DNA from: a plasmid
Sequence record: NZ_CP119397.1
Length of the DNA: 64,000 nt
Direction: 5' to 3' (one strand)
Part shown: in pieces, positions 1 to 64,000 of the stretch
How the letters are laid out: each line of letters starts with the position of its first letter
Numbering within the stretch: position 1 is the stretch's first letter
The notes under the pieces: model-generated
Told to the model about the DNA's origin: nothing
What the model saw: only the letters and a program-made list of their open reading frames with translations
Databases searched by the model: none
Position numbers and translations under genes: made by a program

Positions 1-1005
1 ATGGCTAAGCTGGACGTTAAAAAACTGTATGTTACGCAGGATAACAAGTTACTTGAAGGTGCCTACAGCGCCACGCTCGATGAGATGCGTCTGCTCTACT
101 TAGCCCTGGTCCAGATTGACAGCAAAAAAGTACAGCCGGATGGTCTCTACACTCTCTATCCTGCTGATTTTGAAAAGATGTTTGGTGTCCACCCTTCGCA
201 TACGCATCAGCAGCTCAAGAAGGCGGCTGATTCACTGGGCAGCAAACCGATCATCACCTACGAGTGGGATGAGAAGAAAAAGCGCCTGGACAAGGTCAAA
301 CGCTTTTGGTTTTCTTCGATTCGTTACGATGCCTCAGACAATACCGCGGACGTCACCATCCGTTTCTCCCCGGACGTTGTTCCCTATCTTTATGATCTGA
401 AGAAAGAATTTACTCAGGTCGATTTTGAGCATGTGTCCCGCCTGGATACGCCTTTCGCTTTCCGGCTCTACAGCTGGCTGGTGAAGTTCCGCAACCTGGC
501 GCGCAATTCCCGGCAGAATGGGATCATCGAAACCGATCCTTTCGAGATCGACTGGATGAAAGAGCGCACCGGGCTGGTGGGTAAGTACGAGGAATACCGC
601 TTCTTCAAGCGTGACGTGCTGGTTCCCGCCATCGAACGGATCAATGCCAATACCGATATTTCCGTGAGCTGGCAGCCGGTCAAAGTGGGACGATCCGTCA
701 CCGCGATCAAATTTTTCTACGTGATCGAATCGGGCCAGCGCGCGGCAAAACCTCTGCGTCCGCGTTTGCCCCGCCGTCCCCATGCGGTGGCCGGATCGGA
801 TCTGGAAGGAAAATGGGCACGCCGGTGCATCAGCCTGATGAAAGAGTACCGCCAGAAACTGGAAGCGTTTGATGCTTCTGAGAAAATTACCCTGGCTGAC
901 CTGCGGAAATGGCTGGACTGGTACACGATCATCGGTGATGCGGCCAACATCAAATTGTTACAGGCAGAGATTAAAAAGCGCAGTACCCGCAAAAAAGCCG
1001 CCTAA
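1..1005 (+). CDS. repA: Plasmid replication initiator RepA (Rep_3 / RepFIB-like family)
   Basis: 334 aa ORF opening the window. The N-terminal motif LDVKKLYVTQDNKLLEGAYSATLDEMRLLYLALVQID and the winged-helix-like C-terminal half are typical of Rep_3 initiators of large enterobacterial plasmids. The ORF starts exactly at base 1, so upstream iterons and the promoter are outside the window. Confidence 0.8.
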   Translation: MAKLDVKKLYVTQDNKLLEGAYSATLDEMRLLYLALVQIDSKKVQPDGLYTLYPADFEKMFGVHPSHTHQQLKKAADSLGSKPIITYEWDEKKKRLDKVKRFWFSSIRYDASDNTADVTIRFSPDVVPYLYDLKKEFTQVDFEHVSRLDTPFAFRLYSWLVKFRNLARNSRQNGIIETDPFEIDWMKERTGLVGKYEEYRFFKRDVLVPAIERINANTDISVSWQPVKVGRSVTAIKFFYVIESGQRAAKPLRPRLPRRPHAVAGSDLEGKWARRCISLMKEYRQKLEAFDASEKITLADLRKWLDWYTIIGDAANIKLLQAEIKKRSTRKKAA

Positions 1006-1030
1006 AACGCGCTGGAACGCACGCAGAGCG

Positions 1031-1070
1031 GCGAGACGATCCTTTTCGATCCATCCTTGGATCGTCTCAC
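1031..1070. terminator. Inverted repeat GAGACGATCC(n20)GGATCGTCTC just downstream of the repA stop, followed by a second overlapping hairpin and a T-run
   Basis: Perfect 10-bp arms seen directly in the sequence, 25 nt after the repA stop. CGGCGTTTT follows the second hairpin. Confidence 0.4.
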
Positions 1071-1339
1071 AGAACGCCGTAAAACACGTTCTGCGGCGTT
1101 TTAGCCACTAATAACATGCTGATAACATCCGGCTTTCCCCGATCTGTTTTCCATGCTGGATCCTGCTGATAAGCCAGACAGGATCGCATCAGAGGATCTT
1201 CCGGGCTTGTTTTTGCAGGCCGCTAGAAACCGGATCGCTGATGAATACCGGGAACTGTTGGGCAGATGGCGTTCTACACGGGCAATCACCGCATCGGTTT
1301 GCGCGGCCAGCTTTATCTGCCAGAGAGGATAAAACAACA

Positions 1340-1359
1340 CTTATCCCCTGAAGGGGATA
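1340..1359. terminator. Perfect palindrome TTATCCCC-TGAA-GGGGATAA, likely a bidirectional or minus-strand terminator for the hydrolase gene
   Basis: 8-bp perfect arms. On the minus strand the hairpin is followed by a T-rich tract, about 85 nt downstream of the 1444 stop. Confidence 0.35.
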
Positions 1360-1443
1360 ATCAGGGTTTTTAGGTGAAATTAACGCAATTATGTCGATAA
1401 CTGTTTGAAATAAAAAGTATCTTTTCAGGTGTCAGGGCTGACG

Positions 1444-2010
1444 TTAACCGGCCGTCAACCGGCGTAATAATCCGGCCACCAGCGGCAATTCACTAAAGCC
1501 GTCCCGGTCAAGAAAATGCCCGCTTTCCGGCAAGCCATAGAACGGGGCATTGAGCTGCTGGCTGAGGCGCAACGTCAGCGCCGGCGGCACAATCTCATCG
1601 TTCAATGAGGCCACCACTATCCGCTGGGGAATATGCCGGATGAGCTGCGCGGCGTCGAGAGGCGCGCGGGTAAACGCCTCCAGTTCCGGCAGGGCAGGCA
1701 CCGCGTCACTGAACCCAGACACCATAATCACACCCCCGGCAGGGCGTCCGGGCGGTTGTTGGTCCAGGTAGCGCAGGATGGTGATGCAACCGAGGCTGTG
1801 CCCCACGAACCAGGTGTCGCCATCCGGCTCCCCCACTGCGGCCTGCAAGGCAGAAAGCCATGCGGTTTCATCCGGTGCCATCGGGTCAGGCATCGCCGGG
1901 ATGTGAGCCGTCATCCCCAGTAATTCAGCCTCTTTTTTGAGCCAGCCAAACCAGTGATGATCGGGGCCTGCCATAAAACCGTGCACAATAAACAGCCGTT
2001 TTGACGCCAT
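1444..2010 (-). CDS. alpha/beta-hydrolase fold serine hydrolase, YdeN/RBBP9-like family
   Basis: 188 aa with a GHSLG nucleophile elbow. The size and motif order match the ~190 aa YdeN/RBBP9 esterases. Confidence 0.7.
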   Translation of the reverse strand: MASKRLFIVHGFMAGPDHHWFGWLKKEAELLGMTAHIPAMPDPMAPDETAWLSALQAAVGEPDGDTWFVGHSLGCITILRYLDQQPPGRPAGGVIMVSGFSDAVPALPELEAFTRAPLDAAQLIRHIPQRIVVASLNDEIVPPALTLRLSQQLNAPFYGLPESGHFLDRDGFSELPLVAGLLRRLTAG

Positions 2011-2108
2011 GCTTTCTGCTCCTTGTGAAATATTCTCCCTGAAACGTAACGTAATTCGCAGGCCGTTTCATCTGAATGCTGAGCATCAGCACCAGGCCCG
2101 AAGCGCTT

Positions 2109-3401
2109 TTAAAAGCGGTCAAACCGGTACAGCGACGGATCGATAAGTGGCGGATGGCCGGACACTAAATCCGCCGCCAGTTGCCCGGCAGCAGGGGATG
2201 TGCCGAAGCCGTGCCCCGAGAAGCCGGTCGCGAGCGTCAGGCCGGGCAGGGCGGCCACCGGCCCGATCACCGGGTTCGAATCCGGTGTGACATCGATCAC
2301 CCCGGCCCAGGTTTCTTCAATTTTTGCCTGCTCAAACGCCGGCCAGGCCGCCCGGAGGTTGGTCATCGCTTCCGTGTTCAATACCGGGTTGGCCTGCGGA
2401 TCCAGGGTACGGACACGTTCAAACGGTGAGGTTTTTTTCGTGCCCCAACGGCGCGGCAGGGCCAGATCTTTCAGGAACGCTTTCCCCAGTGAGATACGCA
2501 GAAAATCCCGCTGGGTACGGAGCTGCGGCAGGTAACGCGGCCCCAGCAGCAGGTGATCCAGCGTCAGGGAGGCATCAAGCGCGCCCCGCTGGGTAATGAT
2601 AAAGCCGCCATCCTTGTGTTTGCGGAACGAAAAATCCGGCGCACCCACGGCGATCTCAGTCGGCCCCTTCATGGGCGCGGTACGCAGCACGGAGCAGATC
2701 AACGGCAGCGTCGGCAGGGAAATGCCGAGGTTGCCGAGAAAACGCCGCGACCACAGCCCGCCCGCCAGCAACACCTGCTCACAGCGGAGCTCCCCCTGTT
2801 CCGTGACCACGCCGCTGACTTTCCCACCTGAGGTGACGAGGCTGCGTACAGCGCAGTTCTCCACAATCACCGCCCCTTTGGCGATGGCCGCCGCCGCAAT
2901 CGCGCTGGCCGCCAGCGACGGCTCCGCGCGCCCGTCACTGGCGGTGTAGATCCCACCGGCCCATTGCCCGCGCCCACCAGGCACATGGGCGGCGATCTCC
3001 GCCCGGCTCAGCAGGCGTGAGCCGAGCGAAAGAGGGCTGACCGATTCCAGCCAGTGCTCATGCATCGCCATCTGCGCCCCGGTGCGGGCCACAAACATGA
3101 TCCCGGCCTGCCGGTAACCCACATCGCGGCCCACGCGTGCCGGCAGGGCGGCCCAGAGCCGGTCAGCGGCCAGCGCCAGGGGAATGTCCCCGGCGTGGCG
3201 GCTGGTTTTACGCACCCAGCCAAGGTTGCGTGATGACTGCTCCCCCGCCAGGCGGCCTTTTTCCAGCACCACCACCGGAATGTTGCGTTCAGCCAGCGTC
3301 AGCGCGGCGGTCAGGCCCACGATGCCGCCGCCAATCACGACAACATGGGTGGCAGAGGGAAAGCCGGTGGCGGTGCGAACCGGCGTGATTGCGGGTGCCA
3401 T
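2109..3401 (-). CDS. FAD-dependent oxidoreductase (DAO family; D-amino-acid or opine-type dehydrogenase)
   Basis: N-terminal Rossmann motif VVVIGGGIVGLTAALTLAE and a C-terminal GHGFG-type motif. The ORF-track start at 3413 is GTG. An in-frame ATG at 3401 has a GAGG RBS 6 nt upstream. Confidence 0.75.
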   Translation of the reverse strand: MAPAITPVRTATGFPSATHVVVIGGGIVGLTAALTLAERNIPVVVLEKGRLAGEQSSRNLGWVRKTSRHAGDIPLALAADRLWAALPARVGRDVGYRQAGIMFVARTGAQMAMHEHWLESVSPLSLGSRLLSRAEIAAHVPGGRGQWAGGIYTASDGRAEPSLAASAIAAAAIAKGAVIVENCAVRSLVTSGGKVSGVVTEQGELRCEQVLLAGGLWSRRFLGNLGISLPTLPLICSVLRTAPMKGPTEIAVGAPDFSFRKHKDGGFIITQRGALDASLTLDHLLLGPRYLPQLRTQRDFLRISLGKAFLKDLALPRRWGTKKTSPFERVRTLDPQANPVLNTEAMTNLRAAWPAFEQAKIEETWAGVIDVTPDSNPVIGPVAALPGLTLATGFSGHGFGTSPAAGQLAADLVSGHPPLIDPSLYRFDRF

Positions 3402-3431
3402 AACATACCTCACTCAGGAACGGGTTAAGGG

Positions 3432-3866
3432 CTACAGGGTGACGGTGACCGCCTCGACGGCGGCGCGTGAGGCACCGCGGTAAGCCGTGACTTCAATCTC
3501 CACTTTGTAGACCGTTGACCCCAGCGGCGGGCAGGTCACGGTGGAGGCAGGGTTAATGCCGTGGAACTTGTCGCCGATGATCGCCATCACCACCGGGACG
3601 TCGGCCGGGTCCTGGATAAAGACCCGCGAAGCGATGACATCGGCCAGCGTGGCATCCACCGCTGCCAGTGCCGCCTCGATATTGGCAAACACCTGGTGGG
3701 TCTGGTCGGTGACGGCCTCCGGAATAATCTGGGTGCGGGGGTTGCGCCCGGCGGTGTTGGAAACATAAATCCAGTTATCGACGGCCACCAGGCGTGAATA
3801 GCTGGCCTTTTGCTCGAAAACAGAGCCGGTCGTGACTTTAACAATCTTGGTCATGGTGTTTTCCAT
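3432..3866 (-). CDS. RidA/YjgF/TdcF family reactive-intermediate deaminase
   Basis: ~140 aa with the typical RidA fold signature (IPEAVTDQTHQVFANIEAAL, VYKVEIEVTAY). The internal ATG at 3854 may be the true start. Confidence 0.8.
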   Translation of the reverse strand: MENTMTKIVKVTTGSVFEQKASYSRLVAVDNWIYVSNTAGRNPRTQIIPEAVTDQTHQVFANIEAALAAVDATLADVIASRVFIQDPADVPVVMAIIGDKFHGINPASTVTCPPLGSTVYKVEIEVTAYRGASRAAVEAVTVTL

Positions 3867-3923
3867 CAGGTAAAAAGGGCAGCGCCGCGCACTGCCGGAG
3901 GTGATATCAGCAGGGTTGCCCTT

Positions 3924-5063
3924 TCAGCTCAGTGCCGGGGATTCCCACAAATTAAGGGTGACGCCGATGCCCTGTTTCCGGGCGTTGCGGTAGACCACCG
4001 TGCCCCAGGCCACATCCTCCACCGGCATACCGCCCACCGACATCAGGATGATTTCGTCATCGTTCAGGCGGCCCGGCGCATCACCGGCGACGATTTTGCC
4101 GATATCCTCCAGCTGGTCGCGGGTGATTTTCCCTTCGGCCAGCATGTCCATAAACCGCACGCCGATGACCGGAATGGTGTGGTGTGCCGGCTTCGGCACT
4201 TCGTCATACCAGGCCTGGTACAAGCCGGTGTTGTCCAGCACCTTGCGCACGTCGGGCTGCTCCATGCCTTCATCGATGTTGCACAGGGCCGGCATGGCAA
4301 GAAAGGCACCCGGTTTCACCCACTCGCGTTTTACCAGCGGGTAGGTGGCCGGATCACCGACTTCACCTGAGCTGCAATAGGTGACGATGTCCGCCCCGCG
4401 CACCACCTCTTCCAGCGTATCCACCACCCGTACCTGGGTGATCTGCGGGTAGGTCTGGCTGACCCAGGAGAGGAAATCATCCAGGCTTTTGCGGCTGCGC
4501 CCTTTCACCTGGAGGGTATGGATCTGCGGGCAGACCGCCATAAACGCCGCGACGGCGGTTTTCCCCATCACACCCGGCCCCAGCAGGCCGATGACGCCGG
4601 CATCGCGGCGCGCCAGGTGGCGTGCGCCCACCCCCGGCACCGCGCCGGTGCGGTAGGCGGAAAGCAGGTTGGCGGACATAAACGCCAGCGGTGCGCCGGT
4701 GTCAGCGTCACTGAGGGTGAACATCAGGATGGAGCGCGGCAGCCCTTTCTGCCGGTTCGCAATATTCGAGCCGTACCATTTCACCCCGGCAGTACAGAAA
4801 TTGCCGCCGAGGTAGGCGGGCATCGCCATCAGCCGGCGGTCGGCAGTGGGTTTCGGCATGGCGGGAAACGGCGAGTGCTCAGGAAACGTCACCATTGCCC
4901 CGTGTGAGTCGTTATTCGGCCCGGCCATGCGGTAATCCCCGTGGTAGAGCAGGCCGAACATCTCTTCCATGGTATCCACGCAGGCTGCCATATCCGTGAC
5001 CCCGGCGCGGATCATGTCCGGTTCAGAAAGGTAGATAAAATCAATGTGCGTCGAATCTGTCAT
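3924..5063 (-). CDS. Ornithine cyclodeaminase / mu-crystallin family enzyme (OCD or imine reductase-like)
   Basis: 379 aa. It contains the GLLGPGVMGKTAVAAF NAD-binding motif and the overall OCD/mu-crystallin architecture. Confidence 0.8.
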   Translation of the reverse strand: MTDSTHIDFIYLSEPDMIRAGVTDMAACVDTMEEMFGLLYHGDYRMAGPNNDSHGAMVTFPEHSPFPAMPKPTADRRLMAMPAYLGGNFCTAGVKWYGSNIANRQKGLPRSILMFTLSDADTGAPLAFMSANLLSAYRTGAVPGVGARHLARRDAGVIGLLGPGVMGKTAVAAFMAVCPQIHTLQVKGRSRKSLDDFLSWVSQTYPQITQVRVVDTLEEVVRGADIVTYCSSGEVGDPATYPLVKREWVKPGAFLAMPALCNIDEGMEQPDVRKVLDNTGLYQAWYDEVPKPAHHTIPVIGVRFMDMLAEGKITRDQLEDIGKIVAGDAPGRLNDDEIILMSVGGMPVEDVAWGTVVYRNARKQGIGVTLNLWESPALS

Positions 5064-5200
5064 CCCGTTACCCCTGTTTCAGTGGAATGCGCCCGGTCAG
5101 CGCGGTGAACGGGGTTATGAATAACGCGGGCGGCGGGCGGCTGTATTGAAGATTTGCGACAACGCAGGGCGCGGCGGCTGGCATCCGGCTTGCATGGCAT

Positions 5201-6067
5201 ATGGCTATCTTCCCGCTACCCGAGAACCAGACGATGCCAGATGCCCTGCCACTCCGCCGCGATACCGCTATCCACCCTGAGCAGCCCTGGTTTGTGCTCA
5301 GTGCTGCCGGACACTATGCCGTGATGGGGTCTGAGAACCCGGCGATCTCCCATTTCTACCGGTTTGACCGGGCCTCAGCGGCCGGCATGACGCTGGCTGT
5401 CCCGGACGGCTGTGTGGACATCCTGTTTGACTGTGACGACACCCGGCCGATGGCCAGGGTTTGCGGCACCACGCTTGAGGCGCGCAGCGCCGAGCTGAAA
5501 GCGGGGCATCACTATTTTGGCGTGCGCTTTGCGCCCGGCGTGATGCCCGATTTCCTGGACATGATGGCGGAGGAGCTCACCGACCGGGAATTTGGCTTCC
5601 TGGAGGTGACCCCCGGCGCGCGCCCGGCTTTTGAACGCATTGTGGAAAACCCGCTGTTTTCACAGCAGGTTGCGCTGTTTAACCACTATTTCACCCGGCG
5701 GCTGACCCGCCGCGCCTCCGCCGTGACCGCGCAGAGCCTGCGCGCCATCCGCGGGCAGCGGGGTAACATCCGGGTTGAGCAACTGGCGGCGCTGACCGGG
5801 TACACCTGCCGTACCCTCCAGCGCCAGTTCCGGCAGGACACCGGCCTGTCACCCAAAGCGTTCAGCCGCATTATCCGCTGCCAGTCCGCGCTGAGTTGCC
5901 TCCACCAGCCGGCGGCACCGGCCTGCTCCGATCTGGCGCTGGATCTGGGCTTCAGTGACCAGTCGCACTTCCTGCGGGAGTTCAAAAAGCTCGTCAGCAC
6001 CACGCCGCTGGACTACCAGCGCCGCATCCTGCTTGAGGCATACCGGGAGCGCCTCTGCTACCACTGA
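5201..6067 (+). CDS. AraC family transcriptional regulator
   Basis: C-terminal twin HTH (LAALTGYTCRTLQRQFRQDTGLSPKAFSRIIR ... GFSDQSHFLREFKK). Divergent from the OCD/RidA/oxidoreductase genes. Confidence 0.8.
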   Translation: MAIFPLPENQTMPDALPLRRDTAIHPEQPWFVLSAAGHYAVMGSENPAISHFYRFDRASAAGMTLAVPDGCVDILFDCDDTRPMARVCGTTLEARSAELKAGHHYFGVRFAPGVMPDFLDMMAEELTDREFGFLEVTPGARPAFERIVENPLFSQQVALFNHYFTRRLTRRASAVTAQSLRAIRGQRGNIRVEQLAALTGYTCRTLQRQFRQDTGLSPKAFSRIIRCQSALSCLHQPAAPACSDLALDLGFSDQSHFLREFKKLVSTTPLDYQRRILLEAYRERLCYH

Positions 6068-6215
6068 CCGCCCTAAAAGGGTGCGGCGGCTGCACCCCGG
6101 CGCTGTCCGATTTTTTCTATCCCGGCCGTCAACGCTGATGAATGATTCCGGTGAGTCACCTGCCTCAGGAACCCAATGCCTGAGTAACTTCTCACTGACA
6201 GGAAAGGCACCGGCG

Positions 6216-7658
6216 ATGAGCAATTCACTTGATGTAGCGAAAACAGCGGAGCCGGGCATCACCGGCGACGCGCAGGCCAGCGGCGGTTTACGCAAAAACA
6301 CGCTCGGCCTCTTCTCTCTGGTCTTCTTTGTGGTGGCCGCAGCCTCGCCCCTGACCGGGGTGGTCGGCGGCCTGCCGGTGGCAATATTTACCGGCAACGG
6401 CGCGGGCATCCCGGTGGTGTATATCGCGGCCTGCCTGATCCTGATGCTGTTCTCGGTGGGCTACATCGCCATGAGCCGCCATGTAAAAAGCGCCGGGGCG
6501 TTTTACACCTACATCGCCACCGGCCTGGGCGAGCACTGGGGCGGCCCGGCATCGGTGCTGGCGCTGCTGGCATACTGCGCCATCCAGACGGCGGTGGTGG
6601 CGATGCTGGGCTTCTTCAGCGCGCTGTTTCTGGCCGAACATCTGGGCGTGCAGGTGCCCTGGTGGGCGCTGAGTATGCTGTGTGTGGTGATCGCCTGGGT
6701 GCTGGGGATCAAGCGCGTGGAGGTCGGCGGGAAGCTGTTGGGCGTGCTGATGCTGGCGGAAGTGGCGATTGTGTTGCTGACTGACGTCATGCTGCTGGTC
6801 AACAAGAGCGAGCCGCTGACGTTCGCCTCCTTTGAGCCGTCGGTGTTCCTGCAGGGCAACATCGGGATCGCCTTTATCTTTGCCATCGCCGCCTTTATCG
6901 GGTTTGAGTCCACGGCGATCTATGCCGAAGAGTGCCGCGAACCGCAGAAAACGGTGCCGCGCGCCACGGTCTGTGCGCTGTTGCTGATCACGGCGTTTTT
7001 CTGCTTTACCAGTTGGGCACTGGTGCAGGCGTACGGTTTTGACGAACTGGTGGCGATCGCCCGCCGCGACCCCGGCAATTTCGTGTTCGACATTACCCGC
7101 CGGTATGTCGGCCAGTGGGCGGTGGACACCATGTCGGTGCTGCTGATCACCAGCCTGTTCGCTGCGGCGCTGGCTTTCCATAACAATATTTCCCGCTATA
7201 TCTTCAGCATCAGCCGCGACGGCCTGATCTGGAAAGAGCTGTGCCGCACCCACCCGGCCAACGGCACACCGCATAACGCCAGTCACCTGCACAGCGTGCT
7301 GCTGCTGTTGCTGCTGGCAGGCATGGGCAGCGCCAATCTGGACCCGATGGTGCACATTTTCGCCTTTGGCTCGGCGATCGCCACCTTGTGCATCATGGTG
7401 CTTCAGGTCGGCGTCTCGGCGGCGGTGATGGTGTTCTTCCGGCGTACCCACGCGCCGGGCGGCGGTGCATGGCGCACCTTCTGGGCGCCGCTGCTCGCGC
7501 TGCTCGGGATGTCCGCCACTCTCATCATGATGGTCACCAACCTGCCACTGCTCAGCGGCAGTGACGCCCCGCAGGTAGAGCTGATCCCCTGGGGAATTGC
7601 CGCCTGCGCCGTCGCCGGGTATGTGATGTCCCGCCGCCGGGGCAGTGCCCGGCCCTGA
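6216..7658 (+). CDS. APC-superfamily amino acid permease
   Basis: Twelve hydrophobic segments with the GxG-containing TM1 of APC transporters. The real start is the ATG at 6216 (AGGAAAGG RBS). The track ORF from 5955 overlaps the araC end. Confidence 0.8.
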   Translation: MSNSLDVAKTAEPGITGDAQASGGLRKNTLGLFSLVFFVVAAASPLTGVVGGLPVAIFTGNGAGIPVVYIAACLILMLFSVGYIAMSRHVKSAGAFYTYIATGLGEHWGGPASVLALLAYCAIQTAVVAMLGFFSALFLAEHLGVQVPWWALSMLCVVIAWVLGIKRVEVGGKLLGVLMLAEVAIVLLTDVMLLVNKSEPLTFASFEPSVFLQGNIGIAFIFAIAAFIGFESTAIYAEECREPQKTVPRATVCALLLITAFFCFTSWALVQAYGFDELVAIARRDPGNFVFDITRRYVGQWAVDTMSVLLITSLFAAALAFHNNISRYIFSISRDGLIWKELCRTHPANGTPHNASHLHSVLLLLLLAGMGSANLDPMVHIFAFGSAIATLCIMVLQVGVSAAVMVFFRRTHAPGGGAWRTFWAPLLALLGMSATLIMMVTNLPLLSGSDAPQVELIPWGIAACAVAGYVMSRRRGSARP

Positions 7659-7822
7659 TTCTCTCCCTCCTGCCTACCGGGCGCTGCCTCTGCATGGGGC
7701 ACGCCCGGTGCGTGTTGATAAATCAAAGATTTGCGAAAAAGAGTCTGGTATTCTCCCTAAGATTATTCCTAATATGCCGCGCCTGCGGCCGCTGTCATCT
7801 TCCTTAGCCTGGAGCTGTACCC

Positions 7823-8506
7823 ATGTCCTCTGTGCCCGAGTCCGCTGTCCCTAACCTGCTGAACCCGCAGGATATCCGCATCCAACGCCTGTTCGTGACG
7901 CCGCTGGCGCTGATCGAGCACCCGGCGGCGGAGGCGCTTAATGAGGCACTGAAAGCGGAGATTGCCCAGCGGCAGGCTGAGGACAACCTTGGCGTGCGGC
8001 ACAGCAATGTCGGGGGCTGGCAATCGGCTGCTGATTTCACCGAGTGGCCGGGCATGGGCGCCAGGGCGTTGACGGCGTTTGCCCGCGCGCTGGCGTATGA
8101 GCTGACGGCAGTGCAGCACCCGGAACAGGGGCTGGTGCTGCCGGAGTTTGACTGGAAGATCAACGCCTGGGCCAACGTAAACCGGGCCGGTAACGCCAAT
8201 GCGCTGCACGCCCATCCCGGCGCGTTCTGGTCTGGCGTTTACTGGGTGGATGACGGCCACAGCGGAAAGGAAGAGACAGCGACCGGCGGCGAACTGGAGT
8301 TCCACGACCCGCGCGGCGTGCTGCCCTCCATGTATAACCCGGAGCTGCGGATGCGCATCGCCGATTGCCTGAGTGCCGGGTTAACCACCGCCATCACCCC
8401 CAAAAGCGGCACGCTGGTGATGTTCCCCTCCTGGCTGCAACATGCCGTGACGCGGGTGACCGCTACCCGCCCGCGCATCTCCATCGCGTTTAATTTCAGT
8501 GTGTAG
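7823..8506 (+). CDS. TIGR02466-family protein (putative 2OG-Fe(II) oxygenase, PF13759-like)
   Basis: 227 aa with the HAHPGAFWSGVYWV motif characteristic of this conserved family. Confidence 0.55.
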   Translation: MSSVPESAVPNLLNPQDIRIQRLFVTPLALIEHPAAEALNEALKAEIAQRQAEDNLGVRHSNVGGWQSAADFTEWPGMGARALTAFARALAYELTAVQHPEQGLVLPEFDWKINAWANVNRAGNANALHAHPGAFWSGVYWVDDGHSGKEETATGGELEFHDPRGVLPSMYNPELRMRIADCLSAGLTTAITPKSGTLVMFPSWLQHAVTRVTATRPRISIAFNFSV

Positions 8507-8644
8507 AGGGGCGCAGGCCGGGCTTTTTACCCGGTATTGAGTTGACGGATTGCCGCCCGGCATTAACACTCCCTGCAACCGCCTCGTTGACGTGGCGTGA
8601 AAATCGGTTTCGCCTGAAAGGGGCTGAACAACAGGGAGAAAAGA

Positions 8645-9253
8645 GTGCTGATGGACATCAATTTACCGGGCTTTATCCCCGCTCTCCTGCCGGTAGTGCT
8701 CTCACCGGGCGCCAGTTTCACCCTTGCCATGAACAGCGCGCTCTCCGGCGGCCGCCGGGGGCTGGCCTCTACCCTGACCGGCACGGCGCTCGGGATCTAC
8801 ACCCATGCGCTGCTTATCGGGCTGGGCATTACCTCGCTGCTGGTCGCCTCGCCCTGGCTGTTTGGCCTTCTGAAAATCGCCGGCACGCTCTACCTGCTCT
8901 GGCTGGGCGGGCAACTGATCTGGAGCGGTATTAACGCGGAAACGCTCACCTTTGGGCGCAGCGGCCCGGTGGTCTCGGTGAAAGCGGCTTATCTGGCCAA
9001 TGTGCTGAACCCCAAAGCCATCCTGTTCTACCTGACGGTGGTGTCGCAGTTCGCCGGGAAACAGGGCGAGTTCAGCCACTACCTGATCCTCGCGTCCGTG
9101 CATATCGTGATCATGGTGCTCTGGCTGACGCTGGCCAGCCGGGTGCTGCTGCGCTCTGCCGTAAACAGGGACACCCGCCTCCTGAAAAAAATCATTGATG
9201 TCGGCGGTGGGCTGGCATTGGTACTGTTTGCGCTGTTCAGCGCCTTTTCCTGA
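8645..9253 (+). CDS. LysE/RhtB family amino-acid exporter
   Basis: ~200 aa, 6 TM. N-terminal PGASFTLAM-type motif and C-terminal hydrophobic repeats typical of LysE translocators. Confidence 0.75.
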   Translation: MLMDINLPGFIPALLPVVLSPGASFTLAMNSALSGGRRGLASTLTGTALGIYTHALLIGLGITSLLVASPWLFGLLKIAGTLYLLWLGGQLIWSGINAETLTFGRSGPVVSVKAAYLANVLNPKAILFYLTVVSQFAGKQGEFSHYLILASVHIVIMVLWLTLASRVLLRSAVNRDTRLLKKIIDVGGGLALVLFALFSAFS

Positions 9254-9260
9254 CGCGGCG

Positions 9261-10565
9261 CTAGAGTTTCCCTAATACGCGGAACCAGGCGTAATCCAGC
9301 GGCAGCAACACCAGAAAAGTGACCACCGCCAGCGCGAGGCACAGCAGCATACCGGCGCGCACCGGCACCTTGCCCAGCGCCATTGCCACCACGATCGGCG
9401 AGGCCTGATAGGGCAGCAGCGGCGTGGAGTAGCCCAATACCTGGATCATGATCACCGACAGCAGCGGGAAGCCGGTGGCATCCGCGAACTGTTGCGCCAG
9501 TGTGGTGTAAAGCGCCGGCACGCCGTTGGCGGTCATGATGAAATTCAGGGCAGAGGTGATGCCGGTCAGCGCCACAAAACTGGTGAACGGGCGCGCCGGG
9601 TCCAGCGGCAGGGCGTGCAGCAGCGCCTGCCCGACGGCGGTGCCGATGCCGGTATGTGTCACGGTCACCGCCAGCCCCAGGATCCCCGCCACATAAATGC
9701 AGGTTCGCAGGTTCACGCCGGAGGCGAACTCCTCGCCGGTTATAAACCCCACCCGCGGCAGCAGCGTCACACAGGCGGCGGCCAGCCCCGTCCAGGCCGG
9801 GCCGATGCCGTGCCAGCCCTCGGTGACCCACATCCCCAGCACCGCCGCCAGCAGCCAGGCCAGCCGCTTCTCTGCCCCGCTCATCGGCGCAGGCGCGGCG
9901 GTATGGCGCGGGGGATGCGGCTGCCCCGGAAAGAGGCGGTGAATAAGCAGGATCAGCACCAGCCCTTTCAGGATGCCGAGCACCGGCGTGTGCAGCAGCA
10001 GGTAAGAGAGGTAACCAAAATGCAGGCCGAATGCCCCCTCTGCCGCGCCGCTCATCACCAGATTAGGGACGTTGGCGGGCAGAATGGTGGCGGAAAGCTG
10101 GAAGGTGCCGAACCCCACCGCCAGCGCCAGCCCATACCAGGCGCGGGTGCCCTCCTGAATACCGGCGCGTGCACCCATCGCGGCCACCACCGGCATCAGC
10201 AGCGCGATGCGCCCCATATTGGACGGCATCACAAAGGCCAGCGCATAGCTCAGCAACACCACCGTCGCCACCATCCGCAGCCAGGAACCCGTCAGCCTTG
10301 CTGACAGCGCGCCCGCCACCCGGTCGGCCAGCCCGGTTTTACGGATCGCCACGCCCAGCACAAAGCCGCTGAACACCAGCCAGAACGCCGAGGAGGCGAA
10401 GCCGCCGAAAATGACCTCCGGCGGCGCGATGTGTGCCGCCATCGCCACGGTGAAAAACAGCAGCGCGGTGAGGAATTCCGGCAGCAGCGAGGTCGCCCAC
10501 AGCAGCAGGGTGACGCCCACCACCGCCGAGGGGAGAAACAGAGGGTGTGATAACCAGAGTGACAT
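9261..10565 (-). CDS. Anion permease (DASS/SLC13-like or ArsB/NhaD-superfamily ion transporter)
   Basis: ~434 aa polytopic membrane protein starting at MSLWLSHPLF (ATG 10565, AGGGA RBS). The long N-terminal extension in the ORF track is not coding. Confidence 0.55.
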   Translation of the reverse strand: MSLWLSHPLFLPSAVVGVTLLLWATSLLPEFLTALLFFTVAMAAHIAPPEVIFGGFASSAFWLVFSGFVLGVAIRKTGLADRVAGALSARLTGSWLRMVATVVLLSYALAFVMPSNMGRIALLMPVVAAMGARAGIQEGTRAWYGLALAVGFGTFQLSATILPANVPNLVMSGAAEGAFGLHFGYLSYLLLHTPVLGILKGLVLILLIHRLFPGQPHPPRHTAAPAPMSGAEKRLAWLLAAVLGMWVTEGWHGIGPAWTGLAAACVTLLPRVGFITGEEFASGVNLRTCIYVAGILGLAVTVTHTGIGTAVGQALLHALPLDPARPFTSFVALTGITSALNFIMTANGVPALYTTLAQQFADATGFPLLSVIMIQVLGYSTPLLPYQASPIVVAMALGKVPVRAGMLLCLALAVVTFLVLLPLDYAWFRVLGKL

Positions 10566-10603
10566 TTCCGTCCCTTGTCTTTTTTCCGTGGGGTAAGCGG
10601 GGG

Positions 10604-11236
10604 TCAGCAGCCGAAACAGTGTTGCAGGGCCAGGTGGGGGCTGGTCAGGGGGCGGCGCGGCGGCGGGAAATTGCGCACTGCCGGGGTCATTGACACCTGC
10701 GCCAGCGCCACATGCTCCGCGCCTTGCCGGTAAGCCTGTTGCGCCGCCTCCGCAATCTGGGACAGATAGCGCGCGTGGTGGCCCGCTTTGAACGCTTCCC
10801 AGGCACCGGCGATCAAGTGCACCTCCGGCTGCTGTTCCGGCGCGAGGCCGGGCGGGCAGAACAGGGCGGTGGTGGACGCCAGCGTTGAAGGGGCGGCGCA
10901 CAGCACCACGGATTTTCCCGGCAGGGCGTGCAGGGCATCTGCCAGCAGTTTATCGGTTCTGAGCACCGGGCAGGGGCCGGCGGGGATATCCTCCACCACC
11001 GGCCCCAGGGTGGAGCAGGTTATCAGGATGGCATCGAAAAAGGGTGTCAGGTTTTGCAGGAAGCCGGCCAGCCTGGCCCGTTGTTCTGCCGTCAGGCCGC
11101 CGCTTTTTTCCGCCTCCTCCAGCCAGTGCGGCACCACAATATGGCTGAGGCGGGTAGCGGGAATGGCAAGCGAATTCGCCGCCTCATCAAACACAGCGAT
11201 ATTGCCGGCAGCGGTATGTAAACAGGCGACGGTCAT
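10604..11236 (-). CDS. Asp/Glu/hydantoin racemase family protein (arylmalonate decarboxylase / maleate isomerase-like)
   Basis: 210 aa with a DAILITCSTLGP-type cysteine motif. It forms an operon with the downstream permease (39-nt gap). Confidence 0.55.
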   Translation of the reverse strand: MTVACLHTAAGNIAVFDEAANSLAIPATRLSHIVVPHWLEEAEKSGGLTAEQRARLAGFLQNLTPFFDAILITCSTLGPVVEDIPAGPCPVLRTDKLLADALHALPGKSVVLCAAPSTLASTTALFCPPGLAPEQQPEVHLIAGAWEAFKAGHHARYLSQIAEAAQQAYRQGAEHVALAQVSMTPAVRNFPPPRRPLTSPHLALQHCFGC

Positions 11237-11324
11237 GGGCTCTCCCTAAAATACGGCATGTTTTATCGGTTAACGACACTATCTATTAGCAGAAAACATC
11301 ACCGCCCGCCGGTTTGTTTTACCG

Positions 11325-11756
11325 TTATGTCCGGCAGGTCTCTTTGGCGATCCACTTGCCGCGCAGGGCGTCCCACACCCAGTTCCACGCCAGGGTATAG
11401 GGCAGGAAGAACAGGAAAAAGGCGACTTCAATCAGGAAAGCCTGCCATAACGAAATCGACAGCATATACGCCGCAATCGGCAGGCCGATCAGGATAAACC
11501 CGCCCTCGAACCCCATCGCGTGGCAGGCGCGCAGCAGCAACCGGCGTTTGTTGGCCGGTGGGAAGAAACGGTCAAACAGCGTGTTGTAAACCATATTCCA
11601 CAGCATCGCGACCGTGGAGAGCGCCACCGCCAGCGCCCCCATATCAAACAGGGGTTTATCCATCACCCAGGCGGCCAGCGGCGACACCGTAAGAATCGCC
11701 GTCACCTCAAATCCCACCGCGTGTAAAATCCGCTCTTTCAGTGAACGTGACTGCAT
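11325..11756 (-). CDS. PACE-family efflux transporter (AceI-like, two bacterial-transmembrane-pair domains)
   Basis: 143 aa, 4 TM. RILHAVGFE and HAMGFEGG repeats match the BTP/AceI signature. A divergent LysR gene is adjacent, as in the aceI/aceR pair. Confidence 0.7.
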   Translation of the reverse strand: MQSRSLKERILHAVGFEVTAILTVSPLAAWVMDKPLFDMGALAVALSTVAMLWNMVYNTLFDRFFPPANKRRLLLRACHAMGFEGGFILIGLPIAAYMLSISLWQAFLIEVAFFLFFLPYTLAWNWVWDALRGKWIAKETCRT

Positions 11757-11846
11757 AGCCTCTCCTTACACTAATCAGGGGGGCTATATTCATCGTTTTT
11801 TATGCAAGAATAAAATGAGTTCCCATCGAAAAAAGCGATAGATGAT

Positions 11847-12734
11847 ATGCGGTATTCACCGGAAGCGTTAAGCGCATTTGTACAAGCTGCTGAAAGCGGC
11901 TCATTTTCCGCAGCGGCGCGGGCGTTGGGGAAAAGCCAGTCCACCATCAGCACCGCGATTGCCAATCTGGAGATCGATCTTGGCGTGCTGCTGTTTGACC
12001 GCTCAGGCCGGAAACCGCAGCTCACCGAGTCGGGGCAGCGCGTGCTGGCGCAGGCGCAGGAGATCCTTCAGGCGGCGCAGCGGCTGGATGAGCTGGCGCT
12101 GCGGCTCGGCGGCCAGGTGGAGCCGAGGCTGAGCATGGCGATCTCGGATTTCTGGCAGGCCGATCACCATGAGCTGCTGCTGCGCCGTTTTTCCGAACGT
12201 TACCCGGACATCGAGTTTGAATGCATGATTGCCGAAGATGAAGATGTGCTGGCGCTGCTGCAACAGGGCAGGGCGCACCTCGGGGTGATCCGCAGCCAGG
12301 CGCAGCTTCCCGGTGATATCGCGACGGCCAGGTTGCAGATAAAGCCGGAAATCGCTGTCTGGCTGCATCAGTCCCACCCGCTGGCACACCAGCCGCAGGT
12401 GGAGATGGAACAGCTGAAAACGGTACGCCAGTTGCGCCTGAACACCTGGCTGCATAACTGCCGCCAGGAGACCACCGGGCGCGTCTGGTCTGCGCCCTCC
12501 TACCTGTTATTGCTGGAGATGGCTGAACAGGGGTTTGGCTGGGCGGTTTTACCGCGCTGGCTGGTGGAGCAGTTTGGCCATAACGTCTTAAAGGCGTTGC
12601 CGATGCCCGGCTGGCCGCAACAGATCACGGTGGATGCCGTCTGGAGCCGCGTGACCCCGCCCGGCCCGGCAGGCCAGTGGATGCGTGATCAGCTCTGCGC
12701 GCAGCGCGCAGAAGAGGCCGGGCAGGGCAACTGA
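11847..12734 (+). CDS. LysR family transcriptional regulator (AceR-like partner of the PACE pump)
   Basis: N-terminal wHTH (SFSAAARALGKSQSTISTAIANLE) plus a substrate-binding domain. Divergent from the PACE gene. Confidence 0.8.
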   Translation: MRYSPEALSAFVQAAESGSFSAAARALGKSQSTISTAIANLEIDLGVLLFDRSGRKPQLTESGQRVLAQAQEILQAAQRLDELALRLGGQVEPRLSMAISDFWQADHHELLLRRFSERYPDIEFECMIAEDEDVLALLQQGRAHLGVIRSQAQLPGDIATARLQIKPEIAVWLHQSHPLAHQPQVEMEQLKTVRQLRLNTWLHNCRQETTGRVWSAPSYLLLLEMAEQGFGWAVLPRWLVEQFGHNVLKALPMPGWPQQITVDAVWSRVTPPGPAGQWMRDQLCAQRAEEAGQGN

Positions 12735-12996
12735 GGCGGGTGCTTCAATCACTCAGGCGATTGCCATGCCATCACGCGGATGCTGCCGTGGCAGCGGAAC
12801 CGCGCCCACAGCGAGGCAGGTAAGGGCGGTGGCCTGTGCCTTACTGCCTGTTATCTCAAGGGGGAAAAGGTTTTTTGCGGAGGTGGTATGCGAACGGCCG
12901 GGTTGTGCCGGGCGCGGATGTTGCTGACCTGGCTGCACATAAACATACAGATATCGGTTCTCCTGATATCTGTATGCGATGTTTTTATTCATAATG

Positions 12997-13386
12997 TTAA
13001 GGGATCCGGGCGATGACCTTTATCTCAAAATCAAAGCCCGCCAGCCAGTTAACACCCACGGCTGTCCAGTTCGGATACGGCGGCGTGGGGAAAACGGTTT
13101 GTTTCACCTGCATAACGGTGGGGAATTGATTCTCCGGATCGGTATGGAAGGTTGTCACATCGATAAGATCGTCAAACGTACACCCTGCAGCGGCAAGCGT
13201 GGCCTTGAGATTATCAAAGGCACGCTCTACCTGCGTTGCAAAGACGGGCTCAGGTGTACCGTCTTCCCGGCTACCCACCTGTCCGGAAACAAACAGTAAA
13301 TCGCCAGAGCGGATCGCGGCAGAATAACCATGCTTCTCATAGAGAGCGTGGCGATTTGCAGGAAAAACGGGTTGCGGCTGGTTCAT
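12997..13386 (-). CDS. RidA/YjgF-like family protein (second copy)
   Basis: 129 aa with the YjgF fold signature (SGQVGS...FDFEIKVIA). Confidence 0.65.
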   Translation of the reverse strand: MNQPQPVFPANRHALYEKHGYSAAIRSGDLLFVSGQVGSREDGTPEPVFATQVERAFDNLKATLAAAGCTFDDLIDVTTFHTDPENQFPTVMQVKQTVFPTPPYPNWTAVGVNWLAGFDFEIKVIARIP

Positions 13387-13444
13387 AACGTCTCCTTTTT
13401 GCGGTTGTGCGACAGCGGATGCGCGGCATAAACAAATGAATTAA

Positions 13445-13491
13445 TATACGCGGCGTATGTAAACTTAATCACACATACGCGGCGTATGTCA
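13445..13491. promoter_or_regulatory. Two direct copies of ATACGCGGCGTATGT(A/C)AAACT (with internal near-palindrome TACGCGGCGTA) immediately upstream of tetR; candidate TetR operators
   Basis: Seen directly: 20-bp repeats 6 bp apart, 35-80 bp upstream of the TetR ATG at 13527. Confidence 0.4.
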
Positions 13492-13526
13492 AACTACTTA
13501 CGCTGCGTCTGCTGTAAGGAGACCGC

Positions 13527-14129
13527 ATGGCTGCCAAACGCCGCGCCGAAACGATGGAAGAAACCCGCACCAAGTTGATTGCGGCCGCACGAAAAGCCTT
13601 TGCCGAAAAAGGGTTTGCAGCCGCATCAATGGATGATTTGACCGCCAGTGTCGGGCTGACCCGTGGGGCCCTGTACCATAATTTTGGGGATAAAAAAGGG
13701 TTGCTTGCTGCGGTGGTTACGCAGATAGATTCTGAAATGGCGCAAAGCGCTAAACGTGCAGCGGCACATTCCGGTGATGACCAGCAAAAGCTGCTGGCTG
13801 AAGGGATAGCCTATATCAAGATGGCCCTGGATGAAGAAGTCCGGCGCATCGTGCTGCTTGATGGCCCGGCTTTTCTGGGGGATCCGACAAAATGGCCGAG
13901 CCAGAATAACTGCCTCGACGCCACTCGCGAAAGCATTTCAGATCTGATTGAACGCGGCTTAATCAAACCGGTAGATGTCGATGCCACTGCCTGGCTGTTA
14001 AATGGTGCTGCCCTGAATGCCGCCCAGTGGGTGGCCGCCAGCGCAGATCCGCAGCAGGCATTACCTAAAGCGATTCAGGTTTTTACCCTGTTGGTGAATG
14101 GCCTGCTGGAGGGTGCCACACGGCCATAA
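13527..14129 (+). CDS. TetR family transcriptional regulator
   Basis: N-terminal HTH (AFAEKGFAAASMDDLTASVGLTRGALYHNFGDKKGL). Confidence 0.8.
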   Translation: MAAKRRAETMEETRTKLIAAARKAFAEKGFAAASMDDLTASVGLTRGALYHNFGDKKGLLAAVVTQIDSEMAQSAKRAAAHSGDDQQKLLAEGIAYIKMALDEEVRRIVLLDGPAFLGDPTKWPSQNNCLDATRESISDLIERGLIKPVDVDATAWLLNGAALNAAQWVAASADPQQALPKAIQVFTLLVNGLLEGATRP

Positions 14130-14233
14130 CGCCCCATGCGCACCCTGAATGGTCGTTAATAAGCATACCGGGGGTTGATGAAATTAAGCCGGACATGTCA
14201 TGGGCTTACGTGTCATTAGCCCTGTTTCTCCCG

Positions 14234-14758
14234 TTATGAGCAAAACAGATGCTCAACCTCCAGCCAACTGCCTACCCGCCGAAAACCGCTGACCTGCCGG
14301 TTATGAGGGGCAGAAAATAAGATCCCTTCCCCTCTGAAATGCTCAAAATGGCGCGCATTATCATCAATCAGATAATCTGCGTTCAGGATGCTTTTATTAC
14401 CACAGAAGACGATATTCATCGGGCTGATAAAGGAGAAATGTTTGGCCAGCCACTGGAATTTGGCATTAAACGACAGCGGAAATTCCATCGCCGCGGTGGT
14501 GATAAACACCTCATAGGTTTCGGTCAGTTTTTTGATGACCTCCTGGCTGTGCGGTATGACATCCAGATCGGCAAAAAAGCCCGCTTCGCCGATCATCTCT
14601 TCAACCTGCTCTCTGAGTTCCGGATGGAGTTGCTGGATGGTTAACCCCTCCAGGTCAGCCAGGCTGATTTGCAGAGCAAACCGGCTATTAAAGCTCGGGA
14701 TTATCTTGCTGTTAAAGTCAGCAATCACCTCATCCATATCAATCGCAATTCTCTTCAT
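14234..14758 (-). CDS. 5'(3')-deoxyribonucleotidase (HAD superfamily, NT5C family)
   Basis: 174 aa with the N-terminal IAIDMDEVIADF HAD motif I and the length typical of NT5C-type nucleotidases. AT-richer than its surroundings. Confidence 0.6.
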   Translation of the reverse strand: MKRIAIDMDEVIADFNSKIIPSFNSRFALQISLADLEGLTIQQLHPELREQVEEMIGEAGFFADLDVIPHSQEVIKKLTETYEVFITTAAMEFPLSFNAKFQWLAKHFSFISPMNIVFCGNKSILNADYLIDDNARHFEHFRGEGILFSAPHNRQVSGFRRVGSWLEVEHLFCS

Positions 14759-14839
14759 TGGATATCCTCTGTTTTCAGACCCGCAACGAGAAAAATAGGG
14801 TGGCAGACATCACGCATTGGATGCTTATCAGGCATTCCT

Positions 14840-15166
14840 TTACTGCTGTTCTCCCGCCTGGACGCGGGAGCGGTTAGCGTTTCCCCATTCGCAAAGAGGT
14901 TGTAACGCCTGCGCCAGTGTACGTCCAAACTCAGTAATGCTGTATTCAACCCTGGGCGGCACCTCCTGGAAATCGTGTCTTATCAGAATGCCATCTTCAG
15001 TGAGCGATTTAAGTTGCTGAATTAACACCTTTTCACTGATGCCTGCCGTCAGGCGCTTGAGTTCGCCAAAGCGGCGCGGACTAAACTGTAAATGGAACAA
15101 CAGCAGAGGTTTCCATTTCCCGCCAATATAATGCAACGCCACATCAAGGCCGCAGACCGGCTCCAT
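14840..15166 (-). CDS. HxlR family (MarR-like, DUF24) transcriptional regulator
   Basis: 108 aa with CGLDVALHYIGGKWK...L...GISEKVLIQQLK wHTH. Confidence 0.75.
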   Translation of the reverse strand: MEPVCGLDVALHYIGGKWKPLLLFHLQFSPRRFGELKRLTAGISEKVLIQQLKSLTEDGILIRHDFQEVPPRVEYSITEFGRTLAQALQPLCEWGNANRSRVQAGEQQ

Positions 15167-15259
15167 AACTTTTCCTTCATACTTACCTTTTGGTAGGTAC
15201 TATTATATATGAAAGTATAGCGTTACTCTCTTCTTCTACTTCGCAACCGGGATAAAAAC

Positions 15260-16009
15260 ATGGGCAAGCTGGAAGGAAAAGTCGTGGTCATCACTGGCGC
15301 TAACAGCGGTATTGGACTGGCATCGGCAAAGCGTTTTGCCGCGGAGGGCGCGCAACTCTTTATGACGGGGCGCCGTGCAGGCGAACTTGAAAAAGCGGTT
15401 TTTGAAGTAGGTCATAATGCGGTCGGGATACCCAGTGATATCTCGAAAATGCAGGATGTGGAGGCGTTGTTTCAGGAAGTCCAGCGGCAGGCCGGGCATA
15501 TTGACGTACTCTTCGCCAACGCCGGCGGCGGAGAGTTCGCCCCTTTGGCAGATATTACCGAAGCGCATTACTACCGAATCTTTGACACTAATGTTAAAGG
15601 CACGCTTTTTACCGTACAGAAAGCGCTGCCTCTACTGAAAGAGGGGGCTTCTGTCATACTGACCGGTTCCACCAGCGCCACGACCGGTGTGCCGGCATTT
15701 AGCGTCTACAGCGCCAGCAAAGCTGCCGTGCGTAATTTTGCCCGGGCGTGGATCCTTGAACTGGCGCCGAGAAAGATTCGGGTCAATATCCTGGTACCGG
15801 GCGCAACCTCAACACCGGGCTGGCATGGCCTTTCGCCTGACGAGACATTAAACAGTGAAATGATCCGCGCGGTTGAATCCACAACGCCTCTGGGCCGGCT
15901 GGCTGAACCCGCGGAGGTGGCTGCCGCGGCACTGTTCCTGGCATCGGATGACAGCAGTTTCGTTAATGGAAGCGAAGTGTTTGTTGACGGCGGCTCAGCG
16001 CAAATCTAG
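15260..16009 (+). CDS. SDR family NAD(P)-dependent oxidoreductase
   Basis: TGANSGIG glycine motif and YxxxK catalytic motif (YSASKAAV). Confidence 0.85.
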   Translation: MGKLEGKVVVITGANSGIGLASAKRFAAEGAQLFMTGRRAGELEKAVFEVGHNAVGIPSDISKMQDVEALFQEVQRQAGHIDVLFANAGGGEFAPLADITEAHYYRIFDTNVKGTLFTVQKALPLLKEGASVILTGSTSATTGVPAFSVYSASKAAVRNFARAWILELAPRKIRVNILVPGATSTPGWHGLSPDETLNSEMIRAVESTTPLGRLAEPAEVAAAALFLASDDSSFVNGSEVFVDGGSAQI

Positions 16010-16122
16010 CGATTACCTGCACTCCCTCGGCTTTTCAGAGGCCCGGTTTCGCCGGGCTTCTGTCTCTGAAGAAGAGCCGGCCCTCTCTGATAACCCGCTT
16101 CTGACACCGCTTCCTGGCGTAA

Positions 16123-16187
16123 TGTCCGCTCCCTGCTCAACGCGGACAGGGCCACGCGCCCGGCAGCCTGGTGCCGGAAGCGGACGT
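16123..16187. repeat. Copy 1 of ~60-bp inverted-repeat element (TGTCCGCtccctgCTCAacGCGGACA ... GTGCCGGAAGCGGACG)
   Basis: Seen directly. Family defined by L-end TGTCCGCTnnnCGCTCA, optional internal GCGGACA, and R-end CTGTGCCrrAAGCGGACA. Confidence 0.6.
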
Positions 16188-16229
16188 GGTTGAATTCACT
16201 GTCCGGATACGGGCCTCAAGACATTAATA

Positions 16230-17150
16230 TTATCCGTTCACCTCAGTGGTTCTGACGTTCTTCTCACCCCAGTAGGCTTTTGTCTCCACAATCTCTCCCG
16301 CCTCATTGAATTTCATTACGTCGATAACGTCGATAATGACGTTTTGCCCTCCCAGTTCTGTATGAATGGAGAACGCCATCGCAGCAGATTTCCCCTGCGT
16401 TGCCCGTACAGGTGCATTGAGCTCTACCCTGGAAGCCATCCCGTTTTTTACAAAAGACGCCAGGTTTTCTAACCCTGTAATCGGTGCTGTGCCTACCGGA
16501 TCCTCACCACTGAAATCCTGCGCAAACAAACCCAGAAAGGCATCGACATCTTTATTATTGATATGATCGAGATAGGAATGCAGCACACCTCGCATATGAG
16601 CTTCCGTAGGTGGTCGTAATGTATTGACATCAGGCATATATTTCGGAAGAAACGTCTCTTTTTCACCCTTAATAATTTGTATGTCATCCACACCCCAGTG
16701 AGCGTTTAGCGCCACAATTTTACCGTCTGCATTAAAGCGCATTACGTCTACCACCTGGATAAGCACTTCGTGGTCGCCAAAATCCATGTTAATTGTGAAA
16801 GCCATGGCCGCTGACCCACCGGGAGATGTGCGAATCGGAGCAGATAATTCCGCTTTTCGCATTGCAGACAGCCCCTCCCTGACGAAGGTTTCAATATGAC
16901 GTTTCCCGGAGACAGGATTTGCGCCCACCGGATCAATAATCACTGCGTCTTCCGCGTACATATCCAGGATTTTCTGAGGGTTCTTCTGGTTTAAGGCGTC
17001 AATATATTGAGTCAGAACCTCGTGCATATAGGCTTCAGTTGGAGAACAGGGGACCGACTCGCCTTTCATATATGCCTGAAGCACAACCTGCAAATCGGGT
17101 TGTGAATGCCCGCTATCTTTATTCATCACGCTATCCTCGCTAATTTTCAT
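16230..17150 (-). CDS. Tandem-duplicated SnoaL/NTF2-like (ketosteroid-isomerase fold) protein
   Basis: Two ~130 aa internal repeats (EAYMHEVLTQYIDALNQ... and EAHMRGVLHSYLDHINN...), each resembling an NTF2/SnoaL domain. Start taken at MKISEDS (GGAAGGTGG RBS). Confidence 0.55.
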   Translation of the reverse strand: MKISEDSVMNKDSGHSQPDLQVVLQAYMKGESVPCSPTEAYMHEVLTQYIDALNQKNPQKILDMYAEDAVIIDPVGANPVSGKRHIETFVREGLSAMRKAELSAPIRTSPGGSAAMAFTINMDFGDHEVLIQVVDVMRFNADGKIVALNAHWGVDDIQIIKGEKETFLPKYMPDVNTLRPPTEAHMRGVLHSYLDHINNKDVDAFLGLFAQDFSGEDPVGTAPITGLENLASFVKNGMASRVELNAPVRATQGKSAAMAFSIHTELGGQNVIIDVIDVMKFNEAGEIVETKAYWGEKNVRTTEVNG

Positions 17151-17445
17151 AGAGCCACCTTCCCGCTTTCGGTAGAACATGTCGGCACCATCAGCAATGA
17201 AAGATCACTATGTGGCCTCGTACTGTGCCACTGTCTCCTCAATACCGTTTATATCGTCATTACGAACAGTTGCTCACATTATGCACGGTTAACATGCCCC
17301 ACCTATTTACCGGCGGTAGCCGTAAATGAGCCGTTTCAGAATATACATTTATCAAAAACAGGAATAAATCGGCAAAAATAAGAAGATACTTCCCATATTT
17401 GGAAGGTTAAAGGGGGGTTAAGCGCTGCCAGGCTGAAGCGGAAAT

Positions 17446-17510
17446 GTCCGCTCCTCGCTCATAACGACCATAGGTTTATGCGGCGGTCTGTTTTGTGTCA
17501 GAAGCGGACG
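17446..17510. repeat. Copy 2 of the inverted-repeat element (L-end TGTCCGCTCCTCGCTCATAACGACCAT, R-end TGTGTCAGAAGCGGACG)
   Basis: Seen directly. Confidence 0.55.
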
Positions 17511-17846
17511 TTGGCTGAATTGAAAAAAATCGTGATGTGTTTTCATTAACGCAGATCGCCAAGGCCTTGGGTGCATCGGTGGCCGCAGAGGCGATTGACG
17601 CAGTGCAAACGATCGGTGCGGATGCCGTCCTTGGCTATAAGCAGCCGGTTCCAAAGACGCTGGACAGGCAGTACGCACGGCAGCCTGACAGTCGCGGATT
17701 GCGGCAGGCTCGTTAAGTCGGGCGGCGTCATTCTCGACATCACCCGTCGCCATCAACGCTGTTCCGCATATCCTTTCCCCCGGCCGAAAATTTGTGATGG
17801 CAAAGCAGCACATCGCGACGTTACATCCCTTGCAGACTGCGTGCGT

Positions 17847-18320
17847 TTAAATACGATGTGGGCGCGTGGCGAAGAAGACCACCGCGGCGCCGAGAGCGAC
17901 GATGAGCGTATCTTCAATCAGGCCGCTCTTGGTCTGCCCCATCGCTGCCATGGCCTTTTTGCGTGCCGCAAGCGTTGCATAGGCAAGTGGCACAGCGGCA
18001 GAGACAGCGATCGCTGCCCCGGTTTTTTCTTCTCCGCGGGGTGCCAATGCGGCGCCCGCAATCCCTGCACTGGCCACGCGTGCTGACAAGCCCAAAAACA
18101 CGGTGCGGTCCGGCGCTGACTTCATCTTGTCGCCAAAGAGTTCACCTACGCCCATCGCTAACGCGCCGTATTTGAATAGCGGACGGTCCAGCAGCAGGAG
18201 ACTGCCCGAGGTGTCGCGCCCGGCAGCGCGTGCTGTAGCCAGGGCCGCCATCGGCGTCATGGAACGGCAGCTGGCGACAAAGCCAATCAGGGCGGAATAA
18301 ACAAAATCGGTTATTTTCAT
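17847..18320 (-). CDS. DUF4126-like membrane protein
   Basis: 157 aa, Ala/Gly-rich, 4 predicted TM. Assignment from memory, low certainty. Confidence 0.45.
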   Translation of the reverse strand: MKITDFVYSALIGFVASCRSMTPMAALATARAAGRDTSGSLLLLDRPLFKYGALAMGVGELFGDKMKSAPDRTVFLGLSARVASAGIAGAALAPRGEEKTGAAIAVSAAVPLAYATLAARKKAMAAMGQTKSGLIEDTLIVALGAAVVFFATRPHRI

Positions 18321-18435
18321 TAGTTATCTCCCGGATAAACAGAGGTTTTTCCTTTTAGCGCTGAGTCGCATCCTGCAATGCCACAAGGATTTTTGCAGCC
18401 GGTGCGTGCCAGGCCATTCACTGTGCGCGGCCTCG

Positions 18436-18513
18436 TCGGCAAATGACTATTGCAATAGTCAGTATAGATGAACGGTTTGAGACGGCTGAAATGCCGGAAG
18501 TGGGAGGCGGAGG
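18436..18513. promoter_or_regulatory. Conserved ~78-bp upstream block A (GGCAAATGAC...CAGTATAGATGAAC...GCCGGAAGTGGGAGGC) upstream of the DUF4126 gene; contains a minus-strand TCTATACT sigma-S-like -10
   Basis: ~70% identical to the block at 31974-32050. A 14-bp core is identical in both. Confidence 0.45.
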
Positions 18514-18689
18514 AACGCGGAGCGCACGTCATTGCCGGGCCAAACCTCAGTGATAATCATCTGGCCGTCAGGTCGAGCGGCTACGGGCTTACTCCCTTCA
18601 TCGGCATGACTGTTCACCAGGAAGAGCTGATGCCGGACGGCCGCCTCCCGCTCAAAGCTGCCGGAGGTCTTCAATGGGCTTCAGAGTGC

Positions 18690-18742
18690 CAGATGCGGTC
18701 ATTTTGGCATTCGTCAGGCTGCTCTGTGCCAAAAGCGGACAT
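18690..18742. repeat. Copy 3 (diverged L-end; spacer + R-end 44/44 identical to copy at 24757-24800)
   Basis: CATTTTGGCATTCGTCAGGCTGCTCTGTGCCAAAAGCGGACAT identical in both places. Confidence 0.6.
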
Positions 18743-18930
18743 ATGTGCAGGGGTTACGCGTTTTTATTACCTATAGTCCCGGATTGAACAGGGTTACTGG
18801 CAGTTTTTGATGCGTTTTTGATGCATCTGGCAGAACGAACCTGAATGTGAGACCAACGCGCTTTCATCAACTTCTTTCAAAATAGAACCCGATAAGGTTA
18901 TGGTAGAAATTCTCCTTTAACTGGAAGCAG

Positions 18931-19758
18931 GTGTCGCGCATGTCAGCTCCACAATCGAATAAAGACTGGGTCAGAGTTGCACACACGCCGGGAAAAATTG
19001 AACGCCTGGAGGCTTACTTCAGTGGATATGGTTATGAACCTCATCGGCATGATACTTATGCGATCGGCAGGACACTGTCAGGTGTGCAAAGCTTTCGTTA
19101 CCGAGACAGTAAACAACACAGTTTACCAGGCGGGACAATAGTCCTGCATCCGGATGAAATTCATGATGGTGAGGCAGGAACGACAGAAGGATTTCAGTAC
19201 CGGATGCTGTATATCGAGCCGGCGTTAATTCAGAAAATTTTGGGCGGAAAACCATTACCATTTATTCCAGGTGGATTATCAGCAGATCCCCGGCTTTTTG
19301 CCGCTACCGGACCGCTGTTAAAAGCATCAGAAGATTCTATTGATGTCCTTGAAGAGGAGGATGCACTTTATGATCTTGCCCAGACTTTGGCCGTCGTAGG
19401 AGGGCAACGCTTTCGTCGCTGCCTTGTGGATTATCAGTCTGCAGAGCGCGCGCGCGAATATATACAATCGGAATTCAGCCAAAACATTACGCTGGAAACC
19501 TTATCTATCGTCTGTGGTAAAGATCGCTGGAGCCTGAGCCGGGATTTTCGGACACTTTTCGGCACGAGTCCTTATCGCTATGTAACAATGCGCCGTCTTG
19601 CATACTGCAGACATCTTATTCAGATAGGTCTGTCACTTGCTGAATCTGCTTTAGAGGCAGGGTTCTCAGATCAAAGCCATATGACACGGCAGTTTATAAA
19701 AGCATACGGTATTTCTCCGGGCCGTTGGCAAACCTTCATTCACCCCCATTGTGCCTGA
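18931..19758 (+). CDS. AraC family regulator (cupin N-domain + HTH)
   Basis: C-terminal AraC HTH (ESALEAGFSDQSHMTRQFIKAYGISPGRW). Confidence 0.8.
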   Translation: MSRMSAPQSNKDWVRVAHTPGKIERLEAYFSGYGYEPHRHDTYAIGRTLSGVQSFRYRDSKQHSLPGGTIVLHPDEIHDGEAGTTEGFQYRMLYIEPALIQKILGGKPLPFIPGGLSADPRLFAATGPLLKASEDSIDVLEEEDALYDLAQTLAVVGGQRFRRCLVDYQSAERAREYIQSEFSQNITLETLSIVCGKDRWSLSRDFRTLFGTSPYRYVTMRRLAYCRHLIQIGLSLAESALEAGFSDQSHMTRQFIKAYGISPGRWQTFIHPHCA

Positions 19759-19833
19759 GTTGCACGATCGTTCAAGACCGTCACAGCCACTTTATTTATC
19801 CTCGACGTTTCTTAAACATTAAGGAATGTCATC

Positions 19834-20196
19834 ATGTATTTACCGGTAAATCTGGAACAAAAATTCTCTCTTTTCCACACCCACTGGCAGCCAAAAGTCA
19901 TTGCGCAGATGAACGATTACCAGTTCAAAATCGTGAAAATAGCGGGCGACTTCATCTGGCACTCACATCCTGAAACCGACGAGGCCTTTATAGTAGTGGA
20001 GGGCGTATTGCGTATCGATTTTCGCGACGGCCACGTCCTCGTTAATCCGGGAGAAATCTACGTTGTACCAAAAGGTGTAGAACATAAAACGTCAGCCCAA
20101 ACGACGGTAAAAATGATGATGATAGAACCCTGTGGTGTGCTGAATACCGGACATGAGGGTGGGGAACGCACCGCTGAAAGCGATGTCTGGATCTAG
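19834..20196 (+). CDS. Cupin domain protein
   Basis: 120 aa with the two cupin motifs (HSHPETDEAFIVVEG ... PKGVEH). Confidence 0.65.
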   Translation: MYLPVNLEQKFSLFHTHWQPKVIAQMNDYQFKIVKIAGDFIWHSHPETDEAFIVVEGVLRIDFRDGHVLVNPGEIYVVPKGVEHKTSAQTTVKMMMIEPCGVLNTGHEGGERTAESDVWI

Positions 20197-20281
20197 CTGA
20201 GTTGTATCAGACAGCCCGGCTGGCTGGTCTGTCTGATATATCATAACTATTTAATAACCTCAGGCTCAATTCGAGCCTGAA

Positions 20282-20988
20282 CGTCCGCTTCTCGCTCATA
20301 TGGGACATCCATAATCACATCTCCTGCCTAATGGAGATTGAACATGACAATATCCCCCTGGAACAAAAGCCGTATCATTGGCCAGAAGCGACCTCTTCAG
20401 ATATCTCATATCTGGGGAATTCGCATCCGACTCGAGCTGGAAGGAAAAGTACGCGACCTGGCTCTGTTTAACCTTGCTCTGGACAGTAAACTTCGGGACT
20501 GTGATCTGGTGAAGCTGAAGGTTTCTGATGTAGCCTACGGACATTCTGTTTCGGGCAGAGCGACAGTACTGCAGCAAAAAACGGGGAGTCCTGTTCAGTT
20601 TGAACTGACTAAAGGAACCAGAGAGGCAGTAGCTGCATGGATTAGAATGGCTCATCTGCGCAGTGGCGACTATCTTTTCCAGTCCCGCGTCGGCTCTGCA
20701 CGCCACATCTCAACCAGGCAATATAACCGTATTTTTCATGGTTGGATTGAGAAGTTAGGTCTCGACGATTCGCTTTACAGTACGCATTCTATGCGCAGAA
20801 CTAAACCATATCTGATCTACAAAAAAACGAAAAACCTCCGGGTGATCCAGCTACTGTTGGGTCATAAAAAACTTGAAAGCACAGTTCGTTACCTTGGCAT
20901 TGAAGTCGATGATGCCTTGGAGATATCTGAGTCGATTGAAGTCTAAATCGCGAGGGCTGCTGTTGCAGCCCTATGCCAGAAGCGGACA
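20282..20988. mobile_element. 707-bp unit: L-end (CGTCCGCTTCTCGCTCATATGGGACAT) - tyrosine recombinase gene - R-end (CTATGCCAGAAGCGGACA); candidate autonomous member of the repeat family
   Basis: The L-end lies 30 bp before the recombinase ATG and the R-end 25 bp after its stop. The two ends are inverted copies (TGTCCGCTTCT core, 11/11). Confidence 0.5.
20338..20946 (+). CDS. Small tyrosine site-specific recombinase (phage-integrase catalytic domain only, FimB/FimE-size)
   Basis: 202 aa with the R...HxxR...H...Y tetrad pattern: HSMRRT (box II) and LLGHKKLESTVRYLG (His-Tyr). It lacks the N-terminal arm-binding domain and any IntI-specific insertion. Confidence 0.75.
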   Translation: MNMTISPWNKSRIIGQKRPLQISHIWGIRIRLELEGKVRDLALFNLALDSKLRDCDLVKLKVSDVAYGHSVSGRATVLQQKTGSPVQFELTKGTREAVAAWIRMAHLRSGDYLFQSRVGSARHISTRQYNRIFHGWIEKLGLDDSLYSTHSMRRTKPYLIYKKTKNLRVIQLLLGHKKLESTVRYLGIEVDDALEISESIEV

Positions 20989-21034
20989 CAACTAAAACAG
21001 ATGTAGTATGAATAAGGATTAAGGCGCTATATCT

Positions 21035-21664
21035 TCAGCTACGGCTAAATATCAGCTTTAGCCCTGCAATAGCGAAGCAGGAGGCTAATAACGCATCAAG
21101 CCCGCGACGAATACGACGATAAAATGCGCTCATTAATGGAGTCGAGAACAGCAGCGCATAGCCGCAGAATACTGCCACACAAATAGTCGCACAGCCGAAA
21201 ACTATCTCAGGTAAAGCAGAGGCTGCCGCGCCCGGTTTAAGTGCTACGGACATGATCGCCACCCAGGTGAGGATCGCTTTAGGATTGCCGACGTGCATCA
21301 GGATGCCCTGCTGGAAAAGTTTGCCATATGCGACGCTTTTGTCCTGTGATTTACACACGCTGGCGTCAGAGCGGGAAAGCGCAGATTTACCCGCTTTACA
21401 TGCCAGCCATAACAGATACAACCCACCTCCAATTTTTAACACGATCAGCAATTGAGCAAAAGTTGCAAGAACGGTTAACACGCCGCAGGCCGCCAGAAGC
21501 GCCCACATCATCGAACCGCCGATGACACCACCTGCCAGAGCCAAAGCTGCACCGCGGCCCTTATTCATGGCCGTACCCATAATAGCCATATTACTTGGCC
21601 CTGGGCTGGCTGTTGCGACAAAGTAAGTGGTGTAAATAAGAATTAGTTCATGCGAAAGCGCCAT
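21035..21664 (-). CDS. LysE/RhtB family exporter (second copy)
   Basis: 209 aa, LysE-type 6-TM pattern. Confidence 0.75.
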   Translation of the reverse strand: MALSHELILIYTTYFVATASPGPSNMAIMGTAMNKGRGAALALAGGVIGGSMMWALLAACGVLTVLATFAQLLIVLKIGGGLYLLWLACKAGKSALSRSDASVCKSQDKSVAYGKLFQQGILMHVGNPKAILTWVAIMSVALKPGAAASALPEIVFGCATICVAVFCGYALLFSTPLMSAFYRRIRRGLDALLASCFAIAGLKLIFSRS

Positions 21665-21767
21665 GCTTACCTCTATGTTGGGATTGTCCTTTGTTTCAGT
21701 TATATCGAATCGAGTAAAAATTCACTATGCATTCTTGCTTATTCTGACAATGAGCATGTTATCGAAA

Positions 21768-21822
21768 TGTCCGCTTTTCTCTCATAGCTGCTCTTGAAAC
21801 CTGCTCACTGGCAGCTCTGTGC
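21768..21822. repeat. Copy 6 of the inverted-repeat element (TGTCCGCTTTTCTCTCATAGCTG ... CTCTGTGCCAAGAGCGGCC)
   Basis: Seen directly. Confidence 0.55.
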
Positions 21823-22130
21823 CAAGAGCGGCCTTCAGCATTCCGCTTAACAGGGTAACGAAGTAAAAATCCCATTACGCAGAACGGCTTTGTTGCCTGA
21901 CAGAACTCAGTAAATAATGCTGGAGATAGTAAGTGATATTTCAATCAGCTGTCAGCCTGAGAAGCATTACAGCAAAATAAAGGCATGAATGATTTTTATC
22001 CTGTTCATATGTCCGCTAAAAATCCCTACTTCGCAGTTGTCATTTTTGAATAAGCAGTTGTCATCTTCTGATGAGTTTTGGGGCCGATTTAGCACGACAC
22101 TGGGGCATCTTTGTTAAAGAGGAACCCGGT

Positions 22131-23801
22131 ATGTTGAAAAATCCTTCACTCAAGTATAAAGCGCATCCTCCTGTCAGTCTTACTGACAGGCAATGGCCGG
22201 ATAACACGTTGACCCATCCACCGCGCTGGCTTTCTACGGATTTACGCGATGGTAATCAGTCGCTTGCTGAGCCCATGGACAACGCCCGGAAATTGAAATT
22301 TTGGGATCTTCTAATAGCTTGTGGTTTCCGTGAAATCGAGGTCGCGTTTCCCTCTGCTTCACAAACGGATTTTGATTTTGTGCGGACGCTCATTGAAGGT
22401 AAACGCATTCCAAAAAATGTGAACATTCAGGTTTTAACTCAGGCAAGAGAGGATTTGATTAGGCGGACATTTGTATCATTGCAGGGAGTTCATCAGGCGA
22501 CAGTTCATTTATATAATGCGACGGCGCCACTTTTCAGGGAAATCGTCTTTCGTCAGACACGTGATGAAATTGTTCAGCTTGCCATCGACGCGACCAGGCA
22601 AATCCGTCGATTATGCGATGAGACGCCGGAAACCGATTGGACATTTCAGTATTCTCCTGAAACGTTCTGCTTTACTGAGCCTGATTTTGCCCTTCAGATT
22701 TGTGAGGCCGTGGCAGAGGCCTGGGAGCCGGATACGTCTCGTCCCATGATTATCAACCTTCCTGCAACGGTTGAGGTCAGCATGCCTAATATTTACGCCG
22801 ATCAGATAGAATATTTTTGCCGCCATTTTTCGCGCCGCCAGCAGGTTTGTATAAGCGTTCATCCACACAACGATCGTGGAACAGGAATTGCCTGTGCTGA
22901 GCTTGCACTACTGGCTGGCGCTGATCGCGTTGAAGGCTGCCTGTTTGGAAACGGAGAGCGTACTGGCAATGCTGATTTAGTGACGCTGGCGCTGAATCTT
23001 TATACGCAGGGCATCTCACCCGGTCTCGACTTCAGTCAGATGAAAAAGGTGGTTGAAGTGGTGGAGGAATGCAATCAGCTGCCTGTTGCGCCGCGTCATC
23101 CCTACGCCGGCGAACTGGTTTTTACTGCTTTTTCCGGCTCCCATCAGGACGCAATCAAGAAAGGATTTGCTGCACGGCTGGGCACATCAGATTCTTTCTG
23201 GAAAATCCCCTATCTGCCGCTCGATCCGGCAGATATCGGTTGCAGCTATGAAGCGGTTATCCGTGTGAACAGCCAGTCAGGTAAAAGCGGTGCGGCCTGG
23301 CTACTCGAGCAAAATCATAACCTTATCCTGCCACGCCCGCTTCAGCAGGCATTCAGCCTTCGTGTGCAAAAAGAGGCGGAACGTGGTGAGAAAGAATTGT
23401 CACAGATGGCTGTCTGGAACCTGTTTCGTCAGGCGTATGGCATTGTTGACGCACCACCAATTCGTTTAAAAGAGTATGTCTGCAACAATCAGCCTGACCA
23501 GCGTACAGTGCTTTCTGCTGAGCTCATATGCCATGGTAAAAAGCTGAGCCTGACGGGAGAGGGAAATGGTTTCCTTTCAGCGGCTCTTACAGCCCTTTGC
23601 CGGGAGGTAAAAACAGAGCTTGAAATAGTGAGTTATCAGGAGCATGCACTTGGTAAACGCAGCGACAGTCGCTCCGTCGCTTATGTGTGCTGCCAGGACC
23701 GCACGGGGAGGTGCGCATGGGGAGTCAGTATTGACAGTGACATTACCCGTGCCTCTCTGCAGGCTATGCTAAACGCTGCAGCGGATTTCGTCACTTGCTG
23801 A
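22131..23801 (+). CDS. 2-isopropylmalate synthase-like, long bacterial type (LeuA type 2 / HMGL-like aldolase family)
   Basis: 556 aa with DLRDGNQS at the N-terminus, HxH metal site (VHPHNDRGTG) and a C-terminal LeuA dimerisation/regulatory domain. Start at ATG 22131 with an AAGAGGAA RBS. Confidence 0.7.
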   Translation: MLKNPSLKYKAHPPVSLTDRQWPDNTLTHPPRWLSTDLRDGNQSLAEPMDNARKLKFWDLLIACGFREIEVAFPSASQTDFDFVRTLIEGKRIPKNVNIQVLTQAREDLIRRTFVSLQGVHQATVHLYNATAPLFREIVFRQTRDEIVQLAIDATRQIRRLCDETPETDWTFQYSPETFCFTEPDFALQICEAVAEAWEPDTSRPMIINLPATVEVSMPNIYADQIEYFCRHFSRRQQVCISVHPHNDRGTGIACAELALLAGADRVEGCLFGNGERTGNADLVTLALNLYTQGISPGLDFSQMKKVVEVVEECNQLPVAPRHPYAGELVFTAFSGSHQDAIKKGFAARLGTSDSFWKIPYLPLDPADIGCSYEAVIRVNSQSGKSGAAWLLEQNHNLILPRPLQQAFSLRVQKEAERGEKELSQMAVWNLFRQAYGIVDAPPIRLKEYVCNNQPDQRTVLSAELICHGKKLSLTGEGNGFLSAALTALCREVKTELEIVSYQEHALGKRSDSRSVAYVCCQDRTGRCAWGVSIDSDITRASLQAMLNAAADFVTC

Positions 23802-24552
23802 AGTAATCACTGGGCGTCATTCCCATTACCCGCCGGAACATAACGCTGAACGCGCCGGGGCTGGCATAACCTGAATCCAGAGCCACCCGCGTTATTTGCT
23901 CGCCCTGCGCCAGGCGCGTCAGGGCGTGCAGAAGACGTGCTCGCCGAACCCACTCGCTGAACTGCATGCCAGTTTGCTGGTAAAAATGGCGGTTGAGCGT
24001 ACGCCCGCTGGCGTTGATTTTTACGGCCGCCTGCTCAATTGACCAAGTCTCATGCGGTGCATCGCGAACGGCTTGGCATAGCCGTTTCAGTCGCTCTGAG
24101 ACCGGCTCTGGCAGGTGAAACGGAAGCGTGTCCATAACGCGAACTTCATCAAGCATCAGTTCGTAAACACGTTCAGCCCGGCTTCCGGGCGTGTAGTCTT
24201 CAGGAAGCGTCAGCGCGCAGATAATCAGCTCCCGTAACAGGTCACTCACGCCAACAACCTGACAGATGACGGGCAGATCAGCCCGAGCCAGCGGCTCTAC
24301 AAAAAGCACCCTCGCCTTGACATCCCCTGTGATATGAAGAGCATGTGGGATATTTGCCGGTATCCATACTCCGCGTGAAGGAGGGACTATCCACAATCCG
24401 AGCCGGGTCTCAACGCGAATAACACCACTCAGCGTATGAATAAGCTGAGCACAGTTGTGCGTATGCCAGTCTTCATAATCGCCGTGCCTGTAGTCATGTG
24501 CATATGGAATAACTGACCGGCCTGAAAAATCAAAGTCGCTTTGTCTAGTCAC
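23791..24552 (-). CDS. AraC family regulator
   Basis: Cupin N-domain plus C-terminal AraC HTH. Overlaps the leuA-like stop by 11 nt. Confidence 0.8.
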   Translation of the reverse strand: MTRQSDFDFSGRSVIPYAHDYRHGDYEDWHTHNCAQLIHTLSGVIRVETRLGLWIVPPSRGVWIPANIPHALHITGDVKARVLFVEPLARADLPVICQVVGVSDLLRELIICALTLPEDYTPGSRAERVYELMLDEVRVMDTLPFHLPEPVSERLKRLCQAVRDAPHETWSIEQAAVKINASGRTLNRHFYQQTGMQFSEWVRRARLLHALTRLAQGEQITRVALDSGYASPGAFSVMFRRVMGMTPSDYFSK

Positions 24553-24734
24553 TTAATAGATATCGCTCATTCTCTCATAAAGAGTCATTCTGACTCTCTT
24601 TCGACGCACAGCCTTTCATCGCCGCTTTCAGGCATCCTGTATTGAATGGCTTGCGATGTAACAGGCACATACCGCCTACCCGCTCACGACACTAACATTA
24701 TTTGGACGCCGGACCCCTGCCTTATGATCGCCTA

Positions 24735-24800
24735 TGTCCGCTGTTCGCTCACAGCGGACATTTTGGCATTCGTCAGGCTGCTCTGTGCCAAAAGCGGACA
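24735..24800. repeat. Copy 8, best-preserved full element: TGTCCGCTGTTCGCTCACAGCGGACA + TTTTGGCATTCGTCAGGCTG + CTCTGTGCCAAAAGCGGACA
   Basis: Seen directly. Contains three GCGGACA/TGTCCGC cores. Confidence 0.65.
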
Positions 24801-24814
24801 TTGCCGTTTCACTA

Positions 24815-25699
24815 TCAGTATATATCTGTGCGCTGCTGGCAGCATGGCAACAGAAAACGCTGTAATTCAGCCGTGACTTCTTTTGGATTTTCCTCGGCCA
24901 TATGGTGACCGCTGGCTATCGCCTTGCCCCGGACATCACGTGCCCAGGTTTTCCAGATACCTAATACATCGCCATATATATCTTCCAGATCATCATATTT
25001 TGACCATAAACAAAGCGTTGGGCACATAATCAGGTTTCCTTTCTGACGATCCTGAAGCTCATGTTCTTTATCAATGCTAAGACCGGCACGATAGTCCTCG
25101 AGCATCCCATGGACAGTTTCCGGATCATGAATAGCTTTTCTGAACTCAAGGTACTCTTCATTTCCCATTGTTTCAGGCTGCCCTCCATACCATTTGTCAG
25201 GATCAGCGAGTATTGCCCGCTCCGGTTTTTCTGGCTGAGCAAAGAAGAACCAGTGATACCACTGCCGGGCAAACTTCTCATTACACCGGTTGAGGGCTTC
25301 AAGTATTGGAATGCAATCAAGTACGGCAAGCCGTGTGATTCGCTCTGGATAGTCAAGAGCGGCTCTGTAAGCTGTGTAACTTCCTCTGTCATGCCCAACA
25401 AGCGCAAATTGCTCAAAACCAAGCTGACTCATCAACTCAATACAATCTTTTGCTTTAGCTCTTTTAGAAGAACCCGCATGATCGCGCTGATCAGCCGGCT
25501 TTGACGATTGGCCGAACCCCCGCAAATCAGGGCATACGACGGTAAATGATTTGGCTAGCTCGGGAGCCACTTTTGACCAGGTTACATGGGTACGGGGGTG
25601 TCCATGCAATAACAGAACAGGTGGCCCATTCCCCCCATAGCGCACATTGAGCTCTGCTTCTGAAAGGCTGACCCGTGTATGTGTAAATCCTTCAAACAT
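24815..25699 (-). CDS. alpha/beta hydrolase, haloacetate dehalogenase H-1 / fluoroacetate dehalogenase-like (epoxide-hydrolase fold)
   Basis: LLLHGHPRTHVTW...DLRGFGQS...VGHDRGS. Strongly resembles the DehH1/FAcD subfamily including its cap region. Confidence 0.7.
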   Translation of the reverse strand: MFEGFTHTRVSLSEAELNVRYGGNGPPVLLLHGHPRTHVTWSKVAPELAKSFTVVCPDLRGFGQSSKPADQRDHAGSSKRAKAKDCIELMSQLGFEQFALVGHDRGSYTAYRAALDYPERITRLAVLDCIPILEALNRCNEKFARQWYHWFFFAQPEKPERAILADPDKWYGGQPETMGNEEYLEFRKAIHDPETVHGMLEDYRAGLSIDKEHELQDRQKGNLIMCPTLCLWSKYDDLEDIYGDVLGIWKTWARDVRGKAIASGHHMAEENPKEVTAELQRFLLPCCQQRTDIY

Positions 25700-25814
25700 A
25701 TGCTGCCTCCCACGCCACTAGTGTGGGGATAATTATAGGCTGCGGTGTAGTTGGGCACGTTGCTACATAAGGGGTTGGGCAGAATTCACCTTTCATTCGG
25801 CCTGCCTGTTGGTC

Positions 25815-25837
25815 TGCTCTGTGCCGGAAGTGGGTGT
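25815..25837. repeat. R-end-only copy (CTGCTCTGTGCCGGAAGTGGGTG)
   Basis: Seen directly. Confidence 0.45.
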
Positions 25838-25930
25838 TCGGATAAGCATGTTATCGATAAAGTTGTTAAAAATGATGACGCATAGTGTTTATTTTTATAG
25901 GGTAACGGAGGATTCTAAAACCGGCGAGGA

Positions 25931-26695
25931 GTGGGCATGGAAGGTATTCAGAGAAGATTACGCATCGCAGCAGGACAGTTTGCGCCGGTGCGCGGCGGTA
26001 TCGATGAGAATATGCATTATCACGACATGCTGATTAAGTCCGCAGCATCCGCAGGCGTTAACCTGATCATCTTCCCTGAACTCTCTCTGACAGGTTATGA
26101 ACCTGACATGGCTGAAGAGCTGGCTCTGGCTGATGAAGCCTGTCTTAGCCCACTTCAGGTATTGTCTGACAGATACGATATGACGATTATCGCAGGTGCA
26201 CCGCTGCGTGTTAAAGAGGGAAAACCGGCCATTGGTGCCTGTGTGATTTCTTCCGGGCGGCCTGTTTTCTATTACCGAAAAATGCATCTTCACCCTGGGG
26301 AGTCCGACTATTTTTCAGTGGGTCATACGGAGTGCATTTTTAAGGAACAGGCATTTAATGTAGGCGTAGCGATATGCGCAGATGCAGGACAACCGGTGCA
26401 TGCAGAACGCACGGTACAGCAGGGTGCTGACGTGTATCTGAACTCCGTGTTGAGCGCCGGTGGGTATGACAAAGATGCCGGGCAGCTTCAACATTACGCC
26501 AGACTTTACGCAATGCCCACGCTGATGGCCAATTACTGTGGCCCGTCAGGTGGCTGGAAACCGGCAGGTAAAAGCGCCGCGTGGGATGCCGGGGGTGAAC
26601 TTATCGCGCAGGCTCCGGAGGATTGTGCTGCCCTGGTTATCATGAACATTCAGGGCGGAGAGTGTTCGGGCGACGTCATCCGTCTCAATACATAA
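25931..26695 (+). CDS. Carbon-nitrogen hydrolase (nitrilase-superfamily amidase)
   Basis: FPELSLTGYEP catalytic Glu motif and the downstream Lys/Cys region. Confidence 0.8.
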   Translation: MGMEGIQRRLRIAAGQFAPVRGGIDENMHYHDMLIKSAASAGVNLIIFPELSLTGYEPDMAEELALADEACLSPLQVLSDRYDMTIIAGAPLRVKEGKPAIGACVISSGRPVFYYRKMHLHPGESDYFSVGHTECIFKEQAFNVGVAICADAGQPVHAERTVQQGADVYLNSVLSAGGYDKDAGQLQHYARLYAMPTLMANYCGPSGGWKPAGKSAAWDAGGELIAQAPEDCAALVIMNIQGGECSGDVIRLNT

Positions 26696-26755
26696 AAGTA
26701 AGCCAGGGAAGTCCACTGTGCCTTTTAGCATTCACTTAAGAAGTGAAAAGAGACA

Positions 26756-26781
26756 TGTCCGCTTTTCGCTCAACGCGGACG
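26756..26781. repeat. L-end hairpin-only copy (TGTCCGCTTTTCGCTCAACGCGGACG)
   Basis: Seen directly. Confidence 0.5.
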
Positions 26782-26864
26782 TTTATTTTCAGCGCGCACG
26801 AGTGATACGCACAAGAACGTCCTGCCAGTGGGCGGGTGGCTTACAGGGTGGCTATAAAACAGGA

Positions 26865-27179
26865 TCACAATTCCTGCAGAGACTGGAGGATCGTCTCGTT
26901 CATTTCGCGCACGGCCTGGTCGCGCCGGCGATAGTAGGTCCATTTGCCTACTTTGCTGGCTTCAAGCAGCCCGGCATCATGCAGCGCTTTGAGACACAGC
27001 GAGGTGGCGGGCTGTGACAGCCCCGCCTTGTTCTGGATAAGACTGGCACACACACCGTACTGTTCGAAAGGGTAGAGCTGAGAATAGCCAGCAAAAGCTT
27101 CATCAGGGGCTCTAAGCCATTTCAGCACCGCAACCCGCGTAGGGTTGGACAGTAATTTAATGGCGTTTTCTGGTGACAT
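26865..27179 (-). CDS. ArsR/SmtB family transcriptional regulator
   Basis: 104 aa wHTH (LSNPTRVAVLKWL...GLSQPATSLCLKALHDAGLL). Confidence 0.75.
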   Translation of the reverse strand: MSPENAIKLLSNPTRVAVLKWLRAPDEAFAGYSQLYPFEQYGVCASLIQNKAGLSQPATSLCLKALHDAGLLEASKVGKWTYYRRRDQAVREMNETILQSLQEL

Positions 27180-27193
27180 GCCATCTCCAGGTG

Positions 27194-28312
27194 TCAGGAA
27201 GAGTAAAAAGGATAATCAGTATAACCTTTTCGGGTCCCGCCATACAGCGAGGCTGTCTCTACTTTATTCAGCGGGTAGCCCGCGTTAAAACGCGCAGGTA
27301 AATCCGGATTAGCGATAAACGTGCGCCCAAAGCCGAACAGATCTCCCCAGCCCTTTTCCAGCATACGTTCGGCTTTTTCCAGGGTATAGCGGCCAGAATA
27401 CATAATCGGTGAACGGAAGGTTTCCCGAAGCGCAATACGAAAACTCTCCGGCATATCCGGGCTATTATCCCAGTCAGCTTCGGCGATTGACAGATAACCC
27501 ACGCCGAGCTCGTTCAGGAGCTGCGCTGCACGGATGTAGGTGGCATGTGGATCGCTCTCAACCAGCCCCAGATAGACGCGCTCTTCATCCGTACTCGAAA
27601 ACAGGGGAGCAAAGCGCACACCGACGCGGTGACTCCCGAATACGGCGCTGACTGCCTCAGTCACTTCACGCAGGAAGCGCAGGCGGTTATCAAGTGAGCC
27701 GCCATATTCATCGCTACGGAAGTTAGTGTGTTCAGAGATAAACTGATTGATCAGATAACCGTTGGCTGAATGAAGCTCAACACCGTCAAAGCCCGCTTTT
27801 TTTGCGTTCTCCGCGGCGGTACGGTACATCACCACAATCTCTTTCACTTCCGCCGTTGTCAGTTCGCGCGGCGTGCTGGGTGCAGTCAGGATGCCGGCAC
27901 CGGGCCCGGTTTCAATAAATACCCTGACACCGGTAGCGGTAACCGGGGAGGGTGCCACGGGGGATTGCTTTTCCGGCTGAAGTTCGGTGTGGGAAACCCG
28001 GCCGACGTGCCAGAGCTGACAGAAAATGGTGCCGCCCTCTTCATGAACCGCATCGGTGACTTTTTTCCACCCTGCGATTTGCGCTTCGCTGTGTATACCG
28101 GGCGTCCAGGCATATCCCTGGCCGCGGGGTTCAATCTGCGTGCCTTCGGTGATCATAAAACCGGCGCTGGCGCGCTGGCGGTAATAATCCACCATCATTT
28201 CCCCAGGGATGTTGCCGGGCTGCTCACTGCGGCAACGGGTCAGCGGCGGCAGGGCAATACGGTTACGGAGCGGGTAACCACCCAACTGCAGGGGAGCAAA
28301 AAGCGACGACAT
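27194..28312 (-). CDS. Old Yellow Enzyme family NADH:flavin oxidoreductase (alkene reductase, NemA-like)
   Basis: MSSLFAPLQLG...ALPPLTRCRS...HSANGYLINQF motifs. Start chosen at the second ATG (AAGGA RBS). Operon with the upstream arsR. Confidence 0.85.
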   Translation of the reverse strand: MSSLFAPLQLGGYPLRNRIALPPLTRCRSEQPGNIPGEMMVDYYRQRASAGFMITEGTQIEPRGQGYAWTPGIHSEAQIAGWKKVTDAVHEEGGTIFCQLWHVGRVSHTELQPEKQSPVAPSPVTATGVRVFIETGPGAGILTAPSTPRELTTAEVKEIVVMYRTAAENAKKAGFDGVELHSANGYLINQFISEHTNFRSDEYGGSLDNRLRFLREVTEAVSAVFGSHRVGVRFAPLFSSTDEERVYLGLVESDPHATYIRAAQLLNELGVGYLSIAEADWDNSPDMPESFRIALRETFRSPIMYSGRYTLEKAERMLEKGWGDLFGFGRTFIANPDLPARFNAGYPLNKVETASLYGGTRKGYTDYPFYSS

Positions 28313-28444
28313 AAGTAAAATCCTTCGATAAATAAGAGGGGGCATTATATTTAAAGATTTAAATATGTAAATGTTTAGTTTGTGCTGTTTTCCAGGCAGC
28401 CCCGGCGTGTGTGCTTCCCCCTCGCCGCCATCCGCTGGTCAGCC

Positions 28445-29281
28445 TTATGGATAAACCACCCTGTAACCGTTCTCAGCCCTGAGAAGGCGGGCAAACCCGG
28501 CATGATTAAGATGCATTCCCGCAATAAGCAGTTTTTCCCTGACAGCCTGTTCTAGGAATTTTTGCCGTGTTTCTCTGGCCTGAACGAGATCCACATCAAA
28601 TGCAATGCCCACAGACGGGCAGGCTGACTGGACATGGGGAAAATGAACGAGATCGCCCCATATCATCAGGCTCTGGTCACCTGAATCAATGCGGAAGCCC
28701 ATATGCCCAGGCGTATGGCCCGGCAGCCATACAGGGCGAATCCCCGGCGTTATCTCTCTCTCATCAGCCAAACGTATCTTTCCGGCATAGGCGTTTAAGA
28801 CCTTACGCGCCAGAATGAAATTACGTTTGCCGCGCTCGTTGGCGCTTTGCTGTTTTTCATCATCCAGCCAGTGTTCAACTTCAAGTGGATGAAGATAAAG
28901 CTCAGCCTTTTTATAGACAGGCCCTCCGCGTTCATCCAGCAAGCCGCCAATATGATCGGGATGGCCGTGCGTCAATAATATTGTGTCAATATCATCAGGG
29001 TGGATGCCAAGCATCTCTTGTTTTTCCCGGAGTTGCCCGCCTACGTGGTTATGCCCACCTGCGCCGGCATCTATCAGGATAGTGCGTCCAGACCCACGGA
29101 TGAGGTAACAGTTGATATGGATGTGTCCATAATTCGCTATCCCGGCGCTGCGCTGGATACTTTCAGCTTCAGCGACCTGAATGCCTGACAGTAAATCCAG
29201 GGTTGCTTCCATTGTGCCATCGCTCAGCGCGATGACCTCATAACTGCCGACCTGACAGGACGGAAAAAGAGCTGATTGCAT
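28445..29281 (-). CDS. MBL-fold metallo-hydrolase
   Basis: THGHPDHIGG zinc-binding motif. Confidence 0.75.
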   Translation of the reverse strand: MQSALFPSCQVGSYEVIALSDGTMEATLDLLSGIQVAEAESIQRSAGIANYGHIHINCYLIRGSGRTILIDAGAGGHNHVGGQLREKQEMLGIHPDDIDTILLTHGHPDHIGGLLDERGGPVYKKAELYLHPLEVEHWLDDEKQQSANERGKRNFILARKVLNAYAGKIRLADEREITPGIRPVWLPGHTPGHMGFRIDSGDQSLMIWGDLVHFPHVQSACPSVGIAFDVDLVQARETRQKFLEQAVREKLLIAGMHLNHAGFARLLRAENGYRVVYP

Positions 29282-29437
29282 ACATACCCTTAAAGAGTGA
29301 AAACGAGCGATAACGTGGAGGATGACTTTTCATCATGCTAAACAAGGTATTCCTCTGTTAAAATCGATATTATTTCACTGCTTAGTGATATTTTGTCACT
29401 GAGAACAAGGCCTGCACAGGCATTCAAGGCTGCTATC

Positions 29438-30328
29438 ATGCCCATGAAAATCCCCAGTAGCCGCGCTCTGCTTGTCTTTGAGGCCGCAGCAAAGCACGGT
29501 AATTTCGCCCGCGCTGCGCAGGAATTGTCACTGACCGAGGGAGCAGTCAGCCGGCAGATAGCACGCCTTGAAACCATGCTGAATTGCAGGCTGTTTGATC
29601 GTACCGGCAGTCGCGTTAAGCTCAATCCGATTGGCGCCCGCTACGCACAACAGATACGCGAAACGCTTGAACGGCTCGAAAGGGATACCCAATCCATCAT
29701 GGGTATGCCGGAAGGCAGTACCAATCTGGATATCGCCGCACTGCCGACGTTTTCATGCCGCTGGCTGATTCCCCGCCTGCCCGGCTTTTACCTTCAGCAC
29801 CCTGATATCACAGTGAACATTGCCGCCAGAACCGATCCTTTTATTCTTGCCGGCAGTGGCTTTGATGCAGTGGTGCATTTTGATCATCCTGCATGGGCAG
29901 GCATGCATATGCAGTTTCTTTTCCAGGAAACGCTATTGCCCATCTGTCATCCAGCACTGGTTGAGAACAAAACAGATAACGCGGAATTAAATGCGCTTCC
30001 AAGGATCCACCGTCGCCAGAATCCGCAGGCATGGCAACACTATGCGCAGGAAACCGGGATCGTGCTTGATAAGCCGGCGCAGGGAATTCGCTATGATCTC
30101 CATGAAATGTCGATCGCCGCTGCGCTGTCAGGGCAAGGCGTCGCAATGGTGCCGCGCATGTATGTAGAAAGGGAATTAAATAACGGTGAGCTTGTTGCAC
30201 CCTGGCCTGAAGCCACATCATTAAGCAAAAGGTTTTTTTTAATTAAACCGGCCGAAACAAGCATTAATAACGCGGCGCTGCACGCCTTTGAGCGCTGGCT
30301 ATTGGCAGAGATTAAGCAAGAAACATAA
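29438..30328 (+). CDS. LysR family transcriptional regulator
   Basis: wHTH AAKHGNFARAAQELSLTEGAVSRQIARLE. Start at the internal Met is more plausible than at 29393. Confidence 0.75.
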   Translation: MPMKIPSSRALLVFEAAAKHGNFARAAQELSLTEGAVSRQIARLETMLNCRLFDRTGSRVKLNPIGARYAQQIRETLERLERDTQSIMGMPEGSTNLDIAALPTFSCRWLIPRLPGFYLQHPDITVNIAARTDPFILAGSGFDAVVHFDHPAWAGMHMQFLFQETLLPICHPALVENKTDNAELNALPRIHRRQNPQAWQHYAQETGIVLDKPAQGIRYDLHEMSIAAALSGQGVAMVPRMYVERELNNGELVAPWPEATSLSKRFFLIKPAETSINNAALHAFERWLLAEIKQET

Positions 30329-30430
30329 CCTCGCCGGTACTGATAAACGCTACCCCCGGCTCCATGTGCAGCCGTAACACCTCTTCCAGGCCACCCGCCA
30401 CCCGAAGAGGGGGGCGTTAAGGCCCATCAA

Positions 30431-30494
30431 TGCCCGCTTGCCGCTCAAAGCGGACATGGCACCCGCCCCAGGCGGTTCTGTGCCGGAGTGGGCA
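30431..30494. repeat. Copy 11 with covarying ends (TGCCCGCttgccgctcaaaGCGGACA ... TTCTGTGCCGGAGTGGGCA)
   Basis: The L-core TGCCCGC and R-core GTGGGCA change together relative to TGTCCGC/GCGGACA. Confidence 0.55.
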
Positions 30495-30586
30495 TCGATC
30501 ATAGAAAATGTGCCATTCTGAGCGCCCGGCGCGTATCCTGCCTGACATAATGACCCTGCGATGTGCGTACTTCTGAGGATGCCGAC

Positions 30587-31069
30587 ATGACCGCTTTTCA
30601 TCAACTGACAGCCACCAGCCTGCGTGGCCAGCTCATCCCAATGGCCGACTACGCCGGCAAGCTGGTTATCGTGGTGAATACCGCCAGCCATTGTGGATTC
30701 ACGCCACAATACGCAGGCCTTGAATCGCTCTACCAGAAATACGCTGAAAAGGGGCTGGTGGTGCTTGGTTTTCCCTGCAACCAGTTCGGTAAGCAGGAAC
30801 CCGGCGGTGCTGATGACATCGCGCAGACCTGCCACATCAACTACGGTGTGAGCTTCCCGATGTTCGGGAAAGTGGAGGTTAACGGCAGCTCAACGCACCC
30901 GGTGTTTCGTTACCTGAAAGCCGAGTTGCCCGGCGTACTGGGCAGGCGGATCACCTGGAACTTTACCAAGTTCCTGATCGGACGGGACGGTAAACCACTC
31001 AGGCGTTTTGCCCCGATCACCACCCCGGAGAAAATGGAAGCCGCCATCCTTACGGCACTTCAACGCTAA
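30587..31069 (+). CDS. Glutathione peroxidase (Cys-type, BtuE-like)
   Basis: NTASHCGFT active-site motif and FPCNQFG, WNFTKFL signatures. GAGGA RBS before ATG 30587. Confidence 0.85.
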   Translation: MTAFHQLTATSLRGQLIPMADYAGKLVIVVNTASHCGFTPQYAGLESLYQKYAEKGLVVLGFPCNQFGKQEPGGADDIAQTCHINYGVSFPMFGKVEVNGSSTHPVFRYLKAELPGVLGRRITWNFTKFLIGRDGKPLRRFAPITTPEKMEAAILTALQR

Positions 31070-31340
31070 GCGTTTCCCGGCACTGTTTGCGCCATGCAGC
31101 CTATCGCACGGCGGCTCAGAGTGAATGCCGGGTCAACATGTTGAATGAGTGTCAGCTTGCGACTGCACATGGGCGAACATCGGGCGGCACTTTGGCATGA
31201 AGGGCCGTACCCGTACGTCAACCCTGACAACAATGACACTCCTGTCATGACATTCTGCAACACGTCGAACAAAGGGCGGTCCCTGCCACAGGACCGTCAG
31301 CCCCCGGATAACCTGTTCACTGGCTTGCCGGCATAGCGGG

Positions 31341-31910
31341 TTACATCGACATCTGCTGGGCGGATTTCAGGTGCTGTTCAACCACCGGCGTATGCGCCTC
31401 GGCCAGGGCTTTCACATCCGGGTCCGTGATGTTTTTGGCGTCACTCTGTAGTTTCGACAGCACCATCTCGTGGTCTTTAGTGCCGGCGTTTTCCATGTAC
31501 ATCTTGTCAAATGCGCTGCCGCTTTGCGCTTCCAGCTTGGTGGCCATGGCTTTGTGCTCGGCGTCCGGCTCAGTCGGCAGTGCGATGCCTTTTTGCTGGG
31601 CGACCGTCTGTACTTTAGTCAAGGCACTGCCGTGGTCTTCGATCATCTTCTGGGCGAATGCTTTAACGTCACTGCTTTGGGCTTTACTCAGCGCGATCTT
31701 GGCGGCGGCGATTTCGTTAATATTGGCCTGTGCCATGTCCTTCACCGCTTTTTCATCACCGGCGCTGAGTTTGGTACCCGATGCGGCCTGGCCTGCGGCA
31801 CTGGTCTGCGCGGCGCTTGCCGGCGCCTGGGCTTGCACTGCGGCAGTGCTGAACATTGCGGCGACTGCCGATGCGACGAGCAGCCCTTTCAAGGTTTGGC
31901 TCTTTTGCAT
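31341..31910 (-). CDS. DUF4142-family periplasmic protein (signal peptide, Ala/Gln-rich)
   Basis: 189 aa with an N-terminal signal peptide and helical repeats typical of DUF4142 stress proteins. Confidence 0.6.
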   Translation of the reverse strand: MQKSQTLKGLLVASAVAAMFSTAAVQAQAPASAAQTSAAGQAASGTKLSAGDEKAVKDMAQANINEIAAAKIALSKAQSSDVKAFAQKMIEDHGSALTKVQTVAQQKGIALPTEPDAEHKAMATKLEAQSGSAFDKMYMENAGTKDHEMVLSKLQSDAKNITDPDVKALAEAHTPVVEQHLKSAQQMSM

Positions 31911-31973
31911 GTTGTTCTCCTGATGGTCATGGGGAGGGTAGGGGTCAGGTCATTAACCGTGCGCAACCTTGCA

Positions 31974-32050
31974 GGCAAATGACAACGGCACTATTCAGTA
32001 TAGATGAACAATCCGGGGCGGCAGGAATGGCGGCAGCGGGAGGCTGAAGC
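31974..32050. promoter_or_regulatory. Conserved upstream block B upstream of the DUF4142 gene (same motif as 18436-18513)
   Basis: GGCAAATGAC + CAGTATAGATGAAC + GGCGGCAGCGGGAGGC shared with block A. Confidence 0.45.
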
Positions 32051-32172
32051 TGACGTGATAGATGCCCTGAACGCTGAGAATGACAAAAAACGGCCTGAGC
32101 AAACCCAGATCAGAACAGCGCGTTTTTACCGGCGGGGGCATCATTCAACATGACGTTATCGGTAAGAGGGTT

Positions 32173-33075
32173 TCACGGCCGAGGTAATGCCCCTTTTTGG
32201 GCTTTTTCAAAGCCCTGTTTGTTTATTCTCATTGGCGTCACCGGCATACCATAAAAATCAAACGCCTCTCCGGTAATGTCCCCGCCAAGCTGGGTAATAA
32301 TCCTGACCGTTGTATCCCGGGCTTCGATGATTATCTCGTTATTGTGCTGGAAGCATTCTTTTAACGAGGTGAGGGCTAACCGTTTGCCTATCCCCATGCC
32401 TCTGTATTCCGGCTCAACGGCAAAACGCCCCCAGTGACACTGATCATTTTCCTGCCAGCAGGCTACGGCGCCCAGCAGATATTCTCCCGAACGCGCTACC
32501 CACCATTTGCCTGCGTATTCTTCAGGGATGCTGATGAGATGGTCAGGAATTTTCTGTTCATCAAAAAAGGTTTCACGTAAAAGACGGTCAACCTCTGAAC
32601 GTTGGTTTTCCCGCAAACGCTCAATCAGGATCCTCTCCGGATTACGCGCACAGTTGCGGCGGAATGCCCCTTTACGGAACGTGCTTAAGCCTTTAACAAG
32701 GGCTTCTACTTCATTATTTTCCATGTGCACATTGATAAAGCTCAGGTCTTTATCGGCTATGCTATTGGCTTTTGATAATGTTGCCTGGCCTGCCGTTGTG
32801 ATTCGGAAGTGTTTAACCCGTTTGTCTTTTGATATAAAAAGCGACTCAGCATAATCCTTCTCTATCAAAGCCGTTAACATCCGGCTTAGCGAGGCTTTAT
32901 CGATAGTTAACTGAATTTGAAGCTCATTGAATGACGTTATTCCGTTTTTGAACAAATAGGTGAGAAGATGAGCCTGCGTCAATGACAGTCCCGTCCCAAA
33001 ACAGTTTTTATCAAGTAACCCCAGCTCTCTGACGAGATAGCGTAATTCAGCCCGGATGTCATGAATATAAGACAT
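32173..33075 (-). CDS. MarR-type HTH fused to GNAT N-acetyltransferase
   Basis: N-terminal MarR wHTH (LSLTQAHLLTYLFKNGITSFNELQIQL), C-terminal GNAT motif A (RGMGIGKRL). Start at 33075 (AAGGGA RBS) is favoured over 33117. Confidence 0.65.
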   Translation of the reverse strand: MSYIHDIRAELRYLVRELGLLDKNCFGTGLSLTQAHLLTYLFKNGITSFNELQIQLTIDKASLSRMLTALIEKDYAESLFISKDKRVKHFRITTAGQATLSKANSIADKDLSFINVHMENNEVEALVKGLSTFRKGAFRRNCARNPERILIERLRENQRSEVDRLLRETFFDEQKIPDHLISIPEEYAGKWWVARSGEYLLGAVACWQENDQCHWGRFAVEPEYRGMGIGKRLALTSLKECFQHNNEIIIEARDTTVRIITQLGGDITGEAFDFYGMPVTPMRINKQGFEKAQKGALPRP

Positions 33076-33089
33076 AAATTCCCTTATTG

Positions 33090-33158
33090 TTGATACTATC
33101 AATTTTTTATTTAACATGGGGTCGCAATGTTGTCAATAATATTGGTTGATAGTATCAA
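33090..33158. promoter_or_regulatory. Pair of 13-bp palindromes TTGATA(C/G)TATCAA in the 5' region of the MarR-GNAT gene; candidate autoregulatory operators
   Basis: 33090-33102 TTGATACTATCAA and 33146-33158 TTGATAGTATCAA, inverse copies of each other, 43 bp apart. Confidence 0.45.
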
Positions 33159-33204
33159 CAAAGTTGAATAACGGGTCTCCTGTGGCGGTGAAGCCTGTCT
33201 CTGC

Positions 33205-34035
33205 CTACATCTTTTGGCGATCTGCGCCGTAGGCCACGGCTTTCAGTGCGTGCAGCGCGTCCAGGCGCATCTGCAATGCCGCGTCAATATTGTCATAGGC
33301 GGTGCTGCCGAGCGGCAGGCGTAACAGGGGGCCGGCAGCATCAGCCGCGGTGATTATCGCCGTAACGCATTTTTGCGCATCCCCCTTAATCGCAAACTCA
33401 CCGCTCATCAGCGCTGCCCGCAGTTTTCCTGCTGCCGTCTCACGGTACACGGGTAAGGCATCAGCGATATCCAGCCCCGCACCAAACTGCGTCGCCGTCG
33501 GCCCCGGCTCTACCAGCAAGAAGTCGATGCCGAACGCCGCCACTTCCTGCCGCACCGCTTCGACAAAACCTTCTATGCCCCATTTAGTGGCGTGATACAC
33601 ACTGAAACCGGGATAAGCGATCTGGCCCCCTTCTGAGGAAACCTGCACGATACGGCCGCCGCCCTGTTGCCGCATAAACGGAATCACTGCGCGAATCAGC
33701 TGGATTGAGCCGGTGAGATTGGTCGCGATCTGCCGTTCAATCTGCCTGTCGTCCAGTTCTTCCGCTGCGCCAAACAGCCCATAAGCCGCGTTGCTCACCA
33801 CCACATCAATCCGCCCCGCCTGAGCAAATGCCGCTTCAACGAGGGGCCTGATGGTGGCCGTCTTACTGATATCAAGCACCACCACCTGCAAATTATCACC
33901 GTATTGCACGCGCATATCCTCTAATGCCGCTTCACGCCGGACACTTGCCACGACCCGATCGCCACGGGCCAGCAGGTTTTCACACATCAGGCGGCCCAGT
34001 CCGCTGGATGCGCCGGTAATCAGCCAGGTTTTCAT
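33205..34035 (-). CDS. SDR family oxidoreductase
   Basis: TGASSGLG and YHATKWGIEG motifs. Start at the second ATG (GGAG RBS 9 nt upstream). Confidence 0.8.
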   Translation of the reverse strand: MKTWLITGASSGLGRLMCENLLARGDRVVASVRREAALEDMRVQYGDNLQVVVLDISKTATIRPLVEAAFAQAGRIDVVVSNAAYGLFGAAEELDDRQIERQIATNLTGSIQLIRAVIPFMRQQGGGRIVQVSSEGGQIAYPGFSVYHATKWGIEGFVEAVRQEVAAFGIDFLLVEPGPTATQFGAGLDIADALPVYRETAAGKLRAALMSGEFAIKGDAQKCVTAIITAADAAGPLLRLPLGSTAYDNIDAALQMRLDALHALKAVAYGADRQKM

Positions 34036-34120
34036 GATTTTCATCTCCGTTTAGTGAACTGACGTTCAGCTTAAAACAAATGATTGATGGCATAATCTCC
34101 CCAAACCGGCATGAGATGGT

Positions 34121-35038
34121 GTGAAATATTCAACAATGAGACGCCCTTCCTGGAACGAATTACTGGCAGTAAAAACAGTGGCCGACCAGCGCAGTTTTCG
34201 CCGCGCTGCCGATGTGCTCGGGCTGAAACGTTCAACGCTCAGCCATACGATCAAAGGGCTGGAGACGGCGCTTGGCGTGCGGCTTTTCCACCGGACAACC
34301 CGAAGCGTGGCATTGACCGAAACCGGCGAAATGCTGATTGAACGCCTGGCACCGCTGCTCACCCAGATGGATGAGCTGCTGAACGACGTGACCGCCAGCG
34401 ACCATCAGCCCTATGGGACACTGCGCATCAGCGCCAGTGATGCCGCGATCAGCCTGCTGCTGGAAGCCATATTGCCGGCATTCATCCAGAAATATCCGGG
34501 GATTGAAATGGATGTCGTCGCGCAAGGCCAGTTGGTGGATATTGTGGAGCAGGGGTTTGATGCAGGCATACGGCTGTTTGAAGATGTGCCTAAAGATATG
34601 GTGGCCGTTTCCCTGAGCGGGCCGTTGCGCTTTGTTACGGTGGCCTCGCCTGATTACCTGGCCTCGCGGCCTGAAATTCAGCATCCACAGGATGTCATGC
34701 AGCACACCTGCTTACGGCAGCGCCTGCCGGGCGGGAAACGTTACCATTGGGAATATCAGCAGGATGAGCAACAGTTTGCCCTGGATGTTCCGGGCAGCCT
34801 GACCCTTAACAGCAGCGCGTTAATGGTTGAGGCGGCTGTTGCCGGGATGGGCCTGGCCTATGTGCCGGAGCGCTATGCCCGGCCGTGGCTGTCAACCCAA
34901 CAACTGGTAACGTTGTTAGACGACTGGACGATAGCGTCACAAGGTATGGCGCTCTACTTCCCGCAGAATCGTCATATGCCCGTCGCGTTACGGCTGTTTA
35001 TTGATACGGTAAACGCGACCCTGCGCCCCCGCCATTGA
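34121..35038 (+). CDS. LysR family transcriptional regulator
   Basis: wHTH FRRAADVLGLKRSTLSHTIKGLE. Divergent from the SDR gene. Confidence 0.8.
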   Translation: MKYSTMRRPSWNELLAVKTVADQRSFRRAADVLGLKRSTLSHTIKGLETALGVRLFHRTTRSVALTETGEMLIERLAPLLTQMDELLNDVTASDHQPYGTLRISASDAAISLLLEAILPAFIQKYPGIEMDVVAQGQLVDIVEQGFDAGIRLFEDVPKDMVAVSLSGPLRFVTVASPDYLASRPEIQHPQDVMQHTCLRQRLPGGKRYHWEYQQDEQQFALDVPGSLTLNSSALMVEAAVAGMGLAYVPERYARPWLSTQQLVTLLDDWTIASQGMALYFPQNRHMPVALRLFIDTVNATLRPRH

Positions 35039-35084
35039 GTTCCGGCCCTGGTCATAAAATCACACGGGTGAAAAGGGATACCAG

Positions 35085-35121
35085 GCCCTGACAGGGGGCC
35101 GCTTTGTGCCGGAAGCGGACA
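35085..35121. repeat. R-end copy (CTTTGTGCCGGAAGCGGACA) preceded by a short GC hairpin
   Basis: Seen directly. Confidence 0.45.
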
Positions 35122-35131
35122 GCAGGGCGGG

Positions 35132-36028
35132 CTAACGCAACCCAAGTGCCTCAATCACCGCGGCGATCTCCGCGCAATCCTGGGCAGAGAGCGGCTTCAG
35201 CGGGCGCGGTAAGCAGGTGGGGCTAACCAGCCCCAGCACCCCTGCCGCTGCGGCCATTACGCGGAGGCTGCCGCCGTGGCGGCGGAACAACGCCCACAGC
35301 GGTGCCAGGCGCTCAGTAAGGGCAGTAACCTGGGCCTTGTCACCACGGGCAGCGGCATCGGTGATGGCTTTTGCCGTCTGGGGGAACAGCCCGCCACACA
35401 CCGAGTACCAGACTTCGCAGCCCGCGTTCAGCCCCAGGCCCGCAAAGGCATCCCCGCTGATCCCGAGGGTCACCGTGGCCGGGATCTTTTCGCGCAGTTG
35501 CTGTACGCGGGCGTTGGCCGCGGCCGCTTCCGCAGGCACGCCGGGGATCTTGATGGAGCCAATGCGCGGCAGTGCGGCGATGCGGCCGTGCAGCTCATCA
35601 GAGAAGGTGAAATGGGTGGTGCCGGGGTTGTCATAAACGCAGACCGGCACGGAAACATGGCGCGATACGGTGTCAAACAGCCCGTAAACCTCCTCCTCCG
35701 TCAGCGTCTGGTAAGACATCGCCGGCAACAGCAGACCATCCGCCCCGGCGTGCTGGGCATCATCCGCCAGATCCAACACCTGGCGGGTGCTGACCGCCCC
35801 GATAGAGACCATCATCGGGATCGTCCCGGCCTGCGCTTTCGCCAGCGCCGCTACCCGTTTGCGCTGTTCACGGGTCAGGTAGGCGTAGCTCCCGGTTGAG
35901 CCGAGCACGCCCAGTGAATCCACCCCCGCGCTGACCAGGCGTTCCAGAAGGCGCTGGAACCCGGCATCGTCGATGTCGCCGTCCGGTGTGAACGGCGTCA
36001 GGGGGAAGGCACTTAATCCGTTGAACAT
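35132..36028 (-). CDS. Dihydrodipicolinate synthase / N-acetylneuraminate lyase family (DapA-like) aldolase
   Basis: 298 aa TIM-barrel Schiff-base lyase pattern (GSTGSYAYLT, catalytic Lys region IKIP). Confidence 0.75.
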   Translation of the reverse strand: MFNGLSAFPLTPFTPDGDIDDAGFQRLLERLVSAGVDSLGVLGSTGSYAYLTREQRKRVAALAKAQAGTIPMMVSIGAVSTRQVLDLADDAQHAGADGLLLPAMSYQTLTEEEVYGLFDTVSRHVSVPVCVYDNPGTTHFTFSDELHGRIAALPRIGSIKIPGVPAEAAAANARVQQLREKIPATVTLGISGDAFAGLGLNAGCEVWYSVCGGLFPQTAKAITDAAARGDKAQVTALTERLAPLWALFRRHGGSLRVMAAAAGVLGLVSPTCLPRPLKPLSAQDCAEIAAVIEALGLR

Positions 36029-36072
36029 GGCAAACTCCTTCTTTTTTCGTGAGATGGAAAAGCGGGCGCGGG

Positions 36073-36942
36073 TCAGCGCCCTTTTTTCTTGCGGCCGGGC
36101 TGGGTAAAGCGCTTGCGCCCGGCCGGTGCGCCGCCGGATTTGTCCGCGCTTTTCGGCGCGCTGCCGGCGGGCTTTTTCACCTGCGGTTTGGCCTGCGCTT
36201 TTTTCGCCGGTTTATCTTCGGAGGTGGAGTTTTCAAGCAATTTGAAAAGGTCGATCAGCTCATCGTCGGTCAGGTCACGCCATTCGCCCTGCGGCAGCCC
36301 TTTCAGGCTGATGTTCATGATGCGCGTACGTTCCAGCTTGGTGACTTCATAGCCAAAATGCTGGCACATACGGCGGATCTGGCGGTTAAGCCCCTGCACC
36401 AGCGTGATGCGGAACACAAACGGTGCCTCTTTTTTCACTTTGCACTTTTTGGTGACCGTGCCGAGCATCGGCACCCCGGCGCCCATCCCGCGGATAAACT
36501 CGTCGGTGACCGGCTTATTCACCGTGACCACATACTCTTTTTCGTGATCGTTACCGGCTCGCAGGATTTTATTGACCAGGTCGCCGTGGTTGGTCAGCAG
36601 GATCAGCCCTTGTGAGTCTTTATCCAGCCGCCCGATAGGGAACACGCGTTTGCTGTGGTTCACAAAATCAACAATGTTGTCCTGCTCACCCTCTTCGGTG
36701 GTGCTGACGATCCCTACCGGTTTATTCAGCGCGATCAACACCAGATCTTCTTCATTGCGCGCTTCAATCAGCCGGCCGTTCACTTTCACCACATCCCCGG
36801 CCGAGACCTGATCGCCAATCGTTGCGCGTTTGCCGTTAATAAAAACCAGCCCTTGTTCAATGTAACGGTCGGCTTCGCGACGGGAGCAGATACCGCTCTC
36901 GCTGATGTATTTGTTAAGACGGGTGGTTGAATGGCTCAGCAT
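36073..36942 (-). CDS. rluF: 23S rRNA pseudouridine synthase RluF
   Basis: 289 aa with the S4 domain, RsuA-family catalytic Asp ([10 protein letters not shown]) and a Lys/Arg/Ala-rich C-terminal tail. Closely resembles enterobacterial RluF. Confidence 0.8.
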
Positions 36943-37050
36943 GGTTCCTCCAAAAAAAACGGACTATACCCTACGCCCGGCAGGTTGCGAAGCCTGGCCG
37001 CGGGAAATCCGCGCAGGCGGCTGAAGCGCATACAGGCCGCAGCCGCCCGG

Positions 37051-37626
37051 CTATTTTTGCTGCTGCCGGAAGCGGGCCACTTTGGCGCGGTTGCCGCACA
37101 GCGCCATGCTGCACCAGCGGCGGCGATGCGCTTTGGTTTGGTCGTAGAACCACAGCGTGCATTCCGGATGCTCGCACTCCCGCACCCGCGCAAAATCCCC
37201 TTCTGCCAGCAAAGACGCCGCCCGTTCCGCCACCGGCCCCAGCAGCGCGGCCGGGGTCTGTTCCGGATAGACGCGCGTGATGTGCAGCGCGCCGTCTTCC
37301 CCGGTGATTAACTGGTTGCAGCCCCCGGCCGCCGCCAGCGCACGGTTCAGCGGCGTGACGTCCGGCGTGCGGCCGGCTTTTTTCTGCGCCACCAGCACCC
37401 GGAGGGTGTCACGCAACTGCCGTGCCTGATGCAGCAGCCCGCCGGGGGCAGCTGCCGCCGCGTGGCCTGCTGCCAGCCCGGCCTGCACCAGCCAGCGAAG
37501 GACATCCTCATCAGATTGCCAGGCGTCATGGGGTTCTCCCCCGGCTTGCGCCACGCTGTTGATGAAATCAAGCGCCGGGTGGTCGGCCAGAAAAAGCGGG
37601 CCGGTGGGGGTGGGGTGAAGAGACAT
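37051..37626 (-). CDS. CGNR zinc-finger domain protein (ABATE + zf-CGNR)
   Basis: C-terminal CEHPECTLWFYDQTKAHRRRWCSMALCGNRAKVARFR carries the CGNR motif. Confidence 0.75.
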   Translation of the reverse strand: MSLHPTPTGPLFLADHPALDFINSVAQAGGEPHDAWQSDEDVLRWLVQAGLAAGHAAAAAPGGLLHQARQLRDTLRVLVAQKKAGRTPDVTPLNRALAAAGGCNQLITGEDGALHITRVYPEQTPAALLGPVAERAASLLAEGDFARVRECEHPECTLWFYDQTKAHRRRWCSMALCGNRAKVARFRQQQK

Positions 37627-37700
37627 CAGATTCCTCAGGCAGTGTTAACGTCATCTGACTGTAACCGATAAACAGCAGGATGAACAGTTACGCGCGGCAA

Positions 37701-37789
37701 GTTGTAACCGTTAAAAATAACATTGACAGGTTACAAGATCCCGCCATACTGAAAATGTAACCTGTAAAACGCATTTTAACCGTTACAAC
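37701..37789. promoter_or_regulatory. Nested inverted repeats (GTTGTAACCGTTAAAA ... CAGGTTACA ... TGTAACCTG ... TTTTAACCGTTACAAC) with an embedded TTGACA -35-like hexamer, in the divergent region between the CGNR gene and the hydrolase gene
   Basis: Seen directly. Inner 9-bp arms are perfect. Outer 16-bp arms have one central mismatch. Confidence 0.45.
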
Positions 37790-37801
37790 CCGGAGCCGCT
37801 T

Positions 37802-38689
37802 ATGACCATGTCCCCTGATTTCCCTGTGCGTTACCTGTTTGCTGAGGCCGATGGCGTGCGGGTGTTTTACCGCGAAGCCGGTGACCCGGCTAACCCCACG
37901 CTGTTGCTGCTGCACGGCTACCCCAGTTCCTCGCACCAGTTCCGGCAATTGATCCCGCTGCTGGCAGACCGTTTCCATCTGGTTGCCCCCGATCTGCCCG
38001 GCTTCGGTTTTACTGACGTCCCGGCCGCACGCCATTATCATTACCGGTTCGACACCCTGGCACAGACGCTCACGGCGTTTGTGGATGTGCTGGGGCTGAC
38101 GCGCTATGCGCTGTACGTGTTTGATTACGGTGCGCCGGTGGGGTTGCGGCTGGCGCTGAACTACCCGGAGCGGGTGAGCGGGCTTATCTCGCAGAACGGC
38201 AACGCCTACCTGGAAGGGCTGGGTGAGGCGTGGGCGCCGGTGCGCGCCTACTGGGACGATCCTTCGGCGGAAAACCGGCAAACGGTCAGCGACGCGATGC
38301 TGACCCTGGAAGGCACGACATGGCAGTACCTGCATGGCGTGAAAGACCCCGCCAGTGTGGCCCCGGAGGGGTATTACCTGGATACGCTGCTGATGGAACG
38401 CCCCGGCAACAAAGAGATTCAGCTGGATCTGTGCCTGGATTACGCCAACAACCTGACGCGCTACCCCGACTTCCAGGCGTTTTTCCGCCAGGCCCAACTG
38501 CCTACGCTGGTCATCTGGGGCGAGCACGATCCGTTCTTTATCCCGCCGGGCGCGCACGCCTATCAACGGGACAACCCCAATGCGGTGGTGGAACTGCTGG
38601 ACACCGGCCACTTTGCGCTGGAAACCCATGTGTATCATATCGCTGCCCGCATCCGGGACGTGATCGGCAGCGCGATCACAAACTCGTGA
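37802..38689 (+). CDS. alpha/beta hydrolase (epoxide hydrolase-like)
   Basis: LLLLHGYPSSSHQF...DLPGFGFT and nucleophile region FDYGAPVG. Confidence 0.75.
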   Translation: MTMSPDFPVRYLFAEADGVRVFYREAGDPANPTLLLLHGYPSSSHQFRQLIPLLADRFHLVAPDLPGFGFTDVPAARHYHYRFDTLAQTLTAFVDVLGLTRYALYVFDYGAPVGLRLALNYPERVSGLISQNGNAYLEGLGEAWAPVRAYWDDPSAENRQTVSDAMLTLEGTTWQYLHGVKDPASVAPEGYYLDTLLMERPGNKEIQLDLCLDYANNLTRYPDFQAFFRQAQLPTLVIWGEHDPFFIPPGAHAYQRDNPNAVVELLDTGHFALETHVYHIAARIRDVIGSAITNS

Positions 38690-38791
38690 ACAGGAATCCA
38701 CAATACGCCGTAATCCGCTATGGTGTGTGAGGGGCAAAAAAACACGCCGCCTCACACCGGGCCGGGTTGCGGCCATTATTGGGGAGAATGA

Positions 38792-39784
38792 GTGTTGAAA
38801 CAGAGAACCTTCGGCAAAACCGCACGCAGTGTGTCGGAAGTCGGCTTTGGGGCCTGGGCAATAGGCGGCACCTGGGGCGACGTCTCCCATGAGGATGCCA
38901 AACAGGCGCTGAATGCCGCGCTGGATGCCGGGATCACCTTTATCGATACCGCGGATGTCTACGGCGATGGCCGCTCAGAGAAGATCATCGCGGAAGTGCT
39001 GCGGGAGCGGGGAGGGGCGGCACCGTTTATCGCCACCAAACTCGGGCGGCGGCTCGACCCGCATGTGGCCGCAGGCTACAACAACGCACAGCGCCTCAAC
39101 GAGTTTGTGGATCGCTCACGTGAAAACCTGGGTATCGAGACGCTGGATCTGGTGCAACTCCACTGCCCGCCGACAGAGGTCTACTACCAGCCGGAGGTGT
39201 TCGGCATCATGGATGAGATGGTCGCCGCCGGGAAAATCCGCGCTTATGGCGTCTCGGTGGAGAAAATAGAGGAGGGGCTGAAGGCGATTGAGTTCCCGAA
39301 CGTCTCTTCGGTACAGATTATTTATAACCTGTTCCGCCAGCGCCCGGCGGAGTTGTTCTTCCGCGAGGCACAGCGGCGCAACGTCGCCATCATTGCACGG
39401 GTGCCGCTGGCTTCCGGCCTGCTGACCGGCAAAATGCGCGCTGACACCGCCTTCGCCGCGGATGACCACCGCGCCTTTAACCGCAACGGCGACGCTTTCG
39501 ATAAAGGCGAAACCTTCTCCGGCGTGCCGTTTGAGGTGGCGCTGGAGGCGGTGGAGGCTGTCCGCCGCTATGTGCCGGGTGACGCCACAATGGCGGAATT
39601 TGCCCTGCGCTGGATCCTGATGGAGCAGGCGGTGACGGTGGTAATCCCCGGCGCGAAAAACGCCCAACAGGCCGGGACCAATGCCCGCGCCAGTGCGCTC
39701 CCGGCGCTGGATGACGCCACCATGACGGCCCTGCGCGAAATCTACCAGACGCAAATCGCCCCCTGGGTGCATCAGCGCTGGTAA
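38792..39784 (+). CDS. Aldo/keto reductase (Tas/YajO-like)
   Basis: GFGAWAIGG...FIDTADVYGDGRSE AKR signature. The start is GTG at 38792 preceded by GGGGAGA. Confidence 0.85.
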   Translation: MLKQRTFGKTARSVSEVGFGAWAIGGTWGDVSHEDAKQALNAALDAGITFIDTADVYGDGRSEKIIAEVLRERGGAAPFIATKLGRRLDPHVAAGYNNAQRLNEFVDRSRENLGIETLDLVQLHCPPTEVYYQPEVFGIMDEMVAAGKIRAYGVSVEKIEEGLKAIEFPNVSSVQIIYNLFRQRPAELFFREAQRRNVAIIARVPLASGLLTGKMRADTAFAADDHRAFNRNGDAFDKGETFSGVPFEVALEAVEAVRRYVPGDATMAEFALRWILMEQAVTVVIPGAKNAQQAGTNARASALPALDDATMTALREIYQTQIAPWVHQRW

Positions 39785-39863
39785 GCCGCGCCGCTGTCAC
39801 ACGGCGGGCGCACTCCCGGTATGTCCGGGGCGCGCCCGCGTTATGCCTTTCAGGGGCCGGCGA

Positions 39864-41189
39864 TCAGCCCCGGCGTTTCACGTCCTGAACCTGCACGGCG
39901 GGGCGGTGTTTTACCCGGCCGGCGCAGGCTATCGCCAGGAGGGAAATCGCCACTGTGGCAAGCAGATACCACGCCACCGGTTCCCAGTCCCCGTCATATT
40001 TTGCCAGCAGCCCGGTCGCGATAAGGGGCGCGGTGCCGCCTGCCAGCGCCGCACCCAACTGGTAGCCGAGCGTAATGCCGGTATAGCGGACATTGGCACT
40101 GAAGATTTCAGAGCAGAGCGTACCGAGCACCGCCGTCACCGGCGCCCAGAGAATGCCGAAGGCAATCACCGTCGCCAGGACGATCCCCCAGGTGGTGCCG
40201 GTGTCGAGCAGCATAAACCAGGGCACGATAAACAGGCCGAGCACAAACACACTGACCGCATACATCCGCCGGCGGCCCACTTTATCGGACAGCAGCCCCA
40301 TCAGCGGGATCATGAACGTCGCCACCAGCGCCCCCAGGGTGACCGCCTCCAGCGCCTGCGATTTTTGGTAGGTGAGGGTGGTGGTGGCATAACTCACGAC
40401 AAAGGTTGAGAAAATATAGAATGGCGCGGTTTCCACCACTTTCAGCCCGGCGGCAATCAGCACTTCACGCCAGTGGTGTTTGAGGGTATCGCGCAGGGGC
40501 GCTTTGGCGACGTGGCCCGACTGTTTGATTTTCTTAAAGTCCGGGGTTTCATCAATCCCTTTACGGATCCACAGTCCCAGCAGAACCAGCACGGCACTCA
40601 ACAGGAAAGGAATGCGCCAGCCCCAGGAGAGGAACGCCTCTTCGCTGAACAGGGTCATCAGCGAGACGATGAAGGTGGCCATCAGCATCCCGATGGTCAC
40701 GCCCGCCTGCGGGATGCTGCCGAAAAAGCCTTTACGCTTCTCAGGTGCATACTCATAGGCCAGCAACAGCGCGCCGCCCCATTCACCGCCGATGCCGATC
40801 CCCTGGATTATCCGCATCAGGATCAGCAGGGCGGGCGCCCACATGCCGATCATCTCATAAGTGGGCAACAACCCGATCATCACGGTGGCACCGCCCATCA
40901 ATGACAGCGTCAGCACCAGCGTTTTCTTACGGCCAATCCGGTCGCCGATATGGGCGAAGATCACCCCGCCGATAGGGCGGATAAAGAACGTCAGGGAGAA
41001 GGAGAGATAGGAGAGGATAAGCCCGAGAACCGGGTCGACCATCGGGAAGAAAATCTTGTTAAACACCAGCGCTGCGGCGGTGCCGTACAGGAAATAATCG
41101 AACCATTCGATCGAGCTGCCCGTCAGGCTGGCAATTAATACTTTCTTATTTTTTCGTAGAACCGCCGTGCTGCTTTCTTGGTGTGTCAT
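39864..41189 (-). CDS. MFS transporter, metabolite:H+ symporter (MHS) family
   Basis: 441 aa, 12 TM, with the GSSIEWFDYFLYG and HIGDRIGRKK MHS motifs (ProP/KgtP/ShiA-like). Confidence 0.8.
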   Translation of the reverse strand: MTHQESSTAVLRKNKKVLIASLTGSSIEWFDYFLYGTAAALVFNKIFFPMVDPVLGLILSYLSFSLTFFIRPIGGVIFAHIGDRIGRKKTLVLTLSLMGGATVMIGLLPTYEMIGMWAPALLILMRIIQGIGIGGEWGGALLLAYEYAPEKRKGFFGSIPQAGVTIGMLMATFIVSLMTLFSEEAFLSWGWRIPFLLSAVLVLLGLWIRKGIDETPDFKKIKQSGHVAKAPLRDTLKHHWREVLIAAGLKVVETAPFYIFSTFVVSYATTTLTYQKSQALEAVTLGALVATFMIPLMGLLSDKVGRRRMYAVSVFVLGLFIVPWFMLLDTGTTWGIVLATVIAFGILWAPVTAVLGTLCSEIFSANVRYTGITLGYQLGAALAGGTAPLIATGLLAKYDGDWEPVAWYLLATVAISLLAIACAGRVKHRPAVQVQDVKRRG

Positions 41190-41549
41190 GACCTTTTCCC
41201 CGCCGCAATGATAAGTGAGCAGGTGTCACCCGGCATGTTTCAGGTGCAACCTGTAAGATAAAAAAAGGTTGTTAATTTGTGAAGCAACTTAGGGGGTCTG
41301 GTTATTTTTGACAAGCCGACGCGGCCGCAAACTGGTCAGATCACGCTTAAATTACCAGCAACTTTTGCTTTGGAAGGGGGGTTATACGGAGAAAGATTTT
41401 GTATACCGCTTTACCGGCAGAATAATATGCAGGTGCAACCGCATGATTTTTGGATGTTTCTGGTTATTTCAAATTAATGACAAAAAGGATGCTGCCGGCC
41501 ACACTCTTCGTGGAGGGCAGCGGGGCAGGGCGGAAGGCCGGTAAACGCG

Positions 41550-42446
41550 TCATTCAATGAACCGGGCGAGCTCTTCAGAGGTGCCGTTGGGAAAACTTTT
41601 TTTCAGGTAGGCAAGGAAGACTGACACCCGCGCACTCAATAACCGGCGTGAAGGGTAGAGTATCCAGAGCGCTGCTGCCGGCCCCGCGATGTCACCCCAT
41701 TTCACCAGCCGCCCGGATGCCAGGTCGTTAAACACCAGAGACAGCGGCAGGCAGGCAACGCCCGCATTCAGCCTGACGGCATCGCGCACCATGATCATCG
41801 ATGAAAGCGACAGCACCGGCGTCACGGCCAGGGGGGTTGGCCCCTGCGGCGTGATGATCTCCCAGTGGGATGGCGGCCCGACCGGCCCGCGGATCACCAC
41901 CGGCACAGGCTCCCCCTCCGCAGGCCGCGCCTGCCTGGGGCCGGCCACCACCACCTGCCGGTCATGCAGGAAAGTCCGGCCGATCAGGGTGGCATCCTCT
42001 TTGGGGTTGACCCGGATCACCAGGTCGTACCCCTCTTCGATCATATCGATTTCACGGTCTTCGGTGGTCACTTCCAGTTGTACCCCAGGGTAGTCCCGCA
42101 TAAAGCCTGCGGCGAGTTTCCCCATCGCCACCTGCGCAAACAGCAGGGGCGCACTGATCCGCAACCGGCCCCGCGGGGTACTGCCGCCGGAGGCTATCGC
42201 CGAGGCGGCTTCCTCAAGCTCGGTCAGCAACTGCCCCGTCCGCCCGTACAGCGCCCGGCCCTCTTCCGTCAGCCGGAGCGTGCGCCCGCGCTCAAACAGC
42301 CGCACGCCCAGGCTGGCCTCTAATTCTGCGACGCGCCGTGACAGGGTCGCCTTGGGGCGCCCGGTGGCACGGGCCGCTTTGCCAAACCCGCCATGCCGGG
42401 CGACGAGGTTGAAATCATTCAGTGCCGGAAGGTCCATCTGTTCCAC
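41550..42446 (-). CDS. LysR family transcriptional regulator
   Basis: wHTH HGGFGKAARATGRPKATLSRRVAELE. Divergent from the NmrA-like gene. Confidence 0.8.
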   Translation of the reverse strand: MEQMDLPALNDFNLVARHGGFGKAARATGRPKATLSRRVAELEASLGVRLFERGRTLRLTEEGRALYGRTGQLLTELEEAASAIASGGSTPRGRLRISAPLLFAQVAMGKLAAGFMRDYPGVQLEVTTEDREIDMIEEGYDLVIRVNPKEDATLIGRTFLHDRQVVVAGPRQARPAEGEPVPVVIRGPVGPPSHWEIITPQGPTPLAVTPVLSLSSMIMVRDAVRLNAGVACLPLSLVFNDLASGRLVKWGDIAGPAAALWILYPSRRLLSARVSVFLAYLKKSFPNGTSEELARFIE

Positions 42447-42543
42447 CTGTGAGACGTGATGTCTAACTATAGCGGCTATTCGCCTGTTTTTGGATCAGGG
42501 ATACTCAGGGCGTCGATAGAGACAAACCTTCTGGAGAAATGCC

Positions 42544-43413
42544 ATGACTATCCTCGTAACAGGTGCAACAGGCCGCGTCGGCCGCCATGTGGTTGAACAG
42601 CTGATCAAACGCGGCGCGGCTGTCCGGGTACTGACCCGCGACCCCGCGAAAGCCCGCTTCCCGGCAGGGGTGGACGTCGTGCAGGGTGACCTGCTGGACA
42701 TCACCGCGCTGCGTACCGCCTTCACGGGCGTCAGCGCGCTGTTTCTGCTTAATGCGGTCACGGGGGACGAATTCACCCAGGCGATCATCACCCTGAACAT
42801 CGCGCATGAATGCGGCGTCCGGCGGGTCGTTTACCTCTCGGTGCTGCATGCCGATCGTTTCGTGAATGTGCCCCACTTTGCGGTAAAAGCCGGTGCGGAG
42901 CGGATGCTTGCGCAAATGGGGTTCAGCGCCACCGTGCTGCGCCCGGCCTACTACATGGATAACGAGCAGATGATCAAGGACGTCATCCTCCGGCACGGTG
43001 TCTACCCGATGCCCATCGGCATGAAAGGCGTGGCGATGGTGGATGTCCGCGACATCGCGGAGGTGGCGGCGATTGCGCTGACCCGGCGTGCAGAGGCGCA
43101 GGGCGAACTTCCCTCTGAGGTCATTAACCTGGTGGGGCCGGATACCCTGACGGGGCCGGGCGTGGCCGCGATCTGGGCTGCGTTGCTGGGCCGCCCGGTG
43201 GCCTATGGCGGCGATGACCCCAGCGGGTTTGAACAGAATCTGGCGACGTTTATGCCGCCGTGGATGGCCTATGAGATGCGCCTGATGGCCGGACGCTACG
43301 TCAGTGACGGGATGGTCCCGGAGGCGGGCGACGTCACGCGCCTGACCAGCCTGCTGGGCCGCCCGCTGCACAGCTACCGCGAGTATGCCGCCGGCATGGT
43401 GTCGGCGGGGTGA
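42544..43413 (+). CDS. NmrA-like / atypical SDR NAD(P)H-binding protein
   Basis: ILVTGATGRVGRHVVEQL Rossmann start and ~290 aa NmrA architecture. Confidence 0.75.
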   Translation: MTILVTGATGRVGRHVVEQLIKRGAAVRVLTRDPAKARFPAGVDVVQGDLLDITALRTAFTGVSALFLLNAVTGDEFTQAIITLNIAHECGVRRVVYLSVLHADRFVNVPHFAVKAGAERMLAQMGFSATVLRPAYYMDNEQMIKDVILRHGVYPMPIGMKGVAMVDVRDIAEVAAIALTRRAEAQGELPSEVINLVGPDTLTGPGVAAIWAALLGRPVAYGGDDPSGFEQNLATFMPPWMAYEMRLMAGRYVSDGMVPEAGDVTRLTSLLGRPLHSYREYAAGMVSAG

Positions 43414-43514
43414 GCTGTCAGGGATGCGGCCCGTCAGCGCCATACCGCCGGGCCGCGGGCCGGCGACGTGCCGGTCACGTCTGCCGCGGTGGGGATCACG
43501 CGCGTGGCGCGGCG

Positions 43515-43934
43515 TTACCTTTTTTCCGCCAGCAGGGTCTGCAGCAGCGTGACCAACTCCTGTTGCTGTGATGTGTTAAGCCGGGTAAGAAAGGCCGCAT
43601 CCACCGCGTCCGCCACCGGGCGCGCCTGCTCAAGCACGGCAGCCCCTTTTGGCGTCAGGGTAATCAGGCGGCGACGCCGGTCAGTCTCCCCCGGCGCGCG
43701 GTTGACCAGCCCTTTTTTCTCCATCCTGACCAGCAGCTCGGCCAGCGTGGCTTTGGTCATCAGCGCATCCCCCATTAATTCCATCTGCTCAATCGCCGGT
43801 TTTTCCGCCACCGCACACAGCACCGAATATTGCTGCTTGGTCAGCTCAGGCAGGGATTTTTGCCATAGCGCGGTATGCTCCTGAAAAAGCTGCCGCATCA
43901 GGTGAAAGGGGATATTGCCAAGGTGATTTTTCAT
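43515..43934 (-). CDS. MarR family transcriptional regulator
   Basis: 139 aa wHTH (LTKQQYSVLCAVAEKPAIEQMELMGDALMTKATLAELLVRMEKKGLV...DRRRRLITLT). Confidence 0.8.
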   Translation of the reverse strand: MKNHLGNIPFHLMRQLFQEHTALWQKSLPELTKQQYSVLCAVAEKPAIEQMELMGDALMTKATLAELLVRMEKKGLVNRAPGETDRRRRLITLTPKGAAVLEQARPVADAVDAAFLTRLNTSQQQELVTLLQTLLAEKR

Positions 43935-44024
43935 GTAGGGATACCGGTGCCGGCCTGTAAAAGCGCAAGAATACCCTATTCCGCCAGCCCACCGGAACTA
44001 CCACGCCCGATACCCGTGCAAACA

Positions 44025-44150
44025 TTCGTGCACGAACTTTTTTAGCGGCCTGATATTGTCAGCGGCGCAATTCGGCGTTAGGTTATTTATATAGTTCGCA
44101 CACGAACATATTGGTTCCACGGTTCCACGGTTCCGCACGCGTTGCGCGTG
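44025..44150. promoter_or_regulatory. MarR/UbiD divergent control region: palindromes TTCGTGCACGAA (44025-44036) and GTTCGCACACGAAC (44094-44107), tandem GGTTCCACG x3 (44113-44139), palindrome GCACGCGTTGCGCGTGC (44134-44150)
   Basis: All seen directly. The two GTTCG...CGAAC sites share half-sites typical of MarR-type operators. Confidence 0.45.
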
Positions 44151-44188
44151 CCCCTTTCATCGCCATGCGCCAGACAGGAGGTATCACC

Positions 44189-45616
44189 ATGGCATTTGAT
44201 GATTTACGCAGTTTTCTCAAGGCACTGGACGAGCAAGGGCAGTTGTTGCATATCGATGAAGAAGTCAACGCCGAGCCGGACATCGCCGCCGCCGCCAACG
44301 CCACCGGCCGCATTGGTGAAGGGGCTCCGGCCCTCTCGTTTACCCGCATCAAAGGGTTTCACCATGCCCATGTAGTGATGAACACGCTCGGCTCGTGGCA
44401 AAACCATGCGATTGCGCTTGGTCTGCCGCCCAATACGCCGGTGAAACAGCAGGTGGATGAGTTCATTCGCCGCTGGGATCATTTCCCCGTTGCGCCTGAG
44501 CGCCGCGACAACCCCGGCTGGGCAGAAAACAGCGTAGACGGCGAGGAGATTAACCTGTTCGACATCCTGCCGCTGTTCCGGCTTAACGACGGCGACGGCG
44601 GGTTTTATCTGGATAAGGCCTGTGTGGTGTCCCGCGACCCGCTGGACCCTGACCATTTCGGCAAGCAGAACGTCGGCATTTACCGCATGGAGGTCAAAGG
44701 CAAACGCAAACTTGGCCTGCAACCGGTACCGATGCATGACATCGCGCTGCACCTGCATAAAGCGGAAGAGCGGGGCGAGGATTTGCCAATCGCCATTACG
44801 CTCGGCAACGACCCAATCATTACCCTGATGGGTGCCACGCCGCTGAAATATGATCAGTCAGAATATGAGATGGCCGGTGCGTTGCGTGAAAGTGCCTATC
44901 CGATCGCCACGGCACCGCTGACCGGCTTCGACGTGCCCTGGGGGTCAGAGGTGATTCTGGAAGGGGTGATCGAAGGGCGCAAGCGTGAAATTGAAGGCCC
45001 CTTTGGTGAATTTACCGGCCATTATTCCGGCGGCCGCAATATGACGGTGGTGCGCATCGATAAGGTTTCCTACCGCACCAAACCGATTTTTGAGTCGCTC
45101 TACCTCGGTATGCCCTGGACGGAGATCGACTACCTGATTGGCCCGGCCACGTGTGTGCCGCTCTACCAGCAGCTGAAAGCGGAATTCCCTGAAGTGCAGG
45201 CGGTGAATGCGATGTACACGCATGGCCTGCTGGCGATTATCTCCACCAAAAAACGTTATGGCGGCTTCGCGCGCGCCGTGGGGTTACGCGCGATGACCAC
45301 CCCGCATGGGCTGGGCTACGTGAAAATGGTGATCATGGTGGATGAGGATGTCGACCCGTTCGACCTGCCGCAGGTGATGTGGGCGCTCTCTTCCAAAGTG
45401 AACCCCGCCGGCGATCTGGTGCAGTTGCCCAATATGTCGGTACTGGAACTTGACCCCGGCTCCAGCCCGGCAGGGATTACCGACAAACTGATTATTGATG
45501 CCACTACGCCTGTTTCACCGGATAACCGCGGCCACTACAGCCAGCCGGTCAAAGATCTTCCCGAAACCGCGCAGTGGGCAGAGAAACTCACCGCCATGCT
45601 GGCTAACCGCAAATAA
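44189..45616 (+). CDS. UbiD-family prFMN-dependent non-oxidative (hydroxy)arylic acid decarboxylase, C subunit (BsdC/VdcC/EcdC-like)
   Basis: 476 aa UbiD fold. Start at ATG 44189 behind AGGAGG. Followed by a small D subunit. Confidence 0.8.
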   Translation: MAFDDLRSFLKALDEQGQLLHIDEEVNAEPDIAAAANATGRIGEGAPALSFTRIKGFHHAHVVMNTLGSWQNHAIALGLPPNTPVKQQVDEFIRRWDHFPVAPERRDNPGWAENSVDGEEINLFDILPLFRLNDGDGGFYLDKACVVSRDPLDPDHFGKQNVGIYRMEVKGKRKLGLQPVPMHDIALHLHKAEERGEDLPIAITLGNDPIITLMGATPLKYDQSEYEMAGALRESAYPIATAPLTGFDVPWGSEVILEGVIEGRKREIEGPFGEFTGHYSGGRNMTVVRIDKVSYRTKPIFESLYLGMPWTEIDYLIGPATCVPLYQQLKAEFPEVQAVNAMYTHGLLAIISTKKRYGGFARAVGLRAMTTPHGLGYVKMVIMVDEDVDPFDLPQVMWALSSKVNPAGDLVQLPNMSVLELDPGSSPAGITDKLIIDATTPVSPDNRGHYSQPVKDLPETAQWAEKLTAMLANRK

Positions 45617-45626
45617 GGAGACGCAG

Positions 45627-45860
45627 ATGATTTGCCCCCGCTGTGCCGATGCGCACATTGACACCCTGGCCACCTCGCCGGTTAACCATGTCTGGACGGT
45701 GTACCAATGCCAACGCTGCCTCTATACCTGGCGCGACACCGAACCGGCCCGCCGCACAGAGCGCGAACACTATCCCGAGGCCTTCCGCATGACCCAGCAA
45801 GACATCGATGACGCGCCGGAAGTGCCTGCCATCCCGCCGCTGCTGGCCCCCCGCGGGTAA
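45627..45860 (+). CDS. Phenolic acid decarboxylase small subunit D (BsdD/VdcD-like, zinc-ribbon CPRC...CQRC)
   Basis: 77 aa, four Cys in two CxxC pairs. AAGGAG RBS. 10 nt after the C subunit stop. Confidence 0.65.
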   Translation: MICPRCADAHIDTLATSPVNHVWTVYQCQRCLYTWRDTEPARRTEREHYPEAFRMTQQDIDDAPEVPAIPPLLAPRG

Positions 45861-45896
45861 TGCCGGGGGGAACGGGGAGGCTGCCCCAGCCTGGGC

Positions 45897-46844
45897 TTAG
45901 CTGCCTGGGCTGACGCCAACAGCCTGCCCACTCTGTACCGGCCGGAAAAACCGGGCCAGCGCTTCCGCCAGGGCCTCAGGTTGCTCATCCGGGATGAAAT
46001 GGCCGCTGTGACTGATCGTGATGCCGGTAACGTCATCCGCAAACCGGCGCAGCGGCACGGCCATATCAGGAATGGAGCCCTGATCGGCGCTGACGGCAAG
46101 CAGCGGCAACGTCAGTTTGCCCTGTTCGCACAGTGCCCGGTTTTGCGCCGCGGAGACGCTCACCTCCCGGTAGGGGGCCAGCCCGGCCCGCAGTGCGCCG
46201 TTCTGTTTTAACAACCGCACATACTCTGCCATATCGGCATCACTGAAGGCCATGGGGCTTGCGGTTTTGCGCCGCAGGAACCAGTCCAGATAAAGCTCTT
46301 CCCGCCCCGTGATTAATGCTTCGGGCAGATCCGGCAATAAATGGAACGCGAAATGCCAGGTTTTCCAGGCGTTGTCCGGGGTGGCCGGCAACGCGTCGGG
46401 CAGGGTAATGCCTGGGATGCCTGCATCAAGCAGCGCCAGTTTGATGACCTGCGGGCTATAACGCAGGGCATACGGCCAGGCCACCCAGGCACCCACATCA
46501 TGGGCTGCGAGATAGTAGCGCCCGATCTCCAGTTGTTGCATCAGCCCCTGCACTTTCGCGGCCAGGGCAAGGGTGTCGTAACCGGATTGCGGCTTGTCAG
46601 AGTCGCCCTGGCCGGGCAGGTCTGGCGCAATGATGTGGTAACGATCGGCCAGCCGGGCCATCACTTTATGCCAGGCGTACCCACTTTGCGGGAAGCCTGC
46701 CAGCAGCAGCAAGGTTTCACCCTGCGGGTTGCCGCCTCTGACGTAGTGCAGGCGGACACCCTCTACCGTCGCGTAATAATGGGCAAAACCAGGCAGGCCG
46801 GCCACCGGTTGTGACCAGGGTTGTGTAATGACTGGGTCAGACAT
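45897..46844 (-). CDS. alpha/beta hydrolase (epoxide hydrolase-like)
   Basis: LLLLAGFPQSGYAWHKV...DLPGQGDS...AAHDVGAW motifs. Start at MSDPV (GGAGG RBS). Confidence 0.7.
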   Translation of the reverse strand: MSDPVITQPWSQPVAGLPGFAHYYATVEGVRLHYVRGGNPQGETLLLLAGFPQSGYAWHKVMARLADRYHIIAPDLPGQGDSDKPQSGYDTLALAAKVQGLMQQLEIGRYYLAAHDVGAWVAWPYALRYSPQVIKLALLDAGIPGITLPDALPATPDNAWKTWHFAFHLLPDLPEALITGREELYLDWFLRRKTASPMAFSDADMAEYVRLLKQNGALRAGLAPYREVSVSAAQNRALCEQGKLTLPLLAVSADQGSIPDMAVPLRRFADDVTGITISHSGHFIPDEQPEALAEALARFFRPVQSGQAVGVSPGS

Positions 46845-46857
46845 GTAAACCTCCAAT

Positions 46858-46883
46858 AATTAGGAAATGGTCATTTCCTTATT
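46858..46883. promoter_or_regulatory. Candidate TetR operator 1: AGGAAATGGTCATTTCCT palindrome upstream of the hydrolase gene
   Basis: 8-bp perfect arms. The half-site TTAGGAAA is shared with the operator at 47514. Confidence 0.45.
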
Positions 46884-46894
46884 GAGCAAAAATT

Positions 46895-47512
46895 TTACCC
46901 GAGCAGGGTGAGGGCAGTGGCGATCAGCTGTTCGTGTGCCGGCAATTCCCCGGTTTTCCCTGCCACACGCATACCCAGTACCAGGCACAACAACACGCCG
47001 CTCAGTGCGTTCGCATCATGGCGCGGATTCACCGATCCATCCTGCCGGCCCTGTTCAATCAGGTGCTGGAGAGAGTGCAGGTTACGTGTCAGGGCAGCCT
47101 GCACCAGCGCTGAAAGTTCGGCATCCAGGTGCTGTAATTCGACGGCACTGCCGACCACCAGGCAGCCGCGCCGCCCTTCGATACCGCTGGCAGACTCCAG
47201 GTAGAAGCGCAGCAGTTCGGCAATTTTTGCCCGGCCATCAGGCTGATGTGCCAGCCGCTCGCTGAGCGCCTTATTGCGCAGCGAGGTATAACGCGCAAAG
47301 ACCTGCAGGAACAGGCCGCGTTTGTCGTGGAACGCTTTGTAGATACTGCCCACCGTGAGCTGCATGGCCGCACTCAGATCGCTGACCGACGCACCGTGAT
47401 AACCCTTTTCGCGGAACACCAGCATGGCAAGGTCCAGCGCGGTCTCGCGATCAAATTCTCGTGGGCGGCCACGTTCACGTGTTCCAGAATGTTTTTCCGG
47501 CATGATGTTCAT
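46895..47512 (-). CDS. TetR family transcriptional regulator
   Basis: HTH LAMLVFREKGYHGASVSDLSAAMQLTVGSIYKAFHDKRGL. Confidence 0.8.
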   Translation of the reverse strand: MNIMPEKHSGTRERGRPREFDRETALDLAMLVFREKGYHGASVSDLSAAMQLTVGSIYKAFHDKRGLFLQVFARYTSLRNKALSERLAHQPDGRAKIAELLRFYLESASGIEGRRGCLVVGSAVELQHLDAELSALVQAALTRNLHSLQHLIEQGRQDGSVNPRHDANALSGVLLCLVLGMRVAGKTGELPAHEQLIATALTLLG

Positions 47513-47513
47513 T

Positions 47514-47539
47514 ATTTAGGAAACGATCGATTCCTAAAT
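47514..47539. promoter_or_regulatory. Candidate TetR operator 2: ATTTAGGAA-ACGATCGA-TTCCTAAAT directly abutting the tetR start codon
   Basis: 9-bp perfect arms around a CGATCG core. Confidence 0.45.
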
Positions 47540-47769
47540 ACTTACACAGAGTGGCCAAAATGAAAAGGGGGCGTTTCAGGCTGAAGGCAGAAGAAAGGTT
47601 GAAAACGACACCGCAAAACCGCCGGTGAGCCGACCGCAATTCTTTCCAATACCACGGGGGGGCGAGATGGTTTATTGAAAGCCTGGTTACCCACAAAGGA
47701 AGGACACCGCATGTTTACTCCGCTTTTTTGGCCTGTCACCGGCTTATCTCATCTTAACGGTGTCATCCT

Positions 47770-48408
47770 ATGATGCCGTTCTCAAATGGTTTTTTGCTGA
47801 GCCTGTCGCTGTGCCTGGATATTGGGATTGCCAATATTGCCATGATCACGCTTGCCATGCAGCGGGGGTATTTCTATGGGTTCTGGCTGGGGATCGGCAC
47901 GTGCGTCGGTGATTTGGCCTATGCATTACTGGCGTTGGCGGGGATGGCCGTACTGTTGCAGTATGAGGCTGTGCGGTGGATGCTGTGGGTAGGCGGGGGC
48001 GCGCTGCTGGTGTGGTTCGCGGTCAAAATGATCGTTGCGGCGTTCCAAAAAGCCGCTGAGCTGACGATAAACGAACCGCATCATTCCCGCTCATTGTTCC
48101 GTGAGTTCGGGCGCGGGATATTTCTCGCCATGTCATCGCCCAGCGCCATCCTGTGGTTTGCCACGGCAGGCGGGGCCCTCATCTCGCGGATGGGGCAGCA
48201 TAGCATCACGGCGTCGTCCTGGTTTCTGAGCGGCTTTTTCTTTGCCGGCGTGTGCTGGACTTGCGTGATATGCCTGGCAGGCAGCGTTGGCGGTAAGTTT
48301 CTGGGGCCACGCTTACTTCACTATTCGTATATCGCGTCAGCGGTGATCTTCAGCTACTTTGCCGTTTACGTGATTGTGTCCGGGTACCGGGAATTCATTA
48401 TCACCTGA
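47770..48408 (+). CDS. LysE family exporter (third copy)
   Basis: 212 aa, 6-TM LysE pattern. Confidence 0.7.
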   Translation: MMPFSNGFLLSLSLCLDIGIANIAMITLAMQRGYFYGFWLGIGTCVGDLAYALLALAGMAVLLQYEAVRWMLWVGGGALLVWFAVKMIVAAFQKAAELTINEPHHSRSLFREFGRGIFLAMSSPSAILWFATAGGALISRMGQHSITASSWFLSGFFFAGVCWTCVICLAGSVGGKFLGPRLLHYSYIASAVIFSYFAVYVIVSGYREFIIT

Positions 48409-49207
48409 TCTGCGATGCGTAGTGGTGGGGCGTCGTCCCCATCACTTTACGAAACGCGTTGATAAAGTGGCTCTGGTCATAAAATCCCAGTGACATCGCG
48501 GCATCCAGGGGATGAACCTGATTGCGCAACAGGATGCGCGCTTTATGCAGGCGCAGTTGCATATGGTATTGCAGCGGCGGCATTCCCGTATGCTGTGTGA
48601 ACCGGCGGACAAAATGATATTTACTCAGGCCCGCCACCTCGGCCAGCCTGTCAAGTTGGGGCTTAACGCTGAGGTTTTCGCGTAAATAGTCAATGACCCA
48701 TTGGATCCTGTTTTCTTCATCGCGGGTTAACACCGCCTGCGGCTCCAGGAGTTCACCGCAGAGCAACACCAGCTCCTGCTCCTGGCTGCCGCCCGCCTCC
48801 TCACGCGCCGAGTCAGCAAAACGGCAGAGTGCGCCAAACAGCCGCGGATCGTTAAGAATCCCTTCCCGCAACACCGGGGCTTCATGGCCGCTCTGCATAT
48901 TGTGTTCGGCTGCCAGGGTTTTCAACAGACTCTGGGGCAGATGCACGCTGACAAACTCCACGCGCTCGCTGCCAAAGTGTGAAGCCTGGATCGTGGCGGG
49001 GTTATATAAGGTGACCTGGCCACTTTTCACATACCCGGTGTGGCCCGAGAACCAGATTTCCTCCGTGCCGGTGAGGTTGGCGCTGATCACGTACTCATCA
49101 TGCAGATGCCGGGGAAAGCCGGAATCACAGGCAATTACCCTGGAACACTCGATTCCGTTTTGACTGAACCACTCTGCAGAATGCAGCATCACTCCCGCCC
49201 CAGGCAT
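48401..49207 (-). CDS. AraC family regulator (cupin + HTH)
   Basis: C-terminal AraC HTH (LAEVAGLSKYHFVRRFTQHTGMPPLQY). Confidence 0.75.
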   Translation of the reverse strand: MPGAGVMLHSAEWFSQNGIECSRVIACDSGFPRHLHDEYVISANLTGTEEIWFSGHTGYVKSGQVTLYNPATIQASHFGSERVEFVSVHLPQSLLKTLAAEHNMQSGHEAPVLREGILNDPRLFGALCRFADSAREEAGGSQEQELVLLCGELLEPQAVLTRDEENRIQWVIDYLRENLSVKPQLDRLAEVAGLSKYHFVRRFTQHTGMPPLQYHMQLRLHKARILLRNQVHPLDAAMSLGFYDQSHFINAFRKVMGTTPHHYASQIR

Positions 49208-49327
49208 TACGCAACAATCATGATCAATATATTCATCAAATCATTAACTGTCCGGGATTTCAACGGCCACGGTATGCCCGGTATATTTTTATCGGCAGCC
49301 GCCTGCCAAGGGCGGTGAAATGCGCTT

Positions 49328-49804
49328 TTATTCGGCAAAGTTCAGCAGCGCTTCCCCATCAAGGCGATAGCGTACCCATTCAGATTGCGGCTGCGCGCCG
49401 ATGCTCAGGTAAAAATCAATGGCGGGCTGGTTCCAGTCCAGCACGCTCCATTCAAGGCGGCCGCACCGCCGTTGCACGGCATATTGCGCGATGGTTTTCA
49501 GCATCGCCTTTCCTGCGCCTTTGCCGCGAAAATCCGGGGAAATGTAGAGATCTTCCATATAGATGCCGTTACGCCCAAGCCAGGTGGAGTAACTGGTGAA
49601 GAAAACCGCATATCCGGCGGTTTTACCTTCAATTTCACAGATCAACGCTTCGGTTTTACTGCCGGCGCCAAACAGGGTTTCGCGGATCTCATCGGGGGTG
49701 GTGACGACTTCTTCCGGCGCTTTTTCATACACGGCCAGTTCATAGATCATCGTGTAAATGGCGGTGGCGTCTTCCGGGCGGGCCTGGCGAATGGTGATGC
49801 TCAT
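49328..49804 (-). CDS. GNAT family N-acetyltransferase (diamine/SSAT-like)
   Basis: 158 aa with motif A RGKGAGKAML and overall SpeG/SSAT-like layout. Confidence 0.8.
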   Translation of the reverse strand: MSITIRQARPEDATAIYTMIYELAVYEKAPEEVVTTPDEIRETLFGAGSKTEALICEIEGKTAGYAVFFTSYSTWLGRNGIYMEDLYISPDFRGKGAGKAMLKTIAQYAVQRRCGRLEWSVLDWNQPAIDFYLSIGAQPQSEWVRYRLDGEALLNFAE

Positions 49805-50031
49805 GAATTTTCCTGTGATTTCTGGATGGGTCAGGCATTGGGGGCGTCAAGCATAAGCATTATTGCCGGAAGAGTTAAGTGCAACGAAGTCATTGAATGA
49901 TGAATATTATTCAGCCCGCGCCTGCTCTTTACCTGGCGCGGGCTGGGTAACGATGGCCTGCTCACTATCAGAAACGGGCATCACGCGTTATCTTTCATTC
50001 ACACCCTCATCGGGTAACTGAACGCCATTTA

Positions 50032-50763
50032 TCACACTTGTGTCAGCCCACCATCCACACAGATCTCTGCGCCGGCGATATAGCTGCTTTCATCACTCGC
50101 CAGAAACAGCGCCGCATTCGCCACTTCTTCCGCTTTGCCCATTCTGGCTAAGGGGATGGCGCTGATTATTCCACTGCGTACCTCCTCCGGCGCGGCCAGC
50201 ATCATGCCGGTATCGATAGGGCCGGGGGCGACCACGTTTACACGAATGCCCCTGGCGGAGAGTTCGCGTGTCCAGGTGCGGGCAAAAGAACGCAGTGCCG
50301 CTTTGCTGGCACCATACACGCCATATCCCGGCGTGCCGATGACATCGGCAACCGACCCTATCAACACGACGCTGGCACCCGCTTTCATCAGTGGGAGCGC
50401 CGCCTGGAGGGCAAAAAGCGGGGATCGGACATTCAGGCCGAAAGTCTGATCAAAATGCGCGGGGGTGATGTCATCAAGGGTGGCGTACTCTGACATGCCG
50501 GCGTTAATCACCAAAATATCAATCTGGCCGGACTCCGATGTAATCGTCCCGACGATGCGGGTCAGCTCGCTTAGCTGGCTGACATCAGCGCGCAGCGGCC
50601 TGGCATCGCCAGTGAGGGTGTGGCCGGCGGCATCTAACTCCTCATCCCGGCGCGAGGTAAACCAGGTGGTGGCCCCTTCACCGGCAAACCGTTGGGTAAT
50701 GGCAAGGCCAATGCTTTTGGCACCGCCCAGTATCAGGGCAACTTTGTTGTCTAATCGGCTCAT
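50032..50763 (-). CDS. SDR family oxidoreductase
   Basis: GGAKSIGLA glycine motif and YGASKAAL. Start at ATG 50763 (AGGAGT RBS). Confidence 0.8.
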   Translation of the reverse strand: MSRLDNKVALILGGAKSIGLAITQRFAGEGATTWFTSRRDEELDAAGHTLTGDARPLRADVSQLSELTRIVGTITSESGQIDILVINAGMSEYATLDDITPAHFDQTFGLNVRSPLFALQAALPLMKAGASVVLIGSVADVIGTPGYGVYGASKAALRSFARTWTRELSARGIRVNVVAPGPIDTGMMLAAPEEVRSGIISAIPLARMGKAEEVANAALFLASDESSYIAGAEICVDGGLTQV

Positions 50764-50862
50764 CTGCTGACTCCTGTTCGGATGGAAAACAGATGATATA
50801 TTTTTTATACTTAATAACAATTACGCACTTTGTTTATACCAGGTATCGCGGAGTATATCGCC

Positions 50863-51243
50863 ATGACACAGATTGAGAGCACCAGCCTGAGGGATGTGGG
50901 AAAAACCCGCCCAGTCCTTGAGAACATCACCAACAAGTGGTCGATTTTAATCCTCACCGTGCTGTGTACCGAACCCGCCCGCTTCAATGAACTTCGCCGC
51001 CGGCTGGATGGGATTACGCACAAAGCCTTGTCTGACGCGCTTAAGCGGCTTGAACGCAATGGGCTGGTGCACCGGAAAGTGCTGCCTACATCGCCGGTGA
51101 GTGTGGAGTACAGCCTGACCCCATTGGCAAAGACGCTTCAGGAACCTTTTATTGCGCTGTATGAATGGGCGCTAAAATATGGCCCGGAAATGGAACAGGC
51201 GCAGGCGCGGTATGACACCACGCATCCGGACACGCCTTGTTGA
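50863..51243 (+). CDS. HxlR family transcriptional regulator
   Basis: wHTH WSILILTVLCTEPARFNELRRRLDGITHKALSDALKRLERNGLV. Divergent from the SDR gene. Confidence 0.75.
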   Translation: MTQIESTSLRDVGKTRPVLENITNKWSILILTVLCTEPARFNELRRRLDGITHKALSDALKRLERNGLVHRKVLPTSPVSVEYSLTPLAKTLQEPFIALYEWALKYGPEMEQAQARYDTTHPDTPC

Positions 51244-51878
51244 AAATCGTTATGCTGGATATTCGGGCAGGTAATACACCCTATGGGGGTGTTATCCGGG
51301 GGCATCAGATTTTCATTCGCTTAAGATAATCAATCAACAGCCGTTGGCGTAATGAATAACGGTGAGCGTAAGGCCATACCACATAGAGTGGCGTCCCCGC
51401 ATCAGTGAGGTGCTCGTTGAGCACTTCACAAAGCTGCCAACAGGTGCCTCAGATCGCAGGGTCTTAAAAAGAGCGTCACTTTCCTGGGCACTTTGGCCGC
51501 TATGGCGTGGGTTCATAGCTATCCGGCCAGAGTAAAGAACACATCAGGTCTCTGTCCATGTGCCTGACGCTTCTTCTTATGGCCGGCCTCCTCGCCAATG
51601 CTGATCAGCAGTTCCCACACAACGATTCTTTACAACCCGGTGACTGGGGTTTCTCCCGCGCCTGCCGATAGTAATACCCAGGCGTCATCATCTGTGCCCC
51701 TTCCCCTGCCCCTGGCTGTGAGCAGGATGAATGGGCACAGGTGAGTATTCGCATGGCACATTGCCGGGGAGACATTTTCACCGCTTTCTTCATTTTCAGA
51801 GCAACAGGACACCAGACTGTGAACGCCAAATCCGGCACGACCTCCTTGTCACTCACGCATACCCCGCTGGGCAAAAGC

Positions 51879-53369
51879 ATGATGGCGTTTCTGCTGCTGA
51901 CGGCACTCGCTGTCATCGTGATTAATGGGTGGTCCCTGTGGAGCGCCTGGCAGCACAGGCTGAAAGAGAAAGAAGATGATGCCCGGAACCTCTCGGTGTC
52001 GCTGGCCCGTCAGGCCGAGGATACCTTTCTCCAGGTGGATATCTCGCTTGGCGAGGTGGTCAGGCACCTCCGGCAGAACGGCCCGGACTATGCCGCCACG
52101 CCCGCTTTTACCCGCCAGTTGCAGGAGCAGCAGGGCAAACTGACGCAACTGCACTCCCTGTCGGTTTTTGATGCCCACGGAAACCGGGTGGCCTCCTCGG
52201 GGCGTTACGTACCGGCCACATCCAACAACGCCGACCGGGAGTATTTTATCTGGCACCGCACCCACGCGGATACCAACGTGCATATCAGCCATGTCACTTA
52301 CAGCCGCTCCACGTCGGATCTGTTTATTCCGGTATCCGTGCGCCTCAATGACAGCGCGGGCAACTTTGCCGGGATCGCGCTGGCGGCGGTGAAGGTGGAT
52401 TACTTCAAACATTTTTACAGCTATTACACCCTGGGCGAGCGGGATGAACTGGGGCTGATCCTGGCGGATACCTCCATCCTCTACATGCGCCCGTTCCCGG
52501 ATACCTATATTGACAGAAGGCTGACCGCCAGCCCGCTGTTCAAAACGCCGCCAAAAGCGCTGAACAGCGGCAACGAGACGTGGCGCTCCTCGCTGGATGG
52601 CGTAAACCGCATCTTCGGCCATGCCCGCTTCGGGCGATACCCGCTGATCGTGCTGGTGGGCTATGACCGGGACAGATTGCGATCGGAATGGCTGGCCGCC
52701 AACCTGACCTCCGTCACGCTGAATGTGGTGCTGTTGGCGGTGCTGATGGGAATGGGGCTGGTTGTGCTGAGGCAGGTCAGAACCAGCATCAGGAATCAGC
52801 TCGAGCTGACCCAGACCAAAGACGAACTCACCACCCTCAACCGCACTTTACAGTCGCTGGCACTGGTGGACAGCCTGACCGGCCTGGCAAACCGCCGGCA
52901 TTTTGACGCGCTGCTTGCGCAGGGCCTGGCGCGGTCGCAGAAATCCGGTGAGCCGATCTCGCTTATCATGATGGATATCGACTTTTTCAAACACTATAAC
53001 GACACCTACGGGCACGTCGCGGGGGACATGTGCCTGAAAAAGGTAGGTGGCCTGCTCAGCAACATTACATATCGCCATACTGACCTGGTGGCCCGTTACG
53101 GCGGGGAGGAGTTTGCGATTATTCTGCCTTTCGCGAATGCAGCCGACGCGAAACAGTTAGCTGACTGGGCGGTGAGGGCGGTCAATGGGGCGGGCATGGT
53201 ACACGGGGCCACGCTGCTGCCCCATAAAGTGGTCACGATCAGCGCCGGGTGCTGCACGATTATTGCGGATGGGCATGAGGGCGAGGCCACCGAGTTCCGG
53301 GAACGGGCAGACGCGATGCTTTATGAGGCCAAACGCCTTGGCCGCAACCGGGCGCACGCGGAGGGGTAA
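51879..53369 (+). CDS. Membrane sensor diguanylate cyclase (periplasmic Cache-like domain + GGDEF, intact GGEEF)
   Basis: TM-periplasmic domain-TM, then RYGGEEFAIIL with the conserved RxxD-region. Start position uncertain (51879 or earlier in frame). Confidence 0.7.
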   Translation: MMAFLLLTALAVIVINGWSLWSAWQHRLKEKEDDARNLSVSLARQAEDTFLQVDISLGEVVRHLRQNGPDYAATPAFTRQLQEQQGKLTQLHSLSVFDAHGNRVASSGRYVPATSNNADREYFIWHRTHADTNVHISHVTYSRSTSDLFIPVSVRLNDSAGNFAGIALAAVKVDYFKHFYSYYTLGERDELGLILADTSILYMRPFPDTYIDRRLTASPLFKTPPKALNSGNETWRSSLDGVNRIFGHARFGRYPLIVLVGYDRDRLRSEWLAANLTSVTLNVVLLAVLMGMGLVVLRQVRTSIRNQLELTQTKDELTTLNRTLQSLALVDSLTGLANRRHFDALLAQGLARSQKSGEPISLIMMDIDFFKHYNDTYGHVAGDMCLKKVGGLLSNITYRHTDLVARYGGEEFAIILPFANAADAKQLADWAVRAVNGAGMVHGATLLPHKVVTISAGCCTIIADGHEGEATEFRERADAMLYEAKRLGRNRAHAEG

Positions 53370-53471
53370 GCGCCCTTCGCCGGGGTTACCCTGCCGGCAT
53401 GGTCTCGACAAGCTGGTGCTATAGATAATGGCGAGCACGCACGATTGCCTCAGATACTGCGCTCAGCTAGC

Positions 53472-53485
53472 CTGTACATGTACAG
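53472..53485. promoter_or_regulatory. Perfect 14-bp palindrome CTGTACATGTACAG 15 bp upstream of the phd-like antitoxin gene; candidate TA autoregulatory operator
   Basis: Seen directly. Confidence 0.5.
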
Positions 53486-53499
53486 TGATGAGGTGACTT

Positions 53500-53793
53500 A
53501 TGAAAACGATAAGCTATACCAAAATGCGTGATGATCTGGCGAATGTGCTTGAAATGCTGAGAAGTGGTGAACCCGTGACGGTTACTCAACGCGGCGAGCC
53601 GGACATTGTGTTAAATGCAGAGGCCGAGCCTGCTATCAAAGCAGGAAGCTGGAGAACGGCTGGGGAAAACCAACCAAAACAGCTCATCACCTCGCTGACA
53701 AAAAAAATGTCAGAAGGGATGACGTTTGAACAAGCCAAAGCAAAAACGCAAATGAAACACGCACATATTATTAAAGCCCTGGAAGATAAATAA
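53500..53793 (+). CDS. Phd/YefM-family antitoxin (C-terminally atypical, 97 aa)
   Basis: N-terminal MKTISYTKMRDDLANVLEMLRSGEPVTVTQRGEPDIVL matches the YefM/Phd fold. The stop overlaps the ATG of the doc remnant (TAATG). Confidence 0.6.
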   Translation: MKTISYTKMRDDLANVLEMLRSGEPVTVTQRGEPDIVLNAEAEPAIKAGSWRTAGENQPKQLITSLTKKMSEGMTFEQAKAKTQMKHAHIIKALEDK

Positions 53794-54034
53794 TGGCTAT
53801 TCAGTTTTTGACAACAGAACAGGTAACGATGCCAATAAGCGCACTGCATTCCAGGCAGCTTCTATCTTCCTGATGATGAATGGCTATGAATTGAGTACCT
53901 CTTTCAGGCTGGTTAAACTCACGGTGTTAGCCGCTGAAGATGATGCAAATCTGCTTGAAACAGCCTTTTCTCTGAAATTGCTTTCAGATTATCGTGATGA
54001 TCTTATGGATGAATATCCCGAAGAATATATCTGA
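53793..54034 (+). pseudogene. Degraded doc (death-on-curing, Fic-fold) toxin gene: frameshifted and internally deleted
   Basis: Frame 1 gives MAIQFLTTEQV (Doc-like N-terminus) and stops after 26 codons. Frame 3 continues with NDANKRTAFQAASIFLMMNGYEL, the Doc HxFxDANKRTA motif region lacking the His. The total span is too short for an intact ~126 aa Doc. Confidence 0.55.
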
Positions 54035-54280
54035 AGAACGGGGTTTTCTCGCAGCCTGAAGGCAGCCCCTTTTATGAGTTGGGGTTAATCGTAAGTTATT
54101 ACAATCGGCTGTTTCTGCTAATGAATAAAGCCTCTGACAGGTATCATTGCATGTACCGTCAATTTCCCCCGTGTTTCCACCCTGCATCCCACCCCCGCTG
54201 AAACCTCATTCACAATTATCCGGCGCGTAATCACACTTTCCTGATAAGGGTATTGTCTGGTGTTTTTTCTGCTGTAGATT

Positions 54281-54296
54281 GCTAACTCGAGTTAGC
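54281..54296. promoter_or_regulatory. Perfect 16-bp palindrome GCTAACTCGAGTTAGC upstream of the GH172 gene; candidate LacI-family operator
   Basis: Seen directly. A near-identical site lies at 60091-60110. Confidence 0.55.
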
Positions 54297-54454
54297 TTGG
54301 CGGAAGAGAGGGAGGATAGGCCGCGTGGGGCGCGGGCAATGGGTCTCCTCTTCGCAGTGGCCGGGCAGACACGGCACAGTGTGCGGCCTGCCGGTGCGGG
54401 ATGGCCGCATGTTCAGCCTGGGACAAGCAGGCTTTTGCGATGAGGAGCTAGACC

Positions 54455-55681
54455 ATGCATCACATGACATCAGGGCTACTGGGGCATTTGACCAAAACCA
54501 GCCAGGCCACCAGCGGGCGCTTTTCCAGCCACGACACCAGCGGGAAAAATCAGGATTACTGGATGATCGGCGCAGGGGACACTGTGCGGCTGGCGGACAT
54601 CCAGGGGCCGGGCTGTATTACCCATCTGTGGATGACGCAGTTCTGCCGCCGCGTGCTCGGGCCGGGGCTGATTGACCCGGCCGCCGGGCAATATGTCGCG
54701 CCCATCAATGAGATCAATAATGCGCTCGGCGTCAGCTGGGAAATCCACGACCCGGACTACTACCGCAAGGTGCTGCTGAAAATCTACTGGGATGACCAGA
54801 CCACGCCCTCGGTGCTGGTGCCGCTGGGGGATTTCTTCTGCGTCGGCCACGGCATCCCGGCCACCTTCACCAGCCTGCCGTTTACCGTCTCTGTCCGGCC
54901 GGAAGAGCAGTACCGCCCCGGCGGCACGGCGGCGCTTAACTGCTACCTGCCGATGCCGTTTAACAGCCGGGCGATCATCGAAGTCGAAAACCAGAACGAC
55001 GTGCCTTACGGGCAATATTTCCACATCGATTACGAGCAGTACCCGCAGGCGCTGGGCACCGATACCGCCTATTTCCACGCCAGCTGGCGGCGCGAAGCGC
55101 CCTGTGCCGGCTGGGCGCCGGAGTTGCAGGTCAACAGCCCCGAGGTGAATATCGCGAACCTGGACGGCGCCAATAACTATGTGATCCTCGACATCGAAGG
55201 CGAGGGGCATTACATCGGTTGCAACCTGTCGGTGGCCCATGCGCAGGGCACCTGGTGGGGCGAAGGGGATGACATGATCTTCGTGGACGATGACACCTGG
55301 CCGCCGACGCTGGTGGGCACCGGCAGCGAAGACTATTTCAACCATGCGTGGGGGATGCAGGAGAACGCCTCGCTGATGAACGGCTGCTCGCTGCATGACG
55401 CGCATGTGCCGGGGCACCAGACCTGCTACCGCTTCCACCTCACCGATCCGGTGCATTTCAAAAAACGTATCCGCGTCACCATGGAACACGGCCACGCCAA
55501 CCACCTGGCGGATGACTGGGCCACCACCGCCTACTGGTATCAGACCTTGCCCTCCCAACCGGTCACCATCCAGCCGGTAGAGGAACGGCTGCCGGGGCAA
55601 CGCACGGGGGAACCGCAGGTGGCGTTAACCCCGGAAATGCAGCAGCAAAAGCGCAGGCGCAGCAGCGTTTCGCGGCGATGA
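54455..55681 (+). CDS. DUF2961 / glycoside hydrolase family 172 protein (alpha-D-arabinofuranosidase / difructose-dianhydride-type)
   Basis: 408 aa. Conserved DUF2961 blocks (ITHLWMTQ, YWDDQTTPSVLVPLGDFF, GTGSEDYFNHAWG). Confidence 0.7.
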   Translation: MHHMTSGLLGHLTKTSQATSGRFSSHDTSGKNQDYWMIGAGDTVRLADIQGPGCITHLWMTQFCRRVLGPGLIDPAAGQYVAPINEINNALGVSWEIHDPDYYRKVLLKIYWDDQTTPSVLVPLGDFFCVGHGIPATFTSLPFTVSVRPEEQYRPGGTAALNCYLPMPFNSRAIIEVENQNDVPYGQYFHIDYEQYPQALGTDTAYFHASWRREAPCAGWAPELQVNSPEVNIANLDGANNYVILDIEGEGHYIGCNLSVAHAQGTWWGEGDDMIFVDDDTWPPTLVGTGSEDYFNHAWGMQENASLMNGCSLHDAHVPGHQTCYRFHLTDPVHFKKRIRVTMEHGHANHLADDWATTAYWYQTLPSQPVTIQPVEERLPGQRTGEPQVALTPEMQQQKRRRSSVSRR

Positions 55682-55826
55682 TGCGCCTGCGCCAGGAGGG
55701 TATTGACCAGAAACTGGCGGCCACGCGGCAAAAATCCGCGCTGAACCGCCGGACAAAATAACCCTTCCCCCTGTCAGGGCAGGGCCAGCCTGCCCTGAAC
55801 CCGTTGACGTGAACCGAGGTACAGTG

Positions 55827-57191
55827 ATGGATAACCGATTATCTGTGCTGGAAAAAAGTGCCTATGGCTCGGGTGACATGGCGCTCACCATCTCCATAAT
55901 TTCAGCCTCTATTTTGATTTACGCTTTCCTGATCCAGGTGGTCGGGTTAACGCCCGTGGACGCCGGCTGGATCCTGATGGCGGTGCGCACCATTGATGCC
56001 ATCTCCGACCCGATGATGGGCTGGCTGACCGGCAAAGTGCGCACGCGCCTCGGCCGTTACCGCCATTGGTTGCTGATTGGCGCGCTGCCGTTCGGCATCT
56101 CCCTTTACCTGCTGTTTACCACGTTCGGCCAGAGCTACGGCGAGAAAATGGCCTGGTCAACCGGGGTTTATATCTTTAACAGCCTGGCATTTACCGTGCT
56201 GGCCATTCCTTATATCTCGCTGATCGGCGTGATGACGCGTGACCCGCAGGAGCGGCTGCTGGCGAACGCGTACCGGTTCCCGATGGCGAAAGTCGCCACG
56301 CTGATTGTCTCCACCTTTGTGCCGTATTGGGTCACCAGCGGCGGGGATGCGCGCAGCAGTTATGCGAATGCGTTTCTGGTGATTGGGCTGGTCAGCGTCG
56401 CGCTGGTGATGTTCTGCGCCTTTAACGTCAAAGAGCGCGTCAAACCGGAAGCGCCGCCCGAACCGCTGGCGCGGCAGATTTCCGGGCTGGTGAAAAACGA
56501 TCAATGGCTGGCGCTGAGCCTGGCGATGGTACTGCTGTTTATCGGCTTGCTGGTGAACGGCAGCATCGCCATCATCTACGGCAAGGAGTTCGCCGGGGCC
56601 ACCGATGGCTGGGGCATCGCATTTTTCATGGGCATGGGATCGGTGGGCGGCATCGTCGGCCCGTTTGTCTCGCTTTGGCTCACGAAACGCTACTGCAAAG
56701 TCGCGGTGTTCCGCTGGTCGATGTATGGCTCGGCGCTGGTGTCGGCGCTGGCCTGGCTGCTGGTGGGGCAGAACGATTTCTACCTGGCGACCGCCTTTTA
56801 CCTGCTCTGTTCGATTGTCTCGCAGATCAACACCCCGATCCTCTGGTCATCAATTACTGAAGCCTCGGATTACGGCCGGATTAAAACCGGCATCGACGCG
56901 GGCGGGCTGTCGATTGGGATGATCTCGTTTTGCCAGAAATTCGGGATGGGATTATCCGGCCCGATCACCGGATACCTGATGACCTGGGTCGGTTACCGCG
57001 CCGGTACTGCGCTACAGCCGGAGGCCATCAGCGGGATAGAGGGGATCATGACGCTGGTGCCCGCCTTCTTCTATATTGTGGTCGGGCTGGTGATGCGCAA
57101 ATACATCATCAACAACAGCTACTACAACGCCATGATGGCGGAAAACAGCCTGCCCGCCGCCGCAATCAAAGAGCACCAATGGGCGGGCTGA
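55827..57191 (+). CDS. MFS glycoside-pentoside-hexuronide (GPH):cation symporter family transporter
   Basis: ~455 aa, 12 TM, with the GPH-type N-terminal D-rich loop (DAISDPMMGWLTGKVRTRLGRYRHW). Start at ATG 55827 (GAGGT RBS). Confidence 0.8.
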   Translation: MDNRLSVLEKSAYGSGDMALTISIISASILIYAFLIQVVGLTPVDAGWILMAVRTIDAISDPMMGWLTGKVRTRLGRYRHWLLIGALPFGISLYLLFTTFGQSYGEKMAWSTGVYIFNSLAFTVLAIPYISLIGVMTRDPQERLLANAYRFPMAKVATLIVSTFVPYWVTSGGDARSSYANAFLVIGLVSVALVMFCAFNVKERVKPEAPPEPLARQISGLVKNDQWLALSLAMVLLFIGLLVNGSIAIIYGKEFAGATDGWGIAFFMGMGSVGGIVGPFVSLWLTKRYCKVAVFRWSMYGSALVSALAWLLVGQNDFYLATAFYLLCSIVSQINTPILWSSITEASDYGRIKTGIDAGGLSIGMISFCQKFGMGLSGPITGYLMTWVGYRAGTALQPEAISGIEGIMTLVPAFFYIVVGLVMRKYIINNSYYNAMMAENSLPAAAIKEHQWAG

Positions 57192-57202
57192 CAGGACGGC
57201 GG

Positions 57203-58195
57203 TCAGCGGTGCCGGGTGATTAACGTCATGTCCACATTCAGCGCGCCCAGCGGGGGCGCGCCGTCTATCCGCTGCTGCATCATCTCAAACGCCTGCTGCG
57301 CCCAGGCATCCTCGTTCTGCTGCATCGACCAGACATTATTCGCCAGGAAACTCAGCATCGGGTGCTCGTCAAAGGTGCCGAGGTTGATAGCGCCCGGCAG
57401 CGCCCCGGCGTGGGCGCGCACGGCCTCAATCGCCCCTTCCAGCACCGGCAGGGAGGAGGCGATAAAGGCGGCGGGCAGCCCGTGCGTGTTGATGACCTGC
57501 GCCATCATCGCGTTGCCGCTTTCGGCGCTGTTGCCGCGGCCGGTCGCCACCCAGGCTGCCGGGTCAAGGCCGTGCGCCGTCAGTACGCGCCGGTAGCCCG
57601 CCAGCCGTTGGCGGATGGAGGGCAGCTCCGGGTCACCGGCCAGGAACCACAACGGCGGCGCGCCCGCCTGCAACATCGCCTGCGTCAGCGTCTCGCCCCC
57701 ATCAATGTTGTTGCTCTCGACCAGCGAATGGTTCATCCCGAGGAAATCACGGTCGAGAAACACCAGCGGTTTTTTTACCCGCTTCAGGTGGTGCTGCTGG
57801 TTCTCACGGCTGGAGGGCACAATAAACAGCCCGTCGGTGTTGCGCGCAATCATCGCCTCCACCCGCTTATTCTCATACTCCGGGTCATCGTAGGTGCAGC
57901 TGATCATCAACTGGTAGCCGAATTTACGGCAGTACAGCTCCAGCTTTTCGGCCAGCGTGGCAAAAAAGACGTTGGAGAGGCAGGGCAGGATCAGCCCGAG
58001 GGTGTAGGTTTTATTGAGTTTCAGGCTGCGGGCAGAGTGGTTGAGGGTATAGCCGTGGTGGCCGACATACTCCATGACCCGCGTCTGGGTTTTCGCGCTG
58101 ATGCGGTACTGTGCTGCTTTGTTCCCCAATACCAGCCGGACGGTGGTCACCGACAGGTTCAGGTCATTCGCTATCTGTTCTACCGTTTTCGCCAT
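57203..58195 (-). CDS. LacI family transcriptional regulator
   Basis: N-terminal HTH MAKTVEQIANDLNLSVTTVRLVLGNK and a periplasmic-binding-fold effector domain. Confidence 0.85.
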   Translation of the reverse strand: MAKTVEQIANDLNLSVTTVRLVLGNKAAQYRISAKTQTRVMEYVGHHGYTLNHSARSLKLNKTYTLGLILPCLSNVFFATLAEKLELYCRKFGYQLMISCTYDDPEYENKRVEAMIARNTDGLFIVPSSRENQQHHLKRVKKPLVFLDRDFLGMNHSLVESNNIDGGETLTQAMLQAGAPPLWFLAGDPELPSIRQRLAGYRRVLTAHGLDPAAWVATGRGNSAESGNAMMAQVINTHGLPAAFIASSLPVLEGAIEAVRAHAGALPGAINLGTFDEHPMLSFLANNVWSMQQNEDAWAQQAFEMMQQRIDGAPPLGALNVDMTLITRHR

Positions 58196-58311
58196 GCCAT
58201 ACCGCTCCCTTCACGCCGTGACTGGCCGGTAGTATAAAGGCAAAGCGCGTGCAGCGCCCCCCTAAACAGGCGGGGGGCTGCGATAACCTGCGCCGGAACA
58301 GCAAGATAGCC

Positions 58312-59892
58312 TCAGCGCATCAGCGTATTGAGCGCCTGTTGCTGATCGTACATCGCCAGATAGGCGCGGTATTTCTGATCGTGGAACGCTTTTTTCGTCA
58401 CATTGGCCGCGATCACCCGGTCAGGGCGTACCATCGCCGCACAGGCGGCGGTGATGCCCGGCCAGTAACCGCCTGCCGCCGCGCCGGTAATCGCCGCGCC
58501 GAGCGTGACCGGGTCATCGTCACTCACCAGCTGGATATCACAGCCGGTGATGTCGGCGTATTCGCGCAGCCACAGCGGGTTACGCGTCGCCCCGCCGCAC
58601 ATCACCAGCCGCGTGACCCGGTGGCCGGAGGCCGCCATTACCTCCATGATGTGCCGGGTGCCGTAGGCGATCGCCTGTAGCGTGGCGAGGTAAAGCCGTG
58701 CCAGTGCCGGTTCGCCGCGTTCCAGCGTCAGGCCGCTGACGCTGCCGCGCGCGTCCGGTTGGGCACGGGGTGAGCGGTTGCCGTGGTGATCCGCCAGCAC
58801 ATGCAGGTGGCGGGTCGGGAACGGCTCGCGCTGTTCCAGTTGTGCCACCCAACGGTTGACCAGTTCCACCGGGTGGCACTGCTGCGCGGCGGCCTGCTCC
58901 GTGAGGTGCACACTGCCGCCCTGCTGGTGCAGCGTCCAGTCCACCAGCGCGCCCGCCGCGCTCTGCCCGCCCTCCGTCAGCCACCAGCCCGGCAGCATCG
59001 CTGACCAGTACGGCCCCCAGACCCCCGGCGTCATCACCTTTTCGCGGTTCGCCAGCATATGGCAGTTGGAGGTGCCGCTGATCAGCGCCAGCGTGGCGTC
59101 CGGTTGGGTACCCAGCAGCGCCAGCCCGCCCGCATGGGCATCGATCATCCCGGCGGCCACCACCACCTGCGGCGACAGCCCCAGCGCGTCGGCTGCCTGC
59201 GGGGTGAGCGTCCCGGCACGTGCGCCGACCTCCAGCACCGTCGCCGGGAGTTTTTCCGGCAGATCGCCAAGGCCCACCGCCGCTAACAGACTCTCGCTGA
59301 AGCGCTGCTCATGCGCCAGGTAATTCCACTTGCAGGTCAGGGTACAGAGGCTGGCGGCGTCCTGGCCGGTGGCTTTCCATACCAGAAAATCCGCCAGGTC
59401 GAAGAAACGGTGCACCTGCCGGTAGCGTTCCGGCAAATGGGTTTTCAGCCACAGCACCTTGGGCAGTTGCATCTCGAGGCTGACTTCACCGCCGACATAC
59501 TGCAACGCCTCATCACCGGTCTGGTTGATGCAGGCGGCCTCTGCCCCGGCGCGGTGATCCATCCACATGATGGTGTCGTGTGCCGCGTTTCCCTCGGGCG
59601 ACACCGCCACGCCGTGGCCCGCCGCATCCACCGCCACCAGCGAACAGGTGGCGTCAAACCCCAGCGAGCGCACCGCCCGGCGGTCAATACCGGCTTTGTC
59701 CAGCGCGGTATTGACCACCGCGCAGACCTGCTGCCAGATCTCTGACGAGGCGTGTTCCACCCGCTCGCCGCCGGGGCGGAACTGGGTAATGGGTTCTACC
59801 GCAAACGCCAGCCGCGTACCTTGCGCGTCATACACGCCGGCCCGTACGCTGGCTGAGCCGACATCCACCCCTAAAAAGTAATCCTGTGCCAT
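58312..59892 (-). CDS. FGGY-family pentulose kinase (ribulokinase-like)
   Basis: Start at MAQDYFLGVDVGSASVRAG (AGGAGGG RBS). FGGY N- and C-domain motifs throughout. Confidence 0.8.
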   Translation of the reverse strand: MAQDYFLGVDVGSASVRAGVYDAQGTRLAFAVEPITQFRPGGERVEHASSEIWQQVCAVVNTALDKAGIDRRAVRSLGFDATCSLVAVDAAGHGVAVSPEGNAAHDTIMWMDHRAGAEAACINQTGDEALQYVGGEVSLEMQLPKVLWLKTHLPERYRQVHRFFDLADFLVWKATGQDAASLCTLTCKWNYLAHEQRFSESLLAAVGLGDLPEKLPATVLEVGARAGTLTPQAADALGLSPQVVVAAGMIDAHAGGLALLGTQPDATLALISGTSNCHMLANREKVMTPGVWGPYWSAMLPGWWLTEGGQSAAGALVDWTLHQQGGSVHLTEQAAAQQCHPVELVNRWVAQLEQREPFPTRHLHVLADHHGNRSPRAQPDARGSVSGLTLERGEPALARLYLATLQAIAYGTRHIMEVMAASGHRVTRLVMCGGATRNPLWLREYADITGCDIQLVSDDDPVTLGAAITGAAAGGYWPGITAACAAMVRPDRVIAANVTKKAFHDQKYRAYLAMYDQQQALNTLMR

Positions 59893-60090
59893 TTTCCCTC
59901 CTGCGGTGATGCGATGAGTCATTGCTGATTCGACGTAGCGTTGGGCAGACCATAATTCACCCGGCATTTTCCCTCAAACAGTTTGGCAGAAGTTTGTGAA
60001 CGGGCGCAGGTCAGCCGCGCTTTTGTGCGCAGGCGTGAAAACCCTCACAGAACGTTCTGAAAGGGGTTGCCGACTTTTTGCTGTTCGCCC

Positions 60091-60110
60091 TAAGCTACGT
60101 CGAGTTAGCA
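60091..60110. promoter_or_regulatory. Second LacI-type operator GCTACGTCGAGTTAGCA in the divergent kinase/fucI promoter region
   Basis: Right half TCGAGTTAGCA identical to the 54281 palindrome. Left half has 2 mismatches. Confidence 0.5.
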
Positions 60111-60165
60111 ATAATCTGCGCCGGAAATGCGGCGCACCGCGTGATTCTTTTTACAGGGGAACGTT

Positions 60166-61944
60166 ATGACTCACAGCAACCCATTACCCCGTATCGGCAT
60201 CCGCCCGGTGATTGACGGGCGGCGCATGGGCATCCGGGAATCGTTAGAGGCGCAGACCATGGCGATGGCCTGCGCCACCGCACGCCTGCTCAGCGGCACC
60301 TTGCGCCATGCGAACGGCGAGCGCGTAGAGTGTGTGATTGCCGAACAGTGCATTGCCGGGCGGGCAGAGGCCGCCGCCTGTGAAGCGGCCTTCAGCACCC
60401 AACATGTTGGCCTGACCATTACGGTGACGCCCTGCTGGTGCTACGGCAGTGAAACCATCGACATGGACCCGCAGCGGCCGAAAGCGATCTGGGGCTTCAA
60501 CGGCACCGAGCGGCCGGGGGCGGTCTATCTGGCGGCAGCGCTGGCGGCGCATAACCAGAAAGGGCTGCCGGCGTTTTCGATTTACAGCCACGAGGTGCAG
60601 GACGCCGGGGACGAGCGCATTCCGCCTGACGTGCAGGAGAAGCTGCTGCGCTTCGCCCGTGCCGGGCTGGTGGTGGCGACATTGCGCGGCAAAAGTTACC
60701 TGTCGCTGGGCGGGGTATCGATGGGGATCGCCGGGTCGATTGTCGACCATGACTTTTTCGAGTCCTGGCTGGGGATGGCGGTGCAGTGCGTGGACATGAC
60801 CGAGCTGCGCCGCCGGATGGACCACGCTATTTATGATGAAGAGGAGCTTGGCCTTGCGCTGGCGTGGGCGGGGCAGCATTTCCGCTTTGGGGAAGACCGC
60901 AACGCCGCGCACCATCAGCGCAGCGCCGCCGGGAAACAGGCGATGCTGCGCGAATCTCTGCTGATGGCGATCTGCATCCGCGACATGATGCAGGGCAACC
61001 CGGTACTGGCGGAGAAAGGCTGGGGCGAGGAGGCGCTGGGGTACAACGCCATTGCCGCCGGTTTTCAGGGCCAACGCCACTGGACCGATCACTACCCGAA
61101 CGGCGACACCGCGGAAGCCTTGCTCAACAGCGCGTTTGACTGGCACGGCATAGGCGAACCCGGTGTGCTGGCAACAGAAAATGACAGCCTGAATGCGGTG
61201 GCGATGCTGTTCGGCAAACACCTCACCGGCACCGCGCAGATTTTTGCCGATGTCCGCACCTACTGGTCACCGGCCTCGGTGCAGCGGGTCACCGGCCATA
61301 CGCTTACCGGCCGCGCCGCGCAGGGCGTGATCCACCTGATTAACTCCGGCTCGGCGGCGCTGGACGGTACCGGCTGCCAGCAGGCAAGCGACGGCCGGCC
61401 GGCCATCAAGCCGCATTGGGACATCACGCCGCAGGAGGCGGACGCCTGCCTGGCGGCCACCACCTGGCACCCGGCGCTGCATGACTATTTCCGTGGCGGC
61501 GGCTTCTCCTCCTGCTTCCTGACCCGCGGCGGTATTCCTTTCACCATGACGCGCATTAACCTGATCAAAGGGCGTGGGCCGGTGCTGCAAATCGCCGAAG
61601 GCTGGAGTGTGGATCTGCCGCCGGAGGTGCATGACACCCTGAACCAGCGCACTGACCCGACCTGGCCGACCACCTGGTTTGTGCCGCGCCTCACCGGCAG
61701 CGGCCCGTTCAGTGAGGTGTATAACGTGATGGCGAACTGGGGGGCCAACCACGCGGTGCTTACCGCCGGGCACGTCGGGGCGGATTTCATTACCCTGGCG
61801 GCGATGCTGCGCATCCCGGTCTGTATGCATAACGTGCCCGATGCGCAGATCTACCGCCCCAGCGCCTGGGCCGCCTTCGGCATGGACCCCGAAGCACAGG
61901 ATGACCGCGCCTGCCAACACTATGGCCCGGTATATAAACGTTGA
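60166..61944 (+). CDS. fucI: L-fucose isomerase / D-arabinose isomerase
   Basis: 592 aa, near-colinear with E. coli FucI ([21 protein letters not shown]..., [16 protein letters not shown]..., catalytic region intact). Confidence 0.9.
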
Positions 61945-62083
61945 AGGGAACACGGGGGAGGCGGGGGCCTCTCCCGTTTTAAGGCCCTATCTCATGCCTG
62001 CCGGCATTGATCTGTAAAAAAACCTGCTATACCATGTGGGAATATAAATTCTTTTAAAACAGCTGGTTGCGATTGTTTTCCCG

Positions 62084-62524
62084 ATGAAAAAAAATGCTAA
62101 AGAAAAACCGGCATCTGCCGATATCTTCCTGACCACGTCTGTCACGTTGACGGGGTTTGATAAGGCTTACAGTGGTTTTGATAACGGCCGGTTTCACCGG
62201 CTGAGTGTCCAGATAAAGCCTTACTATTTTCCGACGGAAAACTGGATAACACGTTTCCATGAAAAATACCCGCATAGCGGCGTGGCATTTACCCTTTCTC
62301 AGCGTGGTATTGGCTATATCACGTTTCATGACATGACAATCAAGGCGGATGAACTCGATGCCTTTGTGTCTTCCCTGCTTGCTGTGATTGAAGGTATTAA
62401 CGAGGCAACGGGGAATGAACCTATTGTCACGGTGATAAGTGCCGGAGAGTGCGCACAGGCTGAGCACCCAGAGATCAATGCCTGTATGAACAGGATTGAT
62501 TTTTCACTGCAAGGAGCAAGATAA
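62084..62524 (+). CDS. Hypothetical protein (no recognisable family), AT-rich island
   Basis: 146 aa ORF with reasonable codon usage. Sits 3 nt upstream of the next ORF (operon-like). Confidence 0.35.
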   Translation: MKKNAKEKPASADIFLTTSVTLTGFDKAYSGFDNGRFHRLSVQIKPYYFPTENWITRFHEKYPHSGVAFTLSQRGIGYITFHDMTIKADELDAFVSSLLAVIEGINEATGNEPIVTVISAGECAQAEHPEINACMNRIDFSLQGAR

Positions 62525-62526
62525 AG

Positions 62527-63207
62527 ATGTTACAAGATGCCTGTGCCGCCTTTTCTCTCTTTAATACCTCGTCTGATCGGTTAAAGGCGCACTCCGCGCA
62601 CTATTTCCCGCGTTTTAATTACGCAGCCTGTGAGCTTTGGTTGTGCAATGAAATTTGCCATCTGGTTAATGCCGGGGAAAATGGTGTGCAGCAGATGTCA
62701 GACGGGGATGTGTTCCTCTATAATGAAGACGCAAAACGTGATTTAACCTTATATACCGCAGGAAGAACAGCCACCCCAGAAATAAAAAAACATATTGAAG
62801 TGAAAGTGGCTTACCCGGTAGAGAAATCAAAGTTCCTGGATTCCATAAGAAATTTGCGCGAAAAACTTACACCCTCGCTTGATGCTGAGTATCGGCTGGA
62901 AGGGTGGGTTTATCTGGTCTGGACGCAACATTATGCTATTTCACCGGACGCATTTTTTGAAACCCGTCTTCACTGGCTAAAAACGGAACTGGCATCCGGG
63001 GAATACCGTGGCGCATCAGGTATCACCTATCAACCCATGTTTTCTACGGTAAAACAGATTGCCGAGGGGAACTTAACCTGGCGCGGGCAGGATAAACACA
63101 TTGTGGTGAAAGCGGTGGCCTTTTCATTTCATAAAGAGTGGAAAGAAATATTCAAGGAAGTAAAAGAAAAGTATGCGGAGACCTTTGAGATTCTCGCCAC
63201 CCGTTAA
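62527..63207 (+). CDS. Hypothetical protein (no recognisable family), AT-rich island
   Basis: 226 aa ORF, Lys/Glu-rich C-terminus. Convergent with hcp. Confidence 0.4.
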   Translation: MLQDACAAFSLFNTSSDRLKAHSAHYFPRFNYAACELWLCNEICHLVNAGENGVQQMSDGDVFLYNEDAKRDLTLYTAGRTATPEIKKHIEVKVAYPVEKSKFLDSIRNLREKLTPSLDAEYRLEGWVYLVWTQHYAISPDAFFETRLHWLKTELASGEYRGASGITYQPMFSTVKQIAEGNLTWRGQDKHIVVKAVAFSFHKEWKEIFKEVKEKYAETFEILATR

Positions 63208-63309
63208 TGGGGCGCTGGCAAGGTATTATTGCCTGGAAGTATAGCAGCCTGATGTCGCAATACAGAAAGAAAACGGGGAGGCGGAGCGCTGCCCCGTTTT
63301 ATGGCGCCA

Positions 63310-63789
63310 TTAAAAACGAGCCAGGTCGTTCCACTGGTCTGTATGGATAATGTTACCGTCACAATACTTCCAGGTTATTTTCCCATAACGCAGGAGAACG
63401 GTTTCAAGATGGGTTTTCGTGGAGGCGTCGGGATAGAGATCAGGGGTGATAGAGGTAATCTTAACATTTTCCAGCAGGGTGTTAAAATACTCGACTTCCC
63501 TGCCGGCCTCATTGACAGAATATTTTTTTATGACCGCGGATTTAAGGGTGAGATTATTGGTTAATGCTTTATACAGGAACGGTGTCGTCCTGTCCGCTTC
63601 TTTTTGAATCATGATGGGCGAATGGATACGGGTTCCCGTCAGGCGGCCGGTGTTCCCATCGATAGGAATAGTCAGATTGTGCGTAAAAAATTTCAGTTCG
63701 ATAGCGCCTTCTCTTCCAATAACTTCCGAGGCCCCAACAATCGGGGAGCCGTTTTCATCCGTTAACCATAAATAAGAGGGGTTGGACAT
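63310..63789 (-). CDS. hcp: Type VI secretion system tube protein Hcp (TssD)
   Basis: 159 aa, near-colinear with enterobacterial Hcp (MSNPSYLWLTDENGSPIVG...TGRLTGTRIHSPIMIQKE...KITWKYCDGNIIHTDQWN). AAAGGAG RBS. No other T6SS genes in the window. Confidence 0.85.
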   Translation of the reverse strand: MSNPSYLWLTDENGSPIVGASEVIGREGAIELKFFTHNLTIPIDGNTGRLTGTRIHSPIMIQKEADRTTPFLYKALTNNLTLKSAVIKKYSVNEAGREVEYFNTLLENVKITSITPDLYPDASTKTHLETVLLRYGKITWKYCDGNIIHTDQWNDLARF

Positions 63790-64000
63790 TGATAACTCCT
63801 TTTGGTGTGATGTGTAATCCTAGTATTTTTCGAACTTCCCAATGATTTTACAATATAGCCAAAGTACAAAAAAAACAGAGGCGAGCATTAGCCGTCCCCA
63901 GTATTGAGGAAAGAAATGCAACCATAGGGATCCGAAAGCAAACACTAAAAAGGGTATAAACAAGTATTCAATTAATATTATAATAATGCTATTAAACACC

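Follow-up and report, generated by a model that had tools for sequence, protein, structure and literature searches.

The 64-kb stretch of a Chimaeribacter arupi plasmid analysed here (the window) carries a low-GC accessory segment (12894..35122, plus strand; ~50–54% GC) set in a plasmid backbone of ~60–64% GC. The GC profile and a position-weight matrix (PWM) scan of the window reveal that this segment is split by short repeated sites of two kinds, S1 and S2. With a matrix made from 34 copies, the scan scores 16 half-sites at 10 loci, to which one doubtful 9-nt fragment is added: five full composites of ~66–69 bp, a degenerate composite with an extra S2, two solo S2, one solo S1 and a unit of ~709 bp bearing a recombinase gene, int. 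The scored sites are confined to 16.1–35.1 kb and 16 of 16 lie on the plus strand, which is also the strand of int; no further site in the rest of the window rises above the shuffle maximum. An earlier sequence-only reading had described at least 12 same-strand, intergenic elements absent from the remainder of the window. The family is real (11 matches to its L motif with up to two mismatches vs 0.51 expected, a number reached by none of 100 shuffles, and 4 matches to its R motif vs 0.02 expected), as are its uniform strand, its confinement and, relative to Pfam-supported genes, the intergenic position of all copies; the count of 12 gives way to 10 scored loci.

The ~68-bp element consists of two adjacent 28-bp core sites, each built of an 11-nt arm, a 6-nt centre and an inverted 11-nt arm, with TCGCTC as the centre of S1 and GTGCCA as that of S2. 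The consensus of the 34 aligned copies reads AnGTCCGCTnT-TCGCTC-ATAGCGGACCT, followed by a spacer and nGTCCGCTTT-GTGCCA-GAAGCGGACAT. The two ends of the element had been taken for mutual inverted repeats, and S2 is indeed an inverted S1 with centre positions 2 and 5 complemented, but each ‘end’ is a whole palindromic site of 11-6-11 layout in its own right, rather than just one half of an inverted repeat. All 12 central positions are conserved at ≥90% in the alignment, and among 227 scanned sites the canonical centres are present in 99 of 114 S1 and 92 of 113 S2, although site conservation is partly inflated because the copies were gathered by motif searches. The centres within a composite lie ~39–42 bp apart, with peaks at 39 and 42 bp. 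Since 17 of the 192 neighbour pairs are S1-S1 and 15 are S2-S2, strict alternation is not a rule.

In the window, where all the features described below lie on the plus strand, the left boundary of the array is a candidate decayed S2 (12894..12921; ACGGCCGGGTT GTGCCG GGCGCGGATGT). Its score of 12.2 bits falls below the shuffle maximum of 14.0, and what makes it suggestive is its position alone, at the GC boundary and where Pantoea homology to the first module begins (12893–12903); positions 12894–16121 are counted in the array solely on this sub-threshold site and the GC/homology boundary. Composite 1 (16122..16187) combines S1 16122–16149 (CTGCTC, 27 bits) with S2 16160–16187 (GTGCCG, 28 bits), and composite 2 (17444..17511) combines S1 17444–17471 (TCGCTC, 34 bits) with S2 17484–17511 (GTGTCA, 37 bits). 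The degenerate composite (18637..18742) joins a weak S1 (18637–18664, CCGCTC, 18 bits), a weak S2 (18675–18702, 12.6 bits) and a second S2 (18715–18742, 39 bits). It forms the left boundary of a 6.1-kb strain-specific segment, the right boundary of which is the composite at 24734..24801 (S1 24734–24761, 43 bits; S2 24774–24801, 39 bits). The latter S1 is a perfect 11-6-11 palindrome (ATGTCCGCTGT TCGCTC ACAGCGGACAT), and 18695–18742 duplicates 24754–24801 over 48 nt at 98% identity, which bears out the shared spacer and right end noticed earlier in two copies. Between these boundaries lie the int unit, a composite at 21767..21835 (S1 21767–21794, TCTCTC, 34 bits; S2 21808–21835, GTGCCA, 29 bits) and the doubtful fragment at 22010..22018 (ATGTCCGCT, left arm only). 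The fragment had been listed as a copy and its sequence is present, but it is 9 nt long, has no score in the PWM scan and may be due to chance, given that such a 9-mer is expected ~0.5 times in 128 kb. A solo S2 (25810..25837; centre GTGCCG, degenerate right arm, 22 bits) stands upstream of a CN-hydrolase module that is found between two composites in a Duffyella plasmid (locus L088), and a solo S1 (26755..26782; ATGTCCGCTTT TCGCTC AACGCGGACGT, 37 bits) marks the point where the Kosakonia homologue of the downstream module begins. The composite at 30430..30495 has S1 at 30430–30457 (ATGCCCGCTTG CCGCTC AAAGCGGACAT, 28 bits) and a degenerate S2 read from the sequence (GTGCCG 30480–30485, right arm GAGTGGGCAT one base short); the coupled change previously reported for this copy is present (ATGCCCGC / GTGGGCAT; ATGCCC / GGGCAT). 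The right boundary is a solo S2 (35095..35122; GGGGCCGCTTT GTGCCG GAAGCGGACAG, 29 bits), directly after which GC climbs to 0.61.

The unit at 20281..20989 is the recombinase-bearing form of the element. The sequence-only reading counted 20282 and 20971 as two elements; they are two ends of one unit, and the recombinase linkage that this reading held to be decisive is found in a gene it missed, enclosed by the ends (L at 20281, R at 20989). The gene, int (20344..20946), encodes a 200-aa tyrosine recombinase comprising the catalytic domain only (Pfam PF00589, E = 4.2e-19), with sub-threshold generic matches alone in NCBIfam. The motifs R, HxxR, H and Y of Int align with XerD, and the conserved K was assigned by eye rather than by residue-for-residue alignment with XerD. 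Its homologues form at least 7999 clusters at 90% identity. The S1 of the unit (20281..20308; ACGTCCGCTTC TCGCTC ATATGGGACAT, 33 bits) lies ~63 nt upstream of the int ATG, as in every Enterobacterales locus examined. The leader between them (20310..20343) contains a -10-like box (CATAAT, 20310–20315) and a predicted RNA hairpin (20316–20341; -11.4 kcal/mol, z = -3.5) pairing ATCTCC with the Shine-Dalgarno sequence GGAGAT, and this design is kept, with changed stem sequences, in 9 of 10 distant relatives. Downstream of int (20954..20989), a hairpin (GGGCTGC TGTT GCAGCCC, 20954–20971) is followed by the centre and right arm of an S2 that lacks the canonical left arm (PWM start 20962, 17 bits; centre ATGCCA 20973–20978; right arm GAAGCGGACAC 20979–20989), an arrangement that other loci repeat ~27 nt past the int stop codon. 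DNA homology to 17 other Enterobacterales loci extends from 20280 (±4) to 20987 (±2), beyond which the flanks of each locus are unrelated. The distant relatives of Pseudomonas and Betaproteobacteria possess inverted ends specific to each lineage, in which GTCCGCT / AGCG(G)AC arms are retained. The int gene is strictly linked with the S1/S2 sites.

In other replicons, too, the sites are confined to arrays with a common orientation. In 15 int-anchored loci, 80 of the further sites share the strand of int, and the 11 that lie on the opposite strand form three contiguous blocks. In pNBBC01-2, a complete 197-kb Pantoea plasmid, 31 of 31 sites occupy a single 41-kb arc that holds int, 30 of them on the int strand, and the remaining 156 kb are site-free.

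Comparison of homologous loci indicates that module breakpoints map to the sites: 37 of 67 internal homology endpoints (55%) fall within 20 bp of a site centre, vs 1.7% expected by chance and at most 6% in any of 200 randomisations. The AraC+cupin module of the window shares 97% identity with that of a P. vagans plasmid, the homology running from GTGCCA to just after TCGCTCATA; in that plasmid a solo S1 stands in place of the window's S1-int-S2. A 2.4-kb S1-MCP-S2 unit of ~97.6% identity recurs in ~20 Pantoea plasmids among the matches listed, and in the five contexts examined the conserved part runs from the S1 centre (c1) to the S2 centre (c2), while the outer arms vary. The arrays of sister Chimaeribacter plasmids (99% identical) have different contents at the sites, with a LysR+SDR module in place of the 6.1-kb segment. 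The left breakpoint of this segment lies exactly behind the S1 hexamer CCGCTC in the sister plasmids L101, L103 and L104; on the right, L101 and L103 match the window again from 24735 onwards, at the outer edge of S1 at 24734 and outside the hexamer. The difference in the SnoaL module ends 310 bp from the nearest site. Homologous recombination across conserved repeats of 28–70 bp could explain part of this pattern. The comparison agrees with the earlier suggestions that the elements organise the accessory region and that modules are rearranged with breakpoints inside them.

What could be the role of these sites? We consider it probable that the repeats are recombination sites of the self-encoded, catalytic-domain-only Int, and that the gene modules into which they divide the accessory region are exchanged among the plasmids of many enterobacteria. 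Int would bind and cut S1 and S2, pairing like with like (S1 with S1, S2 with S2). Intramolecular recombination between sites would release a circle, an outcome suggested by the array sites all pointing one way, and intermolecular recombination would integrate a circle or fuse two replicons. The fusion would be resolved by a further exchange between sites of the other kind, which would swap the DNA between the sites, and the int unit might spread by taking the place of the short spacer in any composite. We found no published description of such a system, in line with the earlier suggestion of an undescribed one.

Another possibility is that Int acts on the same sites in the form of a folded single strand. 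The S1 and S2 of a composite would pair into a hairpin mimicking one core site (outer arms a1/a4, centres c1/c2, inner arms a2/a3), and hairpin-by-hairpin recombination would swap the loop, be it spacer, int or cargo. In the whole-element hairpin the hexamers give C.C and T.T mismatches in 34 of 34 copies, a strand-specific mark resembling the extrahelical bases of attC, although the two mismatches could equally well be a device barring S1 × S2 recombination. The covariation between ends suspected earlier exists in the outer arms but is modest (0.144 vs 0.122 ± 0.007 in 500 shuffles, two of which attain the observed value; between columns 2 and 73, UA occurs 10, CG 7 and UG 4 times); it is absent from within-site pairing and could stem from shared ancestry. 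Predicted single-strand folds of full copies, also proposed earlier as a check, beat shuffles in three of five window copies (z = -3.2 to -5.4). Units conserved between c1 and c2 but variable in their outer arms are what loop swapping would produce, and in a whole plasmid a single strand of one presumed replichore carries all the sites. Against this, each half is already a full double-stranded palindromic site, solo S1 and S2 are common and mark module boundaries with no need for them in a hairpin-only model, int units would have to fold over a ~650-nt loop, and Int lacks the extra domain by which integron integrases read extrahelical bases. We regard the folded form as possible but much less probable than the first reading.

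It is unlikely that the ~68-bp elements are MITE-like, non-autonomous deletion derivatives of the ~709-bp int element that transpose as units into intergenic DNA, with modularity as a side-effect. Such a resemblance, also raised by the sequence-only reading, is real in part: both ends are common to the small elements and the int unit, the window composites with S2 at 16160, 18715, 21808 and 24774 have the int-unit-type left arm GCAGCyCT instead of the canonical GTCCGCTTT, and S1-X-S2 units (int, MCP) act as discrete movable units. However, there is no target-site duplication at any copy and no DDE transposase, copy interiors differ, which is not expected of an amplified MITE family, and the outer arms vary by context, as they would not if the ends moved together with the unit. 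S2-to-S1 cargo intervals also move as units with breakpoints inside sites, solo half-sites are frequent, and the sites form one same-strand array instead of being scattered. Still less probable is a dif-like role, with host XerC/XerD using the sites and int as mere cargo, despite a 28-bp 11-6-11 layout, mutually inverted neighbouring sites and modules in many contexts, all shared with pdif modules (PMC13141974). Both arms of each S1/S2 site are one sequence (GTCCGCT / AGCGGAC) with no distinct XerC and XerD arms, and int is bracketed at fixed distances in every lineage, the site sequence changing with the int lineage. The enterobacterial dif is GGTGCGCATAA-TGTATA-TTATGTTAAAT, to which, to our knowledge, the S1/S2 arms bear no resemblance. 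Least credible of all is the view that the elements are ordinary species-specific REP/BIME repeats, transcription terminators or regulatory hairpins without a recombination role, even though their intergenic position, palindromic sequence and ability to fold would fit it. They occupy a median of 1 place per E. coli genome (range 1–3), spread over many genera at ~75–80% identity, keep to one strand whatever the direction of neighbouring genes and match no Rfam family; the lack of them in 45 kb of the window and in most of pNBBC01-2, their recombinase linkage and strand bias, and the homology breakpoints at them likewise oppose it, and the earlier distinction from REP/BIME is upheld.

The separation from attC sites made by the sequence-only reading also stands, as Int scores 15.5 bits with the integron-integrase model against a cut-off of 435 and the sites have no AAC/GTT cores. 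The exchange logic proposed here for Int and its sites would match both recombinase-mediated cassette exchange and the cointegrate model of Acinetobacter dif modules. In its working, the S1/S2 system would be most like Acinetobacter dif modules or integrons, from which it differs by its own minimal recombinase.

Either half of the repeat element is a complete palindromic core site consisting of an 11-nt arm, a 6-nt centre and a second 11-nt arm, the layout that is standard for tyrosine-recombinase sites. We refer to the two 28-bp sites as S1 and S2 (the left and right ends of the sequence-only reading), and to an S1 starting at position n as S1@n. The consensus from an alignment of 34 copies, sharpened by copies from other genomes, reads AnGTCCGCTnT / TCGCTC / ATAGCGGACCT for S1, followed after ~18 nt by nGTCCGCTTT / GTGCCA / GAAGCGGACAT for S2; the centres are thus TCGCTC and GTGCCA, and the copy at 24734 contains a perfect 11-6-11 palindromic S1 (ATGTCCGCTGT TCGCTC ACAGCGGACAT). 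All 12 central positions are conserved at 90% or more in the alignment. Among 227 scan sites the exact hexamer is present in 99 of 114 S1 and 92 of 113 S2, counts that are upper bounds because the collection of copies favours these motifs. Both arms of a site are one sequence, inverted, and since they are symmetrical it is the central hexamer that sets the orientation. The two sites are mutually inverted, and the reversed S2 centre, TGGCAC, differs from the S1 centre only in the complementation of positions 2 and 5. Only two spacer classes occur, and in the composites, as we call an S1 closely followed by an S2, the spacing, measured between centres, is tight and peaks at 39 and 42 bp.

The repeat family described in the sequence-only reading is confirmed by motif counts: the left motif (TGTCCGCTNNNCGCTCA, up to two mismatches) occurs 11 times in the window where 0.51 matches would be expected, the right motif occurs 4 times where the expectation is 0.02, and repeat finding recovered seven left copies. 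In a position-weight scan built from 34 copies, all scoring sites in the window lie on the plus strand between 16122 and 35122 (16 of 16 on one strand), and no site in the remaining 45 kb exceeds the shuffle maximum; at 12894, where the GC content drops, there is a single S2-like site below the threshold. The copies are intergenic relative to Pfam-supported genes. The earlier statements on common strand, absence from the other 45 kb and intergenic placement are thereby borne out, and so is the shared spacer and right end of two copies: positions 18695–18742 and 24754–24801 have a 48-nt stretch in common that is 98% alike and brackets a 6.1-kb segment. No Rfam family matched the window at gathering thresholds, and a scan of it for tRNA and tmRNA genes found none.

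At one place in the window the two ends are ~700 bp apart. The left end at 20281 and the right end at 20989 enclose an open reading frame (20344–20946), here called int, whose 200-aa product belongs to the Phage_integrase family (PF00589, E = 4.2e-19). Its motifs KLRDCDL, HSMRRT and LLGH...RY align with the catalytic R, HxxR, H and Y motifs of XerD, in which we take the counterparts to be R148, H244/R247 and H270/Y279. No variation is seen at these R, HxxR, H and Y residues among 24 homologues, and the Phage_integrase domain of Int as a whole displays the R-K-H-x-x-R-H/W-Y set of the tyrosine recombinase superfamily, the conserved K being assigned by eye only. The protein has no N-terminal DNA-binding domain and reaches none of the curated NCBIfam families, the best scores being 58 bits for XerA (cut-off 220) and 34 for the FimB/E type (cut-off 222). 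An AlphaFold model from the 24-sequence alignment (mean pLDDT 52.5) was too poor for a fold search. The relatives of Int are very numerous, with no fewer than 7999 clusters at 90% identity, and they are unusually conserved, showing 85–95% identity between plasmids of Pantoea, Erwinia, Proteus, Providencia, Klebsiella and E. coli, and 60–67% in Pseudomonas, Paraburkholderia, Methylophilus and Pseudoalteromonas.

All Enterobacterales loci examined have an S1 ~63 nt upstream of the int start codon and, ~27 nt past the stop codon, a hairpin followed by an S2. Between the window and 17 such loci, DNA homology extends only across window positions 20280(±4) to 20987(±2), which marks the ~709-bp S1-int-S2 unit as a discrete element residing in unrelated contexts. 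The presence of a recombinase inside one element, together with the two-site anatomy, supports and extends the earlier suggestion that these repeats are recombination sites. The window composites at 16160, 18715, 21808 and 24774 have the S2 left arm GCAGCyCT, as does the int unit (20962); the canonical arm GTCCGCTTT is found in most composites of other genomes and not in these copies. Judging from this common arm, the window composites may be deletion derivatives of an int unit.

The int leader (20310–20343) contains a -10-like box, CATAAT or CATACT, and then a hairpin that pairs the Shine–Dalgarno sequence GGAG. This design is kept with different stem sequences: in single-sequence folds, 9 of 10 distant lineages form such a hairpin (loci L004, L017, L069, L049 and others). 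RNAalifold predicted nothing on the int leaders, whose stems of different sequence had been misaligned by MAFFT. The hairpin probably shields int translation from read-through transcription. The leader resembles IS10 and IS50, in which transposase translation is protected from read-through transcripts, and by this analogy it would fit a self-regulating mobile element. Relatives of the Pseudomonas type have a perfect 24-nt inverted repeat at the corresponding places (GTCCGCTTCTGGCCGGTTAGCGAC), with the GTCCGCT and AGCG(G)AC arms kept. In the Pseudomonas and Stutzerimonas loci (L035, L040, L049, L051, L063, L075 and L082; int at ~10001–10588) the centres of the inverted repeats are identical (GTCCGCTTC TGGCCG GTTAGCGAC) and few further sites lie nearby, so that the unit may there serve as a switch for inversion or stand alone, instead of organising arrays.

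A Chimaeribacter arupi plasmid of 250,769 bp, identified by exact protein matches, carries the window and has sisters both in C. arupi and in Nissabacter archeti. Its backbone has a GC content of ~60–64%, against ~50–54% in the segment from 12.9 to 35.1 kb, the genes of which match piece by piece scattered plasmid genes of Pantoea, Duffyella, Kosakonia and Klebsiella at 80–97% identity. The small units of the segment comprise RidA+TetR, a nucleotidase, HxlR+SDR and a SnoaL protein; AraC+cupin, LysE, LeuA-like+AraC, an alpha/beta hydrolase and a CN hydrolase; an OYE reductase, MBL+LysR, a glutathione peroxidase and others. The modules include regulator-plus-enzyme pairs and point both ways. Between the divergent RidA and TetR genes, at 13430–13500, there are two copies of the imperfect palindrome ACATACGCGGCGTATGT that look like TetR operators. 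A ~110-nt repeat of 74% identity (18401–18511 and 31937–32047) lies upstream of two minus-strand genes, which encode a 157-aa protein without a Pfam hit and a DUF4142 protein; the repeat may represent a promoter or leader common to both. For the genes of the right flank an exact-protein look-up gave no match. A Phd/YefM-type antitoxin gene is located at 53500–53793, and towards the right end of the window (62000–64000) the GC content drops sharply to ~45%; this part holds an Hcp (type VI secretion) gene at 63310–63789 and two open reading frames (62084–62524 and 62527–63207) without Pfam hits.

The AraC+cupin module (18726–20312) is 97% identical in a P. vagans plasmid, and the homology starts on the left at the S2 hexamer GTGCCA and ends on the right just past the S1 hexamer (TCGCTCATA); the P. 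vagans plasmid has a solo S1 in place of the S1-int-S2 of the window. A 2.4-kb unit of S1, a chemoreceptor gene and S2 (the MCP unit) has matches of ~97.6% identity in ~20 listed Pantoea plasmids. Its five examined contexts, in the query plasmid and four fetched plasmids, are all different: conservation of the unit extends from one hexamer (S1) to the other (S2), and the outer arms vary by context. The sister Chimaeribacter plasmids, whose backbones are 99% identical, differ in array content. In two of them a LysR+SDR module replaces the 6.1 kb of the window that hold AraC+cupin, the int unit, LysE and LeuA-like+AraC. The divergence begins exactly past the hexamer of S1@18637, and the replaced segment, bracketed by the 48-nt duplicate, has its right edge at the outer edge of S1@24734.

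In an all-against-all megablast of 28 Enterobacterales loci, with int units and locus-edge artefacts excluded, 67 internal homology endpoints remained, of which 37 are no more than 20 bp away from the centre of a site, against 1.7% for random positions (maximum 6% in 200 randomisations); counting int units as well gives 113 of 170. Some events are less clean: besides the right edge of the 6.1-kb segment, the comparison that differs by the SnoaL module (locus L103) has one breakpoint 310 bp from the nearest site. The leuA module comparisons, at 88–91% identity, are too diverged for placing breakpoints. Another off-site breakpoint, at 16008/9 in a Nissabacter locus (L095), was rejected as a site event and attributed to a P2-like prophage or defence insertion. 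In N. archeti (loci L102 and L105, 14150–20888 in each) P2-like tail and portal genes, SMC/AAA and SIR2 are inserted, and the insertion point, 16008–16009, lies right after the stop codon of the SDR gene, 114 bp to the left of the first composite.

Outside the window, the sites of 15 int-anchored Enterobacterales loci mostly share the strand of int (80 further sites, against 11 in the other orientation); the 11 exceptions are grouped in three contiguous blocks, and one block is situated between copies of IS5. The complete Pantoea agglomerans plasmid pNBBC01-2 (197,206 bp), scanned whole, has all of its 31 sites in one 41-kb arc that starts at 191.2 kb, passes the record origin, ends at 34.8 kb and contains the int unit; 30 of the 31 are on the int strand, and the 156 kb outside the arc have none. 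Along the arrays the neighbours mostly alternate between S1 and S2 (80 + 80 pairs, with 17 S1-S1 and 15 S2-S2). The interval from S1 to S2 is ~40 bp or holds int (681–685 bp), rarely cargo, and the interval from S2 to S1 holds cargo, with a median of 1.1 kb. A 77-nt query found full-length elements in 155 plasmid records of Pantoea, Klebsiella, Enterobacter, Cronobacter, Rahnella and Kosakonia, and in the records listed the match was always in unannotated intergenic DNA; none of the records examined has the sites annotated at present. Among 5426 E. coli genomes, full-length matches are limited to 71, and genomes with any match have it in 1–3 places. In the plasmid record NZ_CP099730.1 (loci L108–L111), the array, with its arc from 191.2 to 34.8 kb, ends at the maximum of the cumulative GC skew (36 kb) and RepB lies at the minimum (~99–100 kb), which would place the whole array on one presumed replichore beside the terminus; the strand running from S1 to S2 would presumably be the lagging-strand template in this single case, plasmid GC skew being unreliable.

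What could be the mechanism by which modules are exchanged at these sites? Beyond the anatomy, int linkage, shared orientation, confinement and breakpoints, which are observed directly, we infer that Int acts on the sites. A dimer of Int would bind the arms and exchange strands across the hexamer, and only like sites would recombine, because the hexamers must match. Recombination of like sites in the same orientation would excise a circle that could be re-inserted. Exchange between replicons at an S1 pair and then at an S2 pair would swap the segment in between, a route that fits both kinds of conserved unit, those running from the S1 hexamer to the S2 hexamer (int, MCP) and those running from the S2 hexamer to the S1 hexamer (AraC+cupin). 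This two-step route corresponds to the cointegrate-and-resolution model put forward for the dif modules of Acinetobacter (PMC13141974). The centres differ at two positions, and this difference would prevent recombination between the two inverted sites within one composite or one int unit.

The main rival explanation is that the substrate is a folded single strand, as for integron attC. When the whole element is drawn as a hairpin, C.C and T.T mismatches arise at the centres in 34 of 34 copies, and three of five window copies fold as single-stranded DNA better than shuffles. The covariation proposed earlier for the ends is modest for the outer arms (0.144 against 0.122 ± 0.007, a value reached by 2 of 500 shuffles) and absent for pairing within each site. 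However, S1 and S2 are each complete as double-stranded sites, module borders commonly have solo sites, and the covariation could be inherited rather than selected; for these reasons we rate the folded strand lower than double-stranded exchange by Int. A true integron is rejected in any case: Int is only 200 aa long and scores 15.5 bits with the integron-integrase model NF011946 against a cut-off of 435, the attI/intI/Pc platform is absent, and the element ends, AYGTCCGCT ... AGCGGACRT, do not have the RYYYAAC/GTTRRRY cores of attC, in agreement with what the sequence-only reading had said of these sites. The same reading had set the elements apart from REP/BIME repeats, and this too holds. 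The elements are short and intergenic with terminal inverted repeats, as in REP/BIME and MITEs, and some copies resemble deletion derivatives of a gene-bearing parent, but the low copy number in E. coli genomes and the confinement to one arc with int in the Pantoea plasmid exclude an ordinary REP-type repeat. A DDE-type MITE is rejected as well: the ends are inverted, but target-site duplications in the flanks are absent, as is a DDE or RAYT enzyme, and the interiors vary between copies.

The FimB/FimE-type invertases are likewise tyrosine recombinases of ~200 aa without the N-terminal core-binding domain, and their genes, as int does, neighbour short inverted sites. Positions 26–172 of the NCBIfam invertase profile (198 positions) align with Int residues 36–184. 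Membership nevertheless fails, with 34.2 and 21.8 bits for NF007371 and NF007370 against cut-offs of 222 and 221; the sites here are 28-bp 11-6-11 cores in arrays, there is no promoter-bearing invertible segment, and inversion should be blocked in Enterobacterales, where the ends have non-identical centres. The mcr-10-associated ‘xerC’ of pMCR10_090065 (locus L113, 26058–27053), a 331-aa tyrosine recombinase, is unrelated to Int (BLASTP over 38 residues, 24% identity, E = 0.004), and no S1/S2 array lies near it in that plasmid. The recombination sites of the recombinase upstream of mcr-10 have been reported as unknown (PMC7067168).

We classify the S1/S2 system as a site-specific-recombination module array. 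Neither keywords nor six exact site strings retrieved a description of it from the open-access full text of PMC and bioRxiv, a coverage that leaves room for a prior description elsewhere. Large accessory plasmids of plant-associated and clinical Enterobacterales vary greatly in content, mostly through mechanisms that have not been assigned. With somewhat less than even confidence, we propose that the S1/S2 array might be a third natural platform for capture and exchange of gene modules beside integrons and dif modules, in which a 200-aa catalytic-domain-only recombinase would travel between its own heterospecific pair of 28-bp sites and drive cassette exchange among large plasmids (Pantoea LPP-1-type, Klebsiella IncF/HI1B, Chimaeribacter and others), with relatives and inverted ends throughout Gamma- and Betaproteobacteria. 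In a further version of this proposal the substrates would be folded single strands, with the invariant C.C and T.T mismatches selecting the strand; if true, this would be a convergent reinvention of the attC logic. If a dedicated recombinase spreads by itself and acts on simple 28-bp sites, this would account for the movement of small regulator-plus-enzyme, chemoreceptor and detoxification modules between replicons of Pantoea, Erwinia, Klebsiella, Enterobacter, Kosakonia and Chimaeribacter. The sites would let annotators delimit modules, and the very small recombinase with its natural heterospecific sites is a possible tool for genome engineering. The combination of a minimal enzyme, simple sites, a very wide distribution and a directly testable mechanism makes the system of high interest.

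How does the array compare with the two established platforms? Like integrons, it is a same-orientation array of ~60–70-bp imperfect palindromes separating mobile gene units, the common orientation applying to all sites of the window, to most in the int-anchored loci and to 30 of 31 in the complete Pantoea plasmid. Each element likewise consists of two inversely oriented simple sites with two recombinase-binding boxes each, has conserved mismatches on the folded strand and lies in a low-GC mosaic cargo region. Integron cassettes, in contrast, are mostly promoterless single genes in one direction expressed from Pc, whereas the modules here have their own regulators and point in both directions; moreover, the recombinase is inside a site, on the array strand, and crossovers occur at both halves of the element and not at one point.

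The dif modules of Acinetobacter are closer in grammar. They are bounded by pdif sites acted on by XerC/XerD, 28-bp 11-6-11 sites with neighbours inverted relative to each other; they form discrete accessory modules that recur across many plasmid contexts and often include regulators or toxin-antitoxin genes of their own, and single modules are replaced between sites of identical spacer, the proposed route being a cointegrate formed at one site pair and resolved at another (PMC13141974). The 28-bp sites, the inversion, the discrete modules and the replacement all recur in the S1/S2 array, with inversely oriented bounding sites and five different contexts in the MCP unit and replacement in the sister plasmids. 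Membership in Xer/dif nevertheless fails on arm asymmetry and, as far as the sequences indicate, on the enzyme, the recombinase gene being bracketed by sites in every lineage: dif modules use the host proteins XerC and XerD, whereas the S1/S2 array has one self-encoded 200-aa protein between two sites. Its arms are symmetrical, its spacer classes only two, its S1 to S2 interval nearly always ~40 bp with the cargo between S2 and S1, and its hosts are Enterobacterales with very large plasmids (Pantoea, Erwinia, Klebsiella, Chimaeribacter and others). The question of how single dif modules flanked by inverted sites move would be directly testable here with one small protein and two defined sites. 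A similar logic is that of engineered cassette exchange with heterospecific lox or FRT sites, in which the same arms with incompatible spacers allow a segment to be swapped; the units running from either hexamer to the other, with context-specific outer arms, fit this logic. Cassette exchange with lox/FRT is a laboratory design, and by analogy the S1/S2 array would be a natural arrangement of the same logic.

Follow-up and report, generated by a model that had tools for sequence, protein, structure and literature searches.

The recombinase-bearing unit

In a plasmid stretch of 64,000 nucleotides (sequence record NZ_CP119397.1, here called the window), a small tyrosine recombinase gene is enclosed in a 707-bp unit between the same ends that recur nearby as short repeats, which raises the question of what the enzyme and the repeats have to do with each other. 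The recombinase ORF is bracketed by CGTCCGCTTCTCGCTCA at 20282-20298 and CTATGCCAGAAGCGGACA at 20971-20988, in agreement with an earlier note on this DNA that had placed the gene between an L-end and an R-end of a repeat family. The L-end had been put 30 bp upstream of the gene, which is incorrect, the real distance being 39-45 bp from the recombinase start; the R-end, given as 25 bp downstream, has its first base 24 bp past the stop codon. The spacing of about 20-40 bp proposed for the ends in the short copies holds as well, for example at 24735-24751 and 24783-24800, which are about 30 bp apart. We consider that the unit is probably the member of a site-specific gene-cassette system that carries the recombinase. 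The recombinase lies between short palindromic sites, and the same sites separate swappable modules on plasmids, islands, and prophages, so that the whole looks like an undescribed integron-like system; keyword and site-sequence searches of the literature found no prior description of it.

The longest reading of the recombinase ORF, which is the sole ORF between the ends, starts from a TTG and covers 20338-20946, giving the 202 aa reported in the earlier note. The ORF stands, but the length does not: homologues begin at the ATG at 20344, and the gene is therefore assigned to 20344-20946 on the plus strand, encoding 200 aa. The protein was described as having the catalytic domain only, and this is supported by PF00589 (Phage_integrase), its only Pfam match, which covers residues 37-186 (E=4.3e-19; 69.4 bits versus a cut-off of 27.1 bits), as well as by the presence of both motifs, HSMRRT and LLGHKKLESTVRYLG. 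R51, K79, H148, R151, H174, and Y183 are candidate catalytic residues and are invariant across 26 homologues; their roles were assigned through motif position (HSMRRT, LLGH, RYLG) and alignment with XerD. The PF00589 score above gathering and the R-K-H-R-H/W set with its Y nucleophile place the protein in the tyrosine recombinase superfamily. It fell far under the cut-off of all NCBIfam equivalogs, and a PDB sequence search with it returned only the C-terminal domain of XerD, at an E value of ~1e-3. An identical sequence is deposited as WP_212589205.1. The AlphaFold model, built with 26 close homologues, reached a pLDDT of 50 and a pTM of 0.43, which is too poor for a fold search, and at this pLDDT the DNA-binding mode of a recombinase with only a catalytic domain is not readable from it. 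The xerC gene beside mcr-10 encodes another recombinase, of 331 aa, and A and B sites (described below) are absent from the first 50 kb of pMCR10_090065.

Upstream of the gene, the hairpin ATCTCC-N8-GGAGAT (20319-20338, plus strand) pairs an upstream anti-Shine-Dalgarno (anti-SD) segment with the SD of the recombinase gene. When sequences were folded singly and checked against shuffles, the minimum-free-energy structure paired the SD at 65 of 75 diverse homologue loci, whereas the shuffles averaged 46 and never exceeded 56. The letters of the stem vary by lineage (ATCTCC/GGAGAT, GTCCTCC/GGAGGAC, and CAGACTCC/GGAGTCTG). We infer that this SD-sequestering hairpin exerts translational control over the recombinase. 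The promoter and terminator scan of the unit returned no promoter on the plus strand and no terminator; as a speculation, CATAAT at about 20311 might serve as the -10 box of the gene. Directly past the stop codon lies a GC-rich hairpin, GGGCTGC-TGTT-GCAGCCC (20954-20971, plus strand), whose 3' arm overlaps the inner arm of the right-hand site and which is kept in enterobacterial units (GGGCTGCAACAGCAGCCC). It has no T-run, and the terminator scan makes no call for it.

Two classes of site

The repeat of ~66 bp is composed of an A site and a B site joined by a short linker, and the same A and B sites flank the recombinase gene. Each site has the inverted arms GTCCGCT and AGCGGAC exactly 10 nt apart, like the core site of a tyrosine recombinase, and the central motif, TCGCTC in A and GTGCCA in B, is the sole difference between the classes. 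At the left junction of the unit, site A (20281-20308, plus strand) reads ACGTCCGCTTC-TCGCTC-ATATGGGACAT, with an outer arm that equals the consensus and a degenerate inner arm; at the right junction, site B (20965-20989, plus strand) reads GCAGCCCTA-TGCCAG-AAGCGGACAC, again with a degenerate inner and a consensus outer arm. An A site is likewise found upstream of the gene at loci L001-L009, L015, L081, and L091, and a B site 3' of the gene at other enterobacterial loci. The sites can also be parsed as arms of ~9 bp around a centre of 6-7 bp. A is nearly the reverse complement of B, and the two positions at which it departs from that reverse complement are conserved.

In the window, AAGCGGACA occurs 8 times versus 0.76 expected, and none of 100 shuffles reaches 8. 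When a full site is defined as GTCCGCT-N10-AGCGGAC with at most 2 arm mismatches, the window holds 9 of them, compared with 1.8 in shuffles, all with the 10-nt spacing, all on the plus strand, and all between 16.1 and 35.1 kb; this search found no repeats in the remaining 45 kb. When the window is taken together with 12 loci, 13 sources in all, 96 sites point the same way as the gene and 12 the other way (binomial p=4e-11 with the gene's own flanks removed), and most of the 12 opposite-strand hits are weak, with 3 mismatches. A and B alternate along the array. The interval from B to A is a self-contained gene module, whereas the interval from A to B is either a linker of 15-20 bp, forming a doublet, or the recombinase gene.

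The array in the window

All sites of the array lie on the plus strand. The first is an A·B doublet at 16122-16187, which is followed by a doublet at 17444-17511 whose linker holds the unit-like TCATAACGACCATA. The short copies correspond to the unit without its gene, and this is one of those in which traces of its interior are left. A longer element at 18638-18742 combines a degenerate A site with one additional B-like half (18684-18703) and a complete B site (18717-18740), the last of which forms the left boundary of a cassette-like module with an AraC regulator and a cupin, as identified by Pfam. This module (18726-20312) runs from a B central motif on its left to an A central motif on its right.

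Beyond the unit, an A·B doublet at 21767-21835 separates the LysE module from the leuA/AraC module, and another at 24734-24801 has as its A site a perfect 11-6-11 palindrome, ATGTCCGCTGT-TCGCTC-ACAGCGGACAT; it is at the B site of the latter doublet that the hydrolase module starts to match P. vagans pPant2. A degenerate B-like site, recognized by inspection and a weaker match, lies between the hydrolase gene and the CN-hydrolase gene (25811-25837). The solo site at 26755-26782 has an A-type central motif and abuts the HTH/alkene-reductase module, whereas the Kosakonia orthologue has at this position a full A·B doublet with B adjoining the same module, a difference that a simple like-with-like rule does not predict. 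A diverged A·B doublet (30430-30495) and a solo B site (35096-35122) complete the array. The modules of the window carry their own AraC, LysR, or MarR regulators, with genes on both strands.

Distribution in enterobacteria and beyond

The unit of gene plus ends was found in more than 10 enterobacterial genera, including Erwinia, Leclercia, Buttiauxella, Providencia, Pectobacterium, Pantoea, Phytobacter, Klebsiella, Edaphovirga, and Rahnella as well as in E. coli. The homologue search that the earlier note had suggested was run, and wherever both sites are detectable in the enterobacterial copies examined, A lies upstream and B downstream of the gene. The same ends accompany the gene in many genera, and the central conclusion of the note stands: the repeat family has a dedicated recombinase physically linked to it. 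BLAST matches with other plasmids end at window positions 20280-20990, at the unit boundary. The system is common: among 5426 complete E. coli genomes, 959 carry the recombinase gene, Nissle 1917, CFT073, and ATCC 25922 being examples, and the E. coli genomes that have any doublet have a median of one. Among plasmid records, 2234 contain A·B doublets, with Klebsiella accounting for 1221, and 196 (blastn) to 406 (tblastn) contain the gene; the sites so far outnumber the gene that many arrays must lack a recombinase in cis. At loci L004, L010, and L036 the gene is present in several copies within a few kb.

Distant homologues have terminal inverted repeats of 25-33 bp with the same CCGCTTCTGGCC core, and in those of the Pseudomonas type the ends are true 25-bp inverted repeats, so that the flanking sites are identical. 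The end motifs were detected upstream at 41% and downstream at 33% of homologue loci, versus 4% at control positions, and they are still enriched around beta- and gammaproteobacterial homologues. In the GC-rich distant lineages arrays were not demonstrated, the A and B motifs being degenerate and noisy there.

Crossovers and exchanged modules

The genomes of E. coli Nissle 1917 and strain 3-72 have flanks that are 99.8% identical and differ by whole modules, each bounded by two like sites, with the crossover inside the central motif. A 2170-bp segment between two B sites, with a hypothetical gene and an A site besides the recombinase gene, occurs in one and is missing from the other; in the recombinant site the left arm of one site is followed by GTGCCAG and the right arm of the other, with only 9 bp shared. 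A second indel, of 991 bp, lies between two A sites, and its junction falls within TCCGCTCCTCGCTC. In strain STEC309, the neighbors switch past GTGCCAGA, beside the central motif. The AraC-cupin module of the window is 97.1% identical to positions 24171-25757 of L083, a P. vagans plasmid, and the match runs from the GTGCCA of B to TCGCTCATA of A, with unlike neighbors on both sides. Further modules begin or end at sites, and one breakpoint, at 16008 of the window against the near-identical contig L097, does not coincide with a site. The modules contain genes of metabolism accompanied by their regulators, an iron-uptake operon, and candidate genes for anti-phage functions. An orthologous locus differing in the recombinase gene alone (A-gene-B versus A-x-B) was not found.

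The sites also occur in P2-like prophages, at the hotspot between the tail-fibre-assembly gene and the sheath gene, which is known for anti-phage genes (PMC9122126). A B-type site lies in the backbone directly past the tail-fibre-assembly gene in all six prophages compared, and an A site precedes the sheath gene in five of them; in the sixth, IHE3034, the A site is degenerate and leads into a truncated copy of the recombinase gene fused to the P2 backbone. The cassette-side arms and flanks vary between prophages together with the cassette, and one hotspot holds two cassettes with an A·B doublet joining them. A 2026 study of the P2/P4 defense hotspots leaves open the route of exchange with other mobile elements, describing the hotspot as nearly free of transposable elements and noting that homologous recombination would need shared flanks (PMC13586616).

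Comparison with known systems

The system as we read it resembles integrons and pdif modules in function and differs from both in build, and this is the best reading of the data. As in integrons, a tyrosine recombinase is associated with co-oriented, imperfectly palindromic sites between exchangeable cassettes, there are arrays with no recombinase nearby, comparable to CALINs, and a doublet can form a hairpin that is mismatched at its centre. However, the recombinase has 200 aa and scores only 15.5 bits against NF011946, the integron-integrase model, which has 337 positions, covers the IntI-specific insertion, and has a cut-off of 435 bits. The sites lack the R''/L''/L'/R' boxes and the GTTRRRY core; some of them end in GACGTT, but the flanking 7-mers, by inspection, are not complementary. 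The gene lies inside a site pair within the array and not beside an attI with a Pc promoter, crossovers occur at both A and B, and a cassette is an entire operon that has regulators of its own and may lie in either orientation, whereas integron cassettes are mostly promoterless and co-oriented.

The pdif modules of Acinetobacter plasmids are likewise accessory modules bounded by sites of the form arm, 6-bp centre, arm and shuffled between replicons. A pdif site is a 28-bp dif-like sequence whose XerC and XerD arms differ; such sites alternate in orientation and are served by the host Xer proteins. Here the two arms are the same inverted sequence, the sites all point one way with A and B central motifs taking turns, and the array contains a recombinase gene of its own. 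In engineered exchange with heterospecific lox or FRT sites, a segment between two sites differing in their central motif can be swapped without being lost, and the P2 hotspot has the same geometry (backbone, B, cassette, A, backbone); the analogy is one of logic only, as the present system is natural and its small recombinase unrelated.

FimB and FimE are also tyrosine recombinases of ~200 aa that lack an N-terminal core-binding domain and act on short inverted repeats. The recombinase studied here, however, scores 34.2 bits against NF007371 (cut-off 222) and 21.8 bits against NF007370 (cut-off 221), which stand for tyrosine-type DNA invertases, and its two flanking sites are unlike in the central motif. 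A Fim-type inversion had been considered in the earlier note, but relative to the sites and the array the gene points one way in all enterobacterial copies examined that have detectable sites, and no sign of inversion was seen at the loci examined. Finally, IS/MITE and RAYT/REP(IN) families share with this one a full-length coding unit and many gene-less copies with the same inverted-repeat ends. IS10 and IS50 use an SD-sequestering leader hairpin, and here too the leader hairpin hides the ribosome-binding site. They differ in that the enzyme here is a tyrosine recombinase and not a DDE or HUH transposase, and in that what moves here is the segments between the repeats. Unlike MITEs, the copies are clustered and co-oriented, not dispersed, and have no target duplications; and where RAYT/REP has a HUH Y1 transposase and hundreds of genome-wide copies, here there is a median of one doublet per doublet-bearing E. 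coli genome.

Alternative explanations

The A-gene-B unit might be an autonomous transposable element, with the ~66-bp doublets as non-autonomous deletion derivatives spread by transposition. We regard this as quite unlikely, although the near reverse complementarity of A and B, the true 25-bp inverted repeats at the Pseudomonas-type ends, the remnants of the unit interior in some doublets, the SD-sequestering leader as in IS10 and IS50, and the multiple gene copies within a few kb at L004, L010, and L036 would all fit such an element. Neither the unit nor the doublets show target-site duplications, the copies lie co-oriented within one ~19-kb stretch, solo A and solo B sites exist and join in exchanges, the observed indels run from one site to another of like kind and not between the two ends of one element, and the moving segments are B-to-A intervals, the inverse of the proposed element. 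The earlier note was right in taking the short copies for gene-less derivatives, and its comparison with the IS/MITE or RAYT/REP kind suits the anatomy, whereas transposition agrees poorly with the dynamics of copies that are clustered, co-oriented, and without duplications. The evidence favors the alternative it offered, an excisable cassette comparable to pdif-module shuffling. Even less likely are ordinary intergenic hairpins, such as terminators, mRNA stabilizers, or REP-like elements, that happen to lie beside a recombinase gene, with the indels arising by microhomology-mediated deletion. The repeats are intergenic and palindromic, but they have no T-runs and the terminator scan calls none, Rfam gave zero family matches across the window, the repeats are not genome-wide (a median of one doublet in doublet-bearing E. 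coli genomes, and an empty remainder of 45 kb in the window), and independent breakpoints land repeatedly in the same 6-7 bp, which makes this reading extremely improbable.

It is also conceivable, if unlikely, that another enzyme, XerCD or a different mobile-element recombinase, uses the sites and that the 200-aa protein is a passenger or has a narrower role, such as multimer resolution or inversion of its own segment. The gene is absent from most site-bearing replicons, the protein lacks a core-binding domain, and the identical inverted repeats flanking the Pseudomonas-type genes have the geometry of an invertible segment. Against this, the gene occupies the A-to-B linker position and not the B-to-A module position in enterobacterial copies in which both sites are detectable, its orientation relative to the array never varies, and the ends are kept with it across genera, with motifs enriched among beta- and gammaproteobacterial homologues. 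The arms bear no likeness to the dif consensus, as judged by inspection, and a homodimer would suit a site whose two arms have one and the same sequence. By association, the 200-aa recombinase is probably the enzyme acting on the A and B sites. A further reading would treat the doublet as a single attC-like site in which A pairs with B around a mismatched centre, the recombinase acting on the folded strand and replication resolving the product, as in integrons. The canonical doublet does fold, single-stranded, as one long imperfect hairpin (-19.3 kcal/mol, z=-6.5; for the doublet at 24734-24801, -19.9 kcal/mol, z=-4.9), the two conserved differences between A and the reverse complement of B recall the extrahelical bases of attC, and the sites are all co-oriented. 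However, solo A and solo B sites serve as crossover partners, and the crossovers fall at A and at B instead of always at a single point in a composite site. The arms vary too little for A-B covariation to tell two local hairpins from one long one. We consider folded-strand recombination improbable, and the substrate is presumably double-stranded.

Proposed mechanism and implications

In the cassette system that we propose, the 200-aa recombinase would bind the arms as dimers and synapse like sites, A with A and B with B, with strand exchange inside the central motif. Recombination between direct repeats would give an excised circle carrying one or more modules and a composite A-x-B site. Such a circle could integrate again at whichever A or B site is present in a plasmid, an island, or a prophage, which would produce co-oriented arrays and make replacement of a B...A cassette possible. 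Since the recombinase gene lies between unlike central motifs, it should not excise alone and would travel with a neighboring module.

We put at about an even chance the broader claim that this is a third gene-cassette capture system in Proteobacteria besides integrons and pdif modules, one with a self-housed recombinase of ~200 aa and two-class A-x-B sites that moves accessory and defense modules. The A and B sites provide a sequence signature for delimiting cassettes computationally, and a small recombinase with two site classes could serve cassette-exchange engineering. If the recombinase does act on the sites, this would explain how modules hop between unrelated replicons that have no common flanking homology. 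If the proposal is true, it would also supply a mechanism for the exchange at P2/P4 hotspots that is left open in PMC13586616, and whole accessory and defense modules would be moved by one system among megaplasmids, genomic islands, and the hotspot of P2-like prophages.

Architecture of the A and B sites

The ~66-bp repeats of the plasmid were found to be pairs of adjoining palindromic sites, A and B, joined by a linker of 15-20 bp (A·B doublets). The consensus is (A)YGTCCGCTnn-TCGCTC-AnAGCGGAC for site A and GTCCGCTnn-GTGCCA-nnAGCGGACRT for site B. The arms are common to both classes, the central motif is their sole difference, and A resembles the reverse complement of B, two changes apart. 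The window holds 8 copies of AAGCGGACA against 0.76 expected, and 9 full sites against 1.8 in shuffles when up to two arm mismatches are allowed. All 9 lie on the + strand between 16.1 and 35.1 kb, with exactly 10 nt separating the 7-nt arms. Both kinds of site also occur singly: a solo A lies at 26755 and a solo B at 35096, and E. coli loci have further examples. At 105 bp, the element at 18638-18742 exceeds the others in length, since an additional B-like half-site (18684-18703) separates its degenerate A from its full B; its right part is nearly identical to the doublet sequence at 24754-24801.

The 707-bp recombinase unit comprises site A (20281-20308), the gene (20344-20946), and site B (20965-20989). 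The end sequences quoted in the earlier note were located by a direct sequence check where it had placed them, CGTCCGCTTCTCGCTCA at 20282-20298 and CTATGCCAGAAGCGGACA at 20971-20988. The outer arms of the unit agree with the consensus, whereas the inner ones are degenerate (ATATGGGACAT, GCAGCCCTA); the unit is therefore a doublet with the gene in place of the linker. In Pseudomonas, Pseudoalteromonas, and relatives, the same outer arm (GNCCGCTTCTGGCC) is also found next to different conserved inner sequences, among them GTTTTTACACAG…CTGTGTAAAAAC and ATTCTGTTGAAAAAGT (compared loci L022, 3047; L023, 8327, 9034, and 10753; L027, 2487; L034, 8047; L052, 2206), which suggests that further kinds of insert may use the same site type as the recombinase unit.

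The recombinase and its distribution

One open reading frame (20338-20946) lies between the two ends, as the earlier note had stated; its product, which the note gave as 202 aa, is corrected here to 200 aa because homologues start at the ATG at 20344. The protein is identical to WP_212589205.1 ("site-specific integrase") of Chimaeribacter arupi and Nissabacter archeti, and an ENA contig and a 278-kb contig of GCA_018257325.1 are 99.3-99.6% identical to the window. The note's view that only the catalytic domain is present is borne out by Phage_integrase being the sole Pfam match (E = 4.3e-19). All NCBIfam equivalogs, including XerC, XerD, the integron integrase, and Fim-type invertases, scored far under their cut-offs. 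R51, K79, H148, R151, H174, and Y183, invariant in 26 homologues, are candidate catalytic residues; structure prediction gave a poor-quality model. The passages of the 2021 tyrosine recombinase classification that matched a few terms include none on proteins without a core-binding domain.

The Shine-Dalgarno sequence (SD) of the gene pairs with an upstream CTCC-containing arm, forming in the window the hairpin ATCTCC…GGAGAT (20319-20338). In minimum-free-energy folds, 65 of 75 diverse loci have a paired SD, whereas shuffles average 46 and reach 56 at most, and the stem sequence varies by lineage with the pairing retained (window and the equivalent position in the homologous loci L001-L079). 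By analogy, we read this hairpin as a probable translational mask of the recombinase gene; the translation of some IS transposase genes is masked in a similar way. A CATAAT/CATACT motif stands immediately 5' of the hairpin in many loci, and a scan of the recombinase unit found no consensus promoter or terminator.

The family is represented at more than 548 matching genomic loci and forms 667 clusters at 50% identity (E ≤ 1e-30), nearly all of 200-290 aa. Homologues 85-95% identical occur in Enterobacterales, Proteus, Providencia, and marine gammaproteobacteria. The expectation that homologues would be flanked by the same ends held for the enterobacterial copies examined (>10 genera), with A upstream and B downstream wherever both are detectable; in 196 plasmid records, the BLAST match to the unit ends at window ~20280-20990. 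The homologues of Pseudomonas and Burkholderiales (~63% identical) have 25-33-bp terminal inverted repeats that share the CCGCTTCTGGCC core. End motifs were found upstream of homologue genes at 41% of loci and downstream at 33%, compared with 4% at control positions. Of 5426 complete E. coli genomes, 959 carry the gene, which is nearly always chromosomal; A·B doublets are present in 1059 E. coli genomes (median one each) and 2234 plasmid records (up to 17 places per record). No record examined annotates the unit or the repeats as a mobile element, and a literature search of about 8 million full texts by keywords and site sequences returned no description of the system, although older P2 papers might mention the repeats.

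Site arrays and the exchange of modules

The sites of the window occupy intergenic gaps separating self-contained modules: a SnoaL-domain protein, a protein of unknown function, AraC with cupin (18726-20312), LysE, a LeuA-like protein with AraC, hydrolases, an HTH protein and alkene reductase with LysR and an MBL-fold hydrolase, and a five-gene block. The G+C content of the array region (14000-34000) is ~0.48-0.57, below the ~0.58-0.65 of the flanking DNA, in keeping with an acquired origin of the cassettes. When the window is counted together with 12 enterobacterial loci, the sites that share the orientation of the gene number 96 and the opposite ones 12 (binomial p = 4e-11 with the gene's own flanks removed); the opposite-strand matches are mostly weak, with 3 mismatches. 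Within a 47-kb stretch of a P. vagans plasmid, the sites are likewise confined to ~19 kb around the gene. In E. coli LR-06 (L090, 5870-6290), an A·B doublet lies between a Hachiman defence system (HamA and helicase) and an FRG-domain gene, within an island adjoining tRNA-Thr.

The AraC-cupin module is 97.1% identical to that of the P. vagans plasmid, with unrelated neighbours on both sides, and the identity runs from the GTGCCA of the B site to TCGCTCATA of the A site. Other modules of Pantoea, Kosakonia, and Duffyella plasmids also start or end at sites. The island of E. coli Nissle 1917 has the order B, hypothetical gene, A·gene·B, ETEC_3214, A, hypothetical gene, A·B, TonB-receptor operon, A·B; in E. 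coli 3-72 the flanks are 99.8% identical and two segments are missing. The larger, 2170 bp between two B sites, contains a hypothetical gene, an A site, and the recombinase gene. Its left site in Nissle reads GTCCGCTCT GTGCCAG GAGCGGAC and its right site GTCCT GTGCCAG ATGCGGAC, and the single site in 3-72 reads GTCCGCTCT GTGCCAG ATGCGGAC; CTGTGCCAG is all that the parental sites have in common. The other segment, 991 bp, lies between two A sites, with the junction within TCCGCTCCTCGCTC. In STEC309, the right neighbour switches directly 3' of GTGCCAGA, and on the left an A·B doublet adjoins, with the join at its B centre. Both flanks surround the gene in 204 genomes and one flank only in roughly 160, and the configurations recur. 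As read from these sequences, arms kept with their flanks and an exchange within the central 6-9 bp are the pattern that site-specific recombination by a tyrosine recombinase produces, and repeated exchange at the central motif is not expected from RecA-dependent recombination or random microhomology deletion.

Two further junctions were observed. The solo site at 26755-26782 has an A-type central motif and directly adjoins the HTH/alkene-reductase module, whereas its Kosakonia orthologue (L085, 3963-4030) is a full A·B doublet with B beside the module; this points to an A-with-B event or conversion, unpredicted by a like-with-like rule. The breakpoint between the window (~16008) and L097, a contig of GCA_018257325.1 (~5665; 99.6% identical), falls outside the A and B sites, ~115 bp from the first doublet; to the left of it, L097 has P2-like baseplate and tail genes in place of the SDR/HxlR genes of the window.

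Alternative explanations and related systems

The earlier note had likened the unit and the repeats to an IS and its MITEs. Transposition of this type accounts for the shared ends. It leaves unexplained why the copies are clustered and co-oriented, why they lack target duplications, and why indels are bounded by like sites, and we consider it improbable. A reading of the repeats as plain terminator or REP hairpins is likewise disfavoured. Because the protein is placed invariantly between the sites and the ends are conserved together with it, we infer that the 200-aa protein is probably the enzyme acting on A and B, although another enzyme may do so, since the sites greatly outnumber the gene. 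The substrate could possibly be a folded, attC-like single strand because canonical doublets fold into one long imperfect hairpin (z = -6.5), but solo sites recombine too.

Integrons and pdif modules are functionally similar to the A/B-site system, yet it fails the defining tests of each: the recombinase is not IntI-like and the sites are neither attC-like nor dif-like. Furthermore, the integron integrase gene lies beside attI, whereas the gene here is embedded in the array, and the cassettes here are whole operons in either orientation.

Proposed mechanism and the P2-like prophage hotspot

We propose that a circular cassette, composed of one or more modules and a composite A-x-B site (x being the linker or the gene), would integrate at any A or B site already resident, by recombining A with A or B with B. 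Such circles would explain why all sites point one way, why cassette junctions carry doublets, why solo sites mark the ends of arrays, and why linkers and modules reassort independently. The recombinase gene occupies the x position of one doublet and would thus move with the adjoining module, as the 2170-bp indel illustrates.

P2-like prophages have a variable locus, known for anti-phage genes, that separates the tail-fibre-assembly gene from the sheath gene (PMC9122126). A backbone B-type site (…CTGACAGTCCGCTCTGTGCYAG…) directly follows the tail-fibre-assembly gene in all 6 E. coli prophages compared, and an A site (TCGCTCAAAGCAGAC…) precedes the sheath gene in 5 of them. The cassette-side arms and flanks vary with the cassette (prophages L089, 7120-8930, and L102, L103, L104, L105, and L106), and in L089 an A·B doublet joins two cassettes. 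In IHE3034 (L106, 5830-6000), the hotspot is closed instead by a degenerate A site, the leader, and the first 38 codons of the recombinase gene, which run directly into the P2 backbone ahead of the sheath gene; RefSeq annotates this truncated gene copy as a partial integrase. Another group of P2-like prophages has at the same position a serine recombinase ("recombinase family protein") and inverted tail-fibre-assembly genes (L107, 5440-6033, and many further matches), and in that group neither A nor B sites were detected. A 2026 study of P2/P4 hotspots described as open the question of how they exchange genes with other elements (PMC13586616). Integration of circular cassettes at resident sites would account for the cassette replacement between B and A in P2.

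Follow-up and report, generated by a model that had tools for sequence, protein, structure and literature searches.

A candidate enterobacterial island for uptake and cytoplasmic cleavage of small alpha-D-arabinofuranosides under the predicted control of a LacI-family repressor

A five-gene island in a window of 64,000 nt from a plasmid (sequence record NZ_CP119397.1; the window is the whole stretch of DNA analysed) is proposed to form a CRP-dependent and LacI-repressed regulon for small alpha-D-arabinofuranosides, which would be imported, hydrolyzed in the cytoplasm and converted from D-arabinose via D-ribulose to D-ribulose-5-phosphate. This reading, in which the substrate is deduced from sequence comparisons, is considered moderately probable. 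The glycoside would be taken up by a GPH symporter, D-arabinose would be released by a cytoplasmic retaining GH172 enzyme (E270, E292) and isomerized by FucI, and the resulting D-ribulose would be phosphorylated by a DarK-type FGGY kinase and passed on to the pentose phosphate pathway. A Cra-like LacI repressor would act on GCTAAnTCGAnTTAGC operators whose positions overlap -10/+1 at the promoters of GH172-GPH and of fucI, with weaker action at the kinase-lacI promoter and derepression by a pathway intermediate. D-Arabinose rarely occurs in biology except in the walls of mycobacteria and related bacteria, and its consumption by bacteria was worked out only recently, in Bacteroidota and Actinobacteria. 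If the proposal is correct, this compact, horizontally mobile, single-repressor enterobacterial island would represent a third and minimal solution, based on uptake and cytoplasmic cleavage with no secreted enzymes, and would provide candidate enzymes for mycobacterial glycan analysis.

Profile searches of the window recovered all five genes of the original prediction at the predicted positions (Table 1). The island consists of these five genes only, with no endo-D-arabinanase (GH183/DUF4185) or GH116 gene, and its flanks carry unrelated GGDEF, SDR, Phd-like antitoxin and Hcp genes. The symporter (TIGR00792, 253.5 bits with a cut-off of 231; Pfam MFS_2, 243 bits) shares 57% identity with its counterpart in the GH172-GH32 locus of Klebsiella michiganensis. 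Its start codon is probably ATG 55827, in agreement with the 454-aa gene of near-identical Chimaeribacter arupi loci. The protein is predicted to import what GH172 cleaves, in support of the proposed glycoside front end of GH172 and GPH. For the kinase (TIGR01315, 511 bits with a cut-off of 409), the most likely start is at 59892, giving 526 aa, because an AGGAGG Shine-Dalgarno motif is present there and orthologue alignments run from residue 26. FucI scored above the equivalog cut-offs of NF008220 (1088 bits) and TIGR01089 (1078 bits) and is 76% identical to the FucI proteins of both E. coli K-12 and E. coli B. In tblastn searches of the 64-kb window with the K-12 fuc proteins, only fucI and an FGGY cross-hit at 23% identity were obtained, and no homologues of fucA, fucK, fucP, fucO or fucU. 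Among the K-12 fuc proteins queried, FucI is therefore the only one of the canonical L-fucose regulon (fucPIKUR-fucAO) represented in the island, FucK, FucA, FucP, FucO and FucU not being adjacent to it, and no canonical fuc operon to which it could belong came to light elsewhere in the window. The predicted lack of fucose partners is thus borne out for fucA, fucK and fucP in the window, but it does not extend to related islands, which carry FucA or FucU.

Table 1. Positions of genes and putative regulatory elements of the island in the window.
Feature	Position	Strand	Remarks
TCACA half-site	54231-54235		Upstream of GH172/GPH promoter
Putative GH172/GPH promoter	54253-54280	+	-35 TTGTCT 54253-54258, 16-nt spacer, -10 TAGATT 54275-54280
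Operator O1	54281-54296	.	Perfect palindrome GCTAACTCGAGTTAGC, exact; directly 3' of putative GH172/GPH -10
GH172/DUF2961	54455-55681	+	Pfam PF11175, 284 bits
Out-of-frame GH172 remainder	55682-55761	+	Encodes the remaining part of the C-terminal alpha-helix in other C. arupi strains
GPH (MFS_2) glycoside:cation symporter	55827-57191 (ORF also from 55809)	+	TIGR00792, Pfam MFS_2
LacI-family regulator	57203-58195	-	TIGR02417
FGGY pentulose kinase	58312-59892 (ORF listed to 59967)	-	TIGR01315
Degenerate operator-like site	59924-59939	.	GCTGATTCGACGTAGC, 12/16; 32 nt upstream of kinase start
CRP-like site	60034-60049	.	CGTGA-N6-TCACA; centre ~61.5 nt upstream of inferred fucI transcription start
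Putative fucI promoter	60067-60096	+	-35 TTGCCG 60067-60072, 18-nt spacer, -10 TAAGCT 60091-60096
Operator O2	60094-60109	.	GCTACGTCGAGTTAGC, 14/16; kinase/fucI divergent region, 57 nt upstream of fucI
FucI, L-fucose/D-arabinose isomerase	60166-61944	+	NF008220, TIGR01089

The catabolic half of the island has a counterpart in E. coli B. DarK is the D-ribulokinase that this organism needs for D-arabinose metabolism, as stated in a passage of PMC12307932 that cites Elsinghorst & Mortlock 1994, and growth on D-arabinose is a property of BL21 (darK cassette gene ECD_02649) but not of K-12 (PMC6150544). The island kinase and its E. coli B counterpart, encoded between fucI and fucA, are 66% identical over 526 aa, while identity of the island kinase to FucK is only 24%; it is best taken as an orthologue of DarK, with a predicted regiochemistry of phosphorylation. 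Likewise, the island LacI shares 65% identity with that of the dar cassette in E. coli B, and the helix-turn-helix regions of the two are nearly the same. Since kinase, LacI, operator and FucI are all orthologous to this cassette, the proposed D-arabinose route through FucI and the FGGY kinase gains support, and it is at the same time an old enterobacterial pathway. The original prediction knew of no description of the pathway in Enterobacterales; this does not hold for FucI and D-ribulokinase, which form the classical E. coli B pathway, and applies to the coupling of the dar module to a GH172 enzyme of the alphaFFase1 clade and a GPH symporter, which appears to be undescribed. Both systems share the 16-bp operator and the predicted D-arabinose chemistry. 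In E. coli B, however, fucI is divergent to ABC-kinase-LacI and is accompanied by a free-sugar ABC importer and a complete fuc regulon (fucK, fucU, fucR, fucA, fucO), whereas in the window it is divergent to kinase-LacI, GH172 and GPH are added, and the monosaccharide ABC importer, FucK and FucA are absent. The gain of a cleaving enzyme and an importer by the dar module makes feeding on small D-arabinose-containing glycosides, e.g. mycobacterial-type wall fragments, probable.

The five genes appear to be tied together by their operators. The palindrome predicted to be the same at both places is present upstream of GH172 and of fucI, although the fucI copy carries two mismatches, and in a shuffle control none of 100 shuffles contained two or more matches. 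In all orthologous loci an O1-type operator (0-1 mismatch) precedes GH172, and in every related locus, as well as in E. coli B, fucI is preceded by an O2-type operator (0-2 mismatches). In Chimaeribacter, Huaxiibacter, Lelliottia and Superficieibacter the operator is the sole long invariant block upstream of the two genes, and three metagenomic lineages (L089, L091 and L093/L094) possess it upstream of both with 0-1 mismatch. Between fucI and the ABC genes of E. coli B, in the fucI promoter region, two exact copies are present, while no copy was found in the K-12 fuc region, and no match with at most one mismatch was present in 1.44 Mb of other GH172 loci. Conservation at the GH172 and fucI promoters of every orthologous locus examined supports the predicted single regulon of five genes. 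The nearest model for LacI was TIGR02417 'fruct_sucro_rep' (Cra/FruR-type; 233 bits, below the model cut-off). The protein is regarded as a repressor of the Cra/FruR-like branch, provisionally named 'DarR-like', and as the predicted binder of O1 and O2, with a pathway intermediate as the presumed effector. As far as we are aware, no description exists of either the dar-cassette LacI or its operator in E. coli B; 'DarR' would be a candidate regulator, with its operator, for the D-arabinose-inducible expression of fucI and darK, an old E. coli B phenotype.

The GH172 match to PF11175 spans the full-length model, and homologues carry the GH172_1st/dom/2nd domains of a double jelly-roll. About 400 residues could be aligned with alphaFFase1 of B. 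dentium (PDB 7v1v; E 5e-164), while the matches to proven exo-arabinofuranosidases of D-arabinan degradation, which belong to distant subfamilies, were far weaker (E 1e-33 to 5e-50). By sequence, the enzyme is assigned as a cytoplasmic retaining alpha-D-furanosidase of the alphaFFase1 clade. Of the two predicted functions, exo-alpha-D-arabinofuranosidase or difructose dianhydride enzyme, kinship thus speaks for a relative of the DFA I enzyme and not for one of the D-arabinan exo-enzymes, and this counts against the arabinofuranoside reading. AlphaFFase1 is the difructose dianhydride I enzyme of B. dentium and cleaves alpha-D-arabinofuranosides too, methyl and pNP derivatives being substrates with a kcat of 127 s-1; its K147 is required for inulobiose and dispensable for arabinofuranoside (PMC8605356). 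The catalytic glutamates (acid/base E270 and nucleophile E291; E270 and E292 in window numbering), the -1 subsite (Y187, W267, D292, W298) and the Ca-site residues are conserved in the window enzyme and in all nine members of its clade. The +1 subsite has changed, E85 being kept while K147 is replaced by R and the neighbouring H87 by N. Position 147 is occupied by K in all 56 of the GH32-linked enzymes and by R in all nine of those linked to FucI. Because K147R was also found in Lachnospiraceae GH172 loci without FucI, the exchange is a sign of 'not DFA I/GH32' and not of 'arabinose'.

The window allele of GH172 is frameshifted (-1) by an A5-to-A4 deletion at 55647-55650 and therefore encodes only 408 aa, whereas the full-length protein of the other C. 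arupi strains compared (P0001, L006) has 435 aa. The long C-terminal helix, intact in these strains, is lost; in alphaFFase1 this helix wraps the hexamer (PMC8605356). The GH172 could thus be non-functional and the island decaying in this strain, leaving the D-arabinose/D-ribulose module alone. Such decay is thought unlikely, as homopolymer-length errors are frequent assembly artefacts, the double jelly-roll catalytic domains are intact to residue 400, all remaining island genes are undisrupted, with about 99% identity to those of other strains, and the minimal catalytic unit in GH172 is a trimer, not a hexamer (bioRxiv 10.64898/2026.08.13.744632). The frameshifted allele nevertheless counts against the arabinofuranoside reading.

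Comparison of 80 loci with alphaFFase1-like GH172, other phyla included, showed that GH32 is nearby in 56, whereas FucI, with or without the kinase, is confined to an Enterobacterales clade that has lost GH32. This clade is monophyletic, sister to GH32-linked Klebsiella/Vibrio enzymes, and comprises nine loci at at least three different chromosomal sites. The predicted five-gene set is thus conserved in part: FucI-linked GH172 recurs in the nine loci, but the kinase is missing from Superficieibacter-type islands, which contain FucU. No GH32 gene was found in any of the nine islands or anywhere in the 64-kb window; one could lie elsewhere in the genome, beyond the window.

These comparisons bear on a reading with two co-regulated but separate modules, in which GH172/GPH would act on alpha-D-fructofuranosides or DFA I to yield fructose/inulobiose and FucI/kinase on free D-arabinose or D-ribulose from other uptake. 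The strong alphaFFase1 match with its conserved -1 subsite, the GH32 linkage of the sister clade and of most GH172 relatives, and the fructose-responsive Cra/FruR branch of LacI would fit it. The B. dentium locus, with a DFA I synthase/hydrolase of family GH172, a GH32 enzyme, an ABC transporter and LacI (PMC8605356), shares with the window the GH172 subfamily, identical catalytic, Ca-site and -1 residues and a cytoplasmic enzyme with a dedicated importer. The window differs, however, in the absence of GH32, the changed +1 subsite, GPH instead of ABC and another LacI branch, and its downstream enzymes lead to D-arabinose rather than fructose. Moreover, the +1 residue for inulobiose/DFA I is replaced in all nine clade enzymes, the original LacI that went with the fructose-type locus has disappeared, a dar-type operator now precedes GH172, and the genes travel together from one chromosomal site to another. 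As GPH is the sole transporter of the five-gene version, two separate modules would leave the D-arabinose module without dedicated uptake. This alternative is judged improbable, somewhat more so than decay of GH172.

The arabinofuranoside reading would be favoured by analogy, as GH172, a fucose-type isomerase and a kinase, feeding D-arabinose into the pentose phosphate pathway, form the documented logic of D-arabinan loci such as PUL42 of Dysgonomonas gadei and the PUL of Microbacterium arabinogalactanolyticum (PMC10115798, PMC10509167). Unlike the window, these loci also encode secreted endo-D-arabinanases (GH183), GH116 and SusC/D or ABC systems; without an endo-acting or secreted enzyme, the island could scavenge only small, already released glycosides. 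Points against the same reading are the kinase-less islands and FucA/FucU in related islands, which also fit L-fucose-type or ketose-1-phosphate chemistry. An L-fucose-type route, with GH172 on a furanoside that matches alpha-D-Araf in ring configuration, such as a beta-L-fucofuranoside or beta-L-galactofuranoside, FucI on L-fucose and the kinase yielding a ketose-1-phosphate for aldolase cleavage, could draw on the full L-fucose isomerase equivalog, on the FucA equivalog of related islands (406 bits against a cut-off of 400) or their FucU and on the C2-C4 configuration common to L-fucose and D-arabinose, but is highly improbable: L-fucofuranosides are very scarce in nature, the kinase is a DarK-like pentulose kinase distant from FucK, the retention of FucK beside DarK in E. 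coli B points to separate roles, and neither island nor window contains an aldolase or FucK. The FucA added, with an ABC importer, in Huaxiibacter and Lelliottia islands can be explained as a relic of a fucA-lacI-darK-ABC-fucI arrangement like that of E. coli B. The gene order of these islands, fucI | (ABC) kinase-LacI-fucA, matches E. coli B, and their ABC proteins are 89% (SBP) and 81% (ATPase) identical to those of E. coli B.

With regard to the origin of the proposed arabinofuranoside regulon, the GH172-GPH pair may stem from a GH172-GH32 locus of the difructose-anhydride type in a gamma-proteobacterium and have joined an E. coli B-type D-arabinose module, with loss of GH32 and of the original regulator. 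The GH172-GH32-GPH-LacI loci of K. michiganensis and Vibrio viridaestus, whose GH172 is 64-65% identical to that of the window, share the homologous transporter (57-58%) and the GH172-then-transporter operon layout, but have GH32, keep K147 and H87, lack operator, FucI and kinase, and their LacI has no significant full-length similarity to the window LacI. It is tentatively suggested, with less confidence than the regulon itself, that the mobile island of Chimaeribacter, Huaxiibacter, Lelliottia, Superficieibacter and relatives made a dedicated cytoplasmic alpha-D-arabinofuranosidase out of a GH172 of the caramel/fructan type and wired it to a D-arabinose regulon with a 'DarR' repressor/operator, for cross-feeding on D-arabinan fragments of actinobacterial (mycobacterial/corynebacterial) walls or on other D-Araf glycoconjugates. 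It would be a natural example of pathway rewiring, in which a fructose-type glycosidase and its transporter were kept, GH32 was swapped for FucI and kinase, one +1 subsite lysine was changed and a new repressor took control.

The GH172/GPH promoter was deduced from invariant TCACA, TTG and TA..TT columns in a six-genome alignment upstream of GH172; a consensus promoter scan returned nothing at this position. The fucI promoter was deduced from invariant TTG and TA.GCT columns in a seven-genome alignment including E. coli B, and its putative -10 overlaps O2. The CRP-like site aligns in six of the seven genomes, the E. coli B extract beginning downstream of it; GTGA/TCACA is conserved and the left half reads TGTGA in Superficieibacter, consistent with a putative CRP function. 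The operator-like site upstream of the kinase is a possible weak autoregulatory site, being conserved in C. californicus and replaced by an exact operator at the equivalent place in locus L089.

The segment 54281-61944 carries five genes arranged as two divergent pairs of transcription units (the island), and each member of the set named in the original prediction, i.e. a GH172 enzyme, a GPH symporter, a LacI-family regulator, an FGGY kinase and FucI, is supported by profile matches (see table). For the kinase, 59892 is the most probable start: an AGGAGG Shine-Dalgarno sequence is located there, and alignments of its orthologues begin at residue 26; the symporter probably starts at the ATG at 55827, which is the start of the 454-aa gene called in near-identical Chimaeribacter arupi loci. 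Within the 64-kb window no other fuc genes, no GH32 (fructosidase) genes and no ABC genes of the type found in the E. coli B D-arabinose (dar) cassette were present, in agreement with the predicted absence of fucose-pathway partners, and the five-gene island is self-contained. The G+C content is 58-65% in the island and 44-57% in its flanks. The upstream flank contains genes for a GGDEF cyclase and an SDR as well as a Phd-like antitoxin and a Doc remnant, the downstream flank two ORFs without annotation and an Hcp gene. The DNA comes from a C. arupi strain (Enterobacterales): from 54210 up to the end of the window at 64000, island included, it shares ~99% identity with two assemblies of this species, both of which have the same five genes. 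In near-identity DNA searches with the whole locus only fucI cross-matched (77%) in plasmid-labelled records and no match was obtained in complete E. coli genomes; thus, the island is no known plasmid or E. coli element.

Genes and putative regulatory sites of the island
Feature	Position	Strand	Support or remark
GH172/DUF2961	54455-55681	+	PF11175, 284 bits
GPH symporter	55809/55827-57191	+	TIGR00792, 253.5 bits (cut-off 231)
LacI-family regulator	57203-58195	-	best matches TIGR02417 'D-fructose-responsive' and Cra, both below cut-off
FGGY pentulose kinase	58312-59967	-	TIGR01315, 511 bits (cut-off 409)
FucI	60166-61944	+	two equivalog models, about 1080 bits each
Palindrome upstream of GH172	54281-54296		exact GCTAACTCGAGTTAGC
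Palindrome upstream of fucI	60094-60109		14/16 copy
Degenerate operator-like site	59924-59939		precedes kinase
CRP-like site CGTGA-N6-TCACA	60034-60049		conserved in fucI promoter alignment
Putative fucI -35, TTG element	60067-60072		conserved in fucI promoter alignment
Putative fucI -10, TAAGCT	60091-60096		conserved in alignment; overlaps operator
Putative GH172 promoter element TTGTCT	54253
Putative GH172 promoter element TAGATT	54275

When the kinase gene was used as query in a distant DNA search, 455 of 5426 E. coli genomes gave a match, with E. coli B and BL21 among them. In E. coli B the order is fucR-fucU-fucK-fucI, then divergent ABC ATPase-permease-SBP-FGGY kinase-LacI-fucA(IS1)-fucO, from which it follows that the cassette stands in place of fucP. 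This order agrees with the map of Elsinghorst and Mortlock from 1994, which reportedly comprised fucA-darK-fucI-fucK (darK encoding the D-ribulokinase) plus a B-specific segment of roughly 5 kb. Full-length identities to the E. coli B proteins are 66% for the kinase, 65% for LacI and 76% for FucI, while the window kinase shares only 24% identity with FucK. Between fucI and the ABC genes, E. coli B has two exact copies of GCTAACTCGAGTTAGC (5040-5055 and 5279-5294 in L087, the fetched locus of E. coli B C3029), the fuc region of K-12 contains no copy, and the helix-turn-helix regions of the window LacI and the cassette LacI are nearly identical. Taken together, the shared identities, operator copies and near-identical helix-turn-helix regions indicate that regulator, operator, kinase and isomerase are one conserved unit. 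The E. coli B kinase goes by the name of DarK, a D-ribulokinase that D-arabinose metabolism requires (PMC12307932). D-arabinose supports growth of BL21(DE3) but not of K-12, and the D-ribulokinase reaction has been assigned to ECD_02649, located between fucA and fucI (PMC6150544). Experiments have thus established a physiological role of this unit in D-arabinose catabolism via D-ribulose-5-phosphate, and the uncharacterised LacI of the E. coli B cassette is predicted to be the D-arabinose-responsive repressor of fucI and darK. The assignment of FucI and the FGGY kinase to a D-arabinose route is upheld by their orthology to this module; the accompanying suggestion of a pathway undescribed in Enterobacterales fails for the D-arabinose half, which is already known there, and the activity of the GH172 family is known as well. 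In a third E. coli locus (L088, from E. coli FDAARGOS_536) the same operator motif occurs at 8591, 8964 and 18307. Its genes at 8995-18263 include those for an MFS transporter, an SDR, a DHDPS-family protein and a mandelate-racemase-type dehydratase, together with a related FGGY kinase (60% identity) and a related LacI (55-56% identity); this locus may represent a different, possibly oxidative, sugar route under a paralogous regulator.

The GH172 enzyme, from a family noted for exo-alpha-D-arabinofuranosidases and difructose dianhydride enzymes, is a close relative of alphaFFase1 of Bifidobacterium dentium (PDB 7v1v; E 5e-164, ~400 residues aligned), and kinship to the D-arabinan exo-arabinofuranosidases is far weaker (E 1e-33 for 8ic8, 2e-49 for 8ah3). 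alphaFFase1, encoded in a locus with GH32, an ABC transporter and LacI, interconverts difructose dianhydride I (DFA I) and inulobiose and also hydrolyses methyl- and pNP-alpha-D-arabinofuranoside, with a kcat of 127 s-1 (PMC8605356). Neighbouring genes were scored in 80 genomic loci encoding alphaFFase1-like enzymes. A GH32 homologue was found nearby in 56 of them, including loci from Rhizobiales, Vibrio, Paenibacillus, Bacillus, Streptomyces and Verrucomicrobiota, and a Klebsiella michiganensis locus (L003), fetched apart from the 80, has the same GH32-linked arrangement. FucI, a DarK-type kinase and a Cra-like LacI occurred only in six Enterobacterales loci among the 80 (C. arupi, C. californicus, Huaxiibacter chinensis, Lelliottia sp. 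and two Superficieibacter), none of which (0/6) has GH32 near GH172, and three more metagenome-derived lineages share their arrangement. The GH172 enzymes of these nine FucI-linked loci are monophyletic and sister to the GH32-linked Klebsiella/Vibrio enzymes; their GPH transporters are 57-58% identical to those of Klebsiella/Vibrio, and the Klebsiella LacI is unrelated to the island LacI outside the DNA-binding domain. Judged from these sequence relationships, the GH172-GPH half appears to have its origin in a locus of the fructose type.

Every group has the same catalytic, Ca-site and -1 subsite residues (N31, D33, Y187, W267, E270, T288, E291, D292 and W298 in alphaFFase1 numbering). In the +1 subsite, position 147 is occupied by K in all GH32-linked enzymes (56/56) and by R in all FucI-linked ones (9/9). 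The FucI-linked clade also has N in place of H87, two residues off the +1 residue E85, and P154, D314, H316, S93 and H97 are further signatures of it. The alphaFFase1 variants K147A and E85A/Q retain 94-100% activity on pNP-alpha-D-Araf and <5% on inulobiose (PMC8605356). Conservation of the -1 residues together with the changed +1 positions (K147R, H87N) suggests that the clade has retained the furanoside-binding pocket and altered the aglycone/+1 site. K147R as a specific marker for arabinose was ruled out, as R is also present in Lachnospiraceae enzymes without FucI; the substitution is instead a marker of a lost GH32/DFA I context. The latter enzymes form a separate alphaFFase1-like group from Lachnospiraceae/Blautia/Ruminococcus (L046, L047, L052, L073-L075 and L083) with K147R, H87E and Y187F, and neither GH32 nor FucI was found near its members. 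In the two loci examined (L046, L075) the neighbours are an ABC transporter, a LacI, a large (alpha/alpha)6 glycosidase-like protein and another GH172 of more distant kinship, and the group probably acts on yet another substrate.

The same palindrome had been noted at both promoters, and it is present at both, exact upstream of GH172 and in only 14 of 16 positions upstream of fucI; none of 100 shuffles gave two matches to it. With 0-2 mismatches the operator is found upstream of both GH172 and fucI in all nine lineages, in line with the proposed single regulon, as well as upstream of the kinase or ABC operon wherever that promoter is separate. It is the sole long invariant block in both promoter-region alignments, and at ≤1 mismatch it is absent from 1.44 Mb of other GH172 loci. 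The promoter elements of GH172 and fucI were assigned from cross-species conservation and are thus putative; a scan for consensus promoters and terminators detected nothing at either operator. The fucI start would lie ~61.5 nt from the centre of the CRP-like site, and the layout of the GH172 promoter is analogous to that of fucI.

Three versions of the island were distinguished in Enterobacterales. The five-gene version is present in Chimaeribacter, between variable T6SS/toxin islets, and in two further loci, between a ppk-ppx/ABC region and purNM (L089) and in a yajQ...yajR-cyo setting (L091). The extended version of Huaxiibacter and Lelliottia (L008/L010, 12788-19644) encodes a ribose-type ABC importer and a FucA equivalog as well, and its order fucA-lacI-kinase-SBP-permease-ATPase / fucI is exactly that of E. 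coli B. The reduced, Superficieibacter-type version (L009, L011, L093/L094) has no kinase. Conservation of the set therefore holds for the invariant core of GH172, GPH, LacI and FucI in all versions, but not for the kinase. At least three chromosomal sites are occupied, which speaks for movement and selection of the set as one unit. That FucI of Huaxiibacter/Lelliottia belongs to an adjoining canonical fuc operon was ruled out by the nature of the intervening 3.9 kb, a ribose-type ABC importer, and by the site of the island, which is flanked by yajR and the cyo operon. In L093 a FucU/RbsD-family mutarotase (15853-16275) comes after FucI and could serve furanose/pyranose interconversion of the released sugar.

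Most likely, the island encodes uptake, cleavage, isomerisation and phosphorylation of a D-arabinofuranoside. A small alpha-D-arabinofuranoside would be taken up by the GPH symporter, D-arabinose would be released in the cytoplasm by the GH172 enzyme, which has no signal peptide, and FucI, the established D-arabinose isomerase of enterobacteria, would form D-ribulose for conversion to D-ribulose-5-phosphate by the DarK-type kinase, with both operons controlled by the LacI repressor and CRP. The comparisons establish the gene identities and orthology, the conserved synteny, the operator footprint, the GH32 loss and the +1 substitution, and from these we infer the substrate, the position of phosphorylation, the repressor-operator interaction and the effector. 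The same logic of GH172, fucose isomerase and kinase is found in the D-arabinan utilisation loci (PULs) of Dysgonomonas gadei (PUL42) and Microbacterium (PMC10115798, PMC10509167), and during growth of D. gadei on D-arabinan the fucose isomerase is the most abundant carbohydrate-active protein of PUL42 (PMC10115798). A route for an L-fucose-type furanoside would fit FucA and FucU in related islands and the C2-C4 stereochemistry common to both sugars, but is disfavoured by a kinase that is a DarK orthologue, by the lack of FucK and FucA in this window and by E. coli B, which has FucK and DarK side by side. Continued action of GH172 on fructosides, with two separate and merely co-regulated functions, is likewise disfavoured, given the GH32 missing from the islands and the window, the K147R change, the replaced regulator and a five-gene form without any other transporter. 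In the searchable literature no description was found of an alphaFFase1-clade GH172 and GPH fused with the dar module, of the clade-specific GH32 replacement or of the shared operator and its occurrence in E. coli B; the operator sequence matched only shRNA constructs. The D-arabinofuranoside reading is a well-supported and readily testable hypothesis, not a new principle; if true, it would extend D-arabinan scavenging to enterobacteria and give the E. coli B dar repressor a name.

The GH172 ORF in the window has 408 aa compared with 435 aa in other C. arupi strains. At 55647-55650 an A4 tract replaces A5, by which the frame is shifted, with an out-of-frame tail to 55761, and the C-terminal helix is lost. 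The alphaFFase1 helix spans residues 397-448 and wraps around the hexamer (PMC8605356), and the minimal catalytic unit across GH172 is a trimer (bioRxiv 10.64898/2026.08.13.744632). The active site is located between protomers. The A4 tract may be a genuine lesion of this strain, in which case its glycosidase would be decaying, or an assembly error in the homopolymer.

Directly upstream of the island, 53362-54210 is a strain-variable spot with a Phd/YefM-like antitoxin ORF (53500-53793) and a shortened Doc-like remnant (53873-54034), a place taken in other C. arupi strains by Hcp, a small ORF and a Tlde1-domain effector. Downstream, 62084-63789 (44-45% G+C) contains two ORFs of 146 and 226 aa without Pfam or NCBIfam match, then an Hcp gene on the minus strand, and is probably a T6SS effector/immunity islet. 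Between the GH172 and symporter genes, a 10-bp G+C-rich stem-loop without T tract (55774-55798; TCAGGGCAGG gccag CCTGCCCTGA) may act as an mRNA-stability or processing element. In fucI, compensating -1/+1 indels five bases apart (60991-60996) relative to C. arupi 2016-Iso3 alter one or two codons and keep the frame.
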